A DNA stretch of 64,000 nucleotides. It comes from an uncultured Gammaproteobacteria bacterium. GTDB lineage: Bacteria; Pseudomonadota; Gammaproteobacteria; Xanthomonadales; Xanthomonadaceae. The stretch is from the NCBI GenBank assembly GCA_963783035.1, contig CAWAMC010000001.1:133410-197409 (forward strand), read 5' to 3'. Below are positions 1-64,000 of the stretch, in pieces (position 1 is the first letter of the stretch; each line of letters opens with the position of its first letter). The notes beneath the pieces are model-generated. The model saw nothing but the letters and a program-made list of their open reading frames with translations, did no database searches and was not told where the DNA came from. The translations under genes were made by a program, and so were the position numbers.

Positions 1-93
1 ATCCAGACTGATGTCGCTACGCACGCCGTCGCAATACACGGCGCAGTTGACGACGCCGCCGGGGAGCGGGGCGGGAGCGTGGTGAGTATTCAT
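1..93 (-). CDS. corA: Magnesium/cobalt transporter CorA, N-terminal fragment (runs off window start)
   Basis: Manual translation from ATG at 93 gives MNTHHAPAPLPGGVVNCAVYCDGVRSDISLD, resembling xanthomonad CorA N-termini (VVNCAxY). Lies downstream of ybeY-corC-DUF4105. Confidence 0.6.
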   Translation of the reverse strand, partial: MNTHHAPAPLPGGVVNCAVYCDGVRSDISLD

Positions 94-148
94 CCGCGCA
101 TGGTGCCGGGATCGCGCGGGCCGGGCAACTGCGACGAGTTCCTGAGAG

Positions 149-1360
149 CTACCGCGTCGCTTCGGTCTGCACGGAACTGGGGCGCAACCACGCGAACGTC
201 AGCGCTGCGTGGATCGGCAACAGCAGCGATATCCAGTGCGCATTGGCTTGCGCGCCAGCGCTGATCCAATAGAGAAACAGCGACGCAGTGGCCGATGCCG
301 CGACCAGCGCGAGCACGATACGGAACCAGCGGCTCGGCGTTCGTGCGCGTAGCGCGCGCCAGCCGCCGGGCACCAGCAGCAGGCACAGCGGGCTGAGTAG
401 CAGCAGATTGTGGTTGGCCCATCCGAATCGGTGTTCGGTGCCGAGCCAAATGGCCAGCATCACGCTGCCCAGCACTCCACCGATGCCCCAGAACACCATC
501 GCGAGCCCGGCTGCGGTGCGCGGCATTCGTGCGCGCAATGCCGACCATAGCCCTGCGATCGTCAGACCGGCCAAGAACCAGCGCCACCAAACCGGCAGAA
601 ATTCCACGGGCTCCGGCGCGATCCGATGCGGCAGTACGTCCTCTTCGCTGAGGATCAACGGGCGGCCATCGGGCAAACGCACATCGCGCAGACTCTCGGC
701 GAGGCGCATCGGCACATAAGCATCTTCCCAATGCGAAAGCGGTTCGTCGGAAGCGGGCCCCAGACCGATATCGAAGCCTAGCCACATCCACGTCGCTGGC
801 GATGCCAGGCGCACTGCTTCGCTGCGATACGTATTGCCGTGCGAACGCGCGGTGAGTTGTTTTTTCAAGTTGCCGCCGAGCGCGCGATCGATCGCGTCGC
901 GCACGCGCGTAGCGCAGTTGTCGCGAAAATAGTCGTAGCGATAACGCGCGTTTTCGGGCTTGGCGTTTTCGGCGAGCGCTGCCGCCATCGCCTGCGCCTG
1001 AGCGTCGTCCAACGCGAGCCATTGAATGCGCACGCCACGGCCATTTTCTCGGTAATACTGAAGATCCTCCGGCCAAGGCAGTTCGACTAGGCGATACATC
1101 ATCTCGCCATGAACGAAACGACCGATGAAGCCGTCTTCGCCCATGTCGAAAAAGCCGAAGTTGTACGACAGCGGCACTGGGCGCGTCGGGTCGTCGACGA
1201 TGATCGAGTTATGGCCGAAACGCTCGAAGAAGATCGTGCCGGGGCGCATGGTCGCCACGCCGATCCGCGGCGCGGCGAGCGCGGGCAGGGCGAGCAACCA
1301 CAGGCACAGCAACATCATCAGATGCAGCATCGCGCGATGCCGCCTGATTTCAGGCGGCAT
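149..1360 (-). CDS. DUF4105 / Lnb-like membrane protein (candidate lipoprotein N-acyltransferase)
   Basis: Signal peptide, FGHNSI, YNFGFF and YDYFRDNCATR motifs, then about 4 C-terminal TM helices. True start may be about 1330. Confidence 0.75.
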   Translation of the reverse strand: MPPEIRRHRAMLHLMMLLCLWLLALPALAAPRIGVATMRPGTIFFERFGHNSIIVDDPTRPVPLSYNFGFFDMGEDGFIGRFVHGEMMYRLVELPWPEDLQYYRENGRGVRIQWLALDDAQAQAMAAALAENAKPENARYRYDYFRDNCATRVRDAIDRALGGNLKKQLTARSHGNTYRSEAVRLASPATWMWLGFDIGLGPASDEPLSHWEDAYVPMRLAESLRDVRLPDGRPLILSEEDVLPHRIAPEPVEFLPVWWRWFLAGLTIAGLWSALRARMPRTAAGLAMVFWGIGGVLGSVMLAIWLGTEHRFGWANHNLLLLSPLCLLLVPGGWRALRARTPSRWFRIVLALVAASATASLFLYWISAGAQANAHWISLLLPIHAALTFAWLRPSSVQTEATR

Positions 1361-2271
1361 GCACGCTCACATGCAAGGTATGCAGCCGGCGCACGTCGGC
1401 GCGCGCGACGCGGAAACCGAAACGACCCAGGGTGAGTTCTTCGCCGGCCTCCGGCAGATGACCGATCGCCGCGGTGATGAGCCCGCCGACCGTGTCGTAT
1501 TCGTCGTCGGCGAAATCGGCGCCGAAACGCGCATTGAAATCGGCGATCGGCGTCAAGCGCATCGACCAAATACTGGCCATCGGCCTGCGCCGCGATCAAT
1601 GCGTTCGGGTCTTCGGCGTCGTCGTGCTCGTCGTCGATCTTGCCGACGATCTGTTCCAACACGTCTTCGATCGTGACCAAGCCGGCGACGCCGCCGTATT
1701 CGTCGATCACGATCGCCATGTGATTGCGCGACTGGCGGAATTCGCGCAGCAGAATATCCAAGCGTTTGCTTTCCGGCACCAGCACGGCAGGGCGCAGCAG
1801 TTCGCGCACCGTGCCCGGACCGTTATCGGCGACCACACCGCGCAGCAGATCTTTGGCGAGCAAGATGCCAAGAATTTCGTCGCGGTCTTCGCCATGCACC
1901 GGGAAGCGCGAATGGCCGGACTCGACCACTTGCTTCATCAGCGACAGGAATTTGTCGTCCACCGGTAGCACCACCATCTGCGATCGCGGCACCATCACAT
2001 CGCTCACGGTGAGGTCGGACACCGCCAAGGTGCCTTCCATCATCCGCAGGGTGTCGCTATCGATCACGCCATCGGCATGGAGATCGCGTAGCAATTCGAC
2101 CAGATCTTCTTGATTATCCGGCTCGCCGGAAATGGCCGAGCTGATCCGCTCCAACCATGAGCGTCGTTTCTCTGGACGCTTTTCTTCGTGCTGCGACTTA
2201 TCGCTCGCGGGTTTCTCCGCGGCGGTCGCCGCGCCATCCGGCGCGTGCTTGGTACTGTCGTCCTCGGGCAT
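1350..2271 (-). CDS. corC: HlyC/CorC family CBS-domain Mg/Co efflux protein; frameshift near 1555
   Basis: VMVPRSQM, SGHSRFPV and IVIDEYGGVAGLVTIEDVLEQIVG in ORF 1318..2271. The C-terminal domain (YDTVGGLI..GHLP) continues in ORF 1350..1580. Confidence 0.9.
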
Positions 2272-2384
2272 TTGCGTAGCAGGTGCGCCCCAGACGGGGG
2301 CGGAAGCGTCAGTTTAGCCCAAGCGAGTCGGGAAACGCATGCCAGTACTGGCCTCTCGGCGGTTCGGATGGCTGTGTCGAGCGG

Positions 2385-2653
2385 CCCCTCATCCGGCCTT
2401 CGGCCACCTTCTCCCCGCCCTGCGGGGAGAAGGAACACTTCGATTCCTTCCCTCCGATGCACCAACGCCTCTCCTTCTCCCCGCTCTGCGGGGAGAAGGA
2501 ACACTTCAATTCCTTCCCTCCGATGCACCAACGCCTCTCCTTCTCCCCGCTCTGCGGGGAGAAGGAACACTTCAATACCTTCCTCCCGATGCACCAACGT
2601 ATCTCCTTCTCCCCGCCCTGCGGGGAGAAGGTGGCCGAAGGCCGGATGAGGGG
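2385..2653. repeat. REP-type array: 4 palindromic CCTTCTCCCCGC(C/T)CTGCGGGGAGAAGG hairpins at a 66-bp period inside terminal inverted repeats
   Basis: Hairpins start at 2407, 2473, 2539 and 2605. The intervening sequences are near-identical. Flanks CCCCTCATCCGGCCTTCGGCCACC and GGTGGCCGAAGGCCGGATGAGGGG are inverted repeats. Confidence 0.9.
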
Positions 2654-2658
2654 TGCGG

Positions 2659-3150
2659 TCAATCGCGAATGCGATAGGGGTCTTCGATACCGAGTAGAGC
2701 CAGGATTTCACGTTCCAATTGCTCCATGCACTCGGCCTCGCGCTCGTCTTGGTGATCCATGCCCAGCAGATGCAGCACGCCGTGTACGGTCAAGTGCGCG
2801 TAGTGCGCATTCAATGGTTTCGCCTGTTCCTGCGCTTCGCGCACGACCACCGGCGCGCACAACACGATGTCGCCCATCAGCGGCATCGTCACGCCCTTGG
2901 GCAGCTTCACGTCGGGCGGCAATTCACCGGGGAAACTCAAGACATTGGTCGCGTAGTCCTTGCCGCGGTAGTGCCGATTGAGCGCACGGCCTTCGTCTTC
3001 GCCGACGATGCGAATGGCGACGTCGGCTTCGCGGATGCGCCCCTGCAGCGCCGCCGCGACCCAGCGCCGGAAACTCGGCGCGGCCGGCACGCCTGCGCGC
3101 GGCGTGGCGTAGCCGACGGCGACATCGAGACGGATCGGGCCGCGGGTCAT
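2659..3150 (-). CDS. ybeY: rRNA maturation endoribonuclease YbeY
   Basis: NRHYRGKDYATNVLSF and HLTVHGVLHLLGMDH (H3xH5xH) motifs. Confidence 0.95.
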   Translation of the reverse strand: MTRGPIRLDVAVGYATPRAGVPAAPSFRRWVAAALQGRIREADVAIRIVGEDEGRALNRHYRGKDYATNVLSFPGELPPDVKLPKGVTMPLMGDIVLCAPVVVREAQEQAKPLNAHYAHLTVHGVLHLLGMDHQDEREAECMEQLEREILALLGIEDPYRIRD

Positions 3151-4163
3151 TTGGCTTTCCAGTCGGTCGTCGAATAGACGAAGGTTTCCACCGCAGCGCT
3201 CTGGCGTAGTTTGGTCAGTTCTTTTTCATCGGCGGCACTATGACAGTTGTCTCTGGCGCTACGCGTGCTGATCTCGATGAGGCTGCGCATGATCTGGTCG
3301 GCGGCTTCTTCTTTAGGGACATCCACATTCACGTAGACCGTGCTGTCGCCGCAACTGCCGATATTGTAGGCCTGCACAGCGGGCACCAGTTCGCGCATCG
3401 CGCGGTCGGTGAATGCCGCATAGGCCGCTTCGTCGATTTGAGAGGCGGCTACGCTGATGCGGCCTTTGAAATAGTGCAACTGACGATAAAACAAATACGT
3501 GCGCGAACGCATCGGGAACCACTCGCTCGACGTGTCGCCGTGGTAGTCGTAGCTCAGACTCATGCGTCGTCCGTCGATATGTTTGCCGGCGGTCAGCAAT
3601 TGCGCGAGGAGCGCTTCTTTTTCCGTCTCTTTCGCATCTTTATCGTCGATTTCTGCGCGGTTTTCTGCCGTTACGCCGCGCCTGGTATCTGCGTCCGACG
3701 AGCTTCGATCGTCTTGCAAATCATTCAGAGGCAGATCGAGATCGAATTCGATCGTTTCGCCTTCGATCACGTCGCGATAAAGCCCAGCGTCCACCGCGGG
3801 CTGCATCGAGGACAGAAAATTGCGCATACCTACGTCCAGCGCCTGTTCGACTTCGCGCTGACCGATCGGGTACACAAACAGGTCGACGCGCAGTTGCGGA
3901 TAGTCCGGGTGTTGGTAACGGAACGATACGCCGCCGAACTTGTCTTTCGCGTCGTACCGACGAGTGCCTTCGAGCAGGAATTCACCGACCCGTTGCGGTG
4001 CGAACACGTGAGTTTCGGCGATGAACGGCTGGTCTTGTCGCGGGTTCGCATCATCGCTTTTGCTTTTGGCGCCGATCGGCAGCGCGAATGCGCAAAGCGC
4101 GATCGTCGTGGCGAGCAGACGGGCGAAGACGACGCTGTTCTTTCGACTGGAGACGAACCTCAT
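3147..4163 (-). CDS. Hypothetical exported protein
   Basis: 338 aa ORF with a signal-peptide-like N-terminus and 4-nt overlaps with both phoH and ybeY. Confidence 0.7.
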
Positions 4164-5170
4164 GTGGGCTCCCCCGATGGCGTGACGTGGCTCTCGTACG
4201 CCCGCACGATCTTCGCCACCAACGGGTGACGCACCACATCGCGGGCCTCGAAGAAGGTGAAACTGATGCCATCCACGTCGTGCAGCACATCGATGGCGTC
4301 GCGCAGGCCGGATTTCACGTGTTTGGGCAGATCGATCTGAGTGAGGTCGCCGGTGACGACGGCGGTGCTGCCGAAGCCCAAACGCGTCAGGAACATCTTC
4401 ATCTGTTCGATCGTGGTGTTCTGCGCTTCGTCCAGAATCACGAACGCATCGTTGAGCGTGCGCCCGCGCATGTAAGCGAGCGGAGCGATTTCGATGACGT
4501 TCTTTTCCAGCAGCTTCGCCACTTTTTCCACACCCAGCATCTCGTACAAGGCATCGTAGAGCGGGCGCAGGTAGGGGTCGACTTTTTGCGAAAGGTCGCC
4601 GGGCAGGAAGCCGAGTTTTTCGCCGGCTTCCACCGCCGGACGCACCAGCACGATGCGTTGGATGCGCGCGGTATTCAGCGCTTCCACCGCCATCGCCACG
4701 GCGAGGAAGGTCTTGCCGGTACCGGCGGGGCCGACGCCGAAGTTGATGTCGTGCATCGCGATGGCGTGCAGATATTTCTGTTGATTCGGGCCGCGTCCGC
4801 GCACGGTGCCGCGCTTGACCCGCACCGCGATCTCTTGCGGCTGGTAGTCGGCATCGGCATGAGCGGTCGCGGCGGGCGCTTGGTCGCCGCCGAGGCGCAG
4901 ATGAATCGCATGGGCATCGAAGGTGATGTCGGCCGCTTCTTCGTACAGCGCACGCAACAGCGTTTCGGTGCCGGCCACCGCGTCCTCGTCGTCGCCACCG
5001 ACGCGGAAGATATTGCCGCGATTGGCGATCGCCACTCCGCGTCGCAGTTCGATTTGGCGTAAATGGGCGTCGAGGGGGCCCGCGAGGTTCGCAAGGCGCT
5101 CGGGATCGGCGGGGTCGAGCGCGAAGTCGCGGCTGAATTTACTGAAAGCGTCGTGTGCCATATGCCGCAC
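4160..5170 (-). CDS. phoH: PhoH-like ATPase (YbeZ)
   Basis: GPAGTGKT Walker [26 protein letters not shown] and GDLTQID motifs. Confidence 0.95.
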
Positions 5171-5232
5171 AGGGTACCGCGCAAGCGGCGGCCGAGGCCA
5201 TGCCGCACGCCGTTCGTCGGGGGCTTCTCGAC

Positions 5233-5254
5233 ATTAATTAACTAGATAATTAAT
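5233..5254. promoter_or_regulatory. Putative TetR operator (AT-rich inverted repeat)
   Basis: ATTAATTA-N6-TAATTAAT lies immediately upstream of the TetR gene, in the divergent phoH/tetR gap. Confidence 0.6.
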
Positions 5255-5263
5255 TTATCGCGT

Positions 5264-5971
5264 ATGCCTCCTCCCCACACGATCGATACCAAACCCGCAC
5301 GCGCCCCTCGCAGGCGGCAAGGGCCACGAAGCCCCGAAATGCGGGCCCCCGGCAGGCCGACGGGAGAAGCAGGCGATCTGCGTCAACGACTTCTCGACGC
5401 CGCTGTCGCGGGTTTCGCTCGGCACGGCATCGCCGGAAGTTCGCTGCGCGATATCGCCATGGCGGCCGGAGCGACGCCCGCCATGCTGCATTACTACTTC
5501 GGCAATCGCGATGCGCTGGTGGAATCGGTCATCGAGGAACGGCTGATGCCGGTCATGCACGGGTTGCGCGATCCGTTATTGAAGGTGGACGACGATCCTC
5601 GCGCATTGATCCGAAGTTTCGTGCGTACCGTGTTGTCGACGGCGATGGCGCATCCCTGGCTGCCGCAGTTGTGGGTGCGTGAGGTACTGCACGAGGGCGG
5701 CGGCCTGCGTCGCTTCATGCTCGATCGCATCGGTCCGTTGCTGCCGCAGGCCTTGGCGGCGCGTTTCGCGCAAGCGCAAGCGCAGGGGCGATTGAACCCA
5801 CGGATCGATCCTCGATTATTGGTGCCCTCGCTCATCGGCCAGACCATGTTCATGGCCGCGAGTGCGCCGATTTGGCGCGGCGTTTTGAATGCTGAGGATG
5901 TGGATGCCGAGGCGTTGAGCGATCACGTCTTGGCCTTGCTCGAACATGGTTTGGAGTTACGTGATGTCTAA
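5264..5971 (+). CDS. TetR/AcrR family transcriptional regulator
   Basis: HTH: FARHGIAGSSLRDIAMAAGATPAMLHYYFGNRDAL. Start could be 5339. Confidence 0.9.
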   Translation: MPPPHTIDTKPARAPRRRQGPRSPEMRAPGRPTGEAGDLRQRLLDAAVAGFARHGIAGSSLRDIAMAAGATPAMLHYYFGNRDALVESVIEERLMPVMHGLRDPLLKVDDDPRALIRSFVRTVLSTAMAHPWLPQLWVREVLHEGGGLRRFMLDRIGPLLPQALAARFAQAQAQGRLNPRIDPRLLVPSLIGQTMFMAASAPIWRGVLNAEDVDAEALSDHVLALLEHGLELRDV

Positions 5972-6926
5972 GCCCCGAATTCTCGCGCTCGCATTGTCGC
6001 TTCTCGTCCTCGGCGGCTGCGCCCAGAGCGCGCCGCAGGTGCTCGGCACGCTCGAGTACGATCGAATTTCGTTGCCGGCACCGGCTGCGGAAAAGATCGT
6101 CGCGATCGCTGTGCGTGAAGGTGACAGAGTGAAGGCAGGCACGGTGCTGCTCATGCTCGAGCGCACACGCATCGAGGCGCAAACGCGCGCGTTGGACGCC
6201 GAAGCCGAACGCCAACGCGAGAGCTTGAACGAACTCGAGGCTGGCACCAGAAGCGAACAGATCGCGCAGGCGAAAGCGCAGCTCGCATCCGCGCAAGCGC
6301 AAGCACGGGATGCGCGCGCTTACTACGCGCGCCTTGAACCACTGGGCGCGCGCAAGCTGGTCGCGGCCGCGGATGTCGATCGCGCCCGCGCCGCAGCCGG
6401 AACCGCCGATGCCAATGTCCGTGCGGCGCAGGCGCAACTCGATGAATCGCAAAACGGTGCGCGCAAAGAACGCTTAGCCCAAGCGCGTTCGGCCGTGCGT
6501 GCGGCAGAGGCCCAGGCCGCAGCGCAGACGGTGTCGCTGGACAAATTGCAGATCGTCGCGCCGCGCGATGGACGCATCGATAGCATGCCGTACAAACTCG
6601 GCGATCAAGCGCCTATCGGCGCGCCGTTGGCGGTGCTGTTGGTCGGCGATGCGCCGTACGCACGGGTGTACGTGCCCGAACCGATGCGTGCGAACGTGAA
6701 GATCGGCGACCGGGCGACGGTGCATGTGAGCGGTCGCGAAGACATTGCCGGCCATGTGCGCGCGATCCGCAGCGAACCGAGTTTCACGCCGTATTACGCG
6801 CTGAGCGGCAAGGATGCGGCGCGGTTGAGTTATCTCGCCGAGATCGTGTTCGATCGCGACGCGCCGGACAATGCGCGCGATCTACCTGCCGGGTTGCCGG
6901 TGCGGGTCGAGTTCGCGCTCAAGTGA
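5964..6926 (+). CDS. HlyD family membrane fusion lipoprotein (YbhG-like)
   Basis: Lipobox LGGC, VREGDRVKAG lipoyl-like motif, coiled coil and FTPYYAL motif. Confidence 0.88.
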   Translation: MSKPRILALALSLLVLGGCAQSAPQVLGTLEYDRISLPAPAAEKIVAIAVREGDRVKAGTVLLMLERTRIEAQTRALDAEAERQRESLNELEAGTRSEQIAQAKAQLASAQAQARDARAYYARLEPLGARKLVAAADVDRARAAAGTADANVRAAQAQLDESQNGARKERLAQARSAVRAAEAQAAAQTVSLDKLQIVAPRDGRIDSMPYKLGDQAPIGAPLAVLLVGDAPYARVYVPEPMRANVKIGDRATVHVSGREDIAGHVRAIRSEPSFTPYYALSGKDAARLSYLAEIVFDRDAPDNARDLPAGLPVRVEFALK

Positions 6927-6933
6927 TCGCACG

Positions 6934-7902
6934 ATGACCGACGCATTCGCCATCCGCGCTCGCGGCCTGAGCAAACGCTTCGGTGCGTTGTTGGCCGTCG
7001 ATCGCGTCGATCTGAGCGTGCCGCGCGCGAACGTCTATGGGTTCCTCGGCCCGAACGGCTCCGGCAAATCGACCACGATCCGCATGCTATGCGGATTGCT
7101 GACGCCGAGCGAAGGCGAGATCGACGTACTCGGCTTCAAGATTCCGCTGCAGGCCGAAGATCTGCGCAAGCACATCGGTTATATGACTCAGAAGTTCGCG
7201 CTGTACGAAGATCTGACCGTGCGCGAAAACATGGACTTCATGGCGGCCGTGCAGGGGCTTTCGCGTCCGCAGCGCAAAGCGCGCATCGACGAACTGATCG
7301 AAGCCTATAGTTTCGCCGATCGCCAGAAACAGCTCGCCGGCACGATGAGCGGCGGACAGAAACAGCGCTTGGGATTGGCCTGCGCCATCATCCATAAGCC
7401 CGAGTTGTTGTTCCTCGATGAGCCCACGAGCGCGGTCGATCCCGAATCGCGCCGCGATTTCTGGGAAAAGCTCTTCGATCTCGCCGACGCGGGCACCACG
7501 ATTCTGGTGTCTACGCATTACATGGACGAAGCCGAGCGCTGCCACCGCATCGCGATTCTCGAAACCGGTCGCTTGGTCGCCGATGGTACGCCCGCCGAGC
7601 TGACCCGCGCGCTTGTCGGACGCACGATGGGCGTGCGTGCGCCCGAGCCGCGCAAGGCGCAGGCCGCGTTGCATGGCGCACCGGGCGTGCTCAGCGTCGC
7701 GCAAATCGGGAACGAATTGCGAGTATTGGTCGAAGCCGGTAGCGATGCGATGCAGTTGCAGGCGCGGCTGCGCTCGGCGACGATCAATGCCGAGGTTTCG
7801 GCCATCGAACCGAATCTAGAAGACGTCTTCGTCTCGGCGACCCATCGTGTCGAAACATCGGGCAACGATGCGTCCGACAAAAGCGGGGCGAAGGCCGCAT
7901 GA
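6934..7902 (+). CDS. ABC transporter ATP-binding protein (YbhF-like)
   Basis: GPNGSGKS, MSGGQKQRL, LFLDEPT and STHYMDEAE motifs. Confidence 0.93.
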   Translation: MTDAFAIRARGLSKRFGALLAVDRVDLSVPRANVYGFLGPNGSGKSTTIRMLCGLLTPSEGEIDVLGFKIPLQAEDLRKHIGYMTQKFALYEDLTVRENMDFMAAVQGLSRPQRKARIDELIEAYSFADRQKQLAGTMSGGQKQRLGLACAIIHKPELLFLDEPTSAVDPESRRDFWEKLFDLADAGTTILVSTHYMDEAERCHRIAILETGRLVADGTPAELTRALVGRTMGVRAPEPRKAQAALHGAPGVLSVAQIGNELRVLVEAGSDAMQLQARLRSATINAEVSAIEPNLEDVFVSATHRVETSGNDASDKSGAKAA

Positions 7903-8981
7903 AATTCGCGCGAATCATCGCCGTGATGATGAAGGAATTGCGGCAAATGCGGCGCGACCGCTTGACCGCTGCGATGATGGTGGGTATTCCGACCATCCAG
8001 TTGCTGCTGTTCGGATTCGCGATCAACCCGGATGTGCGCAATCTTCCCGCCGCGATCGCCGATATGTCCGACACCGTTGGTTCGCGCGCGTTGGCGCAGG
8101 ACATGCTCGCCACCGGTATCGTGCGTCAGATCGCACCCGCGCGCACGCCGCAGGATGTGCAGGCCTTGCTCAATCGCGGCAAGATCAAGATCGGCATCGT
8201 CATTCCGCCGGACTACGAGCGCCGCAAACTCGACGGCCGCGAAGCGGTGCAGGTGATCGTCGATGGCAGCGACACTTCGGTGCAGGCGACCGCACGACAG
8301 CTCGCGGCCATGCCGCTCGACGGCGGCAGCGGTTTGCGCACGGCTTCGATCAATGTGCTGCCGCTATACAACCCCGAACGACGATCTGCGGTGAACATCG
8401 TGCCCAGTCTAATCGGGGTGATTCTGACCATGACGATGGTGATGTTCACGGCGATGGCGATCGTGCGCGAACGCGAGCGCGGAAATCTCGAATTACTGAT
8501 CACCACACCGGTCACCAGCGCCGAATTGATGATCGGCAAAGTGCTGCCTTATGTCGGCGTCGGTTTGATCCAGACCACGGTGGTGCTCTCGCTCGGTATG
8601 GCCGTGTTCGACGTGCCGGTACGCGGGCATCTGATCGATGTTTACGGCGCGGCGATGCTGCTGATCGTGGCGAATCTCACGTTGGGGCTGTTGGTGTCGA
8701 CCAAGGCCAAGACCCAATTCCAGTCGATGCAGATGGCGTTTTTCTTGTTTTTGCCGTCGATTTTGCTATCGGGTTTCATGTTTCCTTTCGACGGCATGCC
8801 GGTGGCGGCGCAATGGATCGCCGAAGTGTTGCCGCTCACGCACTTCGTGCGCCTGATCCGCGGCGTGATGCTGCGTGGCGTCGATTTGACGACGATGTGG
8901 CCGGATGTCGTGGCGTTGCTCGCGTTCACCGCGGTGATGATGACGTTGGCGATCTCGCGCTTCCGCAAGCGATTGGATTGA
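7899..8981 (+). CDS. ABC-2 type permease (YbhR/S-like)
   Basis: KELRQMRRDR, VRERERGNLE and LSGFMFP motifs; multiple TM helices. Confidence 0.92.
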   Translation: MKFARIIAVMMKELRQMRRDRLTAAMMVGIPTIQLLLFGFAINPDVRNLPAAIADMSDTVGSRALAQDMLATGIVRQIAPARTPQDVQALLNRGKIKIGIVIPPDYERRKLDGREAVQVIVDGSDTSVQATARQLAAMPLDGGSGLRTASINVLPLYNPERRSAVNIVPSLIGVILTMTMVMFTAMAIVRERERGNLELLITTPVTSAELMIGKVLPYVGVGLIQTTVVLSLGMAVFDVPVRGHLIDVYGAAMLLIVANLTLGLLVSTKAKTQFQSMQMAFFLFLPSILLSGFMFPFDGMPVAAQWIAEVLPLTHFVRLIRGVMLRGVDLTTMWPDVVALLAFTAVMMTLAISRFRKRLD

Positions 8982-9000
8982 TGTTTATGGCGGTGTTGCA

Positions 9001-9446
9001 GAATTAACCATGCTGCGCGCGCGGCTTATATCCTAACCGTGATGAGGTAAGAGCCTGTTTAGAATCTCGCATTCGGACATGACGTGTCATCCCGAACGAG
9101 GGCGCAGCCCGAGGAGGGACCTGCTTTGGGCTCTTATGCTTTAGCAGCGTTTGCTGCTGCAACAGCAGGTCCCTCCGCCCGCTGCGCGGGCGTTCGGGAT
9201 GACAACGAACGAATCCGTATCGGCGGTGATTTGGAGATTTTGAGCAGGCTCTAAGACGCGTTATGGCCAGCGCAATTCACCGACGATCACGGTGCAGACG
9301 CGGCCTCCAGACCCGCCTGCCGCGAAAATAAAGCGCCGAATTAACGATGCCGCGCGCACGGCTTATATTCTGACCCTGATGAGGTATGAGGCGTTATGGC
9401 CAGCACAGCTCGCCGCTGACTACGGTACAGACTCGACCGCCTGACC
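9001..9446. repeat. Diverged direct duplication of the phzF 3' end and its downstream sequence
   Basis: 9001-9050 joined to 9255-9313 aligns with 9338-9446. The first copy reads SGGRVCTVIVGELRWP* on the minus strand, versus SGGRVCTVVSGELCWP* in the gene. Confidence 0.8.
9051..9251. mobile_element. 201-bp MITE with 18-bp terminal inverted repeats and a TAA target duplication
   Basis: Left end GAGCCTGTTTAGAATCTC; right end (reverse complement) GAGCCTGCTCAAAATCTC. TAA at 9048-9050 and 9252-9254. Internal TGTCATCCCGAAC..GTTCGGGATGACA palindrome. Confidence 0.85.
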
Positions 9447-10289
9447 AAACATCCCCCGCATCATCGACAGTAAGCTCGATGATCGCATCGTGGCCGACTT
9501 CGCGGCCCTGGCTGACGCGATAGAAACCGCTATCGCCCGGCAACGCATGCTGCGAGGCCAACCAAGCCGCGAGGGTGGCGTTGGCGGCGCCGGAGGCGGC
9601 GTCCTCGAACGGCCCGGTCGCGCCGACCCAGGCACGCACGGCGAGGTAATACACCGGGTCGTCGCTGCGCGCGTACACGCACAGCCCCATGCTGTCGGTG
9701 GCATGCGCGAGCGCGACGACAGCATCCCAAGGCGGTGCGGCGGCGCGCAATGCGGTCTCATCGGCGACTTCCGCCAACCACCAGCGCCGTCCGCCGTCCA
9801 TCAACGCAGGCGGCAATGCGCCGAGCGGTAGATCGCGTAAAACTTCGCGTAGGCGAGGGTCGTCGGTGCTGGCGATGTCCTGCACTCGCGCACGCGGAGT
9901 GCGCACGGCGATCGTGCGCGTCGGGGCCTTCGCCGGTGACGCGTAGCGGCAATTTGCCGGCGATGCCGTCCTGTACGAGTAAGCCGTCGCGCGGCATCGC
10001 GAGCCCCGCTTCGAGTACCGCATGCGCGGTGCCCGACGCTGGGATGCCCGGCGAACGGCACTTCGCGGCGCGGGCTGAAGATCCGCAAGCGGTAACTGGC
10101 ATCGTCGCTGACGGCGGGAAAGACGAACGTGGTTTCCGGCAAGCGCGTCCAACGCGCGATCGCTTGCATCGCGACATCGTCGAGGCCATCGGCATCGAGC
10201 ACCACCGCCAGCGGATTCCCGGCGCCGGGACGGTCGGCGAAGACATCGACTTGGGTATAGGTGCGCGCGGTGCGCAGGAGAGATGTCAT
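9394..10289 (-). CDS. PhzF family isomerase/epimerase, paralog 1 (two frameshifts, near 10030 and 9915)
   Basis: QVDVF..GNPLAVV, ETTF, EVPFAGHP, EDAASGAA and SQGRE motifs split across three frames. Confidence 0.85.
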
Positions 10290-10410
10290 GAGAAGCGAGA
10301 GTCCATCGAACGGGCGTGCAGCTTAGCAGTGCGACATAGGGCCGAACGCACGTCGCGCGATCGGATGCGCGAGTACACGTTACGCGTCGAAACGCGATCG
10401 GCGACGAAAT

Positions 10411-10731
10411 TCAATGGCGCGTCTCATCGCCGGCTTCCGGTGGCCACAGATGCAGCAGAATGCACTCGCCGTGTTCGAGCGCATCGTTGTACGCGTCGAG
10501 CGCATCGGGTTCGTCTTCGATCTCGGCAGGGTCGACTGGCGTCGGTTCGCGTTCCACGGCGACCACTTCCCATGCGGTTTCGACGAAATAACGCAACGCG
10601 GCCTCGTGAGCGGCTTCGGCGCTATCGGCGCGGATGAAGCAGACGGCGAACGCACCGCCGGTCGTCGCGAAATCCTCGCTGTGCGGGGCTGGGCGGACTT
10701 CGTATTCGATCAAATAGACCGTGATGGCCAT
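10411..10731 (-). CDS. Hypothetical acidic protein
   Basis: MAITVYLIEYEV... with a GGAGAGGGAG-like RBS upstream; lies between the two phzF paralogs. Start position uncertain. Confidence 0.6.
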   Translation of the reverse strand: MAITVYLIEYEVRPAPHSEDFATTGGAFAVCFIRADSAEAAHEAALRYFVETAWEVVAVEREPTPVDPAEIEDEPDALDAYNDALEHGECILLHLWPPEAGDETRH

Positions 10732-10873
10732 CGTGTGCGTCTCCCTCTCCATCGTCGCGACATCAATCCTTGTGGATCGTGGCCATATGCAGAGGCCGAT
10801 CCGAGCCACCTCAACACAGGAACCCTATTGTAATGACGCTGCGCCGGCGGCCGACGATCTCGACGAACGGCCA

Positions 10874-11764
10874 TCACCAAATCAATTCGCCTGCGATCAC
10901 GCGTTGGGCCGCGCCACCAATCCACACCTCGCCAGCGGCATCCACCCGCACCTCCACCCGCCCATCGCGCCCCATCTCTCGGCCTTGGCTACCGACGTAG
11001 CGGCCTTCGCGACCCGTCAAACGCCCCGCAGCGCTCAGTCGCGCGGCGATCGCGGCCTGTGCGCTGCCGGTCACGGGGTCTTCGGGAATGTTGTCGGCGG
11101 GGCAAAAGGCACGCACCGCGAGATGGTGACCATCGCGCTCATCGGCGGCATGCACGGCGAGACCGACTGCGCCGGTCGCCTCGGTCAGTGCCGCGATCGA
11201 CGCTAACGCCGGTTGCAGCGTACGTACCGCATCGGCATCGGCGAGTTCGACCAACCACCACCGAGGCCCGTTGTCCCATAGGGCACGCTCAAGCGCGCCA
11301 AGACGCATGTTCCCGGTCGCCGCATCCAGCAAGACTGGCGCCAATTCTGGCCCACCGATCCGCAGCGCCCGCGGCGCGCGCACGTGAGTCCGCCGCACAC
11401 CGTCGGCCGTTTCGATCCGCACCGGCAACAACCCTGCGGCGCACTCCTGCACCAGTGCGTGTTTGTCGCTATCGACACGACCGCTCTCCAGTACGGCCCA
11501 GGCCGCGCCGACGCTGGGGTGGCCTGCGAACGGCAGCTCCTGGCGCGGCGTGAAAATTCTCACGCGGTAATCCGCGTCGGGCACGGTCGGCGGCAACAGG
11601 AAAATGGTCTCGGACAAATTCGTCCAGGCCGCGAAGGCTTGCATCTGCGACGCGTCGAAACGCTCGCCTTCGATCACCACGCCGAGCGGGTTGCCGGCGC
11701 CGGGGCGGTCGGCGAACACGTCCAACTGCAAATACGAGAAGGTGCTCATGACGGTGGTGGGCAT
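10874..11764 (-). CDS. PhzF family isomerase/epimerase, paralog 2
   Basis: QLDVF, GNPLGVV, NLSET, ELPFAGHP, EDPVTGSA and QGREMGR motifs. Confidence 0.92.
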   Translation of the reverse strand: MPTTVMSTFSYLQLDVFADRPGAGNPLGVVIEGERFDASQMQAFAAWTNLSETIFLLPPTVPDADYRVRIFTPRQELPFAGHPSVGAAWAVLESGRVDSDKHALVQECAAGLLPVRIETADGVRRTHVRAPRALRIGGPELAPVLLDAATGNMRLGALERALWDNGPRWWLVELADADAVRTLQPALASIAALTEATGAVGLAVHAADERDGHHLAVRAFCPADNIPEDPVTGSAQAAIAARLSAAGRLTGREGRYVGSQGREMGRDGRVEVRVDAAGEVWIGGAAQRVIAGELIW

Positions 11765-12013
11765 CCGGGCGCATGGGTTCGCATAGAATGGAGCGCTAGC
11801 AAGCTGTTGAAAACAGCCTGCTAGCGCAGCCAGGGATGGCTGCGACGACGAAGCAAGCGCGTAAGCGATTGATTCGTCTGGAGCGAGTCAGGCGGTGCCT
11901 GACTCTCGACATGAAAAACGATCAGGATGATCGTTTTTCCAACAACCCGTTAAGCGCCTGCGATCCGATCGGCGCCTCGTCAGTTTACCGAACTCATCAC
12001 ACTTCATTCGCCA

Positions 12014-14607
12014 ATGCCTGACGTTCTTCCTTGGTTCGTGCTCAAGTTCGGCGGCACTTCGGTGTCGCGCCGTCATCGCTGGGACACGATCGGGCGCTTG
12101 GCGAAAAAACGGGCCGACGACCACGACGCCCGCGTGCTGGTGGTGGTGTCGGCGCTGTCGGGCGTGACCAACGAACTGCAAGCGATCGCGGACGGCAAGG
12201 ACGATCGCAGCGCGCATCGATGCGCTGGTCGAACGCCATCGTGCGTTCTGCGCCGATCTCGATCTCGATGCCGACACCGCGCTCGGCGCGCATCTCGCCG
12301 CGTTGCGCGCACTCGGCGACCGACCCGCGCGCAGCAGCGCGTCGCCTCGATTGGCAGGCCGAGGTGCTCGCCCAGGGCGAACTGCTGTCGTCCACGATCG
12401 GTGCTGCGTATCTGCGCGCGCAGGGACTGGATATCGGTTGGTGCGATGCGCGCGACTGGCTGCGTGCGGTATCGCTGCCCAATGCGAGCGACTGGGCGCA
12501 GCGCTTGTCGGTGAATTGCGATTACCAAGGCGATGCCGAGGTCCGCGCGCGATTCGCCGAACAGCCGACGCGGCTGCTGATATCGCAGGGTTTCATCGTC
12601 GCGCCACGACGATGGCGGCACCGCGATTCTCGGCCGCGGCGGTTCGGATACGTCGGCGGCGTATTTCGGCGCCTTGCTCAAGGCGCAGCGCGTGGAAATC
12701 TGGACCGACGTGCCCGGCATGTTCAGCGCCAATCCGCGCGATGTGCCCGATGCGCGTTTGCTGACGCGTTTGGATTACGCCGAAGCGCAGGAAATCGCCA
12801 CCACCGGCGCGAAAGTGCTGCATCCGCGTTCGATCGCGCCCTGTCGCGATGCGGGCGTGCCGCTGGTCATCCTCGATACCGAGCGTACCGAACTGCCCGG
12901 CACCCGCATCGACGCCAGCGCTGCGACCGTGCCGGGCGTGAAGGCGATCAGTCGCCGCAACGGCATCGTGCTGGTGTCGATGGAAACCATCGGCATGTGG
13001 CAGCAGGTCGGCTTCCTCGCCGACGTGTTCGAGCGCTTCAAGCGGCATGGTCTGTCGATCGACTTGATCGGTTCGTCCGAAACCAACGTCACCGTCTCGC
13101 TCGACCCCAGCGAGAATCTGGTGAGTACCGACGTGCTCGCCGAACTGTCGGCCGATTTGGCGCATGTTTGTCGCGTTAAAGTCATCGCGCCGTGCGCGGC
13201 GATCACGCTGGTCGGCCGCGGCATGCGTTCGCTGCTTGCACAAATTGTCGGACGTGTGGGCGACCTTCGGTCAGGAACGCGTGCATCTGATTTCGCAGTC
13301 TTCCAACGATCTCAATCTCACCTTCGTCATCGACGAAGCCGATGCCGACGGCTTGCTGCCGCTGTTGCACGCAGCCTTGATCGGTAGCGGTGCGATGCCG
13401 GTGCAAGACGCGGCGGTCTTCGGTCCGAGCTGGCGCGATCTGTTCGAAGACAGCGTGCATAGCGTGCGCGAAACGCCGTGGTGGCACGGCGCCGCGCGAT
13501 CGTTTGCTCGCTGCCGCCGCGCAAGGCACGCCGCGCTATGTCTACGATTTGGCCACGGTGCGTCGTCGCGCGCGTTCGCTTGCCGCAATCGATGCGATCG
13601 ATCGGCGTTTTTATGCGCTGAAAGCCAATCCGAATCGCCAGATTCTTCATGCACTGGAAGCCGAAGGCTATGGCTTCGAGTGCGTCTCGCAGGCGGAAGT
13701 CGAGCACGTGCTGCGTGTTTTCCCTGGCATCGATCGCAGTCGGGTCCTCTTCACGCCGAGCTTCGCACCGCGCGCCGAATACGAGGCCGCGATCGAGCAG
13801 GGTGTGAACGTCACCGTCGATAGCATCGAAGCCCTGCAGCATTGGCCCGACACGTTCCGCAATCGCACGTTCTGGCTGCGCGTCGACTTGGGCCGCGGCG
13901 ACGGCCATCACGCGAAAGTGCGCACCGGCGGGCACGAATCTAAATTCGGATTGCCCTTGAGCAAAATCGATGCATTCGTCGACGAAGCGCGACGCCTCGG
14001 CGCGCGTATCGTCGGTCTGCATGCGCATCTGGGCAGCGGCATCGAAACGCCCGCGCATTGGCGCGCGGTGTATGCCGAACTCGCCGGTATCGCCGACGAC
14101 ATCGGCACGGTCGCGACGATCGATATCGGTGGCGGTTTACCGATTCCCTATCGCCCCGAAGATCGCGCCTTCGATCTCGACGCCTGGGCGGCGGGTCTCG
14201 CCGACATCAAGGCTGCGTATGCGCGTTATGCGCTCGCGATCGAACCAGGGCGTTATCTCGTCGCAGAAGCCGGTGTGCTGCTGCTACGCACGACGCAAGT
14301 GATCGAAAAAGACGGCGTGCGCCGCGTCGGCGCCGATGCCGGCATGAACGCGCTGATGCGTCCCGCGATGTACGACGCGTGGCACGGCATCCACAATTTG
14401 TCGCGCTTGGGCGACGAGAACACCGCGATTTTCGATGTCGTCGGTCCGATCTGCGAATCCAGCGATGTCATCGGCTTGCAGCGCGCCTTGCCCGCAGCGA
14501 CCGCGGAAGGCGATGTGTTGTTGATCGCCGATGCGGGTGCTTATGGGATGAGTATGGCGAACGGCTACAACCTGCGGGCGTTGCCGGTGGAGGAGGTGTT
14601 CGAGTGA
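12014..14607 (+). CDS. lysA: Bifunctional aspartate kinase / diaminopimelate decarboxylase (about 4 frameshifts)
   Basis: VLKFGGTSV, LGRGGSDTSA and IWTDVPG (kinase plus ACT domains), then YALKAN, HLGSG, EPGRY and GPICES (DAP decarboxylase), spread over four ORFs. Confidence 0.9.
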
Positions 14608-14756
14608 ACGAATGCAGTGCGCTGATTTTCTCGAGTGCGGTCGCGATGGTGGGGTTTGTCGTGACCGGATTGCTTGCATTCGTCGTCGAACATCTTCTCG
14701 TTCACTTCGTTCGCAGTCATTTCAGCGCTGCCACTATGAACGAGACGCTCGGATGA
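14604..14756 (+). CDS. 50-aa hydrophobic ORF, probable truncated paralog of the next gene
   Basis: GTGA and ATGA overlaps on both sides. Its LAFVVEHLLVHFVRS resembles ALFVEYIVVRLVRS at the end of 14753..15235. Confidence 0.45.
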   Translation: MNECSALIFSSAVAMVGFVVTGLLAFVVEHLLVHFVRSHFSAATMNETLG

Positions 14757-15235
14757 ACGCACGCGGAGCATTGGTTCTCGGTAGCGCACTAGCAGCATTA
14801 GTCGTTGTCATGCCTCTTCTTTGGCTGCTGAACACGGCCGACTCCGAGCGTGCGCCAGCGAGCGCAGAATGGATCGCACATTTGCGATTGGCCTTGCCCG
14901 CGATGATCGCCGTCGGGCTATCGGCGTGGTGGCATTCGCGCGAGAATCGTGCCGTCGACAGCGAGGAGTTGACCTTGTCCTCGCGGATCACCTGGTGGTC
15001 GTTTCCGATCTTCGCGATGATTCTTATCGTCATCATAGGGCTTGAAGAGGCGATATTTGTCGAGCGGGTTGCCGGGTTGGCAGGTGATCTTGCGATGATG
15101 TCGATGGTCCTCTTCGTTGGCGTCATGCTTGCATCCATCGTTTTGTTCCTACCTGCACTTTTTGTCGAGTACATCGTCGTTCGCTTGGTGCGCTCGAATC
15201 CAGTGCGCACATTGTTGTCTGGAGTGGATCCGTGA
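14753..15235 (+). CDS. Hypothetical 4-TM membrane protein
   Basis: Four hydrophobic segments; translationally coupled to murL. Confidence 0.65.
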   Translation: MNARGALVLGSALAALVVVMPLLWLLNTADSERAPASAEWIAHLRLALPAMIAVGLSAWWHSRENRAVDSEELTLSSRITWWSFPIFAMILIVIIGLEEAIFVERVAGLAGDLAMMSMVLFVGVMLASIVLFLPALFVEYIVVRLVRSNPVRTLLSGVDP

Positions 15236-16651
15236 GTTCCGAAGCCGTATTGAATTTCCAACGCGACGCGATTCGCGCGTTCCGTTTCGTTCGTTGCGAG
15301 TTCGATGCGCAAACTGGCATCGCGCGTTTGGTTTACGCCTTCGATGATGGCCCGGAGCTGACCGAAACCGTCACCGTGCCCGGCGCACCGTTTGAATTGG
15401 ATGCTGCGCGCACCGCAGCAGTTGAGCGCGCGTTGCGTTTGTTGCACCTGATCGCGGGTGTCAGTTATTACAAAGCCGCAGTGCCGCCGGAAATTCGCAT
15501 CGACAGCTACACGATCGATGCCGAAACCGCCGAGCTACTCGAAACGATTTATCTCAACGGCTTGGGCGAGTTCGCATATCGCAATGGTTTGAATCTGCAC
15601 GGCAAGATCGTGTTTCCCGTAGCCCGGGTAAGCGAAGCGCACCCGGGAAGAACCACCTCAACCCCGGGTGCGGCCCCTGGCCTTACCCGGGCTACGTCTG
15701 CTGGGTCTGCGCGAACACGCTTTGGTCGCCATCGGCGGCGGCAAAGATTCGCTTGTCAGCATCGAAGCGCTGCGCAGTCTCGGCGTTGAACAAACGGTGA
15801 CGTGGATCGGCGGTTCGCAGCTCATCAAGGCCTGCGCCGAACGCACTGGCTTGCCGACGCTCAATCTCGGCCGCCAACTCGCGCCGGAATTATTCGAATA
15901 CAACCGCCTCGGCGCATGGAACGGACATATTCCGGTGACGGCGGTGAATTCCGCGATCCTGGTCTTCGCTGCGCTGTTGCATGGCGTGGATCAAGTGGTG
16001 TTCTCCAACGAGCGTTCGGCCAGTTACGGCAGCATCATTCCCGGCACCGGCGAAGTGAATCACCAGTGGTCCAAAGGCTGGGCGTTCGAGCGCGCGTTCG
16101 GCGATTACGTGCAGGCGCATGTCGCCGCCGATTTGAAGTATTACTCGCTGCTGCGCCCGCTCAGCGAGCTTGCGGTGGCGCGACAGTTCGCGAAATCCGA
16201 TCGCTACGATGCGCACTTCTCGAGCTGCAATCGCAATTTCCATATTCTCGGCGAGCGCCCGGTGAATCGCTGGTGCGGCGTTTGCCCGAAATGCCATTTC
16301 GTATTCCTGGCGTTAGCGCCGTTCATGCCGAAACCGCGCTTGGTCGGTATTTTCGGACGCAATTTGCTCGACGATCCAGCGCAGATTCCGGGCTACGACG
16401 CGTTGCTGGAATTCCAGGATCACAAGCCGTTCGAGTGCGTCGGCGAAGGACGCGAATCGCGCGCGGCGATGGCGGCATTGGCCGAACGGCCCGAATGGCG
16501 CGAAGACGAGATCGTCGAACGCTTCGTGCGCGAGATTCGTCCGCAATTGATCGACGACGATCTTCGCATCGAAGCATTGATGACGATCGACGACGAGCAC
16601 AGAATTCCTGTCGCGCTATGGAGCCGCTTGCGTGCGCAGTTCGCCGCTTAG
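15232..16651 (+). CDS. murL: UDP-MurNAc-L-Ala-L-Glu epimerase MurL (REP insertion, frameshift near 15700)
   Basis: [49 protein letters not shown] and KPFECVG motifs; adjacent to murD2. Confidence 0.9.
15618..15696. repeat. GTAG-family REP doublet (REPIN) inside murL
   Basis: CGTAGCCCGGGTAAGCGAAGCGCACCCGGG ... CCCGGGTGCGGCCCCTGGCCTTACCCGGGCTACG in inverted orientation. Confidence 0.85.
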
Positions 16652-18062
16652 AATCGATCAGCTTGCGGGTAAACGTATCGCGCTTTGGGGCTGGGGCCGC
16701 GAAGGGCGAGCGGCCTACGCGGCGTTACGCAACCGCGAAGCGGAGCTTGGTCGCTGTGAGCTCACCATATTCTGTTCGCTCGACGAGATCGATTCGATCC
16801 ACGCATTGAACGATCCGCATGTGCGCATCGAAACGGCAGCGACGGCGGAGCGTTTGTCCGCATTCGACATCGTGATCAAATCGCCCGGCATCAGCCCCTA
16901 TAAGCCAGAGGCCGTGGCCGCCGCCGAGCACGGGACGCGTTTCATCGGCGGCACCGCGCTGTGGTTCGGCGAACACGCGTCCGCGTACCCCGAGGCGCGC
17001 ACGATCTGCGTGACCGGCACCAAGGGCAAAAGCACCACCACCGCGTTGCTCGCGCATCTGCTGCGCGCAGGCGGCCACCGTACTGCACTCTGCGGCAATA
17101 TCGGTTTGCCGCTGTTGGAATTGTTGAACCGCGATGCGGATGCCGAGCCCGAGTTCTGGGCGATCGAATTATCGAGCTACCAAACGCGCGATGTCGCCGT
17201 GTCCGGCGTGCGGCCGTCGATCGCGATCGTCACAAACATCTTTCCGGAACATCTCGATTGGCACGGCAGCGAGGCGCGCTACATCGAAGACAAGCTCGCG
17301 CTATTGACGGAGGCGAAGCCGCGGATCGCGATTCTCAATCGCGCCGATCCGATCTTGGCGCGGCTCGATCTGCCGGAATCTCAACTGATCTGGTACGGGC
17401 ATGCCGAAGGCTGGCATTTGCGCGACGACACGATCTATCGCGGCGACGAGGCGATCTACGACACGCGCGACGTGCCGCTACCGGGGCGCCATAACCGCGG
17501 CAATCTGTGCGCGGTGCTCGCAGCGATCGAAGCGCTGGGCTTGAACGCTGCCGCGTTGGCGCCGCAGGCCGCGAGCTTCCAGCCGCTGCCGCACCGGCTG
17601 CAGACGCTGGGCGAACGCGAGGGCGTGGTCTACGTCAACGATTCGATCAGCACCACGCCGCACGCTACGCTCGCGGCATTGGATTGCTTTCGAGATCGCC
17701 GGGTCGCCTTGCTCGTCGGTGGGCACGACCGCGGGCTCGATTGGTCGGCGTTCGCCGACGCGATGCGCACCCATGCCCCAGCGGCGATCGTGACCCTTGG
17801 TCAGAATGGTCCGCGGATCAATGGCTTACTGGCACCGCTCGCGATGGATGGACGCTTCGCCTTGTCGTCGGCGATCGATTTGGCGGATGCCGTCGCCAAG
17901 GCCCGCGAGGCATTGGCCGATGGTGGCGTGTTGTTGCTCTCGCCGGGGGCGCCGAGTTTCGGGGCGTATCGGGATTACACCGAGCGCGGCCGACATTTCG
18001 CTGTTTTAGCGGGCTTCGACCCGCAGCGTATCGCCGCGATTCCGGGGTTGGGCATCGCTTGA
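16632..18062 (+). CDS. murD: UDP-MurNAc-L-Ala:glutamate ligase (MurD2 type)
   Basis: [36 protein letters not shown] and LSPGAPS motifs. Confidence 0.93.
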
Positions 18063-18184
18063 TCCGTACGAGCGGCCGTCTGCGCTGCGCGAATGGTCGC
18101 GGCGGCGCATCGAGCGGAGCGACAGTCGACACGTTTTCCGAGTAGGCTTCTCCATCCATCCACACCTCATCATGGAGTTCCATC

Positions 18185-18985
18185 ATGCGTTCGATGCGAA
18201 CGATCGGCGCTTTCGCGCTCTTTTGCGTATTTTGGTTGTCTTCGGCCTCGGCCTTCGCAGCGATGCAGGCCAAGCCGGTCGAATGGAAGCAGGGTAAACA
18301 GCGTTTCAGCGGTTTCATCGTCTATAACGACGCCACGGCGAATAAGCGTCCCGGCCTCGTGATGGTGCCGGACTGGAAAGGCGTGACGCCTGCGTCGGTC
18401 GAGAAGGCCAAGCAAGTGGCTGCGGCCGGCTATGTGGTGCTGGTTGCCGACGTCTTCGGCAAAGGCGTGCGCCCGAAAGACGATAAAGCGGCGATGGCCC
18501 TCGTGACCAAGTTGTATCAAGACCTCCCGGGCCTTCGCGCGCGCGCGGCCACGGCTCTGGACTTCCTGCGCAGCCAAGCGGCCAGCGCGCCGATCGATAC
18601 CGCGCGCATCGGTGCGTTCGGTTACTGCTTCGGCGGCAAGACCGTATTGGAACTCGCGCGCAGCGGTGCCGATCTCGCCGGCGTGGTCAGCTATCACGGC
18701 GGCCTGGACACCAAGCTCCCGGCGCAGTCCGGTGGGTTGAACGCGAGCATTTTGGTGCTCAACGGCGCCGACGACACCTACGTGCCTGCGGAACAAATCA
18801 AAAGTTTCGAGAGCGAAATGAAAGCCGCGGGCGCCGATTGGCAGTTCGTGAATTTCAGCGGCGCGGTGCATTGTTTCGCGTTGGAAAGCGCCAAGAGCCC
18901 GCCGGGTTGCGTCTACAACGAACGCGCTGCGAAGCGCGCTTTCACGATGATGAATCAGTTCTTTTTCGAACGTTTCGGCGGCTGA
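18185..18985 (+). CDS. Exported dienelactone hydrolase family protein
   Basis: Signal peptide, GYCFGG nucleophile motif, GADD and VHCF. Confidence 0.9.
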   Translation: MRSMRTIGAFALFCVFWLSSASAFAAMQAKPVEWKQGKQRFSGFIVYNDATANKRPGLVMVPDWKGVTPASVEKAKQVAAAGYVVLVADVFGKGVRPKDDKAAMALVTKLYQDLPGLRARAATALDFLRSQAASAPIDTARIGAFGYCFGGKTVLELARSGADLAGVVSYHGGLDTKLPAQSGGLNASILVLNGADDTYVPAEQIKSFESEMKAAGADWQFVNFSGAVHCFALESAKSPPGCVYNERAAKRAFTMMNQFFFERFGG

Positions 18986-19010
18986 CCGCAATCTCAGCGC
19001 AATGTTCACG

Positions 19011-19040
19011 AGAAAGCGGGCTTCGGCCCGTTTTCTTTTT
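19011..19040 (+). terminator. Intrinsic terminator
   Basis: AGAAAGCGGGC-TTCG-GCCCGTTTTCTTTTT. Confidence 0.75.
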
Positions 19041-19123
19041 CTCGAACCAAGATGTCTGGAATCGCGATTTCGAGCGGCGGTCGCGGAGGCGTTTATCGCG
19101 CGAGCGGACGGTCGAAAAACTTG

Positions 19124-19363
19124 TTACTGCCGTGAACGCTTCGAAGCATCGATCGCGCCCGCGATCGCGGCGCGCGCTTGCGGGCTGTTCTTCCAGCAGC
19201 TCGTGCCGAGCATCCCGGCGATCTGCTTCACGATGTCCTCGACCGTCGCTTCGGCGAGCGCATCCAGGGAATCGAAACCGATCTGCTCCAAACGATCGAC
19301 GACCGTCGGGCCGACGCCTTTAACCGCGAGCAAGCATTCGCGCTGATCGATGGGGAAGGGCAT
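19124..19363 (-). CDS. Small helix-hairpin-helix domain protein
   Basis: LLAVKGVGPTVVDRLEQIG HhH motif and CWKNSPQA; 79 aa; directly after ispB. Confidence 0.8.
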   Translation of the reverse strand: MPFPIDQRECLLAVKGVGPTVVDRLEQIGFDSLDALAEATVEDIVKQIAGMLGTSCWKNSPQARAAIAGAIDASKRSRQ

Positions 19364-19370
19364 CGCAGCT

Positions 19371-20411
19371 TCAGTGATCGCGACGCACTGCGTAGCGGGC
19401 GAGGCCGCGTAAGGCGGCGACGGCATCGTTTTCGTCCAAACCATCGAGCGCGCGTTCCGCTGCATCGGCGTATTCCTCGGCGCGGCTGCGGCTATACGCG
19501 ATGCCGCCGCTCGCTTCGATCGCGGCCAGCACGTCCGGTAATGCATCGATGTCGCCGTTTTCGACGATGGTGCGTAAGCGCGAACGCGTCGCCGCGTCGG
19601 CATGCAATATCGCGTGGATCAGTGGCAGCGTGGCTTTGCCTTCGGCCAGATCGTCGCCCAAATGCTTGCCTAGCGTGGCTTCGTCGGCGCTGTAATCGAG
19701 CACGTCGTCGGCGATCTGGAAGGCGTAACCCAGGGCCATACCGTAATCGTGCAAACGCTGTTGCGCGGCTTCGTCGGCACCGGCCAACAGCGCACCCAGC
19801 CGAGTCGCAGCGGCGAACAACACCGCGGTCTTGCGCTCGATCACTTTGAGATACGCCGGTTCGTCGGTGTCCGGGTTGCGGATGTGCAACAACTGCAGGA
19901 CCTCGCCTTCGGCGATGGCATTGGTGGTGTCGGCCAGAATCTTCATCACCGGCAGGCGCTCCAGTTCGACCATCAACTGGAAGCTGCGCGAGTAGAGGAA
20001 ATCGCCGACCAACACGCTGGCGGCATTTCCGAATAAGGCATTGGCGGTTTTGCGGCCGCGACGGAGGTCGGACTCGTCCACCACATCGTCGTGCAGCAGC
20101 GTCGCGGTGTGGATGAACTCGACGACAGCGGCGAGTTGATGGGCCTCAGCGCCTGTGTCCGTGCCCGGCTGCGCGGCGAAGGCTCGGCTGGCCAGCAGCA
20201 GCAGCATCGGCCGCAGGCGCTTGCCGCCTCCGGCGACGATGTGCTCGGCCACTTGATTGACCAGGACCACGTCCGAATTCAAGCGACGGCGGATCAGGGC
20301 GTCGACGGCGCGCATGTCCGCATGGGTCAATGCCTGGATCGCCGACAGATCGAGGGCCGGGCGGGCAAGCGCTGGACGGGCATGGGCTTCGGGCGCGGTG
20401 ACGGCTGACAT
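19371..20411 (-). CDS. ispB: Octaprenyl-diphosphate synthase
   Basis: GGKRLRP, LLHDDVVD..RRG, KTA, FQIADDVLD and DDLAEGK motifs. Confidence 0.93.
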   Translation of the reverse strand: MSAVTAPEAHARPALARPALDLSAIQALTHADMRAVDALIRRRLNSDVVLVNQVAEHIVAGGGKRLRPMLLLLASRAFAAQPGTDTGAEAHQLAAVVEFIHTATLLHDDVVDESDLRRGRKTANALFGNAASVLVGDFLYSRSFQLMVELERLPVMKILADTTNAIAEGEVLQLLHIRNPDTDEPAYLKVIERKTAVLFAAATRLGALLAGADEAAQQRLHDYGMALGYAFQIADDVLDYSADEATLGKHLGDDLAEGKATLPLIHAILHADAATRSRLRTIVENGDIDALPDVLAAIEASGGIAYSRSRAEEYADAAERALDGLDENDAVAALRGLARYAVRRDH

Positions 20412-20609
20412 GAACGATCCGGTCGAGCGGGGGCGCCATTATACGAGTTGACCCGCCGGTTCGGCCCCGTGGCGCCCTGGCGCCGCCCGTCTCGAACGCG
20501 ATTGCGGGGTTTTCCTACAGTGAAGCGCGGCACAAGCCGATCCGCTGGGATGGCCGGCTATAATCCAATGCTCATCGCCAATCCGGCGAATCTGTAGGAC
20601 CCACACTCC

Positions 20610-21131
20610 ATGGCACGCGGCATCAATAAGGTCATTCTGGTCGGCAACCTCGGCAACGACCCGGACACCAAATACACCCAGGGCGGCATGGCCGTCACCA
20701 CGATCAGCCTCGCCACCACCAGCGTGCGCAAGGACCGCGACGGCAATACTCAGGAACGCACCGAGTGGCACCGCGTCAAGATGTTCGGCAAGCTCGGCGA
20801 AATCGCCGCCGAATATCTGAAGAAAGGCTCGCAGGTCTACATCGAAGGCTCGATCCGTTACGACAAATACACCGGTCAGGACGGCGTCGAAAAATACAGC
20901 ACCGATATCATCGCCGACGAAATGCAAATGCTCGGTGGCCGCAGCGAAGGCGGCGGTGGCGGCGGTATGCGCACCCAACGTCAAGAAGGCGGTGACAGCC
21001 AAAGCGGCCAGCGCAGCGGCGGCGGCGGGCAACGTCAAAGCGGTGGTTACGGTGGCGGCGCCTCGCGTCAGGCACCGGCGAACAGCCCACCACAAACGGA
21101 TGATTTTTCCGACGACGATATTCCCTTCTAA
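20610..21131 (+). CDS. ssb: Single-stranded DNA-binding protein
   Basis: MARGINKVILVGNLG, TEWHRV, Gly-rich linker and DDDIPF tail. Confidence 0.97.
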   Translation: MARGINKVILVGNLGNDPDTKYTQGGMAVTTISLATTSVRKDRDGNTQERTEWHRVKMFGKLGEIAAEYLKKGSQVYIEGSIRYDKYTGQDGVEKYSTDIIADEMQMLGGRSEGGGGGGMRTQRQEGGDSQSGQRSGGGGQRQSGGYGGGASRQAPANSPPQTDDFSDDDIPF

Positions 21132-21163
21132 GGATTGTCGAGCGCTCGTTATTCGTTGACTAG

Positions 21164-21199
21164 AACGGCAGGAAATTTTGATTTCTTGCCGTTTTTTTT
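21164..21199 (+). terminator. Intrinsic terminator of ssb
   Basis: AACGGCAGGAAAT-TTTG-ATTTCTTGCCGTTTTTTTT. Confidence 0.85.
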
Positions 21200-21234
21200 G
21201 TTACGTATTGGGCGATAGGCCCTAGTAGAAGAAT

Positions 21235-22077
21235 ATGGCGACTGAACCAGCAACGACTCTTCTGAGCCTCCCCACCATAGTATGGTCCGGGGTGATTGCC
21301 GCGATCATTTCGTTGACCGGGGCTGTGACAGGTGTCCTTCTGTCAAACCAAAGCGGCGAACGGAGGCTCCGCGACCAACTGCGACATGACGCCGCCGAAA
21401 AACAGCGAGAGAGACTCGCAGCACTACGTAAAGAGGTCTATCTGAAGCTCTTTGAGGATCTCACAGCGGTTGGCAGTCACTTAGGGGCACTCGCTGGCAA
21501 GGATCCGGTCGCTGAAAATCTAGGGGCGCCTCTTCAAACGGCTATATCCCAGCTTGGTAAGGTACAACTAGTTGGCATGCAGCAAACTGCGTTACTCGCA
21601 GGCGAGTTATCGAGTCTTTATGGCGAAGCACTTTTTCGGCTAATACTTGTCGCGAAGCCCATGCATGAGCTAAAGATTGATATAAATCTTGCGGAAAAAG
21701 AGTTTCAAGAACATATGGCTGAGGCTCAGCGAGCGAATCGGGAGCTCCGTGCATTGAACGAGTCCGGCAGGCCTGATGCCGCAAGGGCTCACGCATTGAA
21801 AAATTCGTTTGAGCACGCCCAACAGCAGTATCAATCTGCCATTGAGGAACGATCCGCCGCGTGGAACTCATTCAACGCACTCCAGGGCCCATTTATGCAA
21901 GCCGTATTTGCAGAGTTGAAGCATATTGGTCCGGCCCAAGCCAAGCTCATGGATGCGATGCGTCAAGAGATCGGCCTACCCTCAGATATTGACTTCATGT
22001 TGGAGCGGCTCGAATCAGACCAAGCGCGTATGCGTGAGTCTGCTGAAGTGCTGTTGACTGAATTGGCACAGGACTAA
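21235..22077 (+). CDS. Hypothetical membrane-anchored coiled-coil protein (atypical codon usage)
   Basis: N-terminal TM helix followed by a helical, charged region; visibly lower GC than the flanking genes. Confidence 0.7.
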   Translation: MATEPATTLLSLPTIVWSGVIAAIISLTGAVTGVLLSNQSGERRLRDQLRHDAAEKQRERLAALRKEVYLKLFEDLTAVGSHLGALAGKDPVAENLGAPLQTAISQLGKVQLVGMQQTALLAGELSSLYGEALFRLILVAKPMHELKIDINLAEKEFQEHMAEAQRANRELRALNESGRPDAARAHALKNSFEHAQQQYQSAIEERSAAWNSFNALQGPFMQAVFAELKHIGPAQAKLMDAMRQEIGLPSDIDFMLERLESDQARMRESAEVLLTELAQD

Positions 22078-22181
22078 CGAGCCCGGATAAAGACCGCAGA
22101 CCGCACCATGAGCTTTGATCTTGGATCGTCATGGAAACATCGTTGCTTACTTTCATCCCGGATTCGTGCTGTGCGCTACTT

Positions 22182-22630
22182 GATAAGACCTCACAGCCTC
22201 AGTGAGATCTTCCTTCTCCCCGCATCGCGGGGAGAAGGTGGCGCGCAGCGACGGATGAGGGGCGAACGCCGCCGCATTGCATCGCGTGAAGCGCGCCCCT
22301 CTCCCGGCCTTCGGCCACCCTCTCCCCGCGCGATGCGCAGGGAGAGGGGACAGCAGCGAGTAGCGAGTCGCCCGGATAAGGCCTCACAGCCTTAGTGAGA
22401 TATTCCTTCTCCCCGCATCGCGGGGGCGAAGAGGTGCGCTTGCGAGGTATCGCCTCGCGCACCGATGAGCGCCCGAGCGCGATGCGCGAGGGCCGGACGA
22501 AGGTGGCGCGCAGCGACGGATGAGGGGCGAACGCCGCCGCATTGCATCGCGTGAAGCGCCCCTCTCCCGGCCTTCGGCCACCCTCTCCCCGCGCGATGCG
22601 CAGGGAGAGGGAACAGCCGCGAGCGAGTAG
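22182..22630. repeat. Tandem duplicated composite REP unit (about 190 bp x2; second copy carries an ~70-bp insertion)
   Basis: Repeated GATAAG.CCTCACAGCCT.AGTGAGAT..TCCTTCTCCCCGCATCGCGGGG...CCCTCTCCCCGCGCGATGCGCAGGGAGAGGG. Each copy is followed by a GTAG/GTCG-CCCGG REP start. Confidence 0.8.
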
Positions 22631-22645
22631 ATACTGTTATCCAGA

Positions 22646-23794
<1,149 letters not shown>

Positions 23795-23913
23795 TCATAA
23801 TACAAGCCCGGGTAAGGCCGCAGGCTGCACCCGGGGCTCGATCATGAATCGCCGTGGAAACTTCGCTGGATACGTTTATCCCTAGCACGCGCTGTGCGCT
23901 TACCTTGTTGACT

Positions 23914-24076
23914 TAGTACGATCTCAAAATCGGCACTTCCGAGTCTGACGCCAACTTCGTCATTCCGGCGAAAGCCGGAACCCAGCTTTTTCCAAGGGTT
24001 ACTAAACGCTGGATCCCGGCTTTCGCCGGGATGACGGCCGGAAAATTGTCTGGGCTGCGATTTTGAGATAGTTTCC
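23914..24076. mobile_element. MITE-like element with an internal REP palindrome
   Basis: Inverted ends ATCTCAAAATCG and CGATTTTGAGAT; internal GTCATTCCGGCGAAAGCCGGAACCCAG..CTGGATCCCGGCTTTCGCCGGGATGAC. Confidence 0.65.
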
Positions 24077-24157
24077 AATAAGACGGCATGAAATTTTGAT
24101 TTCTCACGTTTTTTATCAATAAGCGTTAGGTTCAAGCAATGACACAGAAAGCCCATT

Positions 24158-24538
24158 ATGAAAAATCGAATTTTGTTGATGCTCGCAATCTGCGCTTCGT
24201 CTAATGCCGTCGCTCGTGAAAAGAAATGCATACTCCCGCCACCAGACACGGACGTAGCTGGCCAGGCCGAGCCTGTATTGGCGGGGAAAATATCCGCTGT
24301 TAATAAGAGCACAATCATGATTAGTACTGAGCATGGTACTCAGTACTTTGTTGATTGGGATGAATCAACAGGCTTTTATACCGTCTACGGCGGTGGCGTA
24401 GAGAGTAATCAGATCATGGTCGGCCAGCATGTCTTCGTTTGGCTGAAAAATTGCATCGAACCAAGAAGGCGCGGCAAGAATCCAGCAGCGCTGATCACGT
24501 TCTGTTCAATTGATACCGAACCATGCCCAAAGAGGTAG
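24158..24538 (+). CDS. Low-GC exported hypothetical protein, probably an integron-cassette gene
   Basis: Signal peptide. GTTAGGT core-like site at 24125-24131 upstream and an attC-like start at 24542 downstream. Confidence 0.65.
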   Translation: MKNRILLMLAICASSNAVAREKKCILPPPDTDVAGQAEPVLAGKISAVNKSTIMISTEHGTQYFVDWDESTGFYTVYGGGVESNQIMVGQHVFVWLKNCIEPRRRGKNPAALITFCSIDTEPCPKR

Positions 24539-24541
24539 GTG

Positions 24542-24567
24542 GCCTAACACTTCATTCAAGCCACGCC
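24542..24567 (+). other. Truncated attC-like site
   Basis: GCCTAAC-ACTTCATTCAAGCC-ACGCC resembles the left arm of short attC sites (RYYYAAC..TCATTCAAGCCGACGCC). The right arm is missing. Confidence 0.55.
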
Positions 24568-24574
24568 AGAAACG

Positions 24575-25168
24575 CTATGGCTGCGGCACCAACTTCTTTT
24601 TAGCGATCTCATAAAACCGCTTCCGTTCGTCCATCCCGTTGTAGCCGCCGTTGATGGTGATGCCGATGAATTCGACGGGGCTCACCAGGATCACCTTCCC
24701 GCGATATTTCTTTTTGAGCCGATCGCTATCGGCGTGATTGGCGGGGTCGTTCAGTCCGCGCGTTTTCCAGTAGATGCACGCGCTCCACACGGCGTAATCG
24801 GGTTGTTCCAGCAATTGCGGATTGTTGATGAACAAGTCGCGCTGACCGCGCTTGATCCCCAATTGCAGATAATTCGCGCGCCCGGTGGTCTGGAAAATAC
24901 CGCGACCTTTGAAGCGGACACCGTCGCCGGCTTGGGTGTTGCCGAGATCTTTGCGCCCTTCGTACGCTTTGCCCGACGCGTATTCCCGCAGGGTGCGGAA
25001 ATGATCGGTCTCGTGGCAAGCCTGTGCGAGAAAATGGCAATACTCTTTTGCCGTGTCGATCTCGAAGTCCGGGCAGATCCGATTCATGCTGTCGGCCAAC
25101 GCGGGCATCAGCGCGGTGGGTTTGCCGGCGATCGCGGCGAGGTGTTCTGATTTGACGATATAGGCCAT
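24575..25168 (-). CDS. Glycoside hydrolase family 19 (endolysin/chitinase-like), no signal peptide
   Basis: FLAQACHET, YEGRKDLGN, DGVRFKGRGIFQTTGRANY and INGGYNG motifs; AGGAGG RBS. Confidence 0.92.
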   Translation of the reverse strand: MAYIVKSEHLAAIAGKPTALMPALADSMNRICPDFEIDTAKEYCHFLAQACHETDHFRTLREYASGKAYEGRKDLGNTQAGDGVRFKGRGIFQTTGRANYLQLGIKRGQRDLFINNPQLLEQPDYAVWSACIYWKTRGLNDPANHADSDRLKKKYRGKVILVSPVEFIGITINGGYNGMDERKRFYEIAKKKLVPQP

Positions 25169-25570
25169 GTGATGGTCCTCCTAGGCGAGTGAACGCGAAC
25201 GCCCCGCGATAACGGACACATTGGTTCGACACATCGGGGTCCACTGTCCTTATCGTCGCCGCCTGTCCGAAATTCGGATGGCCTTGCGTTATCCATAGTC
25301 GAGCGTTGATGAATGCATATCGGAATTCATGGCCGGTACGCATTCGATTGGGAGCTTCCGATACACACGGAAGCGCCGCGGCATATGGAGTGCCGTTCGC
25401 CAATACCCTGCATCAACAGGGTAGGGCGACGAAGCCTGTCTGAAAGGCATAGCGCTAGCGAATCCGAACATCCGTCGGATAAGCACCTTTTAGATGAATC
25501 CAAGGAAGGGATTCGTCGAGAGTCCCCATCGACTGTTGTATCGCGCGCTGCGTTACGCGAAGGACTATGT

Positions 25571-27946
25571 ATGCCGCCAGGGCGTTTATTGGATATCCAG
25601 CACGTAGTGTTGGGCCCGCAGATTCGGGTCGCAGATATGGGGCGGGTCGCACAACCGGTCAAACCTGTGCCGGCGGCGCCTGTGCCTGCCGATCCACCCG
25701 CGCCAGCGTCGGCTCCTGCTCAACCGTTCGTCCTCGCGCCTGGGGCGCTGAACATCGTGCGTAGCGATTTGATGCTCGACGCATCCGCGCTGCGCGTCGC
25801 GGCGATCAAGCCGACGCGGTTGCGCCCGAGCCTCGAAATGATGCGGCCGCAATTGTTCGTGGACAAATCCGGGCAGGATTTCGAGCGTAAGGATTCGCCG
25901 CATCCGATCAGTCCGGCCTTGCAGCCGAACGATACGATGGTGTTCGAAGATCCGAATAGCAATGTTCGTTACTGGTTGCCGCGTTATCGATTGCGCGAAC
26001 TCAGCAATGGTCGTTACGACAGCCATGTGACCCAAGGCGGCGACGGTCGATGGGCGATTAGTCTGGGCTTGGAAGCCTACCCGGCACCGGAGGTTGCGGA
26101 TGCCGCGCGCACGGCGCAGCCTTTGCCGCATCAGCTCGCGGTGTCGCTCTCGTATCGTCAGCCGAATACCACCATCGAGCGGCGTTTGGCGATCGACGAA
26201 TTGTTGACCGATGCGCGCGGGCCGGTCGCGATCTTGCGCTTATCGTTGGCGGAACGCGATGAACTGCTTGGCGCCTTCATGTCGCCGACGTCGGAAACGA
26301 CGTTGTCGGTCGTGCGTAGCTTCACGGTCGCCACGACGAGCGCCGATGCCGGCGCGTCGCCGCCGAAACGCCGCTTCCATATGCGCGATCACACGATGAT
26401 GATGCGCGCGCTGGCGGTCGAAGAAGCCGTCGTGGCACCAGTCGCTGAGATGCGGGTCTCGCCCGCGACGGCGAGAATCGCAACGCGCACCGACATGCGC
26501 CATATTCGCAGAGAGATTCCCGATACTGCACTGGAGGGCACGATTCATCGGCCACGACCGATTCGTGTGCCTGACACCACGCCGGAGATCGAGCCGGAGC
26601 CTGTCGCCGCACCGCGCTATCGCGCTGCGGCGCAAGTGCAACCACTATCGATCGCGCTGCGCTTTCCGCCTGCGCTGCATCCTTATCTGTATCCCGGCGG
26701 CAGCCCGAGCGCTGGCGGCACGAGTTGGGATATTCACAACCTGGCGTATTCGACCGACGGCCGTTCGCGCAATCACGTGTATTTTCAAAGCACCGCCAAT
26801 CCCGCGCGTTTCTATTACTTGCCGGACGAGTTCCGCTTGGCGCGCAGAGGGACCGCACCGTTCACGCCCGCATTGGCGTTCGTGGTCGATCAAGGGCAGG
26901 ACGCGAGCAGCGAAACAGAGGTCGAATTGGCGGCCGATGTGCGCCCAGTGACCGACGGCAAACGTCTGCTCGCCGCGCGCCAGGAATTGAAAAAGAAATT
27001 GCCGACGACCGGCGCGGCCACGCCCACCGAAATCAGCCTGGAGCCGTTACTCGCCAAAGCGAGTTTGCGCCTGGGCCTGCCGCGAGGCAGCCTGACCGAA
27101 ATGACGCAAGTCGATGTCGATATCGATCTCGCCAATGGCTTCCAGCTCAGCGAACGTTTCAAATTAGACGATGAGTTCCAGGATGTCTTCGCGGCCTTGA
27201 TGGCGAGCCAGGCGTCGAGCCTGTTGCAAGGCAAAGTGCTGGTGTCGACCGGTCTCGGCGGCGATGTGCAAATCCCGGTCAATCTCAATTTCCACAAACT
27301 CGAAGGCGAAGTGTTCGATTACACCGAAGTCACCGAACCGGTATCCGGTACGGTGTCGGCGACTTTGCGCAACGATAGTGGCGGCAAGCTCAAGGTTTCG
27401 TCGTTACCGGTGTGGCTCAGCCGAAACGGGACGATGGTCGAAGCGAAACTGGAAGGCATCGATCTCAGCCGCCCGGTCGAGATCGAACCCGATGCCGAGA
27501 TCGTGTTCAAAGTGGTGCCGGTGGCAGCGTGGCCTGTTGGCGTGGAGGGCATTTGCGATGCGATCTTCGACACCTCCGGTATCAGCAGCGTTCCGGATTC
27601 CGAACGTCTGTTCGTGCAGACCTTCGATAGCAGCGTTGCGCAGGAAGCGACGCGCAGTGTGATCGCGATGACCGATGCCGAGTTGCTCGAAAGCGCGCAA
27701 GCGCCGGAGAACGCGATCCGTCTGATCGTGATCGAGTTCCGCGGCAACATCAGCGTGCGCTTGAGTTCGACCAAGCTTGAGCAAACTGTCGACGTGCCGG
27801 TGCCGTTGATGGATAGGCTGCTCAACAAAGACACTCAAGGCACTTACAAATTTAGACAGACCATCATCTATAAATCGGGGCGCCAACAGGTCGATTCCGC
27901 TTGGCGAGAGACCGACGCCGCGGTTCTGTTCGTGCCGAGCGCTTAA
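25571..27946 (+). CDS. Uncharacterised cluster protein A (divergent paralog, duplicated YYLP-type module)
   Basis: RBS AAGGA before ATG 25571. FEDPNSNVRYWLP and QSTANPARFYYLPDEFRLARR modules; C-terminal YKFRQTIIYKSG..W repeat like the other paralogs. Confidence 0.75.
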   Translation: MPPGRLLDIQHVVLGPQIRVADMGRVAQPVKPVPAAPVPADPPAPASAPAQPFVLAPGALNIVRSDLMLDASALRVAAIKPTRLRPSLEMMRPQLFVDKSGQDFERKDSPHPISPALQPNDTMVFEDPNSNVRYWLPRYRLRELSNGRYDSHVTQGGDGRWAISLGLEAYPAPEVADAARTAQPLPHQLAVSLSYRQPNTTIERRLAIDELLTDARGPVAILRLSLAERDELLGAFMSPTSETTLSVVRSFTVATTSADAGASPPKRRFHMRDHTMMMRALAVEEAVVAPVAEMRVSPATARIATRTDMRHIRREIPDTALEGTIHRPRPIRVPDTTPEIEPEPVAAPRYRAAAQVQPLSIALRFPPALHPYLYPGGSPSAGGTSWDIHNLAYSTDGRSRNHVYFQSTANPARFYYLPDEFRLARRGTAPFTPALAFVVDQGQDASSETEVELAADVRPVTDGKRLLAARQELKKKLPTTGAATPTEISLEPLLAKASLRLGLPRGSLTEMTQVDVDIDLANGFQLSERFKLDDEFQDVFAALMASQASSLLQGKVLVSTGLGGDVQIPVNLNFHKLEGEVFDYTEVTEPVSGTVSATLRNDSGGKLKVSSLPVWLSRNGTMVEAKLEGIDLSRPVEIEPDAEIVFKVVPVAAWPVGVEGICDAIFDTSGISSVPDSERLFVQTFDSSVAQEATRSVIAMTDAELLESAQAPENAIRLIVIEFRGNISVRLSSTKLEQTVDVPVPLMDRLLNKDTQGTYKFRQTIIYKSGRQQVDSAWRETDAAVLFVPSA

Positions 27947-27947
27947 C

Positions 27948-29759
27948 GTGCTTACCGGACGCCCGGATTGGCATGCGCCGACTCATGTCGCGGGACGGCC
28001 GGCGTTCGCCGCCTACGAGCGGCCCGGGCAGTTCCAAGTCGCACCGATCAAGCTTTCTGCGACGACACAGGACCAAGAACCCTCGTTCCGATTGGATATT
28101 TATCAGCAGGATCGCGGTGATGCGGGCTTAGCGAGATTTTCGTTGCTGTCGGTCGGGTTCGCTGCCGCATTCGATCTCGATGCGCTGCGCAGCACGATCG
28201 CAGACAGCGGGGTTCAGGCGAACGTCGGTCCGATCGAAGCCGAACGCGGTTGGGTTCGCCTCACCTCGGCCTCTGCGCTCGATTTGCCCGAAGCGCTGCA
28301 TGTATTACAGCCGTTGGATATCGTCGGTCTGGGAACGATGGGGCTATCCGTGCGGCTCGACGATGCCGCGACCGATCTATTCCTCGGCGCATTACGACGC
28401 GGAATGACCACCATCGGTGCGGAAGCATGGATCGCCGTTCGCGGAGTCGCGGAGCGTATCGCCATGACTGTCGCTTTCGATCCTGCGAAGCTCTCGACGG
28501 CGTTGAAGCTTTTGGCGCAGGGCAGCGACGCGTTGGGCCTTGAAACATTGCGCGAGGCGTTGGCGTCGACACCGGAACGCTTGGGTTTCCCGATGTTGTC
28601 CACGCTGACGCAAGAACAGAGACTCGTTGCGGCGAATGCATTGATCGATCGCTTTTGCGACCGTTTCGCCGGGCTGTTTCCCGATGAAGGCGATGGTGCG
28701 CAAGTCGCCGCAGGGCAGGATAGTCCGAAGACTCGTATCGTCTTCGACCAAACGCGGATGCTGCCCGGTACGGTCGTCTGGGATCTTTCCGAGCCGTTGC
28801 TCGCGACGCGGATGTTCGCGGTCGCGGCGGACCCGCTCAGCGCATTGCGAGAGTGGCCGTCGGCGGAATGGGAAGCGCGCGTCGTCCACCATCACGACGT
28901 TCGCGCTCTCGGTAGCGGCTGGCATCGAGTGACGGTGCGACAGAATCTGCCGGCGCGTCGCATCGGCGTGCTGCAATCGCAAGTGGAATTGAGCGCGCCC
29001 CCGAAACCGCCGATGCGACCCTTCACGGCGAAAGCCTCGGCGCGTTTCGATGGCCGTGCGCAGGCGACGACGGCGGAATTGCGTCTCGCGCCGAACGAAG
29101 CGCTCGTCTATCGATACAAAACCGTCGTCACCATCGTCGACCATGGCCGCGCCGAGCGGATCGAGGGGCCGGTACGGGAATCGCAACGCGAAAACTTGCT
29201 GGTATCGCCCGACGATTTTGGCGTGAACTTCGTCGTCGTCGAAGCCGATACGGTCTTTTTATCCGAGGCGCAGATCGCGGTCGAGCTTTACGGCATGCGG
29301 CGCGGCCAGTCTTGGTCGATTCAAGGCGTGCTCGATGCCGCCGCATCCGATATCGCGTTCGCGGTTCCTTACGACGTCGAGTCGCTGCAGATCCGCGCGA
29401 TCGCCCGAATGAGCGACGGCAGCAACGAACGCGCGATGGTGCCGGTCGCGGCGGAACATCTGCGTCTCGATGCTTTCAGTTTCGAGGGCAGTGGCCGCCG
29501 CAGTGTCGCCATCGAATGCGCCTTCGACGACGACAAGCCGCAGGTCGTGCTCGAGCTTGCGCCCGAAGGACGCCAGCACGAACCCGCGCGCCGCCAACAG
29601 ATCCGACTCATGCCCGCGGCCTCGACCGCAGAATGGTCGTGGATGGCCTTGTCGCCATTTCGATCAGGATACCACTGGCGCTGGCACGGACAAAGCGAAT
29701 GGTCCGAAGCCGTGCAACCTGCGGAGCCGCTGACATTGCTCAGCAGTCGCGCTCCATAA
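27948..29759 (+). CDS. Uncharacterised cluster protein B (divergent paralog)
   Basis: GTG start 1 nt after the previous stop. Degenerate core (LSVRLDDAATDLF) and beta-sandwich-like repeats (YRYKTVV). Confidence 0.7.
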   Translation: MLTGRPDWHAPTHVAGRPAFAAYERPGQFQVAPIKLSATTQDQEPSFRLDIYQQDRGDAGLARFSLLSVGFAAAFDLDALRSTIADSGVQANVGPIEAERGWVRLTSASALDLPEALHVLQPLDIVGLGTMGLSVRLDDAATDLFLGALRRGMTTIGAEAWIAVRGVAERIAMTVAFDPAKLSTALKLLAQGSDALGLETLREALASTPERLGFPMLSTLTQEQRLVAANALIDRFCDRFAGLFPDEGDGAQVAAGQDSPKTRIVFDQTRMLPGTVVWDLSEPLLATRMFAVAADPLSALREWPSAEWEARVVHHHDVRALGSGWHRVTVRQNLPARRIGVLQSQVELSAPPKPPMRPFTAKASARFDGRAQATTAELRLAPNEALVYRYKTVVTIVDHGRAERIEGPVRESQRENLLVSPDDFGVNFVVVEADTVFLSEAQIAVELYGMRRGQSWSIQGVLDAAASDIAFAVPYDVESLQIRAIARMSDGSNERAMVPVAAEHLRLDAFSFEGSGRRSVAIECAFDDDKPQVVLELAPEGRQHEPARRQQIRLMPAASTAEWSWMALSPFRSGYHWRWHGQSEWSEAVQPAEPLTLLSSRAP

Positions 29760-29780
29760 CTCGATGATGAGGATGCCAAC

Positions 29781-30455
29781 ATGGATAAGGAATTACGCGG
29801 CGTATTGTTGACGCCAATCAAGGACCAACCCGGGGCTTGGGAATATCGTCCGAAGCAACCAGGTATCGCGACCACAGGAGACGGCGGCGCTCAATTTACG
29901 ATGATCGCCGCAGGCAGCATCACGATGCTGTCGCTGACGACGATATGGGGCGTGCCTGCGAAGACGCTCGAGAATGTGCGTATTGATCTCGCGACTGCTG
30001 GGGGGTGCCCATCAAACAAGATTCTGCTCAGTCCAGCGGCAATCGATGCGGGCACGGCCGAACTACAATTCGGCGATGGTAATGGCGCTTTTTCCACAGT
30101 GAGTACGGCGCAATCGTCGGGTTCGCCACCATTCCATGCCGCATTCAGTCTGATGCTCGATCAGGCGCAGGCCGAGAAAGTGCATAAAGCTCTTTCCGGC
30201 GAGCGCGGTTGGTTCGGAGTGCGGTATACGCTCACCGGCCACGCGGCACCGACGCGCGAAACCACCGCGACACATGAAGCATCGATCGATATCGGCGTTT
30301 CGTTGACGGACGAAGGCGGTTCCGCCTCCGCGCACGGCACGGGGAGCGCCCGTACGTATACCGCGACCGCGAGCGAAACCCGAGACACAGGCAGCGGCTA
30401 TTCCTTTGCCGATGCCGCGGACTGGGGCATGCCAGCGCACGGCCCTGTGTCCTAA
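29781..30455 (+). CDS. Uncharacterised cluster protein C (core domain only)
   Basis: GAGG RBS. WEYRP..PAAIDAGTA..AAFSLMLDQAQA..GVRYTL aligns by eye with WYLP..PFDDGTV..AVFSLELSAEGA..GVIYDL. Confidence 0.7.
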   Translation: MDKELRGVLLTPIKDQPGAWEYRPKQPGIATTGDGGAQFTMIAAGSITMLSLTTIWGVPAKTLENVRIDLATAGGCPSNKILLSPAAIDAGTAELQFGDGNGAFSTVSTAQSSGSPPFHAAFSLMLDQAQAEKVHKALSGERGWFGVRYTLTGHAAPTRETTATHEASIDIGVSLTDEGGSASAHGTGSARTYTATASETRDTGSGYSFADAADWGMPAHGPVS

Positions 30456-30834
30456 AAAACGCTGCGTTGACGTTGGTATCGAATACACGAGTATCGAGGA
30501 CACGAATCGTGGCGACATCGGACGCGGTGTCGTGAGACGGCCGGCCGCGAGATGGGAGGCTTCGTCGCGCGACGCGGTTGCGACGAAGCCGAGCACGATG
30601 CAATCGGGATCAACACAGGCGTCGATCGAAACATCGACGTAATGCGTATTCGACGTCTCCGTATTTCTCCGTGCGCTGCGTTATTACCGAAACGAATCGC
30701 CATCTGCAATGCACTGCATCAAAAAAACTGTTGTCCGCTTTTCGCCGGTGCGCGCGTTCACTCCATCTGCCAACACGCTGTCTTGCATGGCGATGCTGAA
30801 AAAGACCAAGACGATCATCTAAAGGAGCGCAATC

Positions 30835-33021
30835 ATGTTGCAGCTAGACAATGTCCGCCAAATGCACGGCTATACCGTCCATGGCGATCACGCCAGCGAC
30901 CACACCTTCTATATCTATCCGGAGGAGCCGACTTTCAAGCGGATGGAAAATGGCGGCTTGGCGATGCGCTTCGTCGAATACGGGCAACTTCGCGAAGACG
31001 GCGGCAAAAAATTCGGCGGCTTCATCGCATTCGACGCCGAGCTCTCGGTGCCGGAGGCCGTGCAGAAGAAAATCACCACGGACCTGCAAAAAGATGTCGA
31101 CAAAAAATACAAGGATGCCGGGAAAACTCCACCCAAGGTAGTGATTTCCCCGGTCAGTTGGACCGACGGCACGGTCGAACTGCTAATGACGCAGGGTGGT
31201 GCGTTGATCGAGACCATCCGCGGCGCCGGCGCACCGTCGTTGTACGGCAAGAACATCGCTTCGTTCATGATGGAACTCTCTGAACTCGGCACCGCGATCT
31301 TCAAAGAGACCTTGAGCAAGGGTACCGCATCGGGGGTGCAGGTCGTGTACAAGCTCAATCACTACGTCCGGCTACCGGAGATGACCGCTTGGGGCACCTG
31401 GAACGCGTCTGAGTTCTACAGTTTTTTCCAGGACATCAATACCGAAGACAATTTCTGGTGCGAAGACAGCTACACCGAAGTGGTCAGTTCGAGCCGCTAC
31501 AAGAACGACGTCACCAAGACCCATTTCGAGTTCGTGCAGACACCGAACCTGAAACCTGAGGAAAATGCGAAGCTCGAAGCCGATATCCGCGCGATCATCA
31601 ACAAGCAATTGGAAGCGGCAGTGCAGCGCAATTTGCTGAAGGAGATCGCTGAAGTCGACCCGAATACGAAAGAACTTCAGGAAGGGCAGGACATCGAAGA
31701 CATCAAGCGCACGGTCAATAAGAGTCAGATCGCGAACGTGCGCGTGGAATGGAGCGAAGCCAAAACGGTGATTCTCAACAAGAATCCGCAAGGCATGTTG
31801 CCGACGGTGACGTCGATCAAGGGCGCCGACAACAAGCCGCTCAAGTGGGAAGACTATTACAGCAAGATCAGCGTGGACGAGTTCCTCAAGACCTTGCAGG
31901 TCAATATGCGGGTCAATGCGGATTTCGCTAATCTTCCGATCGATAGCGTCGAAGTCAAGATCAGTTACCCGCATGGTCCGAACGCTAAAACCAAAGAGTT
32001 CACGTTCACCAAGCCGGACGATGTCGCGAAGTTCGAGGCCTTCGTCCACAACAGCATCCGCAAATTCAAGTATTCGTACACCGTCAATTACAAGGGCAGC
32101 AACTTCGTCTATCAGTCGGAGCCGGTCGAGACCGACGATACCAATCTGACGATCAATGTCGACGATCTGGGTATCCTCGCGCTGGACATCGCGCCGGGCG
32201 ATATCAATTTCGGCCAAGTCGATCGCGCCCAGATCACCTTGCGTTATGCCGGCGGCGACCGTCCGTTCGAAGCCAAGTTCAACATGACGAAGGATTCCAA
32301 TACCTTCAAGGTCCGGCAGATCGTCAAAAAGCCCGTGACCGGCCCGGTCGAGTATCAGATCGTCTATCAACTCGCCGATGGCCGCGAAATCAAAGGGCCT
32401 AAGCGCGAACAGCACGCCAAAGAACTGTATATCGACGACCCCTTCAGCGCGATCAAGACGATCGGGTTCCGCGCGACCGGCGATCTCGAGAACGAAATCA
32501 ACTCGATCACCGTCGAGTGCACGTACGTCGATGCCGGCAACAACTATCGGCAGAAAACCACCAAGAATCTGTCCGCGGACAACCCGGCTGAGGACTGGTC
32601 GTTCCCGGTCATCGATGATGCGATAGGGGATGTCTCCTACAACGCCACCATCATGTTCAAGGACGGCACGATGAAGGAACTGCCGGAAGCACCGGCCAAA
32701 CGTTCCACCATCACCATCGGCAGCGGTACGGTCGACTTCCTCGAAATCAGCGTGGTGCCGGATCTCATCGACTGGGACAAAGTCAAGCTGGTCAATGTCG
32801 CGTTGAAATACGAAGACAGCGCCAACGGCGTCAAAGAGCGCACCGATCTTCGCTTCAAGTCCGGCGACGCGGAAAAGAGTTGGAAGGTCGCGCTGAAAGA
32901 CCAAGCCAAGACCGAATACGAAGCCACGATCACTTATTTCATGATCGATGGCGGGCGCAAGGTCGTGGTCGGCCCGAGCAAGCAGTCGGATCTGTCCGTA
33001 TTCCTCGAAGTTCCGGCCTGA
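30835..33021 (+). CDS. Uncharacterised cluster protein D (core + 4 beta-sandwich repeats)
   Basis: AAAGGAG RBS. MLQLD..GDH..FYIYP..GGFIAFD..WTDGTV..PSLYGKNIASF..NPQG. Confidence 0.85.
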   Translation: MLQLDNVRQMHGYTVHGDHASDHTFYIYPEEPTFKRMENGGLAMRFVEYGQLREDGGKKFGGFIAFDAELSVPEAVQKKITTDLQKDVDKKYKDAGKTPPKVVISPVSWTDGTVELLMTQGGALIETIRGAGAPSLYGKNIASFMMELSELGTAIFKETLSKGTASGVQVVYKLNHYVRLPEMTAWGTWNASEFYSFFQDINTEDNFWCEDSYTEVVSSSRYKNDVTKTHFEFVQTPNLKPEENAKLEADIRAIINKQLEAAVQRNLLKEIAEVDPNTKELQEGQDIEDIKRTVNKSQIANVRVEWSEAKTVILNKNPQGMLPTVTSIKGADNKPLKWEDYYSKISVDEFLKTLQVNMRVNADFANLPIDSVEVKISYPHGPNAKTKEFTFTKPDDVAKFEAFVHNSIRKFKYSYTVNYKGSNFVYQSEPVETDDTNLTINVDDLGILALDIAPGDINFGQVDRAQITLRYAGGDRPFEAKFNMTKDSNTFKVRQIVKKPVTGPVEYQIVYQLADGREIKGPKREQHAKELYIDDPFSAIKTIGFRATGDLENEINSITVECTYVDAGNNYRQKTTKNLSADNPAEDWSFPVIDDAIGDVSYNATIMFKDGTMKELPEAPAKRSTITIGSGTVDFLEISVVPDLIDWDKVKLVNVALKYEDSANGVKERTDLRFKSGDAEKSWKVALKDQAKTEYEATITYFMIDGGRKVVVGPSKQSDLSVFLEVPA

Positions 33022-33034
33022 AAGGAGAGCCGTC

Positions 33035-35314
33035 ATGCTGTTACTCGATAGCCGCTCGCGCGAAATTAACGGCATCTCGGTCTTTCCGGACCATGCCGAC
33101 CCGGAGCAGTGGTACTACATGCCCACATCGCCGCATTTGAGTACCGTCCGCGACTCGGCGCTCGGAATCGATGTGCCGCAATTCCTGCTGATCGGCTATC
33201 GCGGCGACGCCGGCACCGGCGGCTTCCTGAATTTCGACTGCAACGTCGGCGCGACGCAAAAACAATTGGACGATCTCTCGCGCGAGATCGCCAACTCGGA
33301 AAACTTACGTAATGCACCGCGAATAGCACCGATCCCGTTGGAGGACGGCACGGTGCGTCTGATGATGCTGGGTAAGGCGAGCGGCGATCTGGGCACCGTC
33401 GCGGCCGGCGGCCAGAATTTCGTACTCAAGATCGATCACAACGCTAAACCGGCGTTGTACGGCAGCAATCAGGCGGCGTTTTCGGTCAAGCTCGACCAAG
33501 ATGGTTTCACCGTGATGCAGCAATGCCTCGACGGCGAAATTCTGCCGGTCGCGGTGATTTACTCGCTGGATTTCCTCGGCCTGCGCCCCGCCTACAAGAT
33601 CAATCTGAAAGTCGATTGGGACCGGGTGCAGAAGCATATGGACGAGTCGTTCTCGGCCGGTTTCATGTTCGTCTCCACCGAAATCGGCAAGGCGGTGGAC
33701 GAACTGGTCGACAAGCGTGCGATCGTGCTTGAGTCCGACACGTTCGTCGCCGAAAGCGACGATACCAAGGGCATCATCGACCGCCGCGACGCGGCGCTTG
33801 CGCAAGTACGCAACATGATCACCGAGGCTTTCTTCAATGTCAGCCTGCCGCCGTGGACGCCCGAAAAGAAGTCGGATTGGGAACGCGGTTTGGAGGCTGT
33901 GGGTAAATTCGCCGCGCAACAGTCGGCCGCAGCCGCAGGCGGGCCGGCAGCGAGCCTGATGCCGAGCTTCAGTTACAAGCGCATGGACTACAAGCGCATG
34001 GACAAGAAGCAGCTCAACGTCAATTTCTCGGAACGGGTCGCGGTCAAAAAATCGATCCATCCGCAGGGTCATTTGGCCGCGCTGTTCAAGACCATCCGCG
34101 ACGGCAATATGCCGATCGACCGCTTCGTCAAGCAAGTCAGTCTCGACAACGATTGGTTCAAGAAACGCAAAGTCAAGGTCGTCGCTCGCAGCGATATGGC
34201 TGCCGACGACATCGGCAGCATCAATGTCCGCGCCCGTTACGGCGACAAGCCGCAGAACGCGTTGTTGACGCCGACCGCGGCGGAGGCCAGCTTCGAATGG
34301 CTCAGCAAGATCGAGCAAGGCAACATGAAGCGCGACGTGGAAGTGGAATACGAAGTCACGTTCAAGGCCGTCGACACCGCCGAACGGCCCAGCAAGCTCA
34401 AATCGAAGCCCAAGATTTACGACATCGACAATATCGAAGTCGTACCGCGCGATTTGTACGCGCTGACCACCATTCCGGTATTGGCCGAAAATTTTCCGTG
34501 GGACCGCTACACCTCGGTCGAAGTGCATCTGCGTTACATCGACGCGGCCAACAAGATCGCGCAGCGCGACATGATACGCCTGACCAAGGAAGCGCCCGCC
34601 GCGAACTGGAAAATGTTCGTGCTCGACCCGGCCAACTCCGCGTACGAGGTGAGGAAGATATTCCGTGCGGCCGATAACCGCGATATCGAACACGCATGGA
34701 CATCGATCGACGAAACACAGGTCACGATTCGCAACCCGTTCCCCACGCGGCGCATCGTCCAAGTGGTGCCGAGCGTGGATTGGAGCCAAGTCAAAGAAGC
34801 GTTCGTGGACTTTCGCTATGAGGATGCAGCCAACAGCGTTCTCGCCGAACAGTCGATGACCTTCACCGAGGGCGCGTCGTCGCAAACGTTCGCTGTCGAT
34901 CTGCGCAACCCCGCGCTCAAATCCGTCTTCTACCGCGTTAGCTTCCAATACAAGGACGGCCGTTTCGTCGAACAACCGGAATCGATGACGAACGCGAACC
35001 GCATCGCGCTGAAAGCGGAAGCCAACGGCCATCGCATCGTTACCGTACGCGCCCCGGTCGATTTCGATCGCCGGAAATTGCGTAAAGCCACGATCAAGAT
35101 GCGCTTCGAGGATTTCGCCGCAGGCATCGCCGCCGAAGACGAATTCGTCTTCGATAACGGCAAGAGCACAGCCGAGTTCGAGTACGACTATGTCGACCCA
35201 AGCCGGATGCGCTACGAGTACAAGGCCAGTTTCGTATTCGAGAACGGGCTGACCAAGACCTCGCAATGGACCGCTTCGGCGGCGACCGATCTCACCCTGA
35301 AAATCCCGGGATAA
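33035..35314 (+). CDS. Uncharacterised cluster protein E (core + 4 repeats)
   Basis: AAAGGAG RBS before ATG 33035. MLLLD..FPDHADPEQWYYMP..GGFLNFD..LEDGTV..PALYGSNQAAFS..HPQG. Confidence 0.85.
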   Translation: MLLLDSRSREINGISVFPDHADPEQWYYMPTSPHLSTVRDSALGIDVPQFLLIGYRGDAGTGGFLNFDCNVGATQKQLDDLSREIANSENLRNAPRIAPIPLEDGTVRLMMLGKASGDLGTVAAGGQNFVLKIDHNAKPALYGSNQAAFSVKLDQDGFTVMQQCLDGEILPVAVIYSLDFLGLRPAYKINLKVDWDRVQKHMDESFSAGFMFVSTEIGKAVDELVDKRAIVLESDTFVAESDDTKGIIDRRDAALAQVRNMITEAFFNVSLPPWTPEKKSDWERGLEAVGKFAAQQSAAAAGGPAASLMPSFSYKRMDYKRMDKKQLNVNFSERVAVKKSIHPQGHLAALFKTIRDGNMPIDRFVKQVSLDNDWFKKRKVKVVARSDMAADDIGSINVRARYGDKPQNALLTPTAAEASFEWLSKIEQGNMKRDVEVEYEVTFKAVDTAERPSKLKSKPKIYDIDNIEVVPRDLYALTTIPVLAENFPWDRYTSVEVHLRYIDAANKIAQRDMIRLTKEAPAANWKMFVLDPANSAYEVRKIFRAADNRDIEHAWTSIDETQVTIRNPFPTRRIVQVVPSVDWSQVKEAFVDFRYEDAANSVLAEQSMTFTEGASSQTFAVDLRNPALKSVFYRVSFQYKDGRFVEQPESMTNANRIALKAEANGHRIVTVRAPVDFDRRKLRKATIKMRFEDFAAGIAAEDEFVFDNGKSTAEFEYDYVDPSRMRYEYKASFVFENGLTKTSQWTASAATDLTLKIPG

Positions 35315-35327
35315 GGAGTCTTTCTCC

Positions 35328-37571
35328 ATGTTGCAGCTCGATGCCCGCACTCTCACGATCGAAGGCGTGACTATTTTTCGAGATCACGCCGATCCTACGC
35401 AATTCTGGTATCTGCCCGGTCCGGTCGCTCTCGCGCGACGCGAATCCGATCAGCGGTCGAAGTTCACCTATCTCAAATATAAAAATCGCCCGGGTGCGAC
35501 TCGCCGCGGCGGCGGGTTCTTGATGATCGAAGTCAATCTGAAGCTCGACGCCGATGCCGAGCGTCGAGTTCTAGAACGACTGGCTTCGATTAGCCGCGGG
35601 CGTCCGAAATTGACGCCCGTGCCGTTCGACGACGGAACCGTCGCCTGCGTCGCATTGAACCTGCAGGGCGCCGGCGGAACGCGCGCGAACCCAGGGCCGG
35701 AAGGTTCGTTCAGTGCGGTCGAAACCATTCTCGGCGCCAGCAAACCTTCGCTTGCGGGCGAGAACACGGCGGTCTTCAGCCTCGAATTGTCGGCAGAAGG
35801 CGCGACGATTCTGGAAAAAGCGTTCAAGGACGGCACCACGCCGATCGGTGTGATCTACGACTTGAAATACACCGGCCTACGGCCTGCGTTCAACGTCAAG
35901 ATCACCGCGAATTTCAATCAAGTATTCACCCATTTCAGCACCTCGGCGGATGGCCAGCGCGGCTTTACTCGCGCCGGCATTGATGTCGGCTTCGAGAGTT
36001 TGGTCCGCAACGGCGCGATCAAGATCGAGGTCGCCGACATGACCGGCACCGCCGAGAACGAAACGCGCATCAAAGACGCGTTGGATTTCTTCAAGGCGCA
36101 AGTGTTGAACACATGGTTCACGCCTGCGATGACGCCGGGGACGCTCGCCGCGACCGCAGCGAGCGCGACTTCGCTCGATCAAGTGCGCGCGCTCGGTGTG
36201 CAATTGCGTCCGCCGCAACCGCCGGCCCCGCCGCGTCCAAGCGATACACCTGCAGCGGCAGAGCCTGTCGATCATGGGCCGAGCCCCACCGCAGGCAGTG
36301 GCCATGGCGATGCCGAAACCGGTTTGCCAGCGGGCCCGACCGAAGGCGCTGCCGATGCCAGTCCGACAGAAGGCTCAGGTCAGCCCGCAGTCGCAGGGCC
36401 CGCGCCCGCGAGCGGTGCGGTTGGCGTCGCCGCGAGCCGCGAACGCGGTGCGCCGGTGCAATCGGTGGCCGATCGCGCGAACGGCGACGCTGCGCACGCA
36501 GACGATACGGTGGCATCGTTCCGATTGAGGACCATCCGTCAGGAAGAACGCCGCACCGCGACGTTCGAATACAACCGCTCCGAGGCGCAGCAACGCACCT
36601 ATGCGCCGCAAGGCTTCATCGGCTTGCTCGCGCGCGATCTGAACCGGCCGCCGTATTTCGTCGAGATCGATCTCGACGACCCGTTCTTCCGCACGTTCAA
36701 GATCGAAGCCAAGACGCCGTTCGACTACGAGAGCATCGGGCTGAAAGAAGCGCATCTGCAGATCGACTACGGCCCGATCAACGATCCGACCAATCATCGT
36801 CGCCAGGACTTCGTGTTCGGCGCTGAAGATCGCGGCCCCAAGGATGTCGAATTCGCGGTCAACTTGCGCAAAGACCGAACCTATAGCTATCAAGCGCAGT
36901 TCCACTTCGACCCGGCCAGCGGCTGGGACGGCGAAAAATTCTCATACGATCAGCCGCGCGTGCCGGCGACCGACGACCGCACCTTAATCATCAACCCGAT
37001 GGATGCGCTCAGCTTCATGTCGCTGCGCATCGAGCCGGGTCGGATCGATCCTGGCATCGTGGATTCGATCGAAGTCGAATTGGAATACCGCGATCCGGCC
37101 GGTTGGCAGCGCGAAAAGACCATTCGCATCGATCCCGATGCGCCTGCGACGGCCGAATGGAAACTTCGGGTATCGCGTAATTCGACCCGCAGTTATACCT
37201 ACAAAGTGACGCATCGCCTCAAGGACGGATCGGTCCGCGCCCTCGCGCCGGTGACGACCAAGGCGACATCGATCGTGATCGACGACCCGTTCCCCGGTTC
37301 GATCGACGTGACGATCTTCCCGACGCTCGACTTCGGCAGTTTGCGCGCAGCGATGCTCGATGTGCGTTACGAAGATCCCGCGAACCGCTATATGCGCCAA
37401 GAGCGGATCCGTCTCACCGCGGAGACCACCGAAGCCACGGTGAGATTCTCCACGCCCAATCCAACGCTCAAGCGTTATCGCCATCAGCTGACGTTGGTCC
37501 ACGCCGACGGCCGCACCGAACGCCAGCCGGCGATCGATACCGAAGACGACATCATCAGCATCGTCGCTTGA
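35328..37571 (+). CDS. Uncharacterised cluster protein F (core with Pro/Ala-rich insert + 3 repeats)
   Basis: TAAGGAG RBS. MLQLD..FRDHADPTQFWYLPGPV..GGGFL..FDDGTV..YAPQG..EIDLDDPFFR. Confidence 0.85.
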   Translation: MLQLDARTLTIEGVTIFRDHADPTQFWYLPGPVALARRESDQRSKFTYLKYKNRPGATRRGGGFLMIEVNLKLDADAERRVLERLASISRGRPKLTPVPFDDGTVACVALNLQGAGGTRANPGPEGSFSAVETILGASKPSLAGENTAVFSLELSAEGATILEKAFKDGTTPIGVIYDLKYTGLRPAFNVKITANFNQVFTHFSTSADGQRGFTRAGIDVGFESLVRNGAIKIEVADMTGTAENETRIKDALDFFKAQVLNTWFTPAMTPGTLAATAASATSLDQVRALGVQLRPPQPPAPPRPSDTPAAAEPVDHGPSPTAGSGHGDAETGLPAGPTEGAADASPTEGSGQPAVAGPAPASGAVGVAASRERGAPVQSVADRANGDAAHADDTVASFRLRTIRQEERRTATFEYNRSEAQQRTYAPQGFIGLLARDLNRPPYFVEIDLDDPFFRTFKIEAKTPFDYESIGLKEAHLQIDYGPINDPTNHRRQDFVFGAEDRGPKDVEFAVNLRKDRTYSYQAQFHFDPASGWDGEKFSYDQPRVPATDDRTLIINPMDALSFMSLRIEPGRIDPGIVDSIEVELEYRDPAGWQREKTIRIDPDAPATAEWKLRVSRNSTRSYTYKVTHRLKDGSVRALAPVTTKATSIVIDDPFPGSIDVTIFPTLDFGSLRAAMLDVRYEDPANRYMRQERIRLTAETTEATVRFSTPNPTLKRYRHQLTLVHADGRTERQPAIDTEDDIISIVA

Positions 37572-37636
37572 TCGCGACGGCATGACTCTTTCCCATCGAC
37601 TCAATTCCGACGTCAACCAATTCCTAGGAGCATCCC

Positions 37637-38539
37637 ATGACCAAGCGTGCTGTCATCGTCGGTGTCAACGACTATTCCGTGCAGGGTTACAACGATCTGC
37701 GCTTCTGCATCGCTGACGCCGCATCGATCTACCACATGCTGCGCGACGCCTTCGGCTTCGATCCGCAGGACATGTTCTATCTCGTCGACAGTGCGGCGAC
37801 GTCATCGCGTATCCGTCAGGCACTGCGTTATTGTCTGACGCAATCGCAGCCAGGGGATGTCGTGTGCTTCTACTACTCTGGGCATGGCGGCCGCACTGCG
37901 AACCCCGCAGATGCGACCCAGATGTTCGAGACCATCATTCCGTATTCCGGGCAGCACATCAGCGACCACGAAATCTATGCCCTCGCCGACACGCTCGAAC
38001 AGTCGGTCGTGAATTTCACCATGATTCTCGACAGTTGCCATGCCGGCGGCATGCACGACGAGAGCGAACGCGCACGCCGCGCGCGTTCTCCGCAATTCTC
38101 GGCCGACCTGATTCGGCAATTGACCCAGTGCCGCACCCTGTTCCCTTGCGGTATCTGTTTAGCGCCGGCCAATCGCTCATCGTTGACCGGCAATATCCGC
38201 AACGTCTCCGCCCGCAATTCCGGTGTGGTCGTCGAAGAAGACTCCAATCGTCGTTTGGTGCAGTTGGCGAAATCGACCTTGATCGCGGGCAGCAGCGCTG
38301 CCGAAACTTCGCAAGAGCACGAAGCCGTCGGCCATGGGTTGTTGACCAAGGCGTTCTTGGAAATCGTCAACTCCAGTAATTTCACGATCGAGCACCACGG
38401 CTTGATCGACGATCTGGACCGTCGTGTCAGGGCACTGATGAATGCTCATTTCCCGGGCGAATCGCAAACGCCGCAGTTGCGTGGGCAGGCCAACCGCATG
38501 GAAGAAGACTTCCTCATGGGTTGGCGCGACTGCCGTTGA
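37637..38539 (+). CDS. Stand-alone caspase-like (C14, metacaspase-type) cysteine protease
   Basis: KRAVIVGVNDY, LRFCIADA, FYYSGHG (catalytic His), ILDSCHAG (catalytic Cys), HGLLT and QTPQL motifs. Confidence 0.92.
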   Translation: MTKRAVIVGVNDYSVQGYNDLRFCIADAASIYHMLRDAFGFDPQDMFYLVDSAATSSRIRQALRYCLTQSQPGDVVCFYYSGHGGRTANPADATQMFETIIPYSGQHISDHEIYALADTLEQSVVNFTMILDSCHAGGMHDESERARRARSPQFSADLIRQLTQCRTLFPCGICLAPANRSSLTGNIRNVSARNSGVVVEEDSNRRLVQLAKSTLIAGSSAAETSQEHEAVGHGLLTKAFLEIVNSSNFTIEHHGLIDDLDRRVRALMNAHFPGESQTPQLRGQANRMEEDFLMGWRDCR

Positions 38540-38655
38540 GCGCATCGGAAAGATCCGTTGCCGGATTTCCAACCGATGACGTTGTTATCTATATCGATGT
38601 TATTCGTATCAGCGCATGGCGCTGTCGGCGCCCGTGAGACACAAAGGAATACGCT

Positions 38656-41610
38656 ATGTTGAGCCTCGAAAAACCGCTGACGATCGATGGGCTGACTGTC
38701 TTTCGCGATCATGCCGATCCGAATCAATTCTGGTATCTGCCTGGCCCTGTGTCGCTCGCGCGCCGCGCGAACGAGCCTGCCCTGGCCGAATTCTCGATGC
38801 TGAAGTACAAAGCCGCCAGCGTCGATGTCGCCAAGAAAGGCGGCGGGTTTCTGATGTTCAAGGCGACCTTGAAACTCAGCCCGCAACTGGAATCGCGGAT
38901 CACCGGCCGCTTGAACGCGGAGCCCGGCGTCACCCCGCCGGTTCGTTTGACCGCAGCGCCGTTCGAGGAAGGCGCCGTGCAGTGCATCGCGCTCAATGTG
39001 CAGGGCGCGGGCGGTACCGCGGCGGCCCCGCCGCCCGAGGGCGCGTTCAATGCGGTCGAGCATATTCTCGGCGCATCCACGCCATCCATGGATAGCTCGA
39101 ACGATGCCGCGTTCAGCCTGACGCTTTCGCAGGAAGGCGCGACCATCCTCGAACAGGCGATGAGCGATGGCATGACCCCGATCGGGGTCATCTACAACAT
39201 GAAATATCTGGCGATGCGTCCGGCGATCGATGTCGAGATCACCGCCGATTTCGAGCGCATCTTCAATCATTTCAGCGTCAGTCTCGAAGCGCAGTACATG
39301 TATCTGCGCGGCGGCATCGATGCCGCGTTCGAATCCTTGGTGCAGACCGGCGCGATCGTGATCAAGGTGCTGACCTTCACCGACGAGGAAGACGAGCGCG
39401 AGCAAGAGCGCTGGGCCTTGGAATTCTTCAAGGACGATCTGCTGTCGAAATGGTTCGAGCCCTCGTTAACGCCGGGCCAGACCGCCGCCGATGTGGCCGA
39501 TGCCGATCCGCTCAGTGAAGTGATTGCGACCGGCCGCGATTTGTTGCGCGATGCCACCACCAGCACGACCACGGGCACAGGAACGGGCACAGGCACAGGC
39601 ACCAACACCAGTGGAACGACGACGAATACATCGACCGGTGCGGGGACCACACAAATTCAGCCGGCCGTACTGACCGTCGATGAGCAGCAACCGACGCCGT
39701 TGCCGGCCGGGCAGGGCGTGACTCACACACCATCGGCTTCGGGACTGAGCGAGACCCTCACGATCACCGGCGCCGGTGCGACGGTGAGAGTCGCGGGACA
39801 AGCGGTGACGCCGGATTCCGCTGGGCGCATTACGGTCGCGGTCGATCCCGCTTCGCAGAAATCCATCGAAGTGGATTGGCCCGCTGCGAGCGAAGAGCAA
39901 ACGTTCGGCTTGTTCTTCGATTTCGACAAACCATCCGAGGCCGGTTGGCGGGTGAATCCGCCCTCGACCGAATACCGAGCGTACGTCGATAACACCACCA
40001 CCGACCCGCGGTTCCGCGATGCTTCGGGCACGTTACGAATCGAAGGCGACGGTAACTGGAGCGGCCCGGAGCGCGGCGCCGATCGTCTGCGCGCCTGGAT
40101 ACAACGACTGCCGGCACCACGAACGGTACGCGTCGAAGCCTATGCCAGTCACGAACATGTCAACGGCGCGAGCGAAAGCGCACGGGCTTCGCACAACACT
40201 CGTTTGGCGACACGGCGTAGAGAAGTCGCACTGGCCATCGTGCAACGCGCCGGCGGCACTGTCAGTGGCGGTATCCCCCACGGCGATGCGCCCGCATCGA
40301 CCCGCCCCGGCTCGCATTCGGCGATGGGCGGAGACCCCGACAATCGCGTTGCGCACATCATCGGCCGCAGTGCAGGCACCACGCCTTCGCGTTGGCGCGG
40401 CACTTTGCGTCGCCCCGCTTCGATCGTGATCCCGCCGCAACCGCAGCCGCAACCACAGCCCCAGCCCCAGCCTCAACCGCAGCCACAACCACAACCACAA
40501 CCGCGACCGCAGCCGACCCCGTCGGCCGGCGGCGCTTCGCCGATTGGCGCTTCTTTGAAATTGAAATTCGTGCATCAGGAAGAACGTAAGAAACTCACGC
40601 TGCGCTACAACCGTGCCGAAGCGACACGACGCACGTACGCGCCGCAAGGCTTCTTCGGGTTGATGCTCGGCGATCTGCGCGATAAATCGAAATACTTCAA
40701 AGAAATCGATCTCGACGATCCGTTCTTTCGCGAGTTCAAGGTCGAAGCCAGTACGCCGGTCGCGTTCGAGCCGATCGGTTTGGTGTCGGCTCAAGTCGCG
40801 CTCGACTACGGCGATCCGTCCAAGCCGCTGGATCACAAGCACGCCGATTTCGTGTTCGTCGCTGGCGACACCGGGCCGAAGACGTTCAAAGTGTTCCTCA
40901 ACTCGACGCGCGATATCGATTACGACGTCGGCTTCCAGTACCACTTCGATCCGCAATCGGGTTGGGCCGCGGACCGCTCATCCTACAATATCCCCGCCGA
41001 ACCGACGGTCGACCGTACATTGTTCGTCAATCCTTACGAGCACATCGAGTTCCGCGAAATCACGGCGACGCCCGGCGATATCGATTGGGAAGTCGTCGAA
41101 ACGATCGAAGTGCGGCTGCAGGCGCACGGCTACGCACAACCGGAACCGCGCACAGCCTTGTTGCTGACCCGCGACAGCGGCCCGCTGACCTGGAAACTGC
41201 GCGGCGCCCGGCCGGCGCCACCGAATCGCGGCGTGACCTATCAACTGGTACAGCGCTTGAAAGACGGCACCAGCAACCGCACTGACCCGATCGATGTCGA
41301 TATTCCGCAGATCATCGTCCACGACTTGTTCGAAGACGCCTTGAAATTGGAATTCATCCCGGTCTTCGATCCGAATGCGGTCTCCCGTGTGTTCGTCGAT
41401 GTCGAATACCGCGACGACGATAACGCTTACGAACGCGACGAACGCCTGGAGATATTGGGCAGCGCGACCGATCCGGTGAAGTTGCGGATCGCCTTGCGCG
41501 ATAAGACCAAGCGCGAGTTCCGTTATCGCTTCACGTTCGTCGGCCCGACCGGTAGTTTCGATCGGCGGCCGTGGGTGCAGACCGAAGAAGAACTGCTGCC
41601 GGTGCAATGA
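38656..41610 (+). CDS. Uncharacterised cluster protein G (core with inserted OmpA-like domain, Thr-rich and PQ linkers + 3 repeats)
   Basis: Close paralog of protein F (FRDHADPNQFWYLPGPV, YAPQG, EIDLDDPFFR). The insert carries FFDFDK..VEAYAS..NTRLATRR..DNRVA. Confidence 0.85.
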   Translation: MLSLEKPLTIDGLTVFRDHADPNQFWYLPGPVSLARRANEPALAEFSMLKYKAASVDVAKKGGGFLMFKATLKLSPQLESRITGRLNAEPGVTPPVRLTAAPFEEGAVQCIALNVQGAGGTAAAPPPEGAFNAVEHILGASTPSMDSSNDAAFSLTLSQEGATILEQAMSDGMTPIGVIYNMKYLAMRPAIDVEITADFERIFNHFSVSLEAQYMYLRGGIDAAFESLVQTGAIVIKVLTFTDEEDEREQERWALEFFKDDLLSKWFEPSLTPGQTAADVADADPLSEVIATGRDLLRDATTSTTTGTGTGTGTGTNTSGTTTNTSTGAGTTQIQPAVLTVDEQQPTPLPAGQGVTHTPSASGLSETLTITGAGATVRVAGQAVTPDSAGRITVAVDPASQKSIEVDWPAASEEQTFGLFFDFDKPSEAGWRVNPPSTEYRAYVDNTTTDPRFRDASGTLRIEGDGNWSGPERGADRLRAWIQRLPAPRTVRVEAYASHEHVNGASESARASHNTRLATRRREVALAIVQRAGGTVSGGIPHGDAPASTRPGSHSAMGGDPDNRVAHIIGRSAGTTPSRWRGTLRRPASIVIPPQPQPQPQPQPQPQPQPQPQPQPRPQPTPSAGGASPIGASLKLKFVHQEERKKLTLRYNRAEATRRTYAPQGFFGLMLGDLRDKSKYFKEIDLDDPFFREFKVEASTPVAFEPIGLVSAQVALDYGDPSKPLDHKHADFVFVAGDTGPKTFKVFLNSTRDIDYDVGFQYHFDPQSGWAADRSSYNIPAEPTVDRTLFVNPYEHIEFREITATPGDIDWEVVETIEVRLQAHGYAQPEPRTALLLTRDSGPLTWKLRGARPAPPNRGVTYQLVQRLKDGTSNRTDPIDVDIPQIIVHDLFEDALKLEFIPVFDPNAVSRVFVDVEYRDDDNAYERDERLEILGSATDPVKLRIALRDKTKREFRYRFTFVGPTGSFDRRPWVQTEEELLPVQ
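40435..40500 (+). repeat. (Pro-Gln)x11 coding repeat
   Basis: CCN-CAR hexamers using mixed synonymous codons. Confidence 0.9.
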
Positions 41611-42533
41611 ACATCGAGGCTGCGCCGCTGATGCCGACGATCGCCCGGTCGCGTCTCGCGGCGCCGGTCGAAGCGACATTACAGCGGCTGCAGACGGTGG
41701 CGCCGGCGTCGTCCGACACCGCCCGTACATGGTTAGAGACGGTGCTCGATCCCTTGTCCGCATCGGTGTGGCCGGAGATGGCGTGGTGTTTCAGCCGCTT
41801 GACCAATACCGGGATGCCAGTCGAATTCGCGTGGTCTTCGCGCGAGGCTGCCGTCCGCTGGACCGCGGAAGTCGCTGCGCCGGAAATCGACAACGCCCAA
41901 CGCTTATCGCTGGCGGCCGCGTTGCTGCCGTGGTCGCTCGAATTGCAACCGTGGCTGCGTGCGCAACAGAACGCCGCATTGAAATACGGCGCGTGGATCG
42001 GTGGCCGGCATAAGCCGGACACCGCAACCAAACTGTATGTCGAGCTGGACAGCGGCGCATCGTTTCCCGGTTGCGATACGCACCCATTGTTGCGCTCGGA
42101 CGGATTGCTGTGGCGCATGGCGGGACTCAATGCCGACGGCAGCCGCGAATACTATGCGCGCGGGCCGTCGCTGGATCTGCAGCGTATCGACGCGATGTCG
42201 CGGATGGTCGCCGACGACAACGCAGATTTTCTCGCGTTGGTGAAGACGTTGACCGATGGCCATGATCTACCGCGGCCCTCCGGCATCAGTCTCGTCCTCG
42301 CGCCCGATGGTCGCCCGCTGGCGTTCACGTGGTTCACGTTCGCCAAAGCGATCTTTCGCGACGACGATGCGGTGTCGGCGTGTCTGCGTCCATTCGCTAC
42401 CGGCGATGCTGCGAGGATGTATACGGCGCTGTCGTCCGGCGCGCGCGATGGACGTTGGCGGCACGGCATGATCGGTGCGGGCGTCGACGCGCGCGGCGCG
42501 ACCTGGGTGCAGTGCGGTTTGCGTCCGACATGA
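41607..42533 (+). CDS. Putative ABBA/DMATS-fold aromatic prenyltransferase-like protein
   Basis: ATGA overlap with protein G. SRLTNTGMPVEFAW..VRWTAE and TKLYVE resemble the DMATS-family S.LT.DG.P.E.SW..VR and KxY motifs. Confidence 0.5.
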   Translation: MNIEAAPLMPTIARSRLAAPVEATLQRLQTVAPASSDTARTWLETVLDPLSASVWPEMAWCFSRLTNTGMPVEFAWSSREAAVRWTAEVAAPEIDNAQRLSLAAALLPWSLELQPWLRAQQNAALKYGAWIGGRHKPDTATKLYVELDSGASFPGCDTHPLLRSDGLLWRMAGLNADGSREYYARGPSLDLQRIDAMSRMVADDNADFLALVKTLTDGHDLPRPSGISLVLAPDGRPLAFTWFTFAKAIFRDDDAVSACLRPFATGDAARMYTALSSGARDGRWRHGMIGAGVDARGATWVQCGLRPT

Positions 42534-43378
42534 GTCGCGCGGCACGCGCAGTGCATGCCGAGATCGTCCCGATCCACGCATCGGCGGATGGTTTCATCGA
42601 CAGCGAAATGCAGACTGCGAGCGGGCGATTTGCAGATCGCAACGGTTTCACGACAGCGCTCGCGGTGCGTGCCCTACGTAGGCGCGGCCGTGCGTCGTCA
42701 TGCTCGACGATGCTCGATGCGCTGGAGCGCTGCCGCACTCATGAGGGTGGTTTCGGTTTCTGGCCATCCGATATGCGACCGTCTTGGGCGCCATCGCTGC
42801 CTGCGGATGCCGACGACACCGCGATCATGACCATGGAACTCTTTCTCGCTGGGCGGTTGTCGCGCGACGAAGCCCGGCGTATCGCGTGTCTGACGATCGG
42901 AAAACATCGGATCTCGCGTTTGCCTCAGTTGCGGCCGCCCTGGTTGCGTACCGGCGTGTTTTCGACGTGGCATCGTCGCGGCATCGCTTTCGATTTGATC
43001 GACTGCACCGCGATCGCGAATGCGTTGGCACTCTTCGCTGTACTCGATCTGCAGACGATTCCCGGCGTGCGCGCGTCGATTGCGTTGTTGCGCGATGCCA
43101 TCGCCTGGGCGGGCGACGATGAACTTCGCGCTTGCAGTCTGTCGCCGTTTTACCCCGATCCACTCGAACTGGTGCTCGCACTGGACAATGCGATCGAGGC
43201 CGGCGCTACCGACCTCGCTGAGGCGCGCGCCGCGGCGATACGCACGCCTTGGGGACAGAACGCCGAAACCCGCGCCGCGCACGAAGATCACCGTGTGTGT
43301 TCCAGTCCGTATGGCGCATCGGTGTGGCGCTCGCCAGCGTTGGCGCGTCTGCGCGCGGGAATGTCGACGGCCGCTTAA
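42530..43378 (+). CDS. Putative class II terpene cyclase-like protein (single alpha/alpha-barrel domain)
   Basis: ATGA overlap. PADADDTA (DxDD), GGFGFW, GVFSTW, IDCTAIANAL and SPFYP motifs. Confidence 0.6.
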   Translation: MSRAARAVHAEIVPIHASADGFIDSEMQTASGRFADRNGFTTALAVRALRRRGRASSCSTMLDALERCRTHEGGFGFWPSDMRPSWAPSLPADADDTAIMTMELFLAGRLSRDEARRIACLTIGKHRISRLPQLRPPWLRTGVFSTWHRRGIAFDLIDCTAIANALALFAVLDLQTIPGVRASIALLRDAIAWAGDDELRACSLSPFYPDPLELVLALDNAIEAGATDLAEARAAAIRTPWGQNAETRAAHEDHRVCSSPYGASVWRSPALARLRAGMSTAA

Positions 43379-43416
43379 AACGGCCGATGTCGTCCGCCTG
43401 CTGCCGTCGCGAAGTT

Positions 43417-43932
43417 TTAAATACCGCGAAAATAAATATCGACGTAATCCGTGGCGCTGTCGCAGGGGTTATCCATTTCCTGCAGCCGCCAATATTTTCG
43501 ACCGGACTTAGTGCGGAAGTTGAATCGGCCGCTGCGCTTGCATTCTTCGCCGTTGGCGATGTGGTGAACGCGCATGAGGATGTCGCCCTCGAACACGAAA
43601 CCGTCTTTACTGGCGGATACGATCTTGCCGGATAGGCGCACGTAGTCGCCCGCGTTCTCGCCATCGCCGATCTGTTCGCCTTTGACCGACAAAGTCTTGC
43701 CGCCGTCCTCGACGATGAGCGTGCCTGCTTTCGACAAATCGCCCCATCCGAGCCACTGCAGGGTCAAATGATGTTCGCCGATCAATTTCGCTTTCGCCGC
43801 GGCATCCAAACCGTTCGCTGCGGGTGCGCTGGCGCTGCGAGAAGGCTTCGGCGGCGCCGATTGCGCGATGAATGCGCTGGTCGCGATCGCGACCGACAAC
43901 AGCAGAGCGGACAACAATTTTAAGGACGGCAT
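43417..43932 (-). CDS. Exported hypothetical protein
   Basis: Signal peptide MPSLKLLSALLLSVAIA; LTLQW, KYWRLQEMDNPC and DYVDIYF. Confidence 0.75.
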   Translation of the reverse strand: MPSLKLLSALLLSVAIATSAFIAQSAPPKPSRSASAPAANGLDAAAKAKLIGEHHLTLQWLGWGDLSKAGTLIVEDGGKTLSVKGEQIGDGENAGDYVRLSGKIVSASKDGFVFEGDILMRVHHIANGEECKRSGRFNFRTKSGRKYWRLQEMDNPCDSATDYVDIYFRGI

Positions 43933-43972
43933 CGGAATGCGGTGCTCCAGGGTAGATGCGGGTGGATATCGG

Positions 43973-45169
43973 CTACGGCGTCGGCGCTTGTGGATCGAGC
44001 AAATTACGCCCGTCCGTGCTGTGTTTGGTTTCGGCGATCTGCACATCGATATCGCGATTGACCGAAGTGTCGACGATGTCGTGATGCAAGGGCTCGGCCG
44101 CCGCTTCGATGTCCTGCGCATCGCGCGTGCGCGTGGCGACGACATGATAAATCGTGCGTGGGGCTTCGATATCGGCTTCGGCGAACGCGGCTTTCACGCG
44201 ACGTATCGCTTCGCTGCGGACCTTGCCCATGTCGGTCTCGTGCTGATTCACCCAACCGAAGAATCGTAACTGGATGCCGTTGACGCCGTATTCGACCACG
44301 GTCCATGCCGGTGCGGGATCGTCGAGCACGCCTTCGATTTGCGCGATCGCTTCCATCGCGAGCGTCTGCGAGCGGCGAATCGATTGGCTGCCGTCGATCA
44401 GCATCGAGAAATCGAAACGACGCTTGGGGTTTCGGCTGTAATTCAGCACGACCGATTTGAACACGAGGCTGTTGGGTAACTGCAATTGACCGCCGTCCAT
44501 CGTCATCAGCACGGTGGCGCGCGAATTGACCGACATCACCTTACCTTCACGATTTTCGATCACGACGTGATCGCCCGGTTCGAACGGTCGTCGCACGCTG
44601 AGCAGAATGCCGGCGACGTAGTTCTCGGCGATTTCGCGGAACGCGAAACCGAGTACGAGCCCAGCCACGCCTGCCGACCCCAACACGGCGCCGACGACGG
44701 CGCTCATGCCGAGCAGGTCGAGCGCGATCAAAATCCCGATCAGCACGATCGCGGTGCGCACGACCATCCGCACCAGCCCACTCATGTACGGATTCTCGGA
44801 GCGTATTTTGAGCAGATGCAGACGATTCGCGATGAAGCGCGAGATCCAATGCGCGAATAACAGCACCAAGGTCGCGAGTACCAGCAGCGGGATTTTTTTC
44901 AGCAGACTCACGCCGGCTTCGCGCGCGGTTCCGAACATCGCGTCGAGGCAGTCGCCGAGGTGGTTCGCCGCGCAACGCGATTCGGCGAGTTCGTACGCGG
45001 TGGGCGCTGCGTTTTTTTCTGCGGCGGGTGCCACCGCTTTCGTCTGCGTCAGCGCAGTCGCGACCCCTTTGTGCGAAGTCTGCGCATGCGCCGCGTAGGG
45101 TGGCGCCGCGACGAGCAGACAGAAAAGCAGAATAACGGCAGCGAAGGCTCGCATCGCGACACCGGTCAT
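43973..45169 (-). CDS. MscS family mechanosensitive channel
   Basis: GVAGLVLGFAFREIAENYVAG, PFEPGD and PNSLVF..NYS motifs. Confidence 0.9.
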   Translation of the reverse strand: MTGVAMRAFAAVILLFCLLVAAPPYAAHAQTSHKGVATALTQTKAVAPAAEKNAAPTAYELAESRCAANHLGDCLDAMFGTAREAGVSLLKKIPLLVLATLVLLFAHWISRFIANRLHLLKIRSENPYMSGLVRMVVRTAIVLIGILIALDLLGMSAVVGAVLGSAGVAGLVLGFAFREIAENYVAGILLSVRRPFEPGDHVVIENREGKVMSVNSRATVLMTMDGGQLQLPNSLVFKSVVLNYSRNPKRRFDFSMLIDGSQSIRRSQTLAMEAIAQIEGVLDDPAPAWTVVEYGVNGIQLRFFGWVNQHETDMGKVRSEAIRRVKAAFAEADIEAPRTIYHVVATRTRDAQDIEAAAEPLHHDIVDTSVNRDIDVQIAETKHSTDGRNLLDPQAPTP

Positions 45170-45170
45170 C

Positions 45171-45671
45171 TTAGAAATACCAAGCGAAGACGAAGATGCC
45201 CAGCATCGTGAAGGCGAGCCCCAATTTCAACACGACGCCGACCACGATGCCGAACCATGTGCCGAGACCGACTTTGGCCGCTTGGCCGATGCCGGCGCGA
45301 TCGAGTTTGCGTTGGAACATCAACTCGCCGATCGCAGCACCGACGAACGGCGCGACGAAGACACCGACGAAGCCCATGAACAAACCGACGACCATGCCGA
45401 TCATCGCGCCGGCGACTGCCATTCGACTGGCGCCGACTTTTTTCGCGCCCATCGCGGTAGCCATCAAGTCGATCGCGAACGACAGCAGCATCAATACGCC
45501 CAGCGCGACGAGCACCCAAACGCTGATGCGTTGGAAGTCGTCGACCCACGCGGCCAACAGCATGCCGCCGAAGACCAAAGGCAGGCCGGGTAGGGCAGGC
45601 AAAATGGCGCCGAGCAAGCCGACGACGATCAATACCGCGGCGAGGATGAAAAGCAGATTTTGAGTATCCAT
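45171..45671 (-). CDS. DUF456 family membrane protein
   Basis: ILPALPG, GAKKVGAS and PFVGAAIGEL motifs. Confidence 0.85.
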   Translation of the reverse strand: MDTQNLLFILAAVLIVVGLLGAILPALPGLPLVFGGMLLAAWVDDFQRISVWVLVALGVLMLLSFAIDLMATAMGAKKVGASRMAVAGAMIGMVVGLFMGFVGVFVAPFVGAAIGELMFQRKLDRAGIGQAAKVGLGTWFGIVVGVVLKLGLAFTMLGIFVFAWYF

Positions 45672-45852
45672 TGATTCCGAGTCGAAGTCGGCGAATGCCC
45701 ACGGCGCATGATTGCACGTCGCGCGGGGCGATGCATGCGACGTCAGTCATGCCGATGAGGGCGGTGCGGGTAGGCGTCGCGCGTCAGTCAATGCGGTCGT
45801 GCGCTCGCGATGACTTGATGGTTGTGTCGATGAGATCGAAACGCCCGGATAC

Positions 45853-45880
45853 GACGCGGCCCGCAGAAGCGGGCCGTGTC
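45853..45880 (-). terminator. Hairpin terminator after M35 protease gene 2
   Basis: ACGCGGCCCGC-AGAA-GCGGGCCGTGT. Confidence 0.55.
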
Positions 45881-45915
45881 GGAGTGATCGAATGTTTCGC
45901 GGCGGCGGACCAAAC

Positions 45916-47109
45916 TCAGTTTTGGAACGGCGTGTTTTCCGCGAAATACTCGTGGTTATCGGCGTTATCCACCGCTTGCGTCGGGTTGGTGTTCGCGAGG
46001 TTATTCGCGCCAGGCTGACCGTAGACATGGTCGTCGGTGCCGGCGACGATATTGAAATGGCTCATCTCGTGAATCAGCGTGCCGGCCTTGGAATCTGTGC
46101 CGGTCATCGGCGCGGCCCAGAAGGCGTTGCAAACGAAAATCTCGTAGTGTTGCGACGGGAAGACGTAAGCGTAGGCGTTGATCAAGTCGGGCGCGCAAAC
46201 GCAGTTGACGGCGAGCTGACCGTTGTTCTGGTCCATCGCGTTGTCGATAGCAACGAAATGCTGCTGTGCAGTGGTATAGCGCGTCGAGGCGTATGCGCCG
46301 AACCATGAGGTGTAGCGCGGGCCGGTCGCGTTACCGTTGAGATAGCCCTTGGCATTCTCGGAGTAGCCGCGCGCGGCGATGATGGCGTTGCCGATCAGAT
46401 CTTGGCGATCGACGGTACAACCGGAATACACGACATTCAAACCGAAAGCGGTATTGGAGTTGCCGCGTACGACGCGGTACGCCGACGGCCTTGGCTTGCC
46501 GCCGGTCGGTACGACCGCGTTCGTGACGGCGCGCACCTGGATCGGCACGCTCTTGGCCATCATCGGCGCGCCGTTGGCTTGTTTCAGGCGCTCGGGGCCG
46601 GAGAGCGAGGCGAATTGCAGCGGCGCATTGAACTCGACCGTGTAGTGCCCGCTCGCGCTCATGTCGTAAAGGGGCGACAGATCGACCACCGCGCGGTGAT
46701 TGCCGCCCGGCCGGATCACGACGAACTCTTCGGCGGTGGGCACGCTGCGCTTGACCATCGCGCCTTCGAACCGGATCGGCTGACCATCGCGACTGATCTG
46801 GAACAGATTCGAGACGCTCGCGGCGGACGGCAATTGCCAATAGGGGATACGCAGCGTTTTGCGGCTAGCGTTGGTCAGGATGACTTCGACGCGGCGGTCG
46901 CCAACGGCATACAGACCGACACGGAGCGGATTGGCTTTCGCGGACTTGGTGCCGGAGAAGATCCCCCGCGATTCGTAGAAACGTTTCATCAGCGGCGCAG
47001 CGCCGGCATCGCCGGAGGCGGTGACGGCGAGGCCCGCGACCATCGCCGTGCCCGCTAGGGCGATGGCGGTACCGAACAGCCGGAACGTATTCGAAGAGGT
47101 GGAGCGCAT
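45916..47109 (-). CDS. Secreted M35 (aspzincin, lysine-specific-like) metalloendopeptidase, paralog 2
   Basis: Signal and pro-peptide; GTLIHEMSHF, GTDD and NADNHEYFAE motifs. Confidence 0.9.
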   Translation of the reverse strand: MRSTSSNTFRLFGTAIALAGTAMVAGLAVTASGDAGAAPLMKRFYESRGIFSGTKSAKANPLRVGLYAVGDRRVEVILTNASRKTLRIPYWQLPSAASVSNLFQISRDGQPIRFEGAMVKRSVPTAEEFVVIRPGGNHRAVVDLSPLYDMSASGHYTVEFNAPLQFASLSGPERLKQANGAPMMAKSVPIQVRAVTNAVVPTGGKPRPSAYRVVRGNSNTAFGLNVVYSGCTVDRQDLIGNAIIAARGYSENAKGYLNGNATGPRYTSWFGAYASTRYTTAQQHFVAIDNAMDQNNGQLAVNCVCAPDLINAYAYVFPSQHYEIFVCNAFWAAPMTGTDSKAGTLIHEMSHFNIVAGTDDHVYGQPGANNLANTNPTQAVDNADNHEYFAENTPFQN

Positions 47110-47262
47110 GGGGTTTTCTCCTGCTGACCCGTGGCCGGGCTCGATTTCGACGCAGATGCTAGCAGGTCGCACGCCGCGTGGCATCGGCCTACAGGGTGCT
47201 GCCGTAACCTGAATAGGCCTTTTTTAGCCTTAATGGAATCGATGGTTCATACCCTCAAACGG

Positions 47263-47286
47263 CATGGCCCGCCGAAGCGGGCCATG
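47263..47286 (-). terminator. Hairpin terminator after M35 protease gene 1
   Basis: CATGGCCCGC-CGAA-GCGGGCCATG. Confidence 0.55.
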
Positions 47287-47312
47287 CGGTCGAACGAGTC
47301 GATTCGATCCGA

Positions 47313-48419
47313 TCAGTTCTGCGACGGGGTGTTTTCCGCGAAGTACTCATGGTTGTCGGCGTTATCCACCGCTTTGGCGGGGTCGCTGCTCGCCAAGTTG
47401 CGCGCGGCGGTTTGGCCATACGCCCAGTCGTCGGTGCCGGCTACCACGTTGAAGTGGCTCATTTCGTGGATCAAGGTGCCGGCTTTGGAGTCGGTGCCGG
47501 TGTTCGGTGCGCTCCAGAATGCGCGACAGACGAAGATCTCGTAAGGCCGGGTCGGGTAGACATACGCGTAATAGCTCTGGTTGCAGCCGCAGTTGATCGT
47601 GACCTGACCGCTGCTTTGATCCATCGCGGTATCGATCGCGACGAAATGCTGCCGAGCATTGCCGTAACGCGCGGAGGTGTAGGCGCCGAACCACGAGGTG
47701 TAACGAGGGCCGACCGTGCCGGTGTTGAGATAACCCTTGGCGTTTTCGGAGTACGTGCGTGCGGAGTTGACGGCATTGCCGGCGCCGCTGATTTGGGTGC
47801 TGGAGCAACCGACATAGTTCACGCCGTTGACCACACCGGATCCGCCTGGGGTCGGTTTGCCTTTCGCAGCGGCTTCGCGAAGTTTCAATGCGGTTTGATT
47901 GCTGCCGTCCATGAACATCCGCATCGGCGCGCTCATCGCGACCATCGGCGAACCGTTCGCTTGATTCAACCGAGCGCCGCCGGAGAGCGAAGCGTATTGC
48001 AGCGGCGAAGCGAAGGTGACGGTGTATTGGCCGACTTTCGACAGATCGTAGGTCGCGCCGAGATCGACGACCGAACGATGGCTCTGGCCCGGGCGCAGGA
48101 CGGCGAAATCGCTGGCGGTCGGTACGCCGCGCTTGATCATCGCGCCTTCGTAACGGATGTCTTCGCCGTCGCGGCTGATCGCGAAGAGGTTGGCATCGAG
48201 AACGCTCGATGGCAGCGCGTATCTTGGTACACGGACGGTCTTGCGGCTGGTATTGGTGACGACGATTTCGATGTTGCCGTCGCCCAGCGACATCATGCCG
48301 ATGCGAAGCGGATTGATTTGGCTGCGCATCGGCGCGGCCGTCGCGGACGATAACGCCGCGACGATGGCGACGCTCAATACCGCGCCCGTGGCGAGCGCGC
48401 TGACAAAGCGGATCTTCAT
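47313..48419 (-). CDS. Secreted M35 metalloendopeptidase, paralog 1
   Basis: Same HEMSHF, GTDD and NADNHEYFAE motifs; signal peptide. Confidence 0.9.
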   Translation of the reverse strand: MKIRFVSALATGAVLSVAIVAALSSATAAPMRSQINPLRIGMMSLGDGNIEIVVTNTSRKTVRVPRYALPSSVLDANLFAISRDGEDIRYEGAMIKRGVPTASDFAVLRPGQSHRSVVDLGATYDLSKVGQYTVTFASPLQYASLSGGARLNQANGSPMVAMSAPMRMFMDGSNQTALKLREAAAKGKPTPGGSGVVNGVNYVGCSSTQISGAGNAVNSARTYSENAKGYLNTGTVGPRYTSWFGAYTSARYGNARQHFVAIDTAMDQSSGQVTINCGCNQSYYAYVYPTRPYEIFVCRAFWSAPNTGTDSKAGTLIHEMSHFNVVAGTDDWAYGQTAARNLASSDPAKAVDNADNHEYFAENTPSQN

Positions 48420-48561
48420 TCGATTGCCCCCAAGATGGCCTACGTCCGCGGACGCGGACCGCCCGATGTTAGTGCCCGGCGTGGTCGGACGTCCACATTG
48501 CTATGCAGCATGCGCGTGCTCTTAAACTACTCAAGCTCAAAAACTGCACAAGCCTGAGACG

Positions 48562-48595
48562 ACGACGCCGACAAGCGAAAGCGTGTCGGCGTCGT
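48562..48595 (-). terminator. Hairpin downstream of the cytochrome gene
   Basis: ACGACGCCGACA..TGTCGGCGTCGT. Confidence 0.5.
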
Positions 48596-48645
48596 TGAAG
48601 CTGAGTTTCGTGGGGCGGAACTTCGCTTAGAGCGGTTCCGTGGGT

Positions 48646-49092
48646 TCAGTCCTTAAATTCCTGATGGCAACCCTTGCAGCTTTCGCCGATCTTCGCAGCG
48701 GTGGCGTTGACCCCTTCGCAATTGATCGGGGGCGCGCTCAGCGCGGTATCGAGCGCCGCACGCATCGTGCTGGCGTGTTTGACGAAACGTTCGTCGTCGC
48801 GCTCGTCGGGAAATGCCGATTCGATGTCGTCGGAGGTCATCCGCAGGGCTTTGAGGTGCGGGATCGTGTCGGTCGCCGCGCAGCGGTTTTCGCGGGCCTT
48901 TTCGCTCAACTGCTTCATATGCCAGGCCTGGACCTGCATCAGACTGCCGGGGAAATGGTCTTTCCGCGCTTCCAGCGTGCGCAGCAGCATGACCGTCGCG
49001 ATCGCACCAAGCACGAGGCCTAGCAGTAGCACGAAGAAATAGCGCGAGAACGCGGAAGACTTCGGTCGGGTCTGTTCGGGTGTGGTGGACAT
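48646..49092 (-). CDS. Membrane-anchored class II (cytochrome c'-like) cytochrome
   Basis: N-terminal TM helix, helical body and C-terminal CKGCH heme-binding motif. Confidence 0.8.
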   Translation of the reverse strand: MSTTPEQTRPKSSAFSRYFFVLLLGLVLGAIATVMLLRTLEARKDHFPGSLMQVQAWHMKQLSEKARENRCAATDTIPHLKALRMTSDDIESAFPDERDDERFVKHASTMRAALDTALSAPPINCEGVNATAAKIGESCKGCHQEFKD

Positions 49093-49237
49093 GACGGGCT
49101 CCGTTCGGTTCAACACACATTAGCATGCCGAAATCCGATGCTGGATAGGCATGCGGGCAGTCTTGATCGGCGACTGGCCTCCGGCGACCGGCCTCCGCGA
49201 TGCGGCCTGACGCAGCCGGATGGCCTAAAATCGCGGC

Positions 49238-50134
49238 ATGACCGCATATGCTCCGACGAACGATACGACCGACCCAACGAACGCGAGCGTCTCTGCGCCC
49301 ACTCTTTCCCCCTCGCTGACCGAGGCATGGACCGAGCGTTTCGCCGGTATCGATCGTTTGTACGGGCAGTGCGCGTTGCTCGCCTTTTCGCGCGCGCATG
49401 TCGCCGTCGTCGGTTTGGGCGGTGTCGGCTCATGGGCGGTCGAGGCGCTCGCGCGCAGCGGCGTCGGGCGCATGACCTTGATCGATGCCGACGATCTGTG
49501 CGTCTCGAACACCAACCGCCAATTGCCCGCGTTGGCCGGGCAGTACGGCCGCGGCAAGGCCGAAGCGATGGCCGAACGTTGCCGCGCGATCAATCCTGAG
49601 ATCGAGGTCGAGGCGGTCGCGAGTTTCCTCACGCCATCCAATCTCGACGATCTGCTCGGCCGCGGTTACGACATCGTGATCGATGCCTGCGACAGCTTTC
49701 GCACCAAGGTCGAAGCGATCGCGTGGTGTCGACGTCGAAAGATCCCGATCATCACCGTCGGTGCCGCGGGCGGACGACGCGACCCCACCTTGGTGCGCGT
49801 TCGCGACCTCTCGCGGACCGAACACGATGCGATGCTGGCGTTGATTCGCAAGAAGCTCCGCGCGGAATTCAATTTCCCGAAAAATCATCAACGCTACTTC
49901 GGGGTGACTGCGATCTATTCGCTGGAAAACGTGCAATACCCGCAAGCCGACGGGAGCGTCTGCGGCCTGCGCCCGAAACTCGGCGCCGACGCGGCCCTGA
50001 AGCTCGATTGCGGCGCAGGCCTCGGCGCGGCGACGCACATCACCGGCGCGTTCGCGTTCGCGGCGGTCGGCAAGGCGCTGGAGATGTTGATCAAACCGAA
50101 GCCCGCATCGAAGTCGCCACCAAAACCAATATAG
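49238..50134 (+). CDS. tcdA: tRNA threonylcarbamoyladenosine dehydratase
   Basis: RFAGIDRLYG, GLGGVGSWAVEALARSG, SNTNRQ and GAAGGRRDP motifs. Confidence 0.9.
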   Translation: MTAYAPTNDTTDPTNASVSAPTLSPSLTEAWTERFAGIDRLYGQCALLAFSRAHVAVVGLGGVGSWAVEALARSGVGRMTLIDADDLCVSNTNRQLPALAGQYGRGKAEAMAERCRAINPEIEVEAVASFLTPSNLDDLLGRGYDIVIDACDSFRTKVEAIAWCRRRKIPIITVGAAGGRRDPTLVRVRDLSRTEHDAMLALIRKKLRAEFNFPKNHQRYFGVTAIYSLENVQYPQADGSVCGLRPKLGADAALKLDCGAGLGAATHITGAFAFAAVGKALEMLIKPKPASKSPPKPI

Positions 50135-50242
50135 GGTGCGCTCAAGCGCACCGATTTCCATCCATATCTAGAAGACAGGTCGGTTGCGCGTGTTTGGTGT
50201 TCGTGCGAGCTGAAAACAATGGTGCGCTTGAGCGCACCCTAT
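50131..50242. repeat. REP doublet (perfect 22-bp inverted repeat) between convergent tcdA and the TatD-family gene
   Basis: ATAGGGTGCGCTCAAGCGCACC (50131-50152) and GGTGCGCTTGAGCGCACCCTAT (50221-50242). Confidence 0.85.
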
Positions 50243-51006
50243 GGGGACGGCAAACGGAATAACCGCCGCGCATTGTCGCTCGTGGCCTGGGTCAAAGCTT
50301 CGGGCGTTATGCCGCGAAGCATGGCGATGGTGTCGCAGACGATCGGCAATCGCGCGGGTTCGTTGCGTTGGCCACGATGCGCATTGTCCGGCTGATCCGG
50401 TGCGTCGGTCTCCAGCAACAAGTATTCGATCGGCAGCGTCGCCGCTAAACCGCGTAAACGATTCGCACGGTCGTAGGTGACGGGGCCACCCAAGCCGATC
50501 AGAAACCCATGGTCGAACAGGCGTTTCGCCTGATCCGCGCTGCCGGAAAAACTATGCACCACGCCGCGTAACGGCGCGAAACGACGGATCGAGGCGAGCA
50601 CCTGATCCACCGCGCGTCGCGCATGCACGATCACGGGCAGATCGAACTCGCGCGCGAGTCGTAGTTGGCCGTCGAAAAAAAACTGTTGCCGCGCCGGATC
50701 GAGCCCTTCGACGAAGAAATCCAAACCGCATTCGCCCACGGCGATCGGGCGCTCGCGCTCGATCCACGCACGCAGTTCGACCAGATGCTCGGGCCGATGC
50801 CGTTCGAGATACATCGGATGCAGGCCGTAGGCCGGATGCAAGCCTGGCGCGCCGGCGCAAACCGTTCGCAATTTTTCCCAACCGGCGGCATCCACCGCCG
50901 GCACGATCTGCCTCGACACACCCGCTGAACGGGCACGAGCGATCACTTCGATGCGATCGGAGTCGAATTCCTCAGCGTCGAGATGACAGTGGCTGTCGAT
51001 CAGCAT
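50239..51006 (-). CDS. TatD family DNase (YjjV-like)
   Basis: DSHCH, GLHP, VGECGLD, VHAR, HSFSG, ETDAPD and NEP motifs. Confidence 0.93.
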   Translation of the reverse strand: MLIDSHCHLDAEEFDSDRIEVIARARSAGVSRQIVPAVDAAGWEKLRTVCAGAPGLHPAYGLHPMYLERHRPEHLVELRAWIERERPIAVGECGLDFFVEGLDPARQQFFFDGQLRLAREFDLPVIVHARRAVDQVLASIRRFAPLRGVVHSFSGSADQAKRLFDHGFLIGLGGPVTYDRANRLRGLAATLPIEYLLLETDAPDQPDNAHRGQRNEPARLPIVCDTIAMLRGITPEALTQATSDNARRLFRLPSP

Positions 51007-51039
51007 GCAGCGGCAATCGTTCTACTGCGTCCCAACCGC

Positions 51040-51288
51040 TTATTGACTCTTCTGGCCTTCGATCGGCGGTTTGACCGGCGTGGCGGATGCATCGGCCACG
51101 CTGTCGGGTTTCTTGCGCCAGTTGGCGAGCAGCATGGCGCCGAGGCCGAGCAGGATCTCGTCGACGAACGGGATGAAATCCGGAACGATGAAATCGACCG
51201 CGAACAGCGCTGCGGTCAGCATGAATAACTTGGGATAACTGAGCCGGCCCAAGAAGCCGAGCAAGGGGCCGACGAGCGGGTTCGCCAT
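51040..51288 (-). CDS. Small membrane protein (DUF6116-like)
   Basis: PKLF..LFAVDFIVPDFIPFVDEILLG. Confidence 0.7.
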   Translation of the reverse strand: MANPLVGPLLGFLGRLSYPKLFMLTAALFAVDFIVPDFIPFVDEILLGLGAMLLANWRKKPDSVADASATPVKPPIEGQKSQ

Positions 51289-51618
51289 GATGCAACGCCT
51301 CGACAAGAACGAATGCGCGAACGCTAGCACGCATGACTCTATCGCGGGGGAGCAGCGACGGTTTTTTTCGTATGCGATGTTCTAAACGTATCGAACGCGA
51401 GGCAGGCGTGAGCGATGACACTGCGGCGCTATCGCGGTTTCGGCTAAGGCATTCCGATCCATATAACGATGTCCAAAGATGTGCGTTCGGTCATATTCAG
51501 CCTGAACGAAACCTCCGAAATATCGTTCACTTTCGAGTACTTATCGGTCTGGGTTCAGCTTCGCGGTGCTGCAATCGACCCACCCGCAACGCGGCCCAGA
51601 CCGCAAGAGGACTCCCCC

Positions 51619-52437
51619 ATGAAACATCAAACACTCGCTGTCGCGATGGCTTCACTGATGGCCGGTGGCTTCGCCACTGCCGCTTATATGAATAATCGTG
51701 CATCGGATCCTGTCGGTGCGTCGACGGAGACACGCGATGCGCAGACGCCTGAGAGTAGTCTCGGCGCTATCGTCGATGCGGACCGGGACGAGCGTGCCGC
51801 GATCCGCAGCACGCTGGATTACGCCGATGTCCTCGCCATCGACCCCGTCACAAAGAGCGAAACCCTGTACGCCACGGTGATCGGCACCGACCCGGTGCGT
51901 GAAACCGTCGTCGCCAATACGCCGCGCGAAGTCTGCGACGACGTGGTGGTGCAAGACCGGCTTCCCGAGCGCGATGGACATGTCGGCGGCACCGTCGCCG
52001 GCGCGGTGATCGGCGGCTTGGTCGGCAATCAGGTCGGCGATGGCAATGGCCGCAAGCTCGCGACAGTGGCCGGTGCGGTCGGCGGCGGCTTCGCGGGGCG
52101 AGAAATCGACAAGCGTCATGTCGGTGGCAAGGTCGTGAATCGCACCGAGCGTCAGTGCAGGACGGTGTCTTCGTCCACGACCAGCAGCAAGACCGTGGCC
52201 TGGAATGTGACCTACCGCGAGCCCGACGGCCGGACCGGCACGATGCGCATCGACAGCAAACCAGGCAAGCGCATTTCGCTGGGCACCGAGCAAAAAGTCG
52301 TCGGTTACGACGTGACCTATCGTTATGCCGGGCAGCAGGGCCAAGTACGGATGGACGATAAACCCGGGCCGCGCCTGCCGGTGGTCAATGGCCAGATCGT
52401 GACCGAAGTCGCTTCGGTCGGGGGCGGCCGGGGCTGA
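51619..52437 (+). CDS. Glycine-zipper 2TM domain protein (YcfJ-like)
   Basis: GAVIGGLVGNQVGDGNGRKLATVAGAVGGG and GYDVTY..G motifs. Confidence 0.88.
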   Translation: MKHQTLAVAMASLMAGGFATAAYMNNRASDPVGASTETRDAQTPESSLGAIVDADRDERAAIRSTLDYADVLAIDPVTKSETLYATVIGTDPVRETVVANTPREVCDDVVVQDRLPERDGHVGGTVAGAVIGGLVGNQVGDGNGRKLATVAGAVGGGFAGREIDKRHVGGKVVNRTERQCRTVSSSTTSSKTVAWNVTYREPDGRTGTMRIDSKPGKRISLGTEQKVVGYDVTYRYAGQQGQVRMDDKPGPRLPVVNGQIVTEVASVGGGRG

Positions 52438-52519
52438 GTCGGCTAGCGGCGGTCCGCCGCGGTGCGAGTCGCTCATCGGTAAAGGGCGCCGAGCGCTCGG
52501 CGAAACAATCGAAACATCG

Positions 52520-52550
52520 AAACGGGGCCGGGCGACCGGCCCCGTTCTTC
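52520..52550 (+). terminator. Intrinsic terminator
   Basis: AACGGGGCCGG-GCGA-CCGGCCCCGTTCTTC. Confidence 0.65.
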
Positions 52551-52671
52551 GTGTCGAATGCGCACGAAAGCGGAATTGACCGCGGGGCTGCTCGGCGAAT
52601 GCAAGGCGGGGTGCCGGCCCGGGAGCCGCCCCGATACAATAGCCGGCTTACCCAACCCCACCGGTTCCGAC

Positions 52672-53836
52672 ATGGCCTTGCACCCCTACGATCTGTACGA
52701 CGTCCGTTCCCTGCTCAGCGAAGAGGAGCGTGCGGTGCAGGACACCGTGGCGCGTTTCACCGACGAACGCGTGTTGCCGATCATCGGCGATGCCTTCGAC
52801 GAAGGCCGCTTCCCGAAGGAACTGGTGCCGGAAATCGCCGAGCTGGGCCTGCTCGGCTCGTCGCTACCCGAGCAGTACGGCTGCGCCGGCCTCAATGCGG
52901 TCAGCTACGGCCTGATCTGCCAGGAACTCGAGCGCGGCGATTCCGGCATCCGCAGTTTCGTCAGCGTGCAGTCGTCGCTGTGCATGTATCCGATCTACGC
53001 CTACGGCAACGAAGAGCAGCGTCAGCGCTGGCTGCCGGATATGGCCGCAGGGCGAGGTCATCGGCTGCTTCGGTCTGACCGAGCCGCACGGCGGCTCCGA
53101 CCCGGCGAATATGAAGACGCACGCCAAACGCGATGGCGGCGATTGGGTCATCAACGGTTCGAAGATGTGGATCACCAACGGCAACCTCGCCGACGTCGCC
53201 ATCGTGTGGGCGATGACCGATGACGGGATCCAGGGCTTCCTGATCGAGAAAGGCACGCCGGGCTTCAGCGCACAGGAAATCAAGCACAAGATGAGCCTGC
53301 GCGCATCCGTCACCAGCGCGCTGTTCTTCGACAATGTGCGCGTGCCGGACAGCAACCGTCTGCCGAACGTGAAGGGCCTCAAAGGCCCGCTCGGTTGTCT
53401 CACCCAGGCGCGTTACGGCATCACCTGGGGCCCGATCGGCGCGGCGATCGCTTGCCTCGACGAAGCGCTGCGTTACGGCAAGGACCGCATTCTCTTCGAC
53501 CGGCCGCTGACCGCCAATCAGGCCGTGCAGCTCAAACTCGCCGACATGGCGCGCCGCATCACGATGGCGCAGTTGCTGTCGTTGCAACTCGGCCGGCTGA
53601 AGGACGCGGGCAACATGCAGCCGACGCAGGTGTCGCTGGCGAAGTGGAACAACGTGCGCATGGCGATCGATATCGCCCGCGAAGCGCGCGACATCCTCGG
53701 CGGCGCCGGCATCACCACCGAGCACTGCCCGATCCGTCATGCATTGAATCTCGAATCGGTCATCACTTACGAAGGCACCGAAACCGTGCATCAGTTGGTG
53801 GTCGGCCGCGAGCTGACGGGTATCAACGCGTTTTGA
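52672..53836 (+). CDS. gcdH: Glutaryl-CoA dehydrogenase-type acyl-CoA dehydrogenase (frameshift near 53050)
   Basis: ELERGDSG.RSFVSVQSSL, GCFGLTEP, NGSKMWITNG and TYEGT motifs. Confidence 0.85.
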
Positions 53837-53891
53837 TCCGTCGCTAGGTTCGCCGCTAACGCCGACGACGACGCATCGACTTGGAGACCTG

Positions 53892-54314
53892 ATGAGCACC
53901 GTGCTATGGGCTAACCGTTTAAGCGAGGGTGTCGTCGTTTCGGACGAATCCGATAAATTCGCGCTCTACAAGCACCTCGCACAGATCGACAAGATCGCAC
54001 GCGGCTGTGGTTTGGCGCCGCTGTCGGAGATGTGCGATTACACCGATTTCCGTTTCAACGTCGAGGATGTGGAGCTGCCGGATGGGATGGCATCCACGAG
54101 CGACTGGATGGCGGCGAAGGGAGTCTGGGTCGAAGCGGAGGCCGCGATTTCGATGCTGACGACATTGTCGGAAGCGATCGAGCGCGAGAAACCGCGGTTT
54201 GGTCTGCTGCGCAACGATTACGAAGCGGTGGTCGCCGAGTTGCGCGAAAGTCTAGCGTTCGCTCGCGATACGGCTGCGAATGCGTCGAAGTTCAACTTTT
54301 CGGTCGTGATGTGA
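53892..54314 (+). CDS. Hypothetical protein
   Basis: 140 aa with GGAG RBS; its stop overlaps the start of the GNAT gene. Confidence 0.65.
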   Translation: MSTVLWANRLSEGVVVSDESDKFALYKHLAQIDKIARGCGLAPLSEMCDYTDFRFNVEDVELPDGMASTSDWMAAKGVWVEAEAAISMLTTLSEAIEREKPRFGLLRNDYEAVVAELRESLAFARDTAANASKFNFSVVM

Positions 54315-54866
54315 TGGATTTGAAATCGATCCGAATCGAAACCGAACGCCTGATCCTGCGCGTGCCGCAGATCGAGGACTTCGAACGCTACGCCGAATTC
54401 TTCGCCCACGAGTCGTCGCGAATCATCGGCGGCCCGCATGCGCGCGGCGATGCATGGCGGCGTTTTCTGCAGATGCCAGGCGCTTGGATGGTCCAGGGTT
54501 TCGGCATGTTTTCGGTGATCGAAAAATCCAGCGGCGCGTGGATCGGACAGGCCGGACCGTGGCAACCCGACGGCTGGCCCGGTACCGAAGTCGGCTACTC
54601 TTTCCATCAGGATGCGCGCGGCAAAGGCTATTGCACCGAAGCCTGCGTCGCGGCGATTGATTGGGCATTCGAGACGCTCGGCTGGACCGAGGTGATCCAC
54701 TGTATTTCGCCCGAGAACATCGCATCGCAAAACGTGGCGAAGCGTTTGGGTTCGCACAATCGCGGCGCCTGCGTCGTTGCCGCCACCGTTGGATGCGCAT
54801 GCGATCGACATTTGGGGCCAGACCCGCGAGGAATGGCGAGCGAATCGTGCGGGGGCGATGCGATGA
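54314..54866 (+). CDS. RimJ/RimL-type GNAT acetyltransferase (frameshift near 54775)
   Basis: IETERLILR, EVGY, RGKGYCTEA and NIASQNVAKRLG motifs. Confidence 0.85.
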
Positions 54867-55487
54867 TCACGCTGTACGGCATGTCCAGTTCCGGCAATTG
54901 CTACAAATTACAGTTGTTGATGGCGCAGCTCGGTCGCGAGTACGTCTGGGAAGAGATCGACGTCACCCGCGGCGAAAATCTGTCGCCGGAATTCCTGGCG
55001 ATGAACGATCGCGGCAAGGTGCCGGTGCTGAAGCTCGACGACGGCCGCACGATGTCGGAGTCGAATGCGATCCTGAATTATCTGGCGCAGGGCACGTCGT
55101 CTGCTGCCGGACGATCCCTGGGATCGCGCCAAAGACCCTGCAATGGATGTTCTTCGAGCAATACAGCCATGAGCCGTATATCGCGGTGTCGCGCTTCATC
55201 CGCAAATTTCTGCCGCCGGACCATCCGCGCCGCGCGACGCTCGATGCGTTGAAGAAGTCGGGCGACGAAGCGTTGGCGGCGATGGAACGGCATCTGCACG
55301 CGATTGCCGTGGTTCGGTGGCGAGCGCTACACCATCGCCGATATCGCACTGTTCGCCTATACCCACGTCGCGGAGGACGGAGGCTTCGATCTCGGCCGCG
55401 TATCCGCATGTCGAGCGTTGGATCAAGCGCGTCGCGCAGCAGCCGGGGTTCGTCCCGATGCGCGCTGCCGATCGCATCGAAGACTGA
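54863..55487 (+). CDS. Glutathione S-transferase family protein (several frameshifts)
   Basis: SGNCYK, GKVPVL, ESNAIL, QWMFFEQY and YTIADIALFAYTH motifs in different frames. Confidence 0.85.
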
Positions 55488-55541
55488 CGCCATCCACACA
55501 CACGACCGGCTCTCATGCGAGGGCAGGGGAGAGTTTCCGCT

Positions 55542-57828
55542 ATGTTCGCCACCGTTCCGCAACCGATCCCGGCTCGCATGAAAGGCCTCAATCGCGCCGA
55601 GATCTGCGACGTCAATTTCCAAACGTTCGTGAAAGACTGGAGCGGCGACGCGCAAGCCAGGCCTGCGCTGCACGAGGCAGCTTCGAACAGGCCTGTTCTC
55701 GATGGCAGTGCGCTCGATGCGCAGAGTTTTCGCGAGCTGTTCGAGTCGCAACTCATCAGCCGTCATCTCGATTTGATGGCGCGCGTGTTGCGCGTACAGA
55801 ACAAGGTCTTTTACACCATCGGTTCATCCGGCCACGAAGGCAATGCGATGGTCGCGCGTTTGACGCGCCACACCGATCCGGCGTTCCTGCACTACCGTTC
55901 CGGCGGTTTCATGGCCGAACGTTTCCGCAAGATTCCCGGGATGGATCCGATCATGGATTCGGCGTTGTCGTTCGCGGCCAGTGCCGAAGACCCGGCGAGC
56001 GGTGGCCGGCATAAAGTCTGGGGCAGCAAGCCGCTTTGGGTACTGCCGCAGACCTCGACGATCGCTTCGCATCTGCCCAAAGCGCTCGGCACCGCGGTCG
56101 CGATCGATCACGCGCGTCGCATCGGCCATGCGCTGCCGATCCCCGACGACAGTATCGCGATCTGTTCGTTCGGCGATGCCTCCAGCAACCATGCCACCGC
56201 GCAGACCGCGTTCAACGCTGCGGCGTGGACGGCGTATCAGAAATTGCCGGCGCCGGTGCTATACGTCTGCGAGGACAACGGCATCGGTATCTCGGTGAAA
56301 ACGCCCGATGGCTGGGTCGCACGCAATTTTCGCGACCGCGCCGATTTGGATTATTTCTACGCCGATGGTCTCGATCTCGCGAGCGGTTATGCGCAAGTGC
56401 AGACGGCTGTCGAGCATTGCCGTCGCACGCGCCGCCCGACGTTCTTGCATTTGCGTACGACGCGAATCATGGGCCACGCCGGCACCGACTTCGAGATCGA
56501 ATGGCGCAATATCGAAGAACTGTGCGCGGTCGAAGCGTCCGACCCGCTGTTGCGCAGCGCTGCGATCGCGCTCGAATCCGGGGCGATGTCGAAAGACGAG
56601 ATTCTCGGCTTGTACGAGGCGACGCGCGCGAAATGTTTCGCTGCGGCGGAGGATGCCGATCGCCGCCCGCGCATCACCACGCTCGAAGAGGTCGTGCGCC
56701 CGCTCGCGCCGTACACGCCAGACGGCGGTGAACGCTGAAGCCACCCGTTTCGATTACGCGGACAAGCGCCTCGCTGCGTTCGGCGGCGAGGACAAGTTGC
56801 CCGAAAAACAGCCGGCGAAGCATCTCGCGATCCAGATCAACCAGGCTTTGCACGATCTGTTCTGCAAGTATCCGGAAACGCTGTTGTTCGGCGAGGACGT
56901 GGCGCAAAAAGGCGGCGTGTACACCGTCACGAAAGGCTTGCACAAAACCTTCGGCAACAAGCGCGTGTTCAATACCTTACTGGACGAGACCATCATTCTC
57001 GGGCTCGCGCAGGGCTACGCGAATATGGGCATGTTGCCGCTGCCGGAAATTCAGTACCTCGCGTATTTCCACAACGCTTGCGATCAGATTCGCGGCGAAG
57101 CGGCGAGCTTGCAGTTCTTCAGCAATGGGCAGTACCGCAACCCGATGGTGATGCGCATCGCCTCGCTGGGTTATCAGCGCGGTTTCGGCGGTCATTTCCA
57201 TAACGATAATTCGATCACCGCGTTGCGCGATATTCCCGGTCTCGTCGTCGGCTGCCCCTCGCGCGGCGACGATGCCGCGACGATGCTGCGGACGATGATG
57301 GCGTTGGCGAAAGTCGATGGCCGCGTCTGCGCTTTGCTCGAACCGATCGCGCTGTACATGACCAAAGATCTGTACGAGCCCGGCGACGGCCAGTGGTTGA
57401 CCGACTACCCATCGCCGGATCGGGCGATGACGCTGGGCGAGGGACGGACATACGGGAAGGGCGACGATTTGGTGATCTTCAGCTTCGGCAACGGGGTGCC
57501 GATGAGTCTGCGCGCCGCGCGCGCGATCGAGGCCAAGCGCGGCTGGAAGGTCCGCGTCGTCGATTTGCGCTGGCTGGTTCCGCTCAACGATGCCTATATC
57601 CAGACGCAAGCGAAGGGCGCCAAGCGGATCATCGTCGTCGATGAGGGCCGGCGCAGCGCCGGGGTCGGCGAGGGCGTGCTTACGGCACTGATCGAAGGCG
57701 GTTTGGGGGTTGTGCCGACCCGGCGGGTCGTCGGTGCCGATACGTTCACCCCGCTCGCAGGCGCCGCTTTTCTGGTCATCCCGAAGGACGAGGACATCGT
57801 GGCGGCCGCGGACGCGTTCGCCGACTGA
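55542..57828 (+). CDS. Fused alpha/beta E1 component of a (branched-chain) 2-oxoacid dehydrogenase (frameshift near 56725)
   Basis: GSSGHEG, FGDAS..EDN TPP motif; FGEDV, FNTLLDE, EIQYLAY, GGHFHN and VVDLRW. Confidence 0.88.
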
Positions 57829-58031
57829 CGGTGGACAGTTGTCCCCGACCCTCAGTTCAGGCTAATGTCGGCGTGCAGGACCGTGTCCGCCTCGAGTTCG
57901 CGGGCCGAGTACCAAAGTTGAAGGTCGAAGCTGAGCACGCCGAAGTTGAAGGTGCTGAAGTTATAAGGTGACCCGACGACTTCGCCTAGCGATGACCTAT
58001 CCGATCCGTTTCATGCGTGGAGATGCCGTTG

Positions 58032-58541
58032 ATGAAAAACGACGATAGAAGCGACGATCCGTTCGATGGTAAGAATCCCAAGCTCTATAACGAGTACATG
58101 AATATCCGTGCCGTGCTCGACAAGACGAATGTCGAGAACGGGATCGATATGAACTCGGCCGATCTTGGGCGCACATCGCTCGCGGCGATGCGCAACCTCA
58201 AAGGGCAGGAGCTCAGCCGTTCCAATCGATTGGACCCGGATGCGCCAATCGACGGTGCCGTACTGAGTAAGGCGAATGCGAACACCGGCGTGGCGGCGGG
58301 GCAGTACCTCGCGTTTTATCAAGGCAACCGCGACGAATACGAGAAACTACGGGTGCAAGGCGTTCCGACCAGCGAGCTTGGACACCCGGCGCACCTGAGC
58401 GTGAGCGAGATCCGCGGCTTCGAGACCGAACTGCAGCAACAGCGGCAGCAACAACAGACGCAGGAACAGACGCAGCAGCGCACCCGTGACGATCGGCAGC
58501 AAGACGCTCCAACGGCTGGCGCGCGGTCGATCTTCAGCTAA
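58032..58541 (+). CDS. XVIPCD-like protein with Gln-rich tail and no evident effector domain
   Basis: IDGAVLS...GQYLAFYQG..RVQGVPT followed by QQQRQQQQTQEQTQQR. Confidence 0.65.
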   Translation: MKNDDRSDDPFDGKNPKLYNEYMNIRAVLDKTNVENGIDMNSADLGRTSLAAMRNLKGQELSRSNRLDPDAPIDGAVLSKANANTGVAAGQYLAFYQGNRDEYEKLRVQGVPTSELGHPAHLSVSEIRGFETELQQQRQQQQTQEQTQQRTRDDRQQDAPTAGARSIFS

Positions 58542-58550
58542 GTCCTTCGT

Positions 58551-59456
58551 TCAGCGCTTCAGGCCGTCCAATAGCGGCTCGAACGTCCAGAAAGCCCCGC
58601 CCGCTGCGGGGCTTTCTGCATTTTTAGGCGTGTCCTCGGCTCGGTCGCTCGAAACCGCGACGGTTTGAGCGTCCAAGCCGACCACAGCGAGCGCGATAGC
58701 GTCAGCGCTCGCGACCACGGTGCCGACACTGCGCCCGTCGCGTTCGAGCGTTTGCCCTGCTTCCAGCGGCATGGACGTCCGTATTCGCGCAAGACCGCGC
58801 TTGGCTTGGCCGAGGAAGTGGGTCCGGGCGACGATTTCTTGGCCGGGGTAGCAGCCTTTCTTGACGCTGAAAGCACCTAGACGCTCCAGCGATAACTGCT
58901 GCGGCGTCCATTGTTCGCGCTGCGCGGCATCCAACCGAGGCCAGCCGTGGTCCAGATCGAGGCGTTTCCAGGCGAGCGAGGCCGCTGCATCTGTCTTGCG
59001 CACTTCACTCGTCTGCTCAGAGACGATCCGCATCGTTCGACCGCCGCCTTCGCCGCTGAGGTCCAATTCGACGCCTTCTTCGGCCGATCCGGTCCAATGC
59101 GAGCCCGAGGAGCGTTCTGAGGCGTGGATTCGGGCGATGATGCGTAGGTCCTCGCGCACGGCGATGTGTAACTTGCTCCGAAAGACGAAACGCTGCAGTG
59201 CGGCCGCGAAGGCCTCGGGCTCAGCGTCCTGTAAGACCAACCAGAGGGTGTCGCGATCGAGACGCAGCAGGGCGAACAGTGCGATCACTCGACCTTTCGG
59301 CGTCAGCCAGCCGTTCCACTGCCAAGCGCCGTCGCTCAGCGCCGAGACGTCGTTCATGAACTGGGATTGGGCGAACGCAATGGCATCGCGACCGCTCAGC
59401 GATAGCGCAGAATGGTCGTTCAGGGCGAACCAGAAGAGCGGCGGGTTGTCCGGCAT
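58551..59456 (-). CDS. ygfZ: Folate-binding Fe-S/tRNA-modification protein YgfZ
   Basis: LTPKGRV and KGCYPGQEIVAR motifs. Confidence 0.92.
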   Translation of the reverse strand: MPDNPPLFWFALNDHSALSLSGRDAIAFAQSQFMNDVSALSDGAWQWNGWLTPKGRVIALFALLRLDRDTLWLVLQDAEPEAFAAALQRFVFRSKLHIAVREDLRIIARIHASERSSGSHWTGSAEEGVELDLSGEGGGRTMRIVSEQTSEVRKTDAAASLAWKRLDLDHGWPRLDAAQREQWTPQQLSLERLGAFSVKKGCYPGQEIVARTHFLGQAKRGLARIRTSMPLEAGQTLERDGRSVGTVVASADAIALAVVGLDAQTVAVSSDRAEDTPKNAESPAAGGAFWTFEPLLDGLKR

Positions 59457-59495
59457 GGGTGCAGAGACATAAAATATGAATAGAGGATGTAGGAA

Positions 59496-59696
59496 ATGAT
59501 AGGCGATACCGCTGCCAACACCGCGACGGACGACACGATCGGCTCCCAATCGCCCCAAGCACCGACACCGGTCGGGCCGAAGGCGGGCGACGCGGATCGA
59601 CCGCCCAAGGGAGGGCGCGAGATCGGGGGCCGCGATGGTCCCGAGCCCACTCGTTACGGCGATTGGGAGAAAAACGGGCGCTGTATCGATTTCTGA
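59496..59696 (+). CDS. DUF1674 / SDHAF4-like succinate dehydrogenase assembly factor
   Basis: EIGGRDGPEPTRYGDWEKNGRCIDF. Confidence 0.9.
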   Translation: MIGDTAANTATDDTIGSQSPQAPTPVGPKAGDADRPPKGGREIGGRDGPEPTRYGDWEKNGRCIDF

Positions 59697-59800
59697 GGCC
59701 TATCGCGACACATATACCAAGCAGCGACGCGACTGATGCGTTTCTGTGGTCTCACCCTTACCCCACGAACTTATCTGCACGCACTGGACGTATTCGACCG

Positions 59801-60190
59801 ATGACCAAACGCGCACGTCCCTTGTCGCCGCATCTGCAGGTGTATCGCCCGCAGATCACCACCGTCATGTCGATCCTGCATCGCATCAGCGGGATCATCC
59901 TGTGCTTCGGCGCATTCGGTCTGGCGTGGTGGCTGCTCGCCGCGGCCCAGGGCGGCGAGGCTTATGCCCAGGCCGCCGGTGCGATGGCGTCGTTACCGGG
60001 CAAGCTCGCGCTGTTCGGATTCTCGCTGGCGCTGATGTACCACCTACTCAACGGTGTCCGCCATTTGCTGTGGGATACCGGTTGGGGCTTCGAGATTCCT
60101 CACGTCTATCGTTCCGGGTATGCGGTGGTCGGTTTGACCATTGTGTTCACGACGGCGATTTGGTTGTTCGCATCGCGAGGTGGCGCATGA
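59801..60190 (+). CDS. sdhC: Succinate dehydrogenase cytochrome b556 subunit
   Basis: RPLSPHL, SILHRISG and NGVRHLLWD motifs. Confidence 0.95.
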   Translation: MTKRARPLSPHLQVYRPQITTVMSILHRISGIILCFGAFGLAWWLLAAAQGGEAYAQAAGAMASLPGKLALFGFSLALMYHLLNGVRHLLWDTGWGFEIPHVYRSGYAVVGLTIVFTTAIWLFASRGGA

Positions 60191-60591
60191 GCGATTCCGG
60201 TTCCACCGAGCGCGATTACCGCACACCCGTCGCCCGTGCCCGCGGCTTGGGCTCGGCCAAGTCCGGCACCGGACATTTCTGGTATCAGCGCGTCTCAGCG
60301 GTTTTTCTCGCCGCGCTCACGCCGTGGATCCTCGGCATGCTGGTTGCGCTCGCGGGTGCCGACATCGGCCATGTCCAGGCGACTCTGGCCAAGCCGATCA
60401 ATGCGTTGCCGATGGCGCTGTTCGTGCTCACGCTGTTTTGGCACGCCAAGTTGGGTCTGCAGGTGGTGATCGAGGATTACATTCACCATCGCCCGACCGA
60501 GATCTCCCTGCAATTGTCCGTTACTTTCGCCTGCGCCCTCGGCGCGCTCGCATCGCTCTACGCGCTCGCGCGCATCGCGCTGCTGGCCTAA
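60187..60591 (+). CDS. sdhD: Succinate dehydrogenase hydrophobic anchor subunit
   Basis: [19 protein letters not shown] and [13 protein letters not shown] motifs. Confidence 0.95.
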
Positions 60592-60670
60592 GGCCACGCA
60601 ATCCAGGCTTACCCCGTTCGGTCGCGTCCGCGGCAGAACTCAAGTCAATCAGGCGAGATACCAAGCTCAC

Positions 60671-62464
60671 ATGACCTCCGCTTATAAGATCATCGAACAC
60701 AAATACGACATGGTCGTCGTCGGCGCCGGTGGCGCCGGTTTACGCGCCACGTTCGGCCTCGCCCAGAAGGGCCTGCAGACCGCCTGCATCTCCAAGGTCT
60801 TCCCGACCCGCTCGCATACCGTCGCGGCGCAGGGCGGCGTAGCCGCCGCGCTCGGGAATATGGGCGAAGACGATTGGCGCTACCACTTCTTCGATACCGT
60901 GAAAGGGTCGGATTGGTTAGGCGACCAAGACGCGATCGAGTACATGTGCCGCGAAGCCATTCCGGCGATCATCGAGCTCGAACATTACGGCGTGCCGTTC
61001 TCGCGTACCGAAGACGGCCGTATCTATCAGCGTCCGTTCGGCGGCATGACCACGCGCTACGGCGACGGCCCGCCGGCGCAGCGCACCTGCGCCGCTGCCG
61101 ACCGCACCGGCCATGCGATTTTGCATACGCTGTATCAGCAATCGCTCGCGCACGATGCGCGCTTCTTCATCGAATACTTCGCGCTCGATCTGATCATGGA
61201 TGCCGATGGCGTTTGCCGCGGCGTGCTGGCGCTCGATATGGCCGAAGGCACCTTGCATCTGTTCCGCGCGCATGGCGTGGTGCTCGCGACCGGCGGTTAT
61301 GGCCGCGCGTATTTTTCCGCGACTTCGGCCCATACCTGCACCGGCGACGGCGGCGGCATGGCGCTGCGTGCTGGTCTAGGCATGCAGGACATGGAATTCG
61401 TGCAGTTCCATCCCACCGGCATTTACGGCGCGGGCTGTTTGATCACCGAAGGCGTTCGCGGCGAAGGCGGCATTTTGCGCAACGTCAACGGCGAGCGCTT
61501 CATGGAGCGCTATGCGCCGAGCGTGAAAGACCTCGCGCCGCGCGACATGGTCTCGCGTTCGATGACGATCGAGATCAACGAAGGACGCGGCTGCGGCCCC
61601 GACAAAGATCACATCCTGCTCGATCTGACCCACCTCGGCCCCGAGGTGATCCACAAACGTCTGCCCGGCATCGCCGAAAGCGCGCGCATCTTCGCGGGCG
61701 TGGACGTGGAGAAGGAACCCATTCCGGTGATCCCGACCGTGCACTACAACATGGGCGGCATCCCCACCAATTATCACGGCGAAGTGGTGCAGAAGCGCGG
61801 CGACGACAACGACGCTGTGGTGCCCGGACTCTATGCCATCGGCGAAGCGGCTTGCGTGTCGGTACACGGGGCGAATCGCTTGGGCTCGAACTCGCTGCTC
61901 GATCTGGTGGTGTTCGGACGCGCGGTCGCGATCCGCTGCGCCGAAACGATCAAACCCGGTTCGCCGCATAAAACGCTCGCGGCCGATGCCTGCGACAAAT
62001 CGCTGGCGAACCTCGACCGGCTGCGCAATGCCAACGGCAGCACGCCGACCGCCGTCATCCGCGACAAGATGCAGCGCGCGATGCAGAAAGATGCCGCGGT
62101 CTTCCGCACCGGCGAAACGCTTGCCGAAGGCGTCCGCAACATCCGCGAGATCCACGCCAGCTTCGCCGACGTGAAAGTCACCGATCGCTCGCTGGTCTGG
62201 AATTCCGATCTGGTCGAAACGCTCGAACTTCAGAATCTGCTCGATCAAGCGCTGGTCACCATCGTCTCGGCCGAAAACCGAAAAGAGTCCCGCGGCGCGC
62301 ATGCGCGCGAAGACTACCCGGAACGCAACGATAGCGAATGGCAGAAACACACGTTGTGCTCGGTCGGCGATGCGGGCGAGACCCATATCGATTACCGCCC
62401 GGTGCACATGACCACACTGAGCAGCGACGTCGACGTCGTACCGCCCAAAAAACGCGTCTACTGA
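60671..62464 (+). CDS. sdhA: Succinate dehydrogenase flavoprotein subunit
   Basis: [22 protein letters not shown] and HGANRLG motifs. Confidence 0.98.
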
Positions 62465-62476
62465 CGGACTGCAACG

Positions 62477-63259
62477 ATGGCCGAGTTCACCCTCCCGAAG
62501 AATTCCAAAGTCCACAAGGGCAAGCGCTTCAGCGCGCCGGCCGGCGCCAAGCGCACGCGCGCGTTCAAGGTGTATCGCTGGAGCCCGGACGACGACGAAA
62601 ATCCGCGTACGGACACCTACGAAATCGATCTCGATGCCTGCGGCCCGATGGTATTGGACGCGCTGATCAAGATCAAAAACGAAATCGACCCGACGCTGAC
62701 CTTCCGTCGTTCTTGCCGCGAGGGCATTTGCGGTTCGTGCGCGATGAATATCGACGGCACCAACACGCTGGCCTGCACCAAGGCGATCGCCGAGTGCGGC
62801 AAGGCCGAAGTGCCGGTCTATCCTTTGCCGCATATGCCGGTGATCAAGGACTTGGTGCCGGATCTCACCCATTTCTACGCGCAGTACGCATCGATCAAAC
62901 CGTGGCTGCGCGCTGCGCCGCCGCCGCCGGATAAAGAGCGTCTGCAGTCCGAAGCCGATCGCGCCAAGCTCGACGGCCTATACGAGTGCATTTTGTGCGC
63001 ATGCTGCAGTACCAGTTGTCCGAGCTATTGGTGGAACGGCGACCGTTATCTCGGCCCGGCCGTGCTGCTGCAAGCCTATCGTTGGCTCGTGGACAGCCGC
63101 GACGAAGACACCGGCGCGCGTTTGGACGATTTAGAAGACCCGTTCAAGCTCTATCGTTGCCATACGATCATGAACTGCGCACGGACCTGCCCGAAGGGCT
63201 TGAATCCCGCGAAAGCGATCGGCGAAATCAAAAAAATGATGTTGGCGCGCCAAGTTTGA
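62477..63259 (+). CDS. sdhB: Succinate dehydrogenase iron-sulfur subunit
   Basis: [22 protein letters not shown] and [12 protein letters not shown] motifs. Confidence 0.98.
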
Positions 63260-63322
63260 TCCGCTGCGTCATACCGGCCTACGAATATTTGATGCCGCGC
63301 GCTCGCGCGGCCTAAGAGACGC

Positions 63323-63751
63323 ATGATGACGACGAAGTACGCCATTTTGTTGCCCGCCCTCGCGATGGTCGCCTTGACCTTCATCGTGCTCGGCGTGATG
63401 TTCAGCCGCCGCGTCGCGCAGATGAAGCGCGACCGCATCCATCCGCAGAAAGTCGCGACCTCGCAGCAGGCCGCTGCGCTGTATACCGATGTCGCGCCAG
63501 CGGATAATTTCCGCAATCTGTTCGAGATGCCGGTGTTGTTCTACCTGGCTTTGATCGTCGCCGCGATCACCGAGCAAACCGGCCCGCTGGTACTGGGCTT
63601 GGCTTGGACCTACGTCGCGGCGCGCGCGCTGCACAGTGCGATCCATTGCTCGTACAACAAAGTCATGCATCGCTTCCGCGCGTTCGCGTTAAGTGTCTTC
63701 GTATTGCTGACGCTGTGGGTGGTACTGGGGTACGGACTGATCGCGGGATGA
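63323..63751 (+). CDS. MAPEG family membrane protein
   Basis: [12 protein letters not shown] and ARALHS motifs; 4 TM helices. Confidence 0.85.
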
Positions 63752-64000
63752 GCGAGTCGCAAGAGGAGAGCGACCGCACCGAACGACAACGACTGCGCTG
63801 GCGTTGCCGGCGCGGCATGCGCGAATTGGATCAATTATTCGGTCGATACCTCGACCAGCGTTGGCATGTGGCCGATAGCGATGAGCGCGCGACCTTCGAA
63901 CGCCTGCTCGATTGCGAAGACGACGCGCTGTGGCGCTGGTATCTCGGCTACGACGTTCCAGAAGACCCTGCACTCCATGCCCTCGTCCAACGCATCCTCG
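63748..64000 (+). CDS. sdhE: FAD assembly factor SdhE (partial, runs off window end)
   Basis: Manual translation: [27 protein letters not shown]. Confidence 0.92.

Follow-up and report, generated by a model that had tools for sequence, protein, structure and literature searches.

Does a run of ten co-directional genes, each standing close to the next and most of them resembling no named family, encode a single multi-subunit system, and if so, how might such a system be controlled? The run lies at positions 25571-43378 of the window, that is, the whole stretch of 64,000 nucleotides that was analysed. An earlier note made from the letters alone had listed these ten genes, and all of them were found where it had placed them: seven encode the paralogs A-G, and the others a C14 protease and the enzyme-like proteins H and I (Table 1). 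The start of A is most likely at 25571; its ORF is open from 25313, and orthologs align from ORF residue 87 onwards. E most likely starts at 33035 (ORF open from 32948), and H and I at 41607 and 42530, respectively. B begins 2 nt past the stop of A, and G/H and H/I overlap as ATGA. As the earlier note had also stated, no signal peptide was found in any protein of the region; nor was a convincing transmembrane segment, and the cassette proteins contain no clearly amphipathic segments.

Table 1. Features of the cassette and of the neighbouring endolysin gene (window positions)
Feature	Position	Strand	Description
GH19 endolysin, 197 aa	24575..25168	-	Phage-type, signal-less, divergent from the cassette; phrog_181
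A, ~791 aa	25571..27946	+	A-specific N-terminal half; divergent module copy; beta-rich C-terminus
B, 603 aa	27948..29759	+	Shared module forms the N-terminal 190 residues
C, 224 aa	29781..30455	+	Shared module alone
D, 728 aa	30835..33021	+	N-module followed directly by tandem beta-sandwich repeats, without long linker (alignment A7)
E, 759 aa from the ML.LD start	33035..35314	+	Shared module and beta-sandwich repeats (alignment A8)
F, 747 aa	35328..37571	+	Short terminal subunit: N-module, Pro-rich linker, beta-sandwiches
Short motifs of the F linker	36207..36380	+	Candidate protease recognition/cleavage site
C14 cysteine protease, 300 aa	37637..38539	+	Metacaspase-type, stand-alone; PF00656
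G, 984 aa	38656..41610	+	Long terminal subunit: F-like ends, different middle
Insert module of G, residues ~334-571	39655..40368	+	C-terminal half, from ~residue 491, OmpA/Pal-like
H, 308 aa	41607..42533	+	Divergent, DMATS/ABBA-type aromatic prenyltransferase-like
I, 282 aa	42530..43378	+	Invariant DxDDT motif at nt 42806-42820

A common module in seven paralogs

The proteins A-G have in common an N-terminal module, composed of an Ig-like sandwich and a helical subdomain, for which no family match was found in Pfam, NCBIfam, PHROG, PADLOC or the PDB. Its predicted fold is confident (AlphaFold/AF2, pLDDT 90.3), and in the fold search its best PDB matches were generic Ig-like sandwiches at Z ~5 (5.4 or below). 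D-G carry three to four extra C-terminal beta-sandwich domains. In F, the N-module (residues 1-270) is joined by a disordered Pro-rich linker (~270-400) to three to four beta-sandwich domains (residues 410-747, AlphaFold/AF2 pLDDT >90), and none of more than 300 F homologs has a Pfam domain.

BLASTP identified D, E, F and G as clear paralogs (1e-15 to 1e-30 for the D/E/F/G pairs), in agreement with the earlier note, which had called them colinear. Between F and G, identity is 52% in the N-terminal 297 residues and 39% in the last 355, and E shares 30-31% identity with both across the N-module. B and C, and weakly A, could also be confirmed as the divergent or truncated members that it had taken them for. 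C is 25% identical to E over 171 aa (BLASTP, E 4e-8), and profile-profile comparison with hhalign aligned residues 4-151 of C (94.5% probability) and 10-190 of B (~94.5%) with the N-domain of the F family. The hhalign match of A to the F family is weak (32% probability), with the motif FYYLPD..LARR in common; its divergent module copy lies at ORF residues ~477-620. Orthologs of individual subunits are recognisable across phyla, with identities of 33-39% for 1:1 orthologs of D and 41-44% for those of E, and B has 1:1 orthologs in all five of the phyla first examined. In Lysobacter brunescens, B and C are one fused protein.

The suggestion that these proteins form a pore-forming assembly like the complement MAC found no support: gasdermin, MACPF/CDC, aerolysin and other pore formers gave no Pfam match and are not among the fold matches listed, the best of which are Ig-like sandwiches, although a remote relation may exist. 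We also considered T6SS, eCIS/tailocin and Tc toxin as candidates, and the ten proteins have no match to their hallmark families in Pfam, NCBIfam or PHROG, apart from spurious low-complexity matches of G under the cutoffs. The earlier note had likewise not recognised the cluster as one of these systems. No toxic domain, immunity gene or transmembrane protein was recognised in the cluster.

Gene order and distribution of the cassette

Each cassette contains six to seven paralogs. The order A-B-C-D-E-F is retained in 51 of 54 loci, with A orthologs standing first in 51/54, and the loci, which hold 1:1 orthologs, span at least 12 bacterial phyla as well as Methanosarcinales. That one cassette recurs with unchanged gene order in dozens of genomes that are not related is far beyond chance. 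The view of an undescribed multi-subunit system is supported, and no published description of the cassette was found in the literature. Its distribution is nevertheless sporadic: it occurs in 4/36 congeners and in 0/24 genomes of other families of the order, and its hosts include methanogenic archaea, cyanobacteria and lytic or predatory Lysobacter. Across 40 genomes no conserved flanking genes were found, which argues that the cassette is self-sufficient. The flanks show ordinary, unrelated housekeeping genes and no defence islands, and no defence family recurs upstream in these 40 genomes; nothing in the flanks hints at defence or antagonism. WD40/CHAT/STAND-type genes come after some loci.

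Such a sporadic, transfer-spread distribution over phyla and archaea would suit an abortive-infection or programmed-death system, in which the paralog complex would serve as cytoplasmic sensor and executioner, and the metacaspase would free the killing form on phage infection or stress, with the endolysin helping in some lineages. The protease gave a match to the caspase model of PADLOC (1e-17), genes of the WD40/CHAT/STAND type would fit as well, and caspase-like proteases of bacterial gasdermin systems activate neighbouring effectors, as outlined in 10.1101/2021.06.07.447441. We nonetheless judge this explanation rather unlikely. A-G, H and I have no match among the PADLOC models, the flanks are free of defence families as described, and the phage records searched with the cassette gave no matches. 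Moreover, half of the cassettes have no protease, the beta-sandwich arrays are well conserved instead of diversifying, and ~15 kb, the size of the cassette, is very large for a defence system without nuclease or NTPase.

Pairing of the last subunit with enzymes

The last subunit occurs in two types, and its pairing with an enzyme is strict. The short F-type is followed by a metacaspase-type protease in 38/42 cases; after the long G-type, H comes next in 31/38 and the protease in 0/38 (Fisher p ~1e-18, with kinship of the loci ignored). The source region holds both versions, F with the protease and G with H and I. Protease-only cassettes without a G-like subunit, or one with a low-complexity linker, never had H, and I often comes after H, at some of the loci. 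About half of the cassettes have no protease, so that the protease cannot be a universal trigger; since H is likewise absent from 7/38 G-type loci, neither enzyme is essential to the core.

The C14 protease proved intact, as had been proposed, with a PF00656 match of 8e-24 (85 bits against a cutoff of 21.4). His83 (SGHG), Cys134 (DSCH), C24 and D132 are kept in 43/43 cassette-linked orthologs, and D27 in 42/43. Among solved structures it is closest to Arg/Lys-specific metacaspases (AtMC4 and Yca1, E ~3e-17; metacaspases 4, 1 and 9). C24..D27 together with D132.C134 presumably form an acidic S1 pocket as in TbMCA2, with a predicted specificity for Arg/Lys. In its H/C dyad, its C..D and D.C pocket pattern and the lack of a fused sensor, the protease is like known metacaspases and orthocaspases (AtMC4, Yca1, TbMCA2, MaOC1); the cyanobacterial MaOC1 has been reported to cleave the product of a neighbouring gene (PMC7935541). 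In contrast to these, the cassette protease is a dedicated subfamily that always comes after an F-type subunit.

The linker of F contains the short motifs L-R294-P-P...P-P-R303-P, PSPTxGSG (318-325) and SPTxGSG (345-351). A [RK]-P..P regular expression matched 37/43 short F proteins; by eye, R-P-P is also present in the missed, protease-paired L029 and L035 and in four short F genes outside the pairing count, including L017, whose contig stops just past the protease gene. The [RK]-P-P motif is missing only from four short F-like proteins that are paired with H and have neither a protease nor an OmpA-like insert. Among long G-type proteins it occurs in 4/41, all within low-complexity repeats. 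Judged from these motifs, the F linker is tied to the protease by co-variation. The earlier proposal of protease activation agrees with the linker, but not with the many cassettes that have no protease, and the proline at P1' after the conserved Arg may hinder cleavage.

Where F has its linker, G has a Thr/Gly-rich spacer and a (PQ)n spacer with a conserved module of ~240 aa between them. The module is kept from Proteobacteria to Methanosarcinales and has no Pfam match. The profile of the insert (A6) gave marginal matches to YiaD (E 0.012), PA0833-PD (0.013), RmpM (0.17) and YfiB (0.8-1.2), all over the motif N..LS..RR..V, and its R193 (alignment numbering) is invariant. The C-terminal half of the insert therefore looks like an OmpA/Pal-type peptidoglycan-binding domain, sharing with OmpA/Pal/MotB domains the motif N..LS..RR..V...G with an invariant Arg; unlike those, it lies internally in a protein that has no signal peptide, and archaea keep it too. 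Archaea have no peptidoglycan. The conservation in archaea and the marginal match count against a wall-binding reading of the insert.

The OmpA-like module and its TonB-like, Pro-rich spacers would suit an anchor that bridges a defined distance, and the cassette might accordingly encode a non-lethal structural assembly (an envelope scaffold, a tether or an intracellular lattice), with the protease and prenyltransferase as maturation enzymes. The proteins are nearly all beta-sandwich, like adhesins, pilins and macroglobulin-type proteins, and form a fixed stoichiometric set of paralogs with no toxic domains or NTPases. We find this unlikely, however, as a patchy, horizontal distribution is unusual for a structural element no export signals were found in the proteins, and no assembly chaperones or secretion genes lie nearby.

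The earlier note had also mentioned terpenoid-type enzymes, which are here H and I, each with enzyme-like features. The profile of H (A9, 33 orthologs) matched the tryptophan dimethylallyltransferase 4yzj (E 4.1e-5) and other DMATS-type enzymes (6zrx/6zry, 0.02; 7w8u, 0.22). G69, P71, K142, Y144, E181 and Y183 do not vary, and E73 and R134 hardly do. Its language-model neighbours carry PTase_Orf2 or Trp_DMAT, and the Paenibacillus ortholog is named 'Tryptophan dimethylallyltransferase' in UniRef, while Pfam (including PF11991/PF11468) gave no match even at E up to 5. By its profile, H is a DMATS/ABBA prenyltransferase-like protein. I, which has no match in Pfam or among PDB sequences, contains D93-A-D95-D96-T97, invariant in 15 orthologs, a DxDD(T/A) general-acid motif; its language-model neighbours carry SQHop_cyclase_C, AstC-like_C or TED_complement. 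From this motif and these neighbours, I resembles a single-domain class II terpene cyclase.

Small aromatic compounds are the usual substrates of DMATS/ABBA enzymes and class II cyclases. H and I could thus form a pathway to a small-molecule meroterpenoid, accompanying the cassette without modifying its proteins, as would be expected from MstE, a monodomain cyclase for a meroterpenoid with a DxD motif (PMC12414744). The four H-paired proteins without an OmpA-like insert, which show that the insert cannot be the sole target of H, and the lack of an obvious conserved acceptor peptide point the same way. Against this, the position of H directly after a G-type gene is kept in many phyla, with a stop/start overlap here; H does not accompany protease-only cassettes, as noted above; and the conserved cassette has no gene for a polyprenyl diphosphate synthase or an aromatic precursor. 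A precedent for peptide tryptophan also exists in NctPC, an ABBA-fold prenyltransferase fused to an MstE-like cyclase, which geranylgeranylates the tryptophan and then cyclises the chain (PMC13290415). We therefore regard a merely co-travelling pathway as very unlikely. H and I look like a split version of NctPC, with an ABBA/DMATS-type prenyltransferase followed by a small DxDD-type cyclase-like protein. The resemblance has its bounds: the I profile does not find MstE in the PDB, the motif of MstE is DxD and that of I is DxDD, no precursor-peptide gene is present at this locus, and the known substrates are short peptides or small molecules, not proteins of 1000 residues.

A further enzyme gene lies outside the run. 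The protein had been described as a divergent GH19, which is what we found: its residues 5-194 match phrog_181 (endolysin) at 7e-47, and its PF00182 score of 22.1 bits is under the 25.5 cutoff. It has no hydrophobic N-terminus, and we take E53 (HET) and E62 to be its putative two catalytic glutamates. A 75% identical copy lies directly upstream of gene A in Lysobacter brunescens, and the GH19 query had no match in the Paenibacillus, Microbacterium and Deinococcus genomes. Thus, among the accessory genes that the earlier note had linked to the core, the protease, H and I are conserved partners, but GH19 adjoins the cassette in the Lysobacter-type lineage only. In locus L091 it is a Peptidase_M15_3, unrelated to GH19, that adjoins the cassette, and most cassette loci have no wall hydrolase.

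Large signal-less toxins are released by holin and endolysin, and type 10 secretion comprises the phage-type holin/endolysin release of signal-less proteins, for example by Serratia ChiWXYZ and Salmonella TtsA. The signal-less GH19 muramidase here and the M15 peptidase in L091, each beside large signal-less proteins, are reminiscent of such release, although the cluster has no recognised gene for a holin or a spanin and the hydrolase is restricted to few lineages. The cassette might then, in line with the antagonism and predation proposed in the earlier note, encode a toxin- or bacteriocin-like complex that is secreted, or freed by lysis, and directed against other cells, with the Ig-like arrays and the OmpA-like module binding the target; lytic or predatory Lysobacter are among the hosts, and the module resembling a wall binder sits on long spacers. 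This is quite improbable given the lack of a toxic domain, immunity gene, holin or transmembrane protein, the absence of hydrolases from most loci, the lack of likeness to Tc, eCIS, T6SS and known pore formers, and the occurrence in methanogens and cyanobacteria.

A possible switchable assembly and its relation to known systems

We favour, tentatively, a reading that has a reasonable but less than even chance of being right: the cassette is self-contained and encodes a single hetero-oligomeric assembly, in which an enzyme switches the last subunit on by cleavage or lipidation, probably at the envelope. The cassette would be spreading horizontally as a complete unit. A-F would be made in the cytoplasm and act together in one assembly, as suggested by seven paralogs with one module, in a fixed order and with abutting or overlapping genes. 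This assembly would be built on the shared N-module and decorated with the C-terminal beta-sandwich arrays, and its last subunit would be the one under regulation, with a separate enzyme for each of its two versions. First, the adjacent Arg/Lys-type metacaspase would cut, or at any rate bind, the exposed Pro-rich linker of F with its conserved basic residues. Second, G would present its OmpA-like, putatively peptidoglycan-binding module on long spacers, and its partner H, often with I, may attach and possibly cyclise a terpenoid lipid on the protein. Either modification would turn a soluble pre-complex into one that probably engages the envelope. The signal-less GH19 endolysin of the Lysobacter-type lineage might then reach the wall, with a possible lytic or killing outcome.

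The enzyme switch is suggested by the strict pairing, the linker motif that tracks the protease, and the retained protease dyad and pocket residues. Lipidation is consistent with the match of H to DMATS, the DxDDT motif of I and the precedent of NctPC, and action at the envelope with the OmpA-like insert of G on its long spacers and with two unrelated peptidoglycan hydrolases beside the cassette (GH19 and Peptidase_M15_3). That neither similarity to pore formers nor transmembrane or amphipathic segments were found counts against engagement of the envelope, as does the fact that an OmpA-like domain must reach the wall, yet there is no export signal and no evident route.

A bolder version of the favoured reading is that of a new machine, in which six paralogs built on a new N-terminal module assemble in sequence and the final one, armed by cleavage of a bait linker or by a terpenoid, breaches or spans the envelope. 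We think this doubtful. If true, prokaryotes would have a counterpart of the complement membrane attack pathway, in logic though not in ancestry, and the machine would involve terpenoid attachment and cyclisation on a full-length protein, which to our knowledge has so far been known for short peptides only. The comparison with complement C5b-C9 and with the bait regions of alpha2-macroglobulin is an analogy of working only, with no homology implied. It rests on a fixed paralog set presumed to assemble in order, a presumed protease-sensitive exposed linker on one subunit, beta-sandwich (macroglobulin-like) proteins, and in I an alpha/alpha-toroid-like partner near TED/squalene-cyclase folds, according to language-model features. 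Unlike complement and alpha2-macroglobulin, the cassette has no MACPF domain and no thioester motif, and Foldseek matches to C3, C5 and A2M, with TM-scores <0.1, reflect single Ig-like domains.

Bacterial gasdermin operons, whose adjacent proteases are caspase-like, CHAT or of other kinds, differ in having one effector, compared with six to seven paralogs with large C-terminal Ig-like arrays here. No sequence or fold match to gasdermin was found for the cassette, which lacks the protease in half of its copies and shows no detected pore-forming features. The two are alike in that a stand-alone caspase-family protease adjoins a signal-less protein, whose N-terminal domain measures ~270 aa and which has a cleavable region, and in their sporadic, transfer-driven distribution. 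Bacterial gasdermins are palmitoylated, and lipidation may play a role in both.

The paralogous proteins and their shared N-terminal module

The cluster comprises ten consecutive plus-strand genes (25313–43378) and a 197-aa gene read in the opposite direction. Its genes are closely packed, with 2 nt between A and B and ATGA overlaps at G/H and H/I. The sole sizeable gap, 380 bp of non-coding DNA between C and D, has counterparts at a number of distant loci (such as L001, L005 and L084; L numbers denote compared loci in other genomes), and this recurrence suggests an internal regulatory region. Neither an Rfam family nor a consensus promoter was found in this gap. A promoter and terminator scan gave fewer sites than shuffled controls, and the accompanying Rfam search had no match. 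Signal peptides and convincing transmembrane segments are absent from all eleven proteins. The source genome carries one copy of the cassette, and the sequencing runs containing parts of the window are metagenomic DNA only, with no RNA run listed.

Features of the cluster and its surroundings in the window
Feature	Position	Strand	Basis
Polyprenyl diphosphate synthase gene (PF00348, 5.5e-81)	19371–20411	−	
IS110-family transposase (DEDD_Tnp_IS110 + Transposase_20)	22646–23617	−	
GH19 gene (197 aa)	24575–25168	−	
A	likely start 25571	+	ortholog comparison
B	likely start 27948	+	ortholog comparison
C	likely start 29781	+	ortholog comparison
C-D gap	30456–30834		
D	likely start 30835	+	ortholog comparison
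E	likely start 33035	+	ortholog comparison
F	likely start 35328	+	ortholog comparison
C14 protease	likely start 37637	+	ortholog comparison
G	likely start 38656	+	ortholog comparison
H	likely start 41607	+	ortholog comparison
I	likely start 42530	+	ortholog comparison
MscS-type channel gene	43973–45169		
M35 (Aspzincin) gene 1	45916–47184	−	
M35 (Aspzincin) gene 2	47313–48419	−	

The transposase lies about 1 kb past the GH19 gene and may mark the edge of an acquired island. Downstream of the cassette there is the MscS-type channel gene and, beyond it, two tandem paralogous genes for lysine-specific metalloendopeptidases.

The earlier note had claimed seven paralogs, A–G, and these are real, as the pairwise scores among D–G and the profile links of B, C and A demonstrate. 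D, E, F and G are related over their entire length; identity between F and G is 52% in the N-terminal part and 39% in the C-terminal part, and the remaining pairs score 1e-15 to 1e-30. With profiles built from orthologs, the first 150–190 residues of B and C match the N-terminal part common to all seven proteins (the N-module) with 94.5% probability, and A contains a weaker internal copy (32% probability) with the FYYLPD..LARR motif. The N-module occurs in no fewer than 1019 clusters (50% identity), and over 300 close homologs are known for F by itself. None of A–G matched Pfam, NCBIfam, PADLOC or PHROGs, nor any PDB sequence, the N-module profile included. Family members, wherever seen, are unnamed or called only "hypothetical protein". 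The N-module thus defines a large family with neither annotation in these databases nor a solved relative. No informative fusion or short form of it turned up in a search, which gave nothing but fragments lacking Pfam domains.

The F N-module, modelled from a deep alignment, is predicted with confidence (pLDDT 90.3). The model shows an Ig-like beta-sandwich at residues ~26–181, into which two helices are inserted, and then a helical subdomain at residues 194–292; the last 340 residues of F are predicted to fold into three to four beta-sandwich domains in tandem (pLDDT >90). In the PDB, the best Foldseek match of the N-module had an E of 0.014. VIA-align, run on 48,161 chains, reached Z 5.4 at most (5.2 or less in a repeat look), with Ig-like sandwiches aligned to residues ~26–185. 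The ESM Atlas returned only the module's own family, and full-length F matched generic multi-Ig proteins only, with TM <0.2. No pore-former-like fold occurred among the N-module matches in the PDB and the ESM Atlas. An amphipathic membrane hairpin previously read into the core is not borne out by the confident model, where the stretch consists of sandwich strands and a variable loop, rich in Gly and short in D; no alternating pattern there reaches the length of a transmembrane hairpin. In BFVD the single match to the N-module was A0A7S7YF07 of Medusavirus stheno T3 (Foldseek E 2.4e-5, TM 0.34, 208 columns, 15% identity), an uncharacterised giant-virus protein that is the only viral match and the only significant structural neighbour outside the family.

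Distribution and order of the cassette

Relatives are encoded in 156 stretches of species-representative genomes, and 78 loci were kept. Their hosts are Gamma-, Beta- and Alphaproteobacteria, Nitrospirota, Bacillota, Chloroflexota, Actinomycetota, Bacteroidota, Balneolota, Acidobacteriota, Verrucomicrobiota, Cyanobacteria, Eremiobacterota, Eisenbacteria, along with two Methanosarcinales; Deinococcus is a further carrier. The cassette is spread over at least 12 bacterial phyla and Methanosarcinales. With per-gene HMMs, the order A-B-C-D-E-F on a single strand was found in 51 of the 54 loci with enough upstream sequence, with 1:1 orthology. The same survey of neighbourhoods, which the earlier note had proposed, recovered the protease and H as recurrent partners. 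It is rare for six paralogs to be retained as an ordered set in different domains of life, and such sets are usually the sign of a defined hetero-oligomeric machine; A–F probably form a physical complex. Complex prediction for the N-modules of D, E and F with their own alignments scored 0.29 against a mark of 0.32, which favours neither association nor its absence.

Some loci depart from this arrangement, with B fused to C, with an additional A-like gene closing the cassette, or with a circular permutation, F-protease-A-B-C-D-E (L091, ena:ERZ21831251, 9014–22262). The two Methanosarcinales MAGs (L061 and L064), archaea without peptidoglycan, hold the full set, including H, I and the G-type insert with its OmpA-like motif, and an additional short D-like ORF between B and C.

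The distribution is patchy: the cassette is present in 4 of 36 congeners and missing from all 24 genomes of the order's other families. Upstream of A, a stretch of 4.5 kb compared in 40 genomes shows no recurrent family, as 136 ORFs match 169 Pfam families, each at most three times, and downstream neighbours vary among loci. On these counts the idea that the flanks hold a conserved partner for secretion, regulation or immunity was rejected. The patchy distribution and the lack of recurrent flanking genes indicate that the cassette is self-contained and horizontally mobile. It moves seldom on plasmids and not on known phages: the plasmid collection gave three distant matches, all on large replicons, and the phage collection none. 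One plasmid locus (L089, Pararhizobium qamdonense plasmid p2, 1–14487, a 900-kb megaplasmid) holds a distant variant in another arrangement, with seven consecutive hypothetical genes, ~30% identity to F, a different size pattern and no protease. In a Saprospiraceae locus (L090, 14453–22262) the cassette is followed by Peptidase_S74, Kelch-like, WD40 and CHAT protease genes.

Terminal subunits and their enzymes

Proteins of the F family can be divided into two classes, a short one of ~740–830 aa (F-type) and a long one of ~930–1120 aa (G-type). The short class is followed by the protease in 38 of 42 cases and by H in the other 4, with none followed by neither; the long class is followed by H in 31 of 38 cases, by neither in 7 and by the protease in none. 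For the pairing of the protease with the short class Fisher's p is ~1e-18, with loci counted without phylogenetic correction. A cassette holds one pair (F/protease or G/H) or both, as in the window.

The short class has a disordered, Pro-rich linker in which L-[RK]-P-P...P-x-[RK]-P lies ~25 residues past the N-module (here R294 and R303); two SPTxGTG motifs are also present in many lineages. The [RK]-P..P expression matches 37 of 43 short proteins, and the two protease-paired ones that it misses show R-P-P by eye. Only four short proteins lack the motif, and these are the ones that H follows. The protease is metacaspase-like, with its His, Cys, C..D and D.C residues kept in 42–43 of 43 orthologs; by analogy with TbMCA2, the C..D and D.C residues would form a pocket for Arg or Lys. 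Class pairing, co-variation of the motif and these pocket residues make the linker the likeliest protease target, and from the co-variation F is somewhat more likely than not to be the substrate. Loci of Bacteroidota and Micropruina (L031–L036, L043, L051 and L069) have two tandem C14 protease genes after F, of subtypes GHGG[LI] and GHG[AS]R, both with the catalytic His and Cys.

In place of the linker, G has a Thr/Gly-rich spacer, a module of ~240 residues whose conservation extends from Proteobacteria to Methanosarcinales, and a second spacer of Pro-rich repeats, (PQ)n in the window and PT, PP or PPV in other loci. Pfam did not detect this insert. Its second half has marginal but consistent profile matches to wall-binding domains of the OmpA-like kind (YiaD 0.012, PA0833-PD 0.013, RmpM, YfiB), all covering an N..LS..RR..V motif whose Arg is invariant.

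H matches nothing in Pfam, but its ortholog profile matches DMATS-type aromatic prenyltransferases in the PDB (4yzj, 4.1e-5), and its language-model neighbours are ABBA prenyltransferases. In I, a D-x-D-D-T motif is invariant; profiles gave no match in Pfam or PDB sequences, and the language-model neighbours have squalene-cyclase or TED-type domains. NctPC, an ABBA-fold prenyltransferase fused to a cyclase like the monodomain MstE (PMC12414744), attaches a geranylgeranyl chain to a tryptophan in a peptide and goes on to cyclise that chain (PMC13290415); H and I resemble a split analogue of it. That the acceptor of H is a protein is possible though somewhat doubtful, the candidates being G, another subunit or a small molecule; a rival reading makes H and I a separate small-molecule pathway unrelated to the cassette proteins. 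Since four short H-paired proteins lack the insert, the OmpA-like insert is not the sole possible target. The polyprenyl diphosphate synthase gene, 5 kb upstream, is a possible source of prenyl donor for H and lies outside the conserved cassette in other genomes.

Two directly testable enzyme–substrate hypotheses follow from the strict association of the last subunit with one of two enzymes, the metacaspase or the prenyltransferase. First, F would be the natural substrate of a prokaryotic metacaspase. Second, H may attach a terpenoid lipid to a large bacterial protein, possibly as the first ABBA-type enzyme found to do so.

Possible action at the envelope

We propose that the six paralogs would build one hetero-oligomeric assembly, whose terminal subunit a dedicated enzyme would convert, F by cleavage and G by lipidation, and that conversion would shift the complex from a soluble to an envelope-engaged state. 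Action at the envelope is suggested by the putative wall-binding insert, carried between long spacers, and by the signal-less wall hydrolase of some lineages, and we see the case for it as evenly balanced. Counting against the mechanism, no pore-former fold was found, hydrophobic segments are absent, no export route is evident, and each enzyme is dispensable in some cassettes. A lytic or pore-forming outcome seems unlikely; rival explanations for the assembly are an abortive-infection suicide system, a released toxin or a non-lethal structural assembly.

Literature searches gave no description of the cassette. Its core can be filed in no known family. By sequence, the protease can be filed in C14, and the GH19 endolysin and DMATS-like H more loosely, as profile matches that do not pass the Pfam score. 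Gasdermin-protease operons, complement/alpha2-macroglobulin logic, NctPC/MstE and holin/endolysin-dependent release are the nearest known systems, as analogies and not as memberships. Whatever its function, the cassette is compact (~15–18 kb), self-contained and portable, and so amenable to heterologous expression.

The divergent gene encodes a phage-type GH19 endolysin (phrog_181, 7e-47). A 75% identical copy occupies the same position in Lysobacter brunescens and in a related Lysobacter; with this protein as query none was found in Paenibacillus, Microbacterium or Deinococcus carriers. Its restriction to the Lysobacter-type lineage rules it out as a core component. The GH19 of this lineage, together with an M15 peptidase in one unrelated carrier, makes a link of the cassette to the cell wall suggestive in particular lineages. 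That carrier is the circularly permuted locus, where a 113-aa Peptidase_M15_3 gene (phage-type wall peptidase) lies upstream of the cassette.
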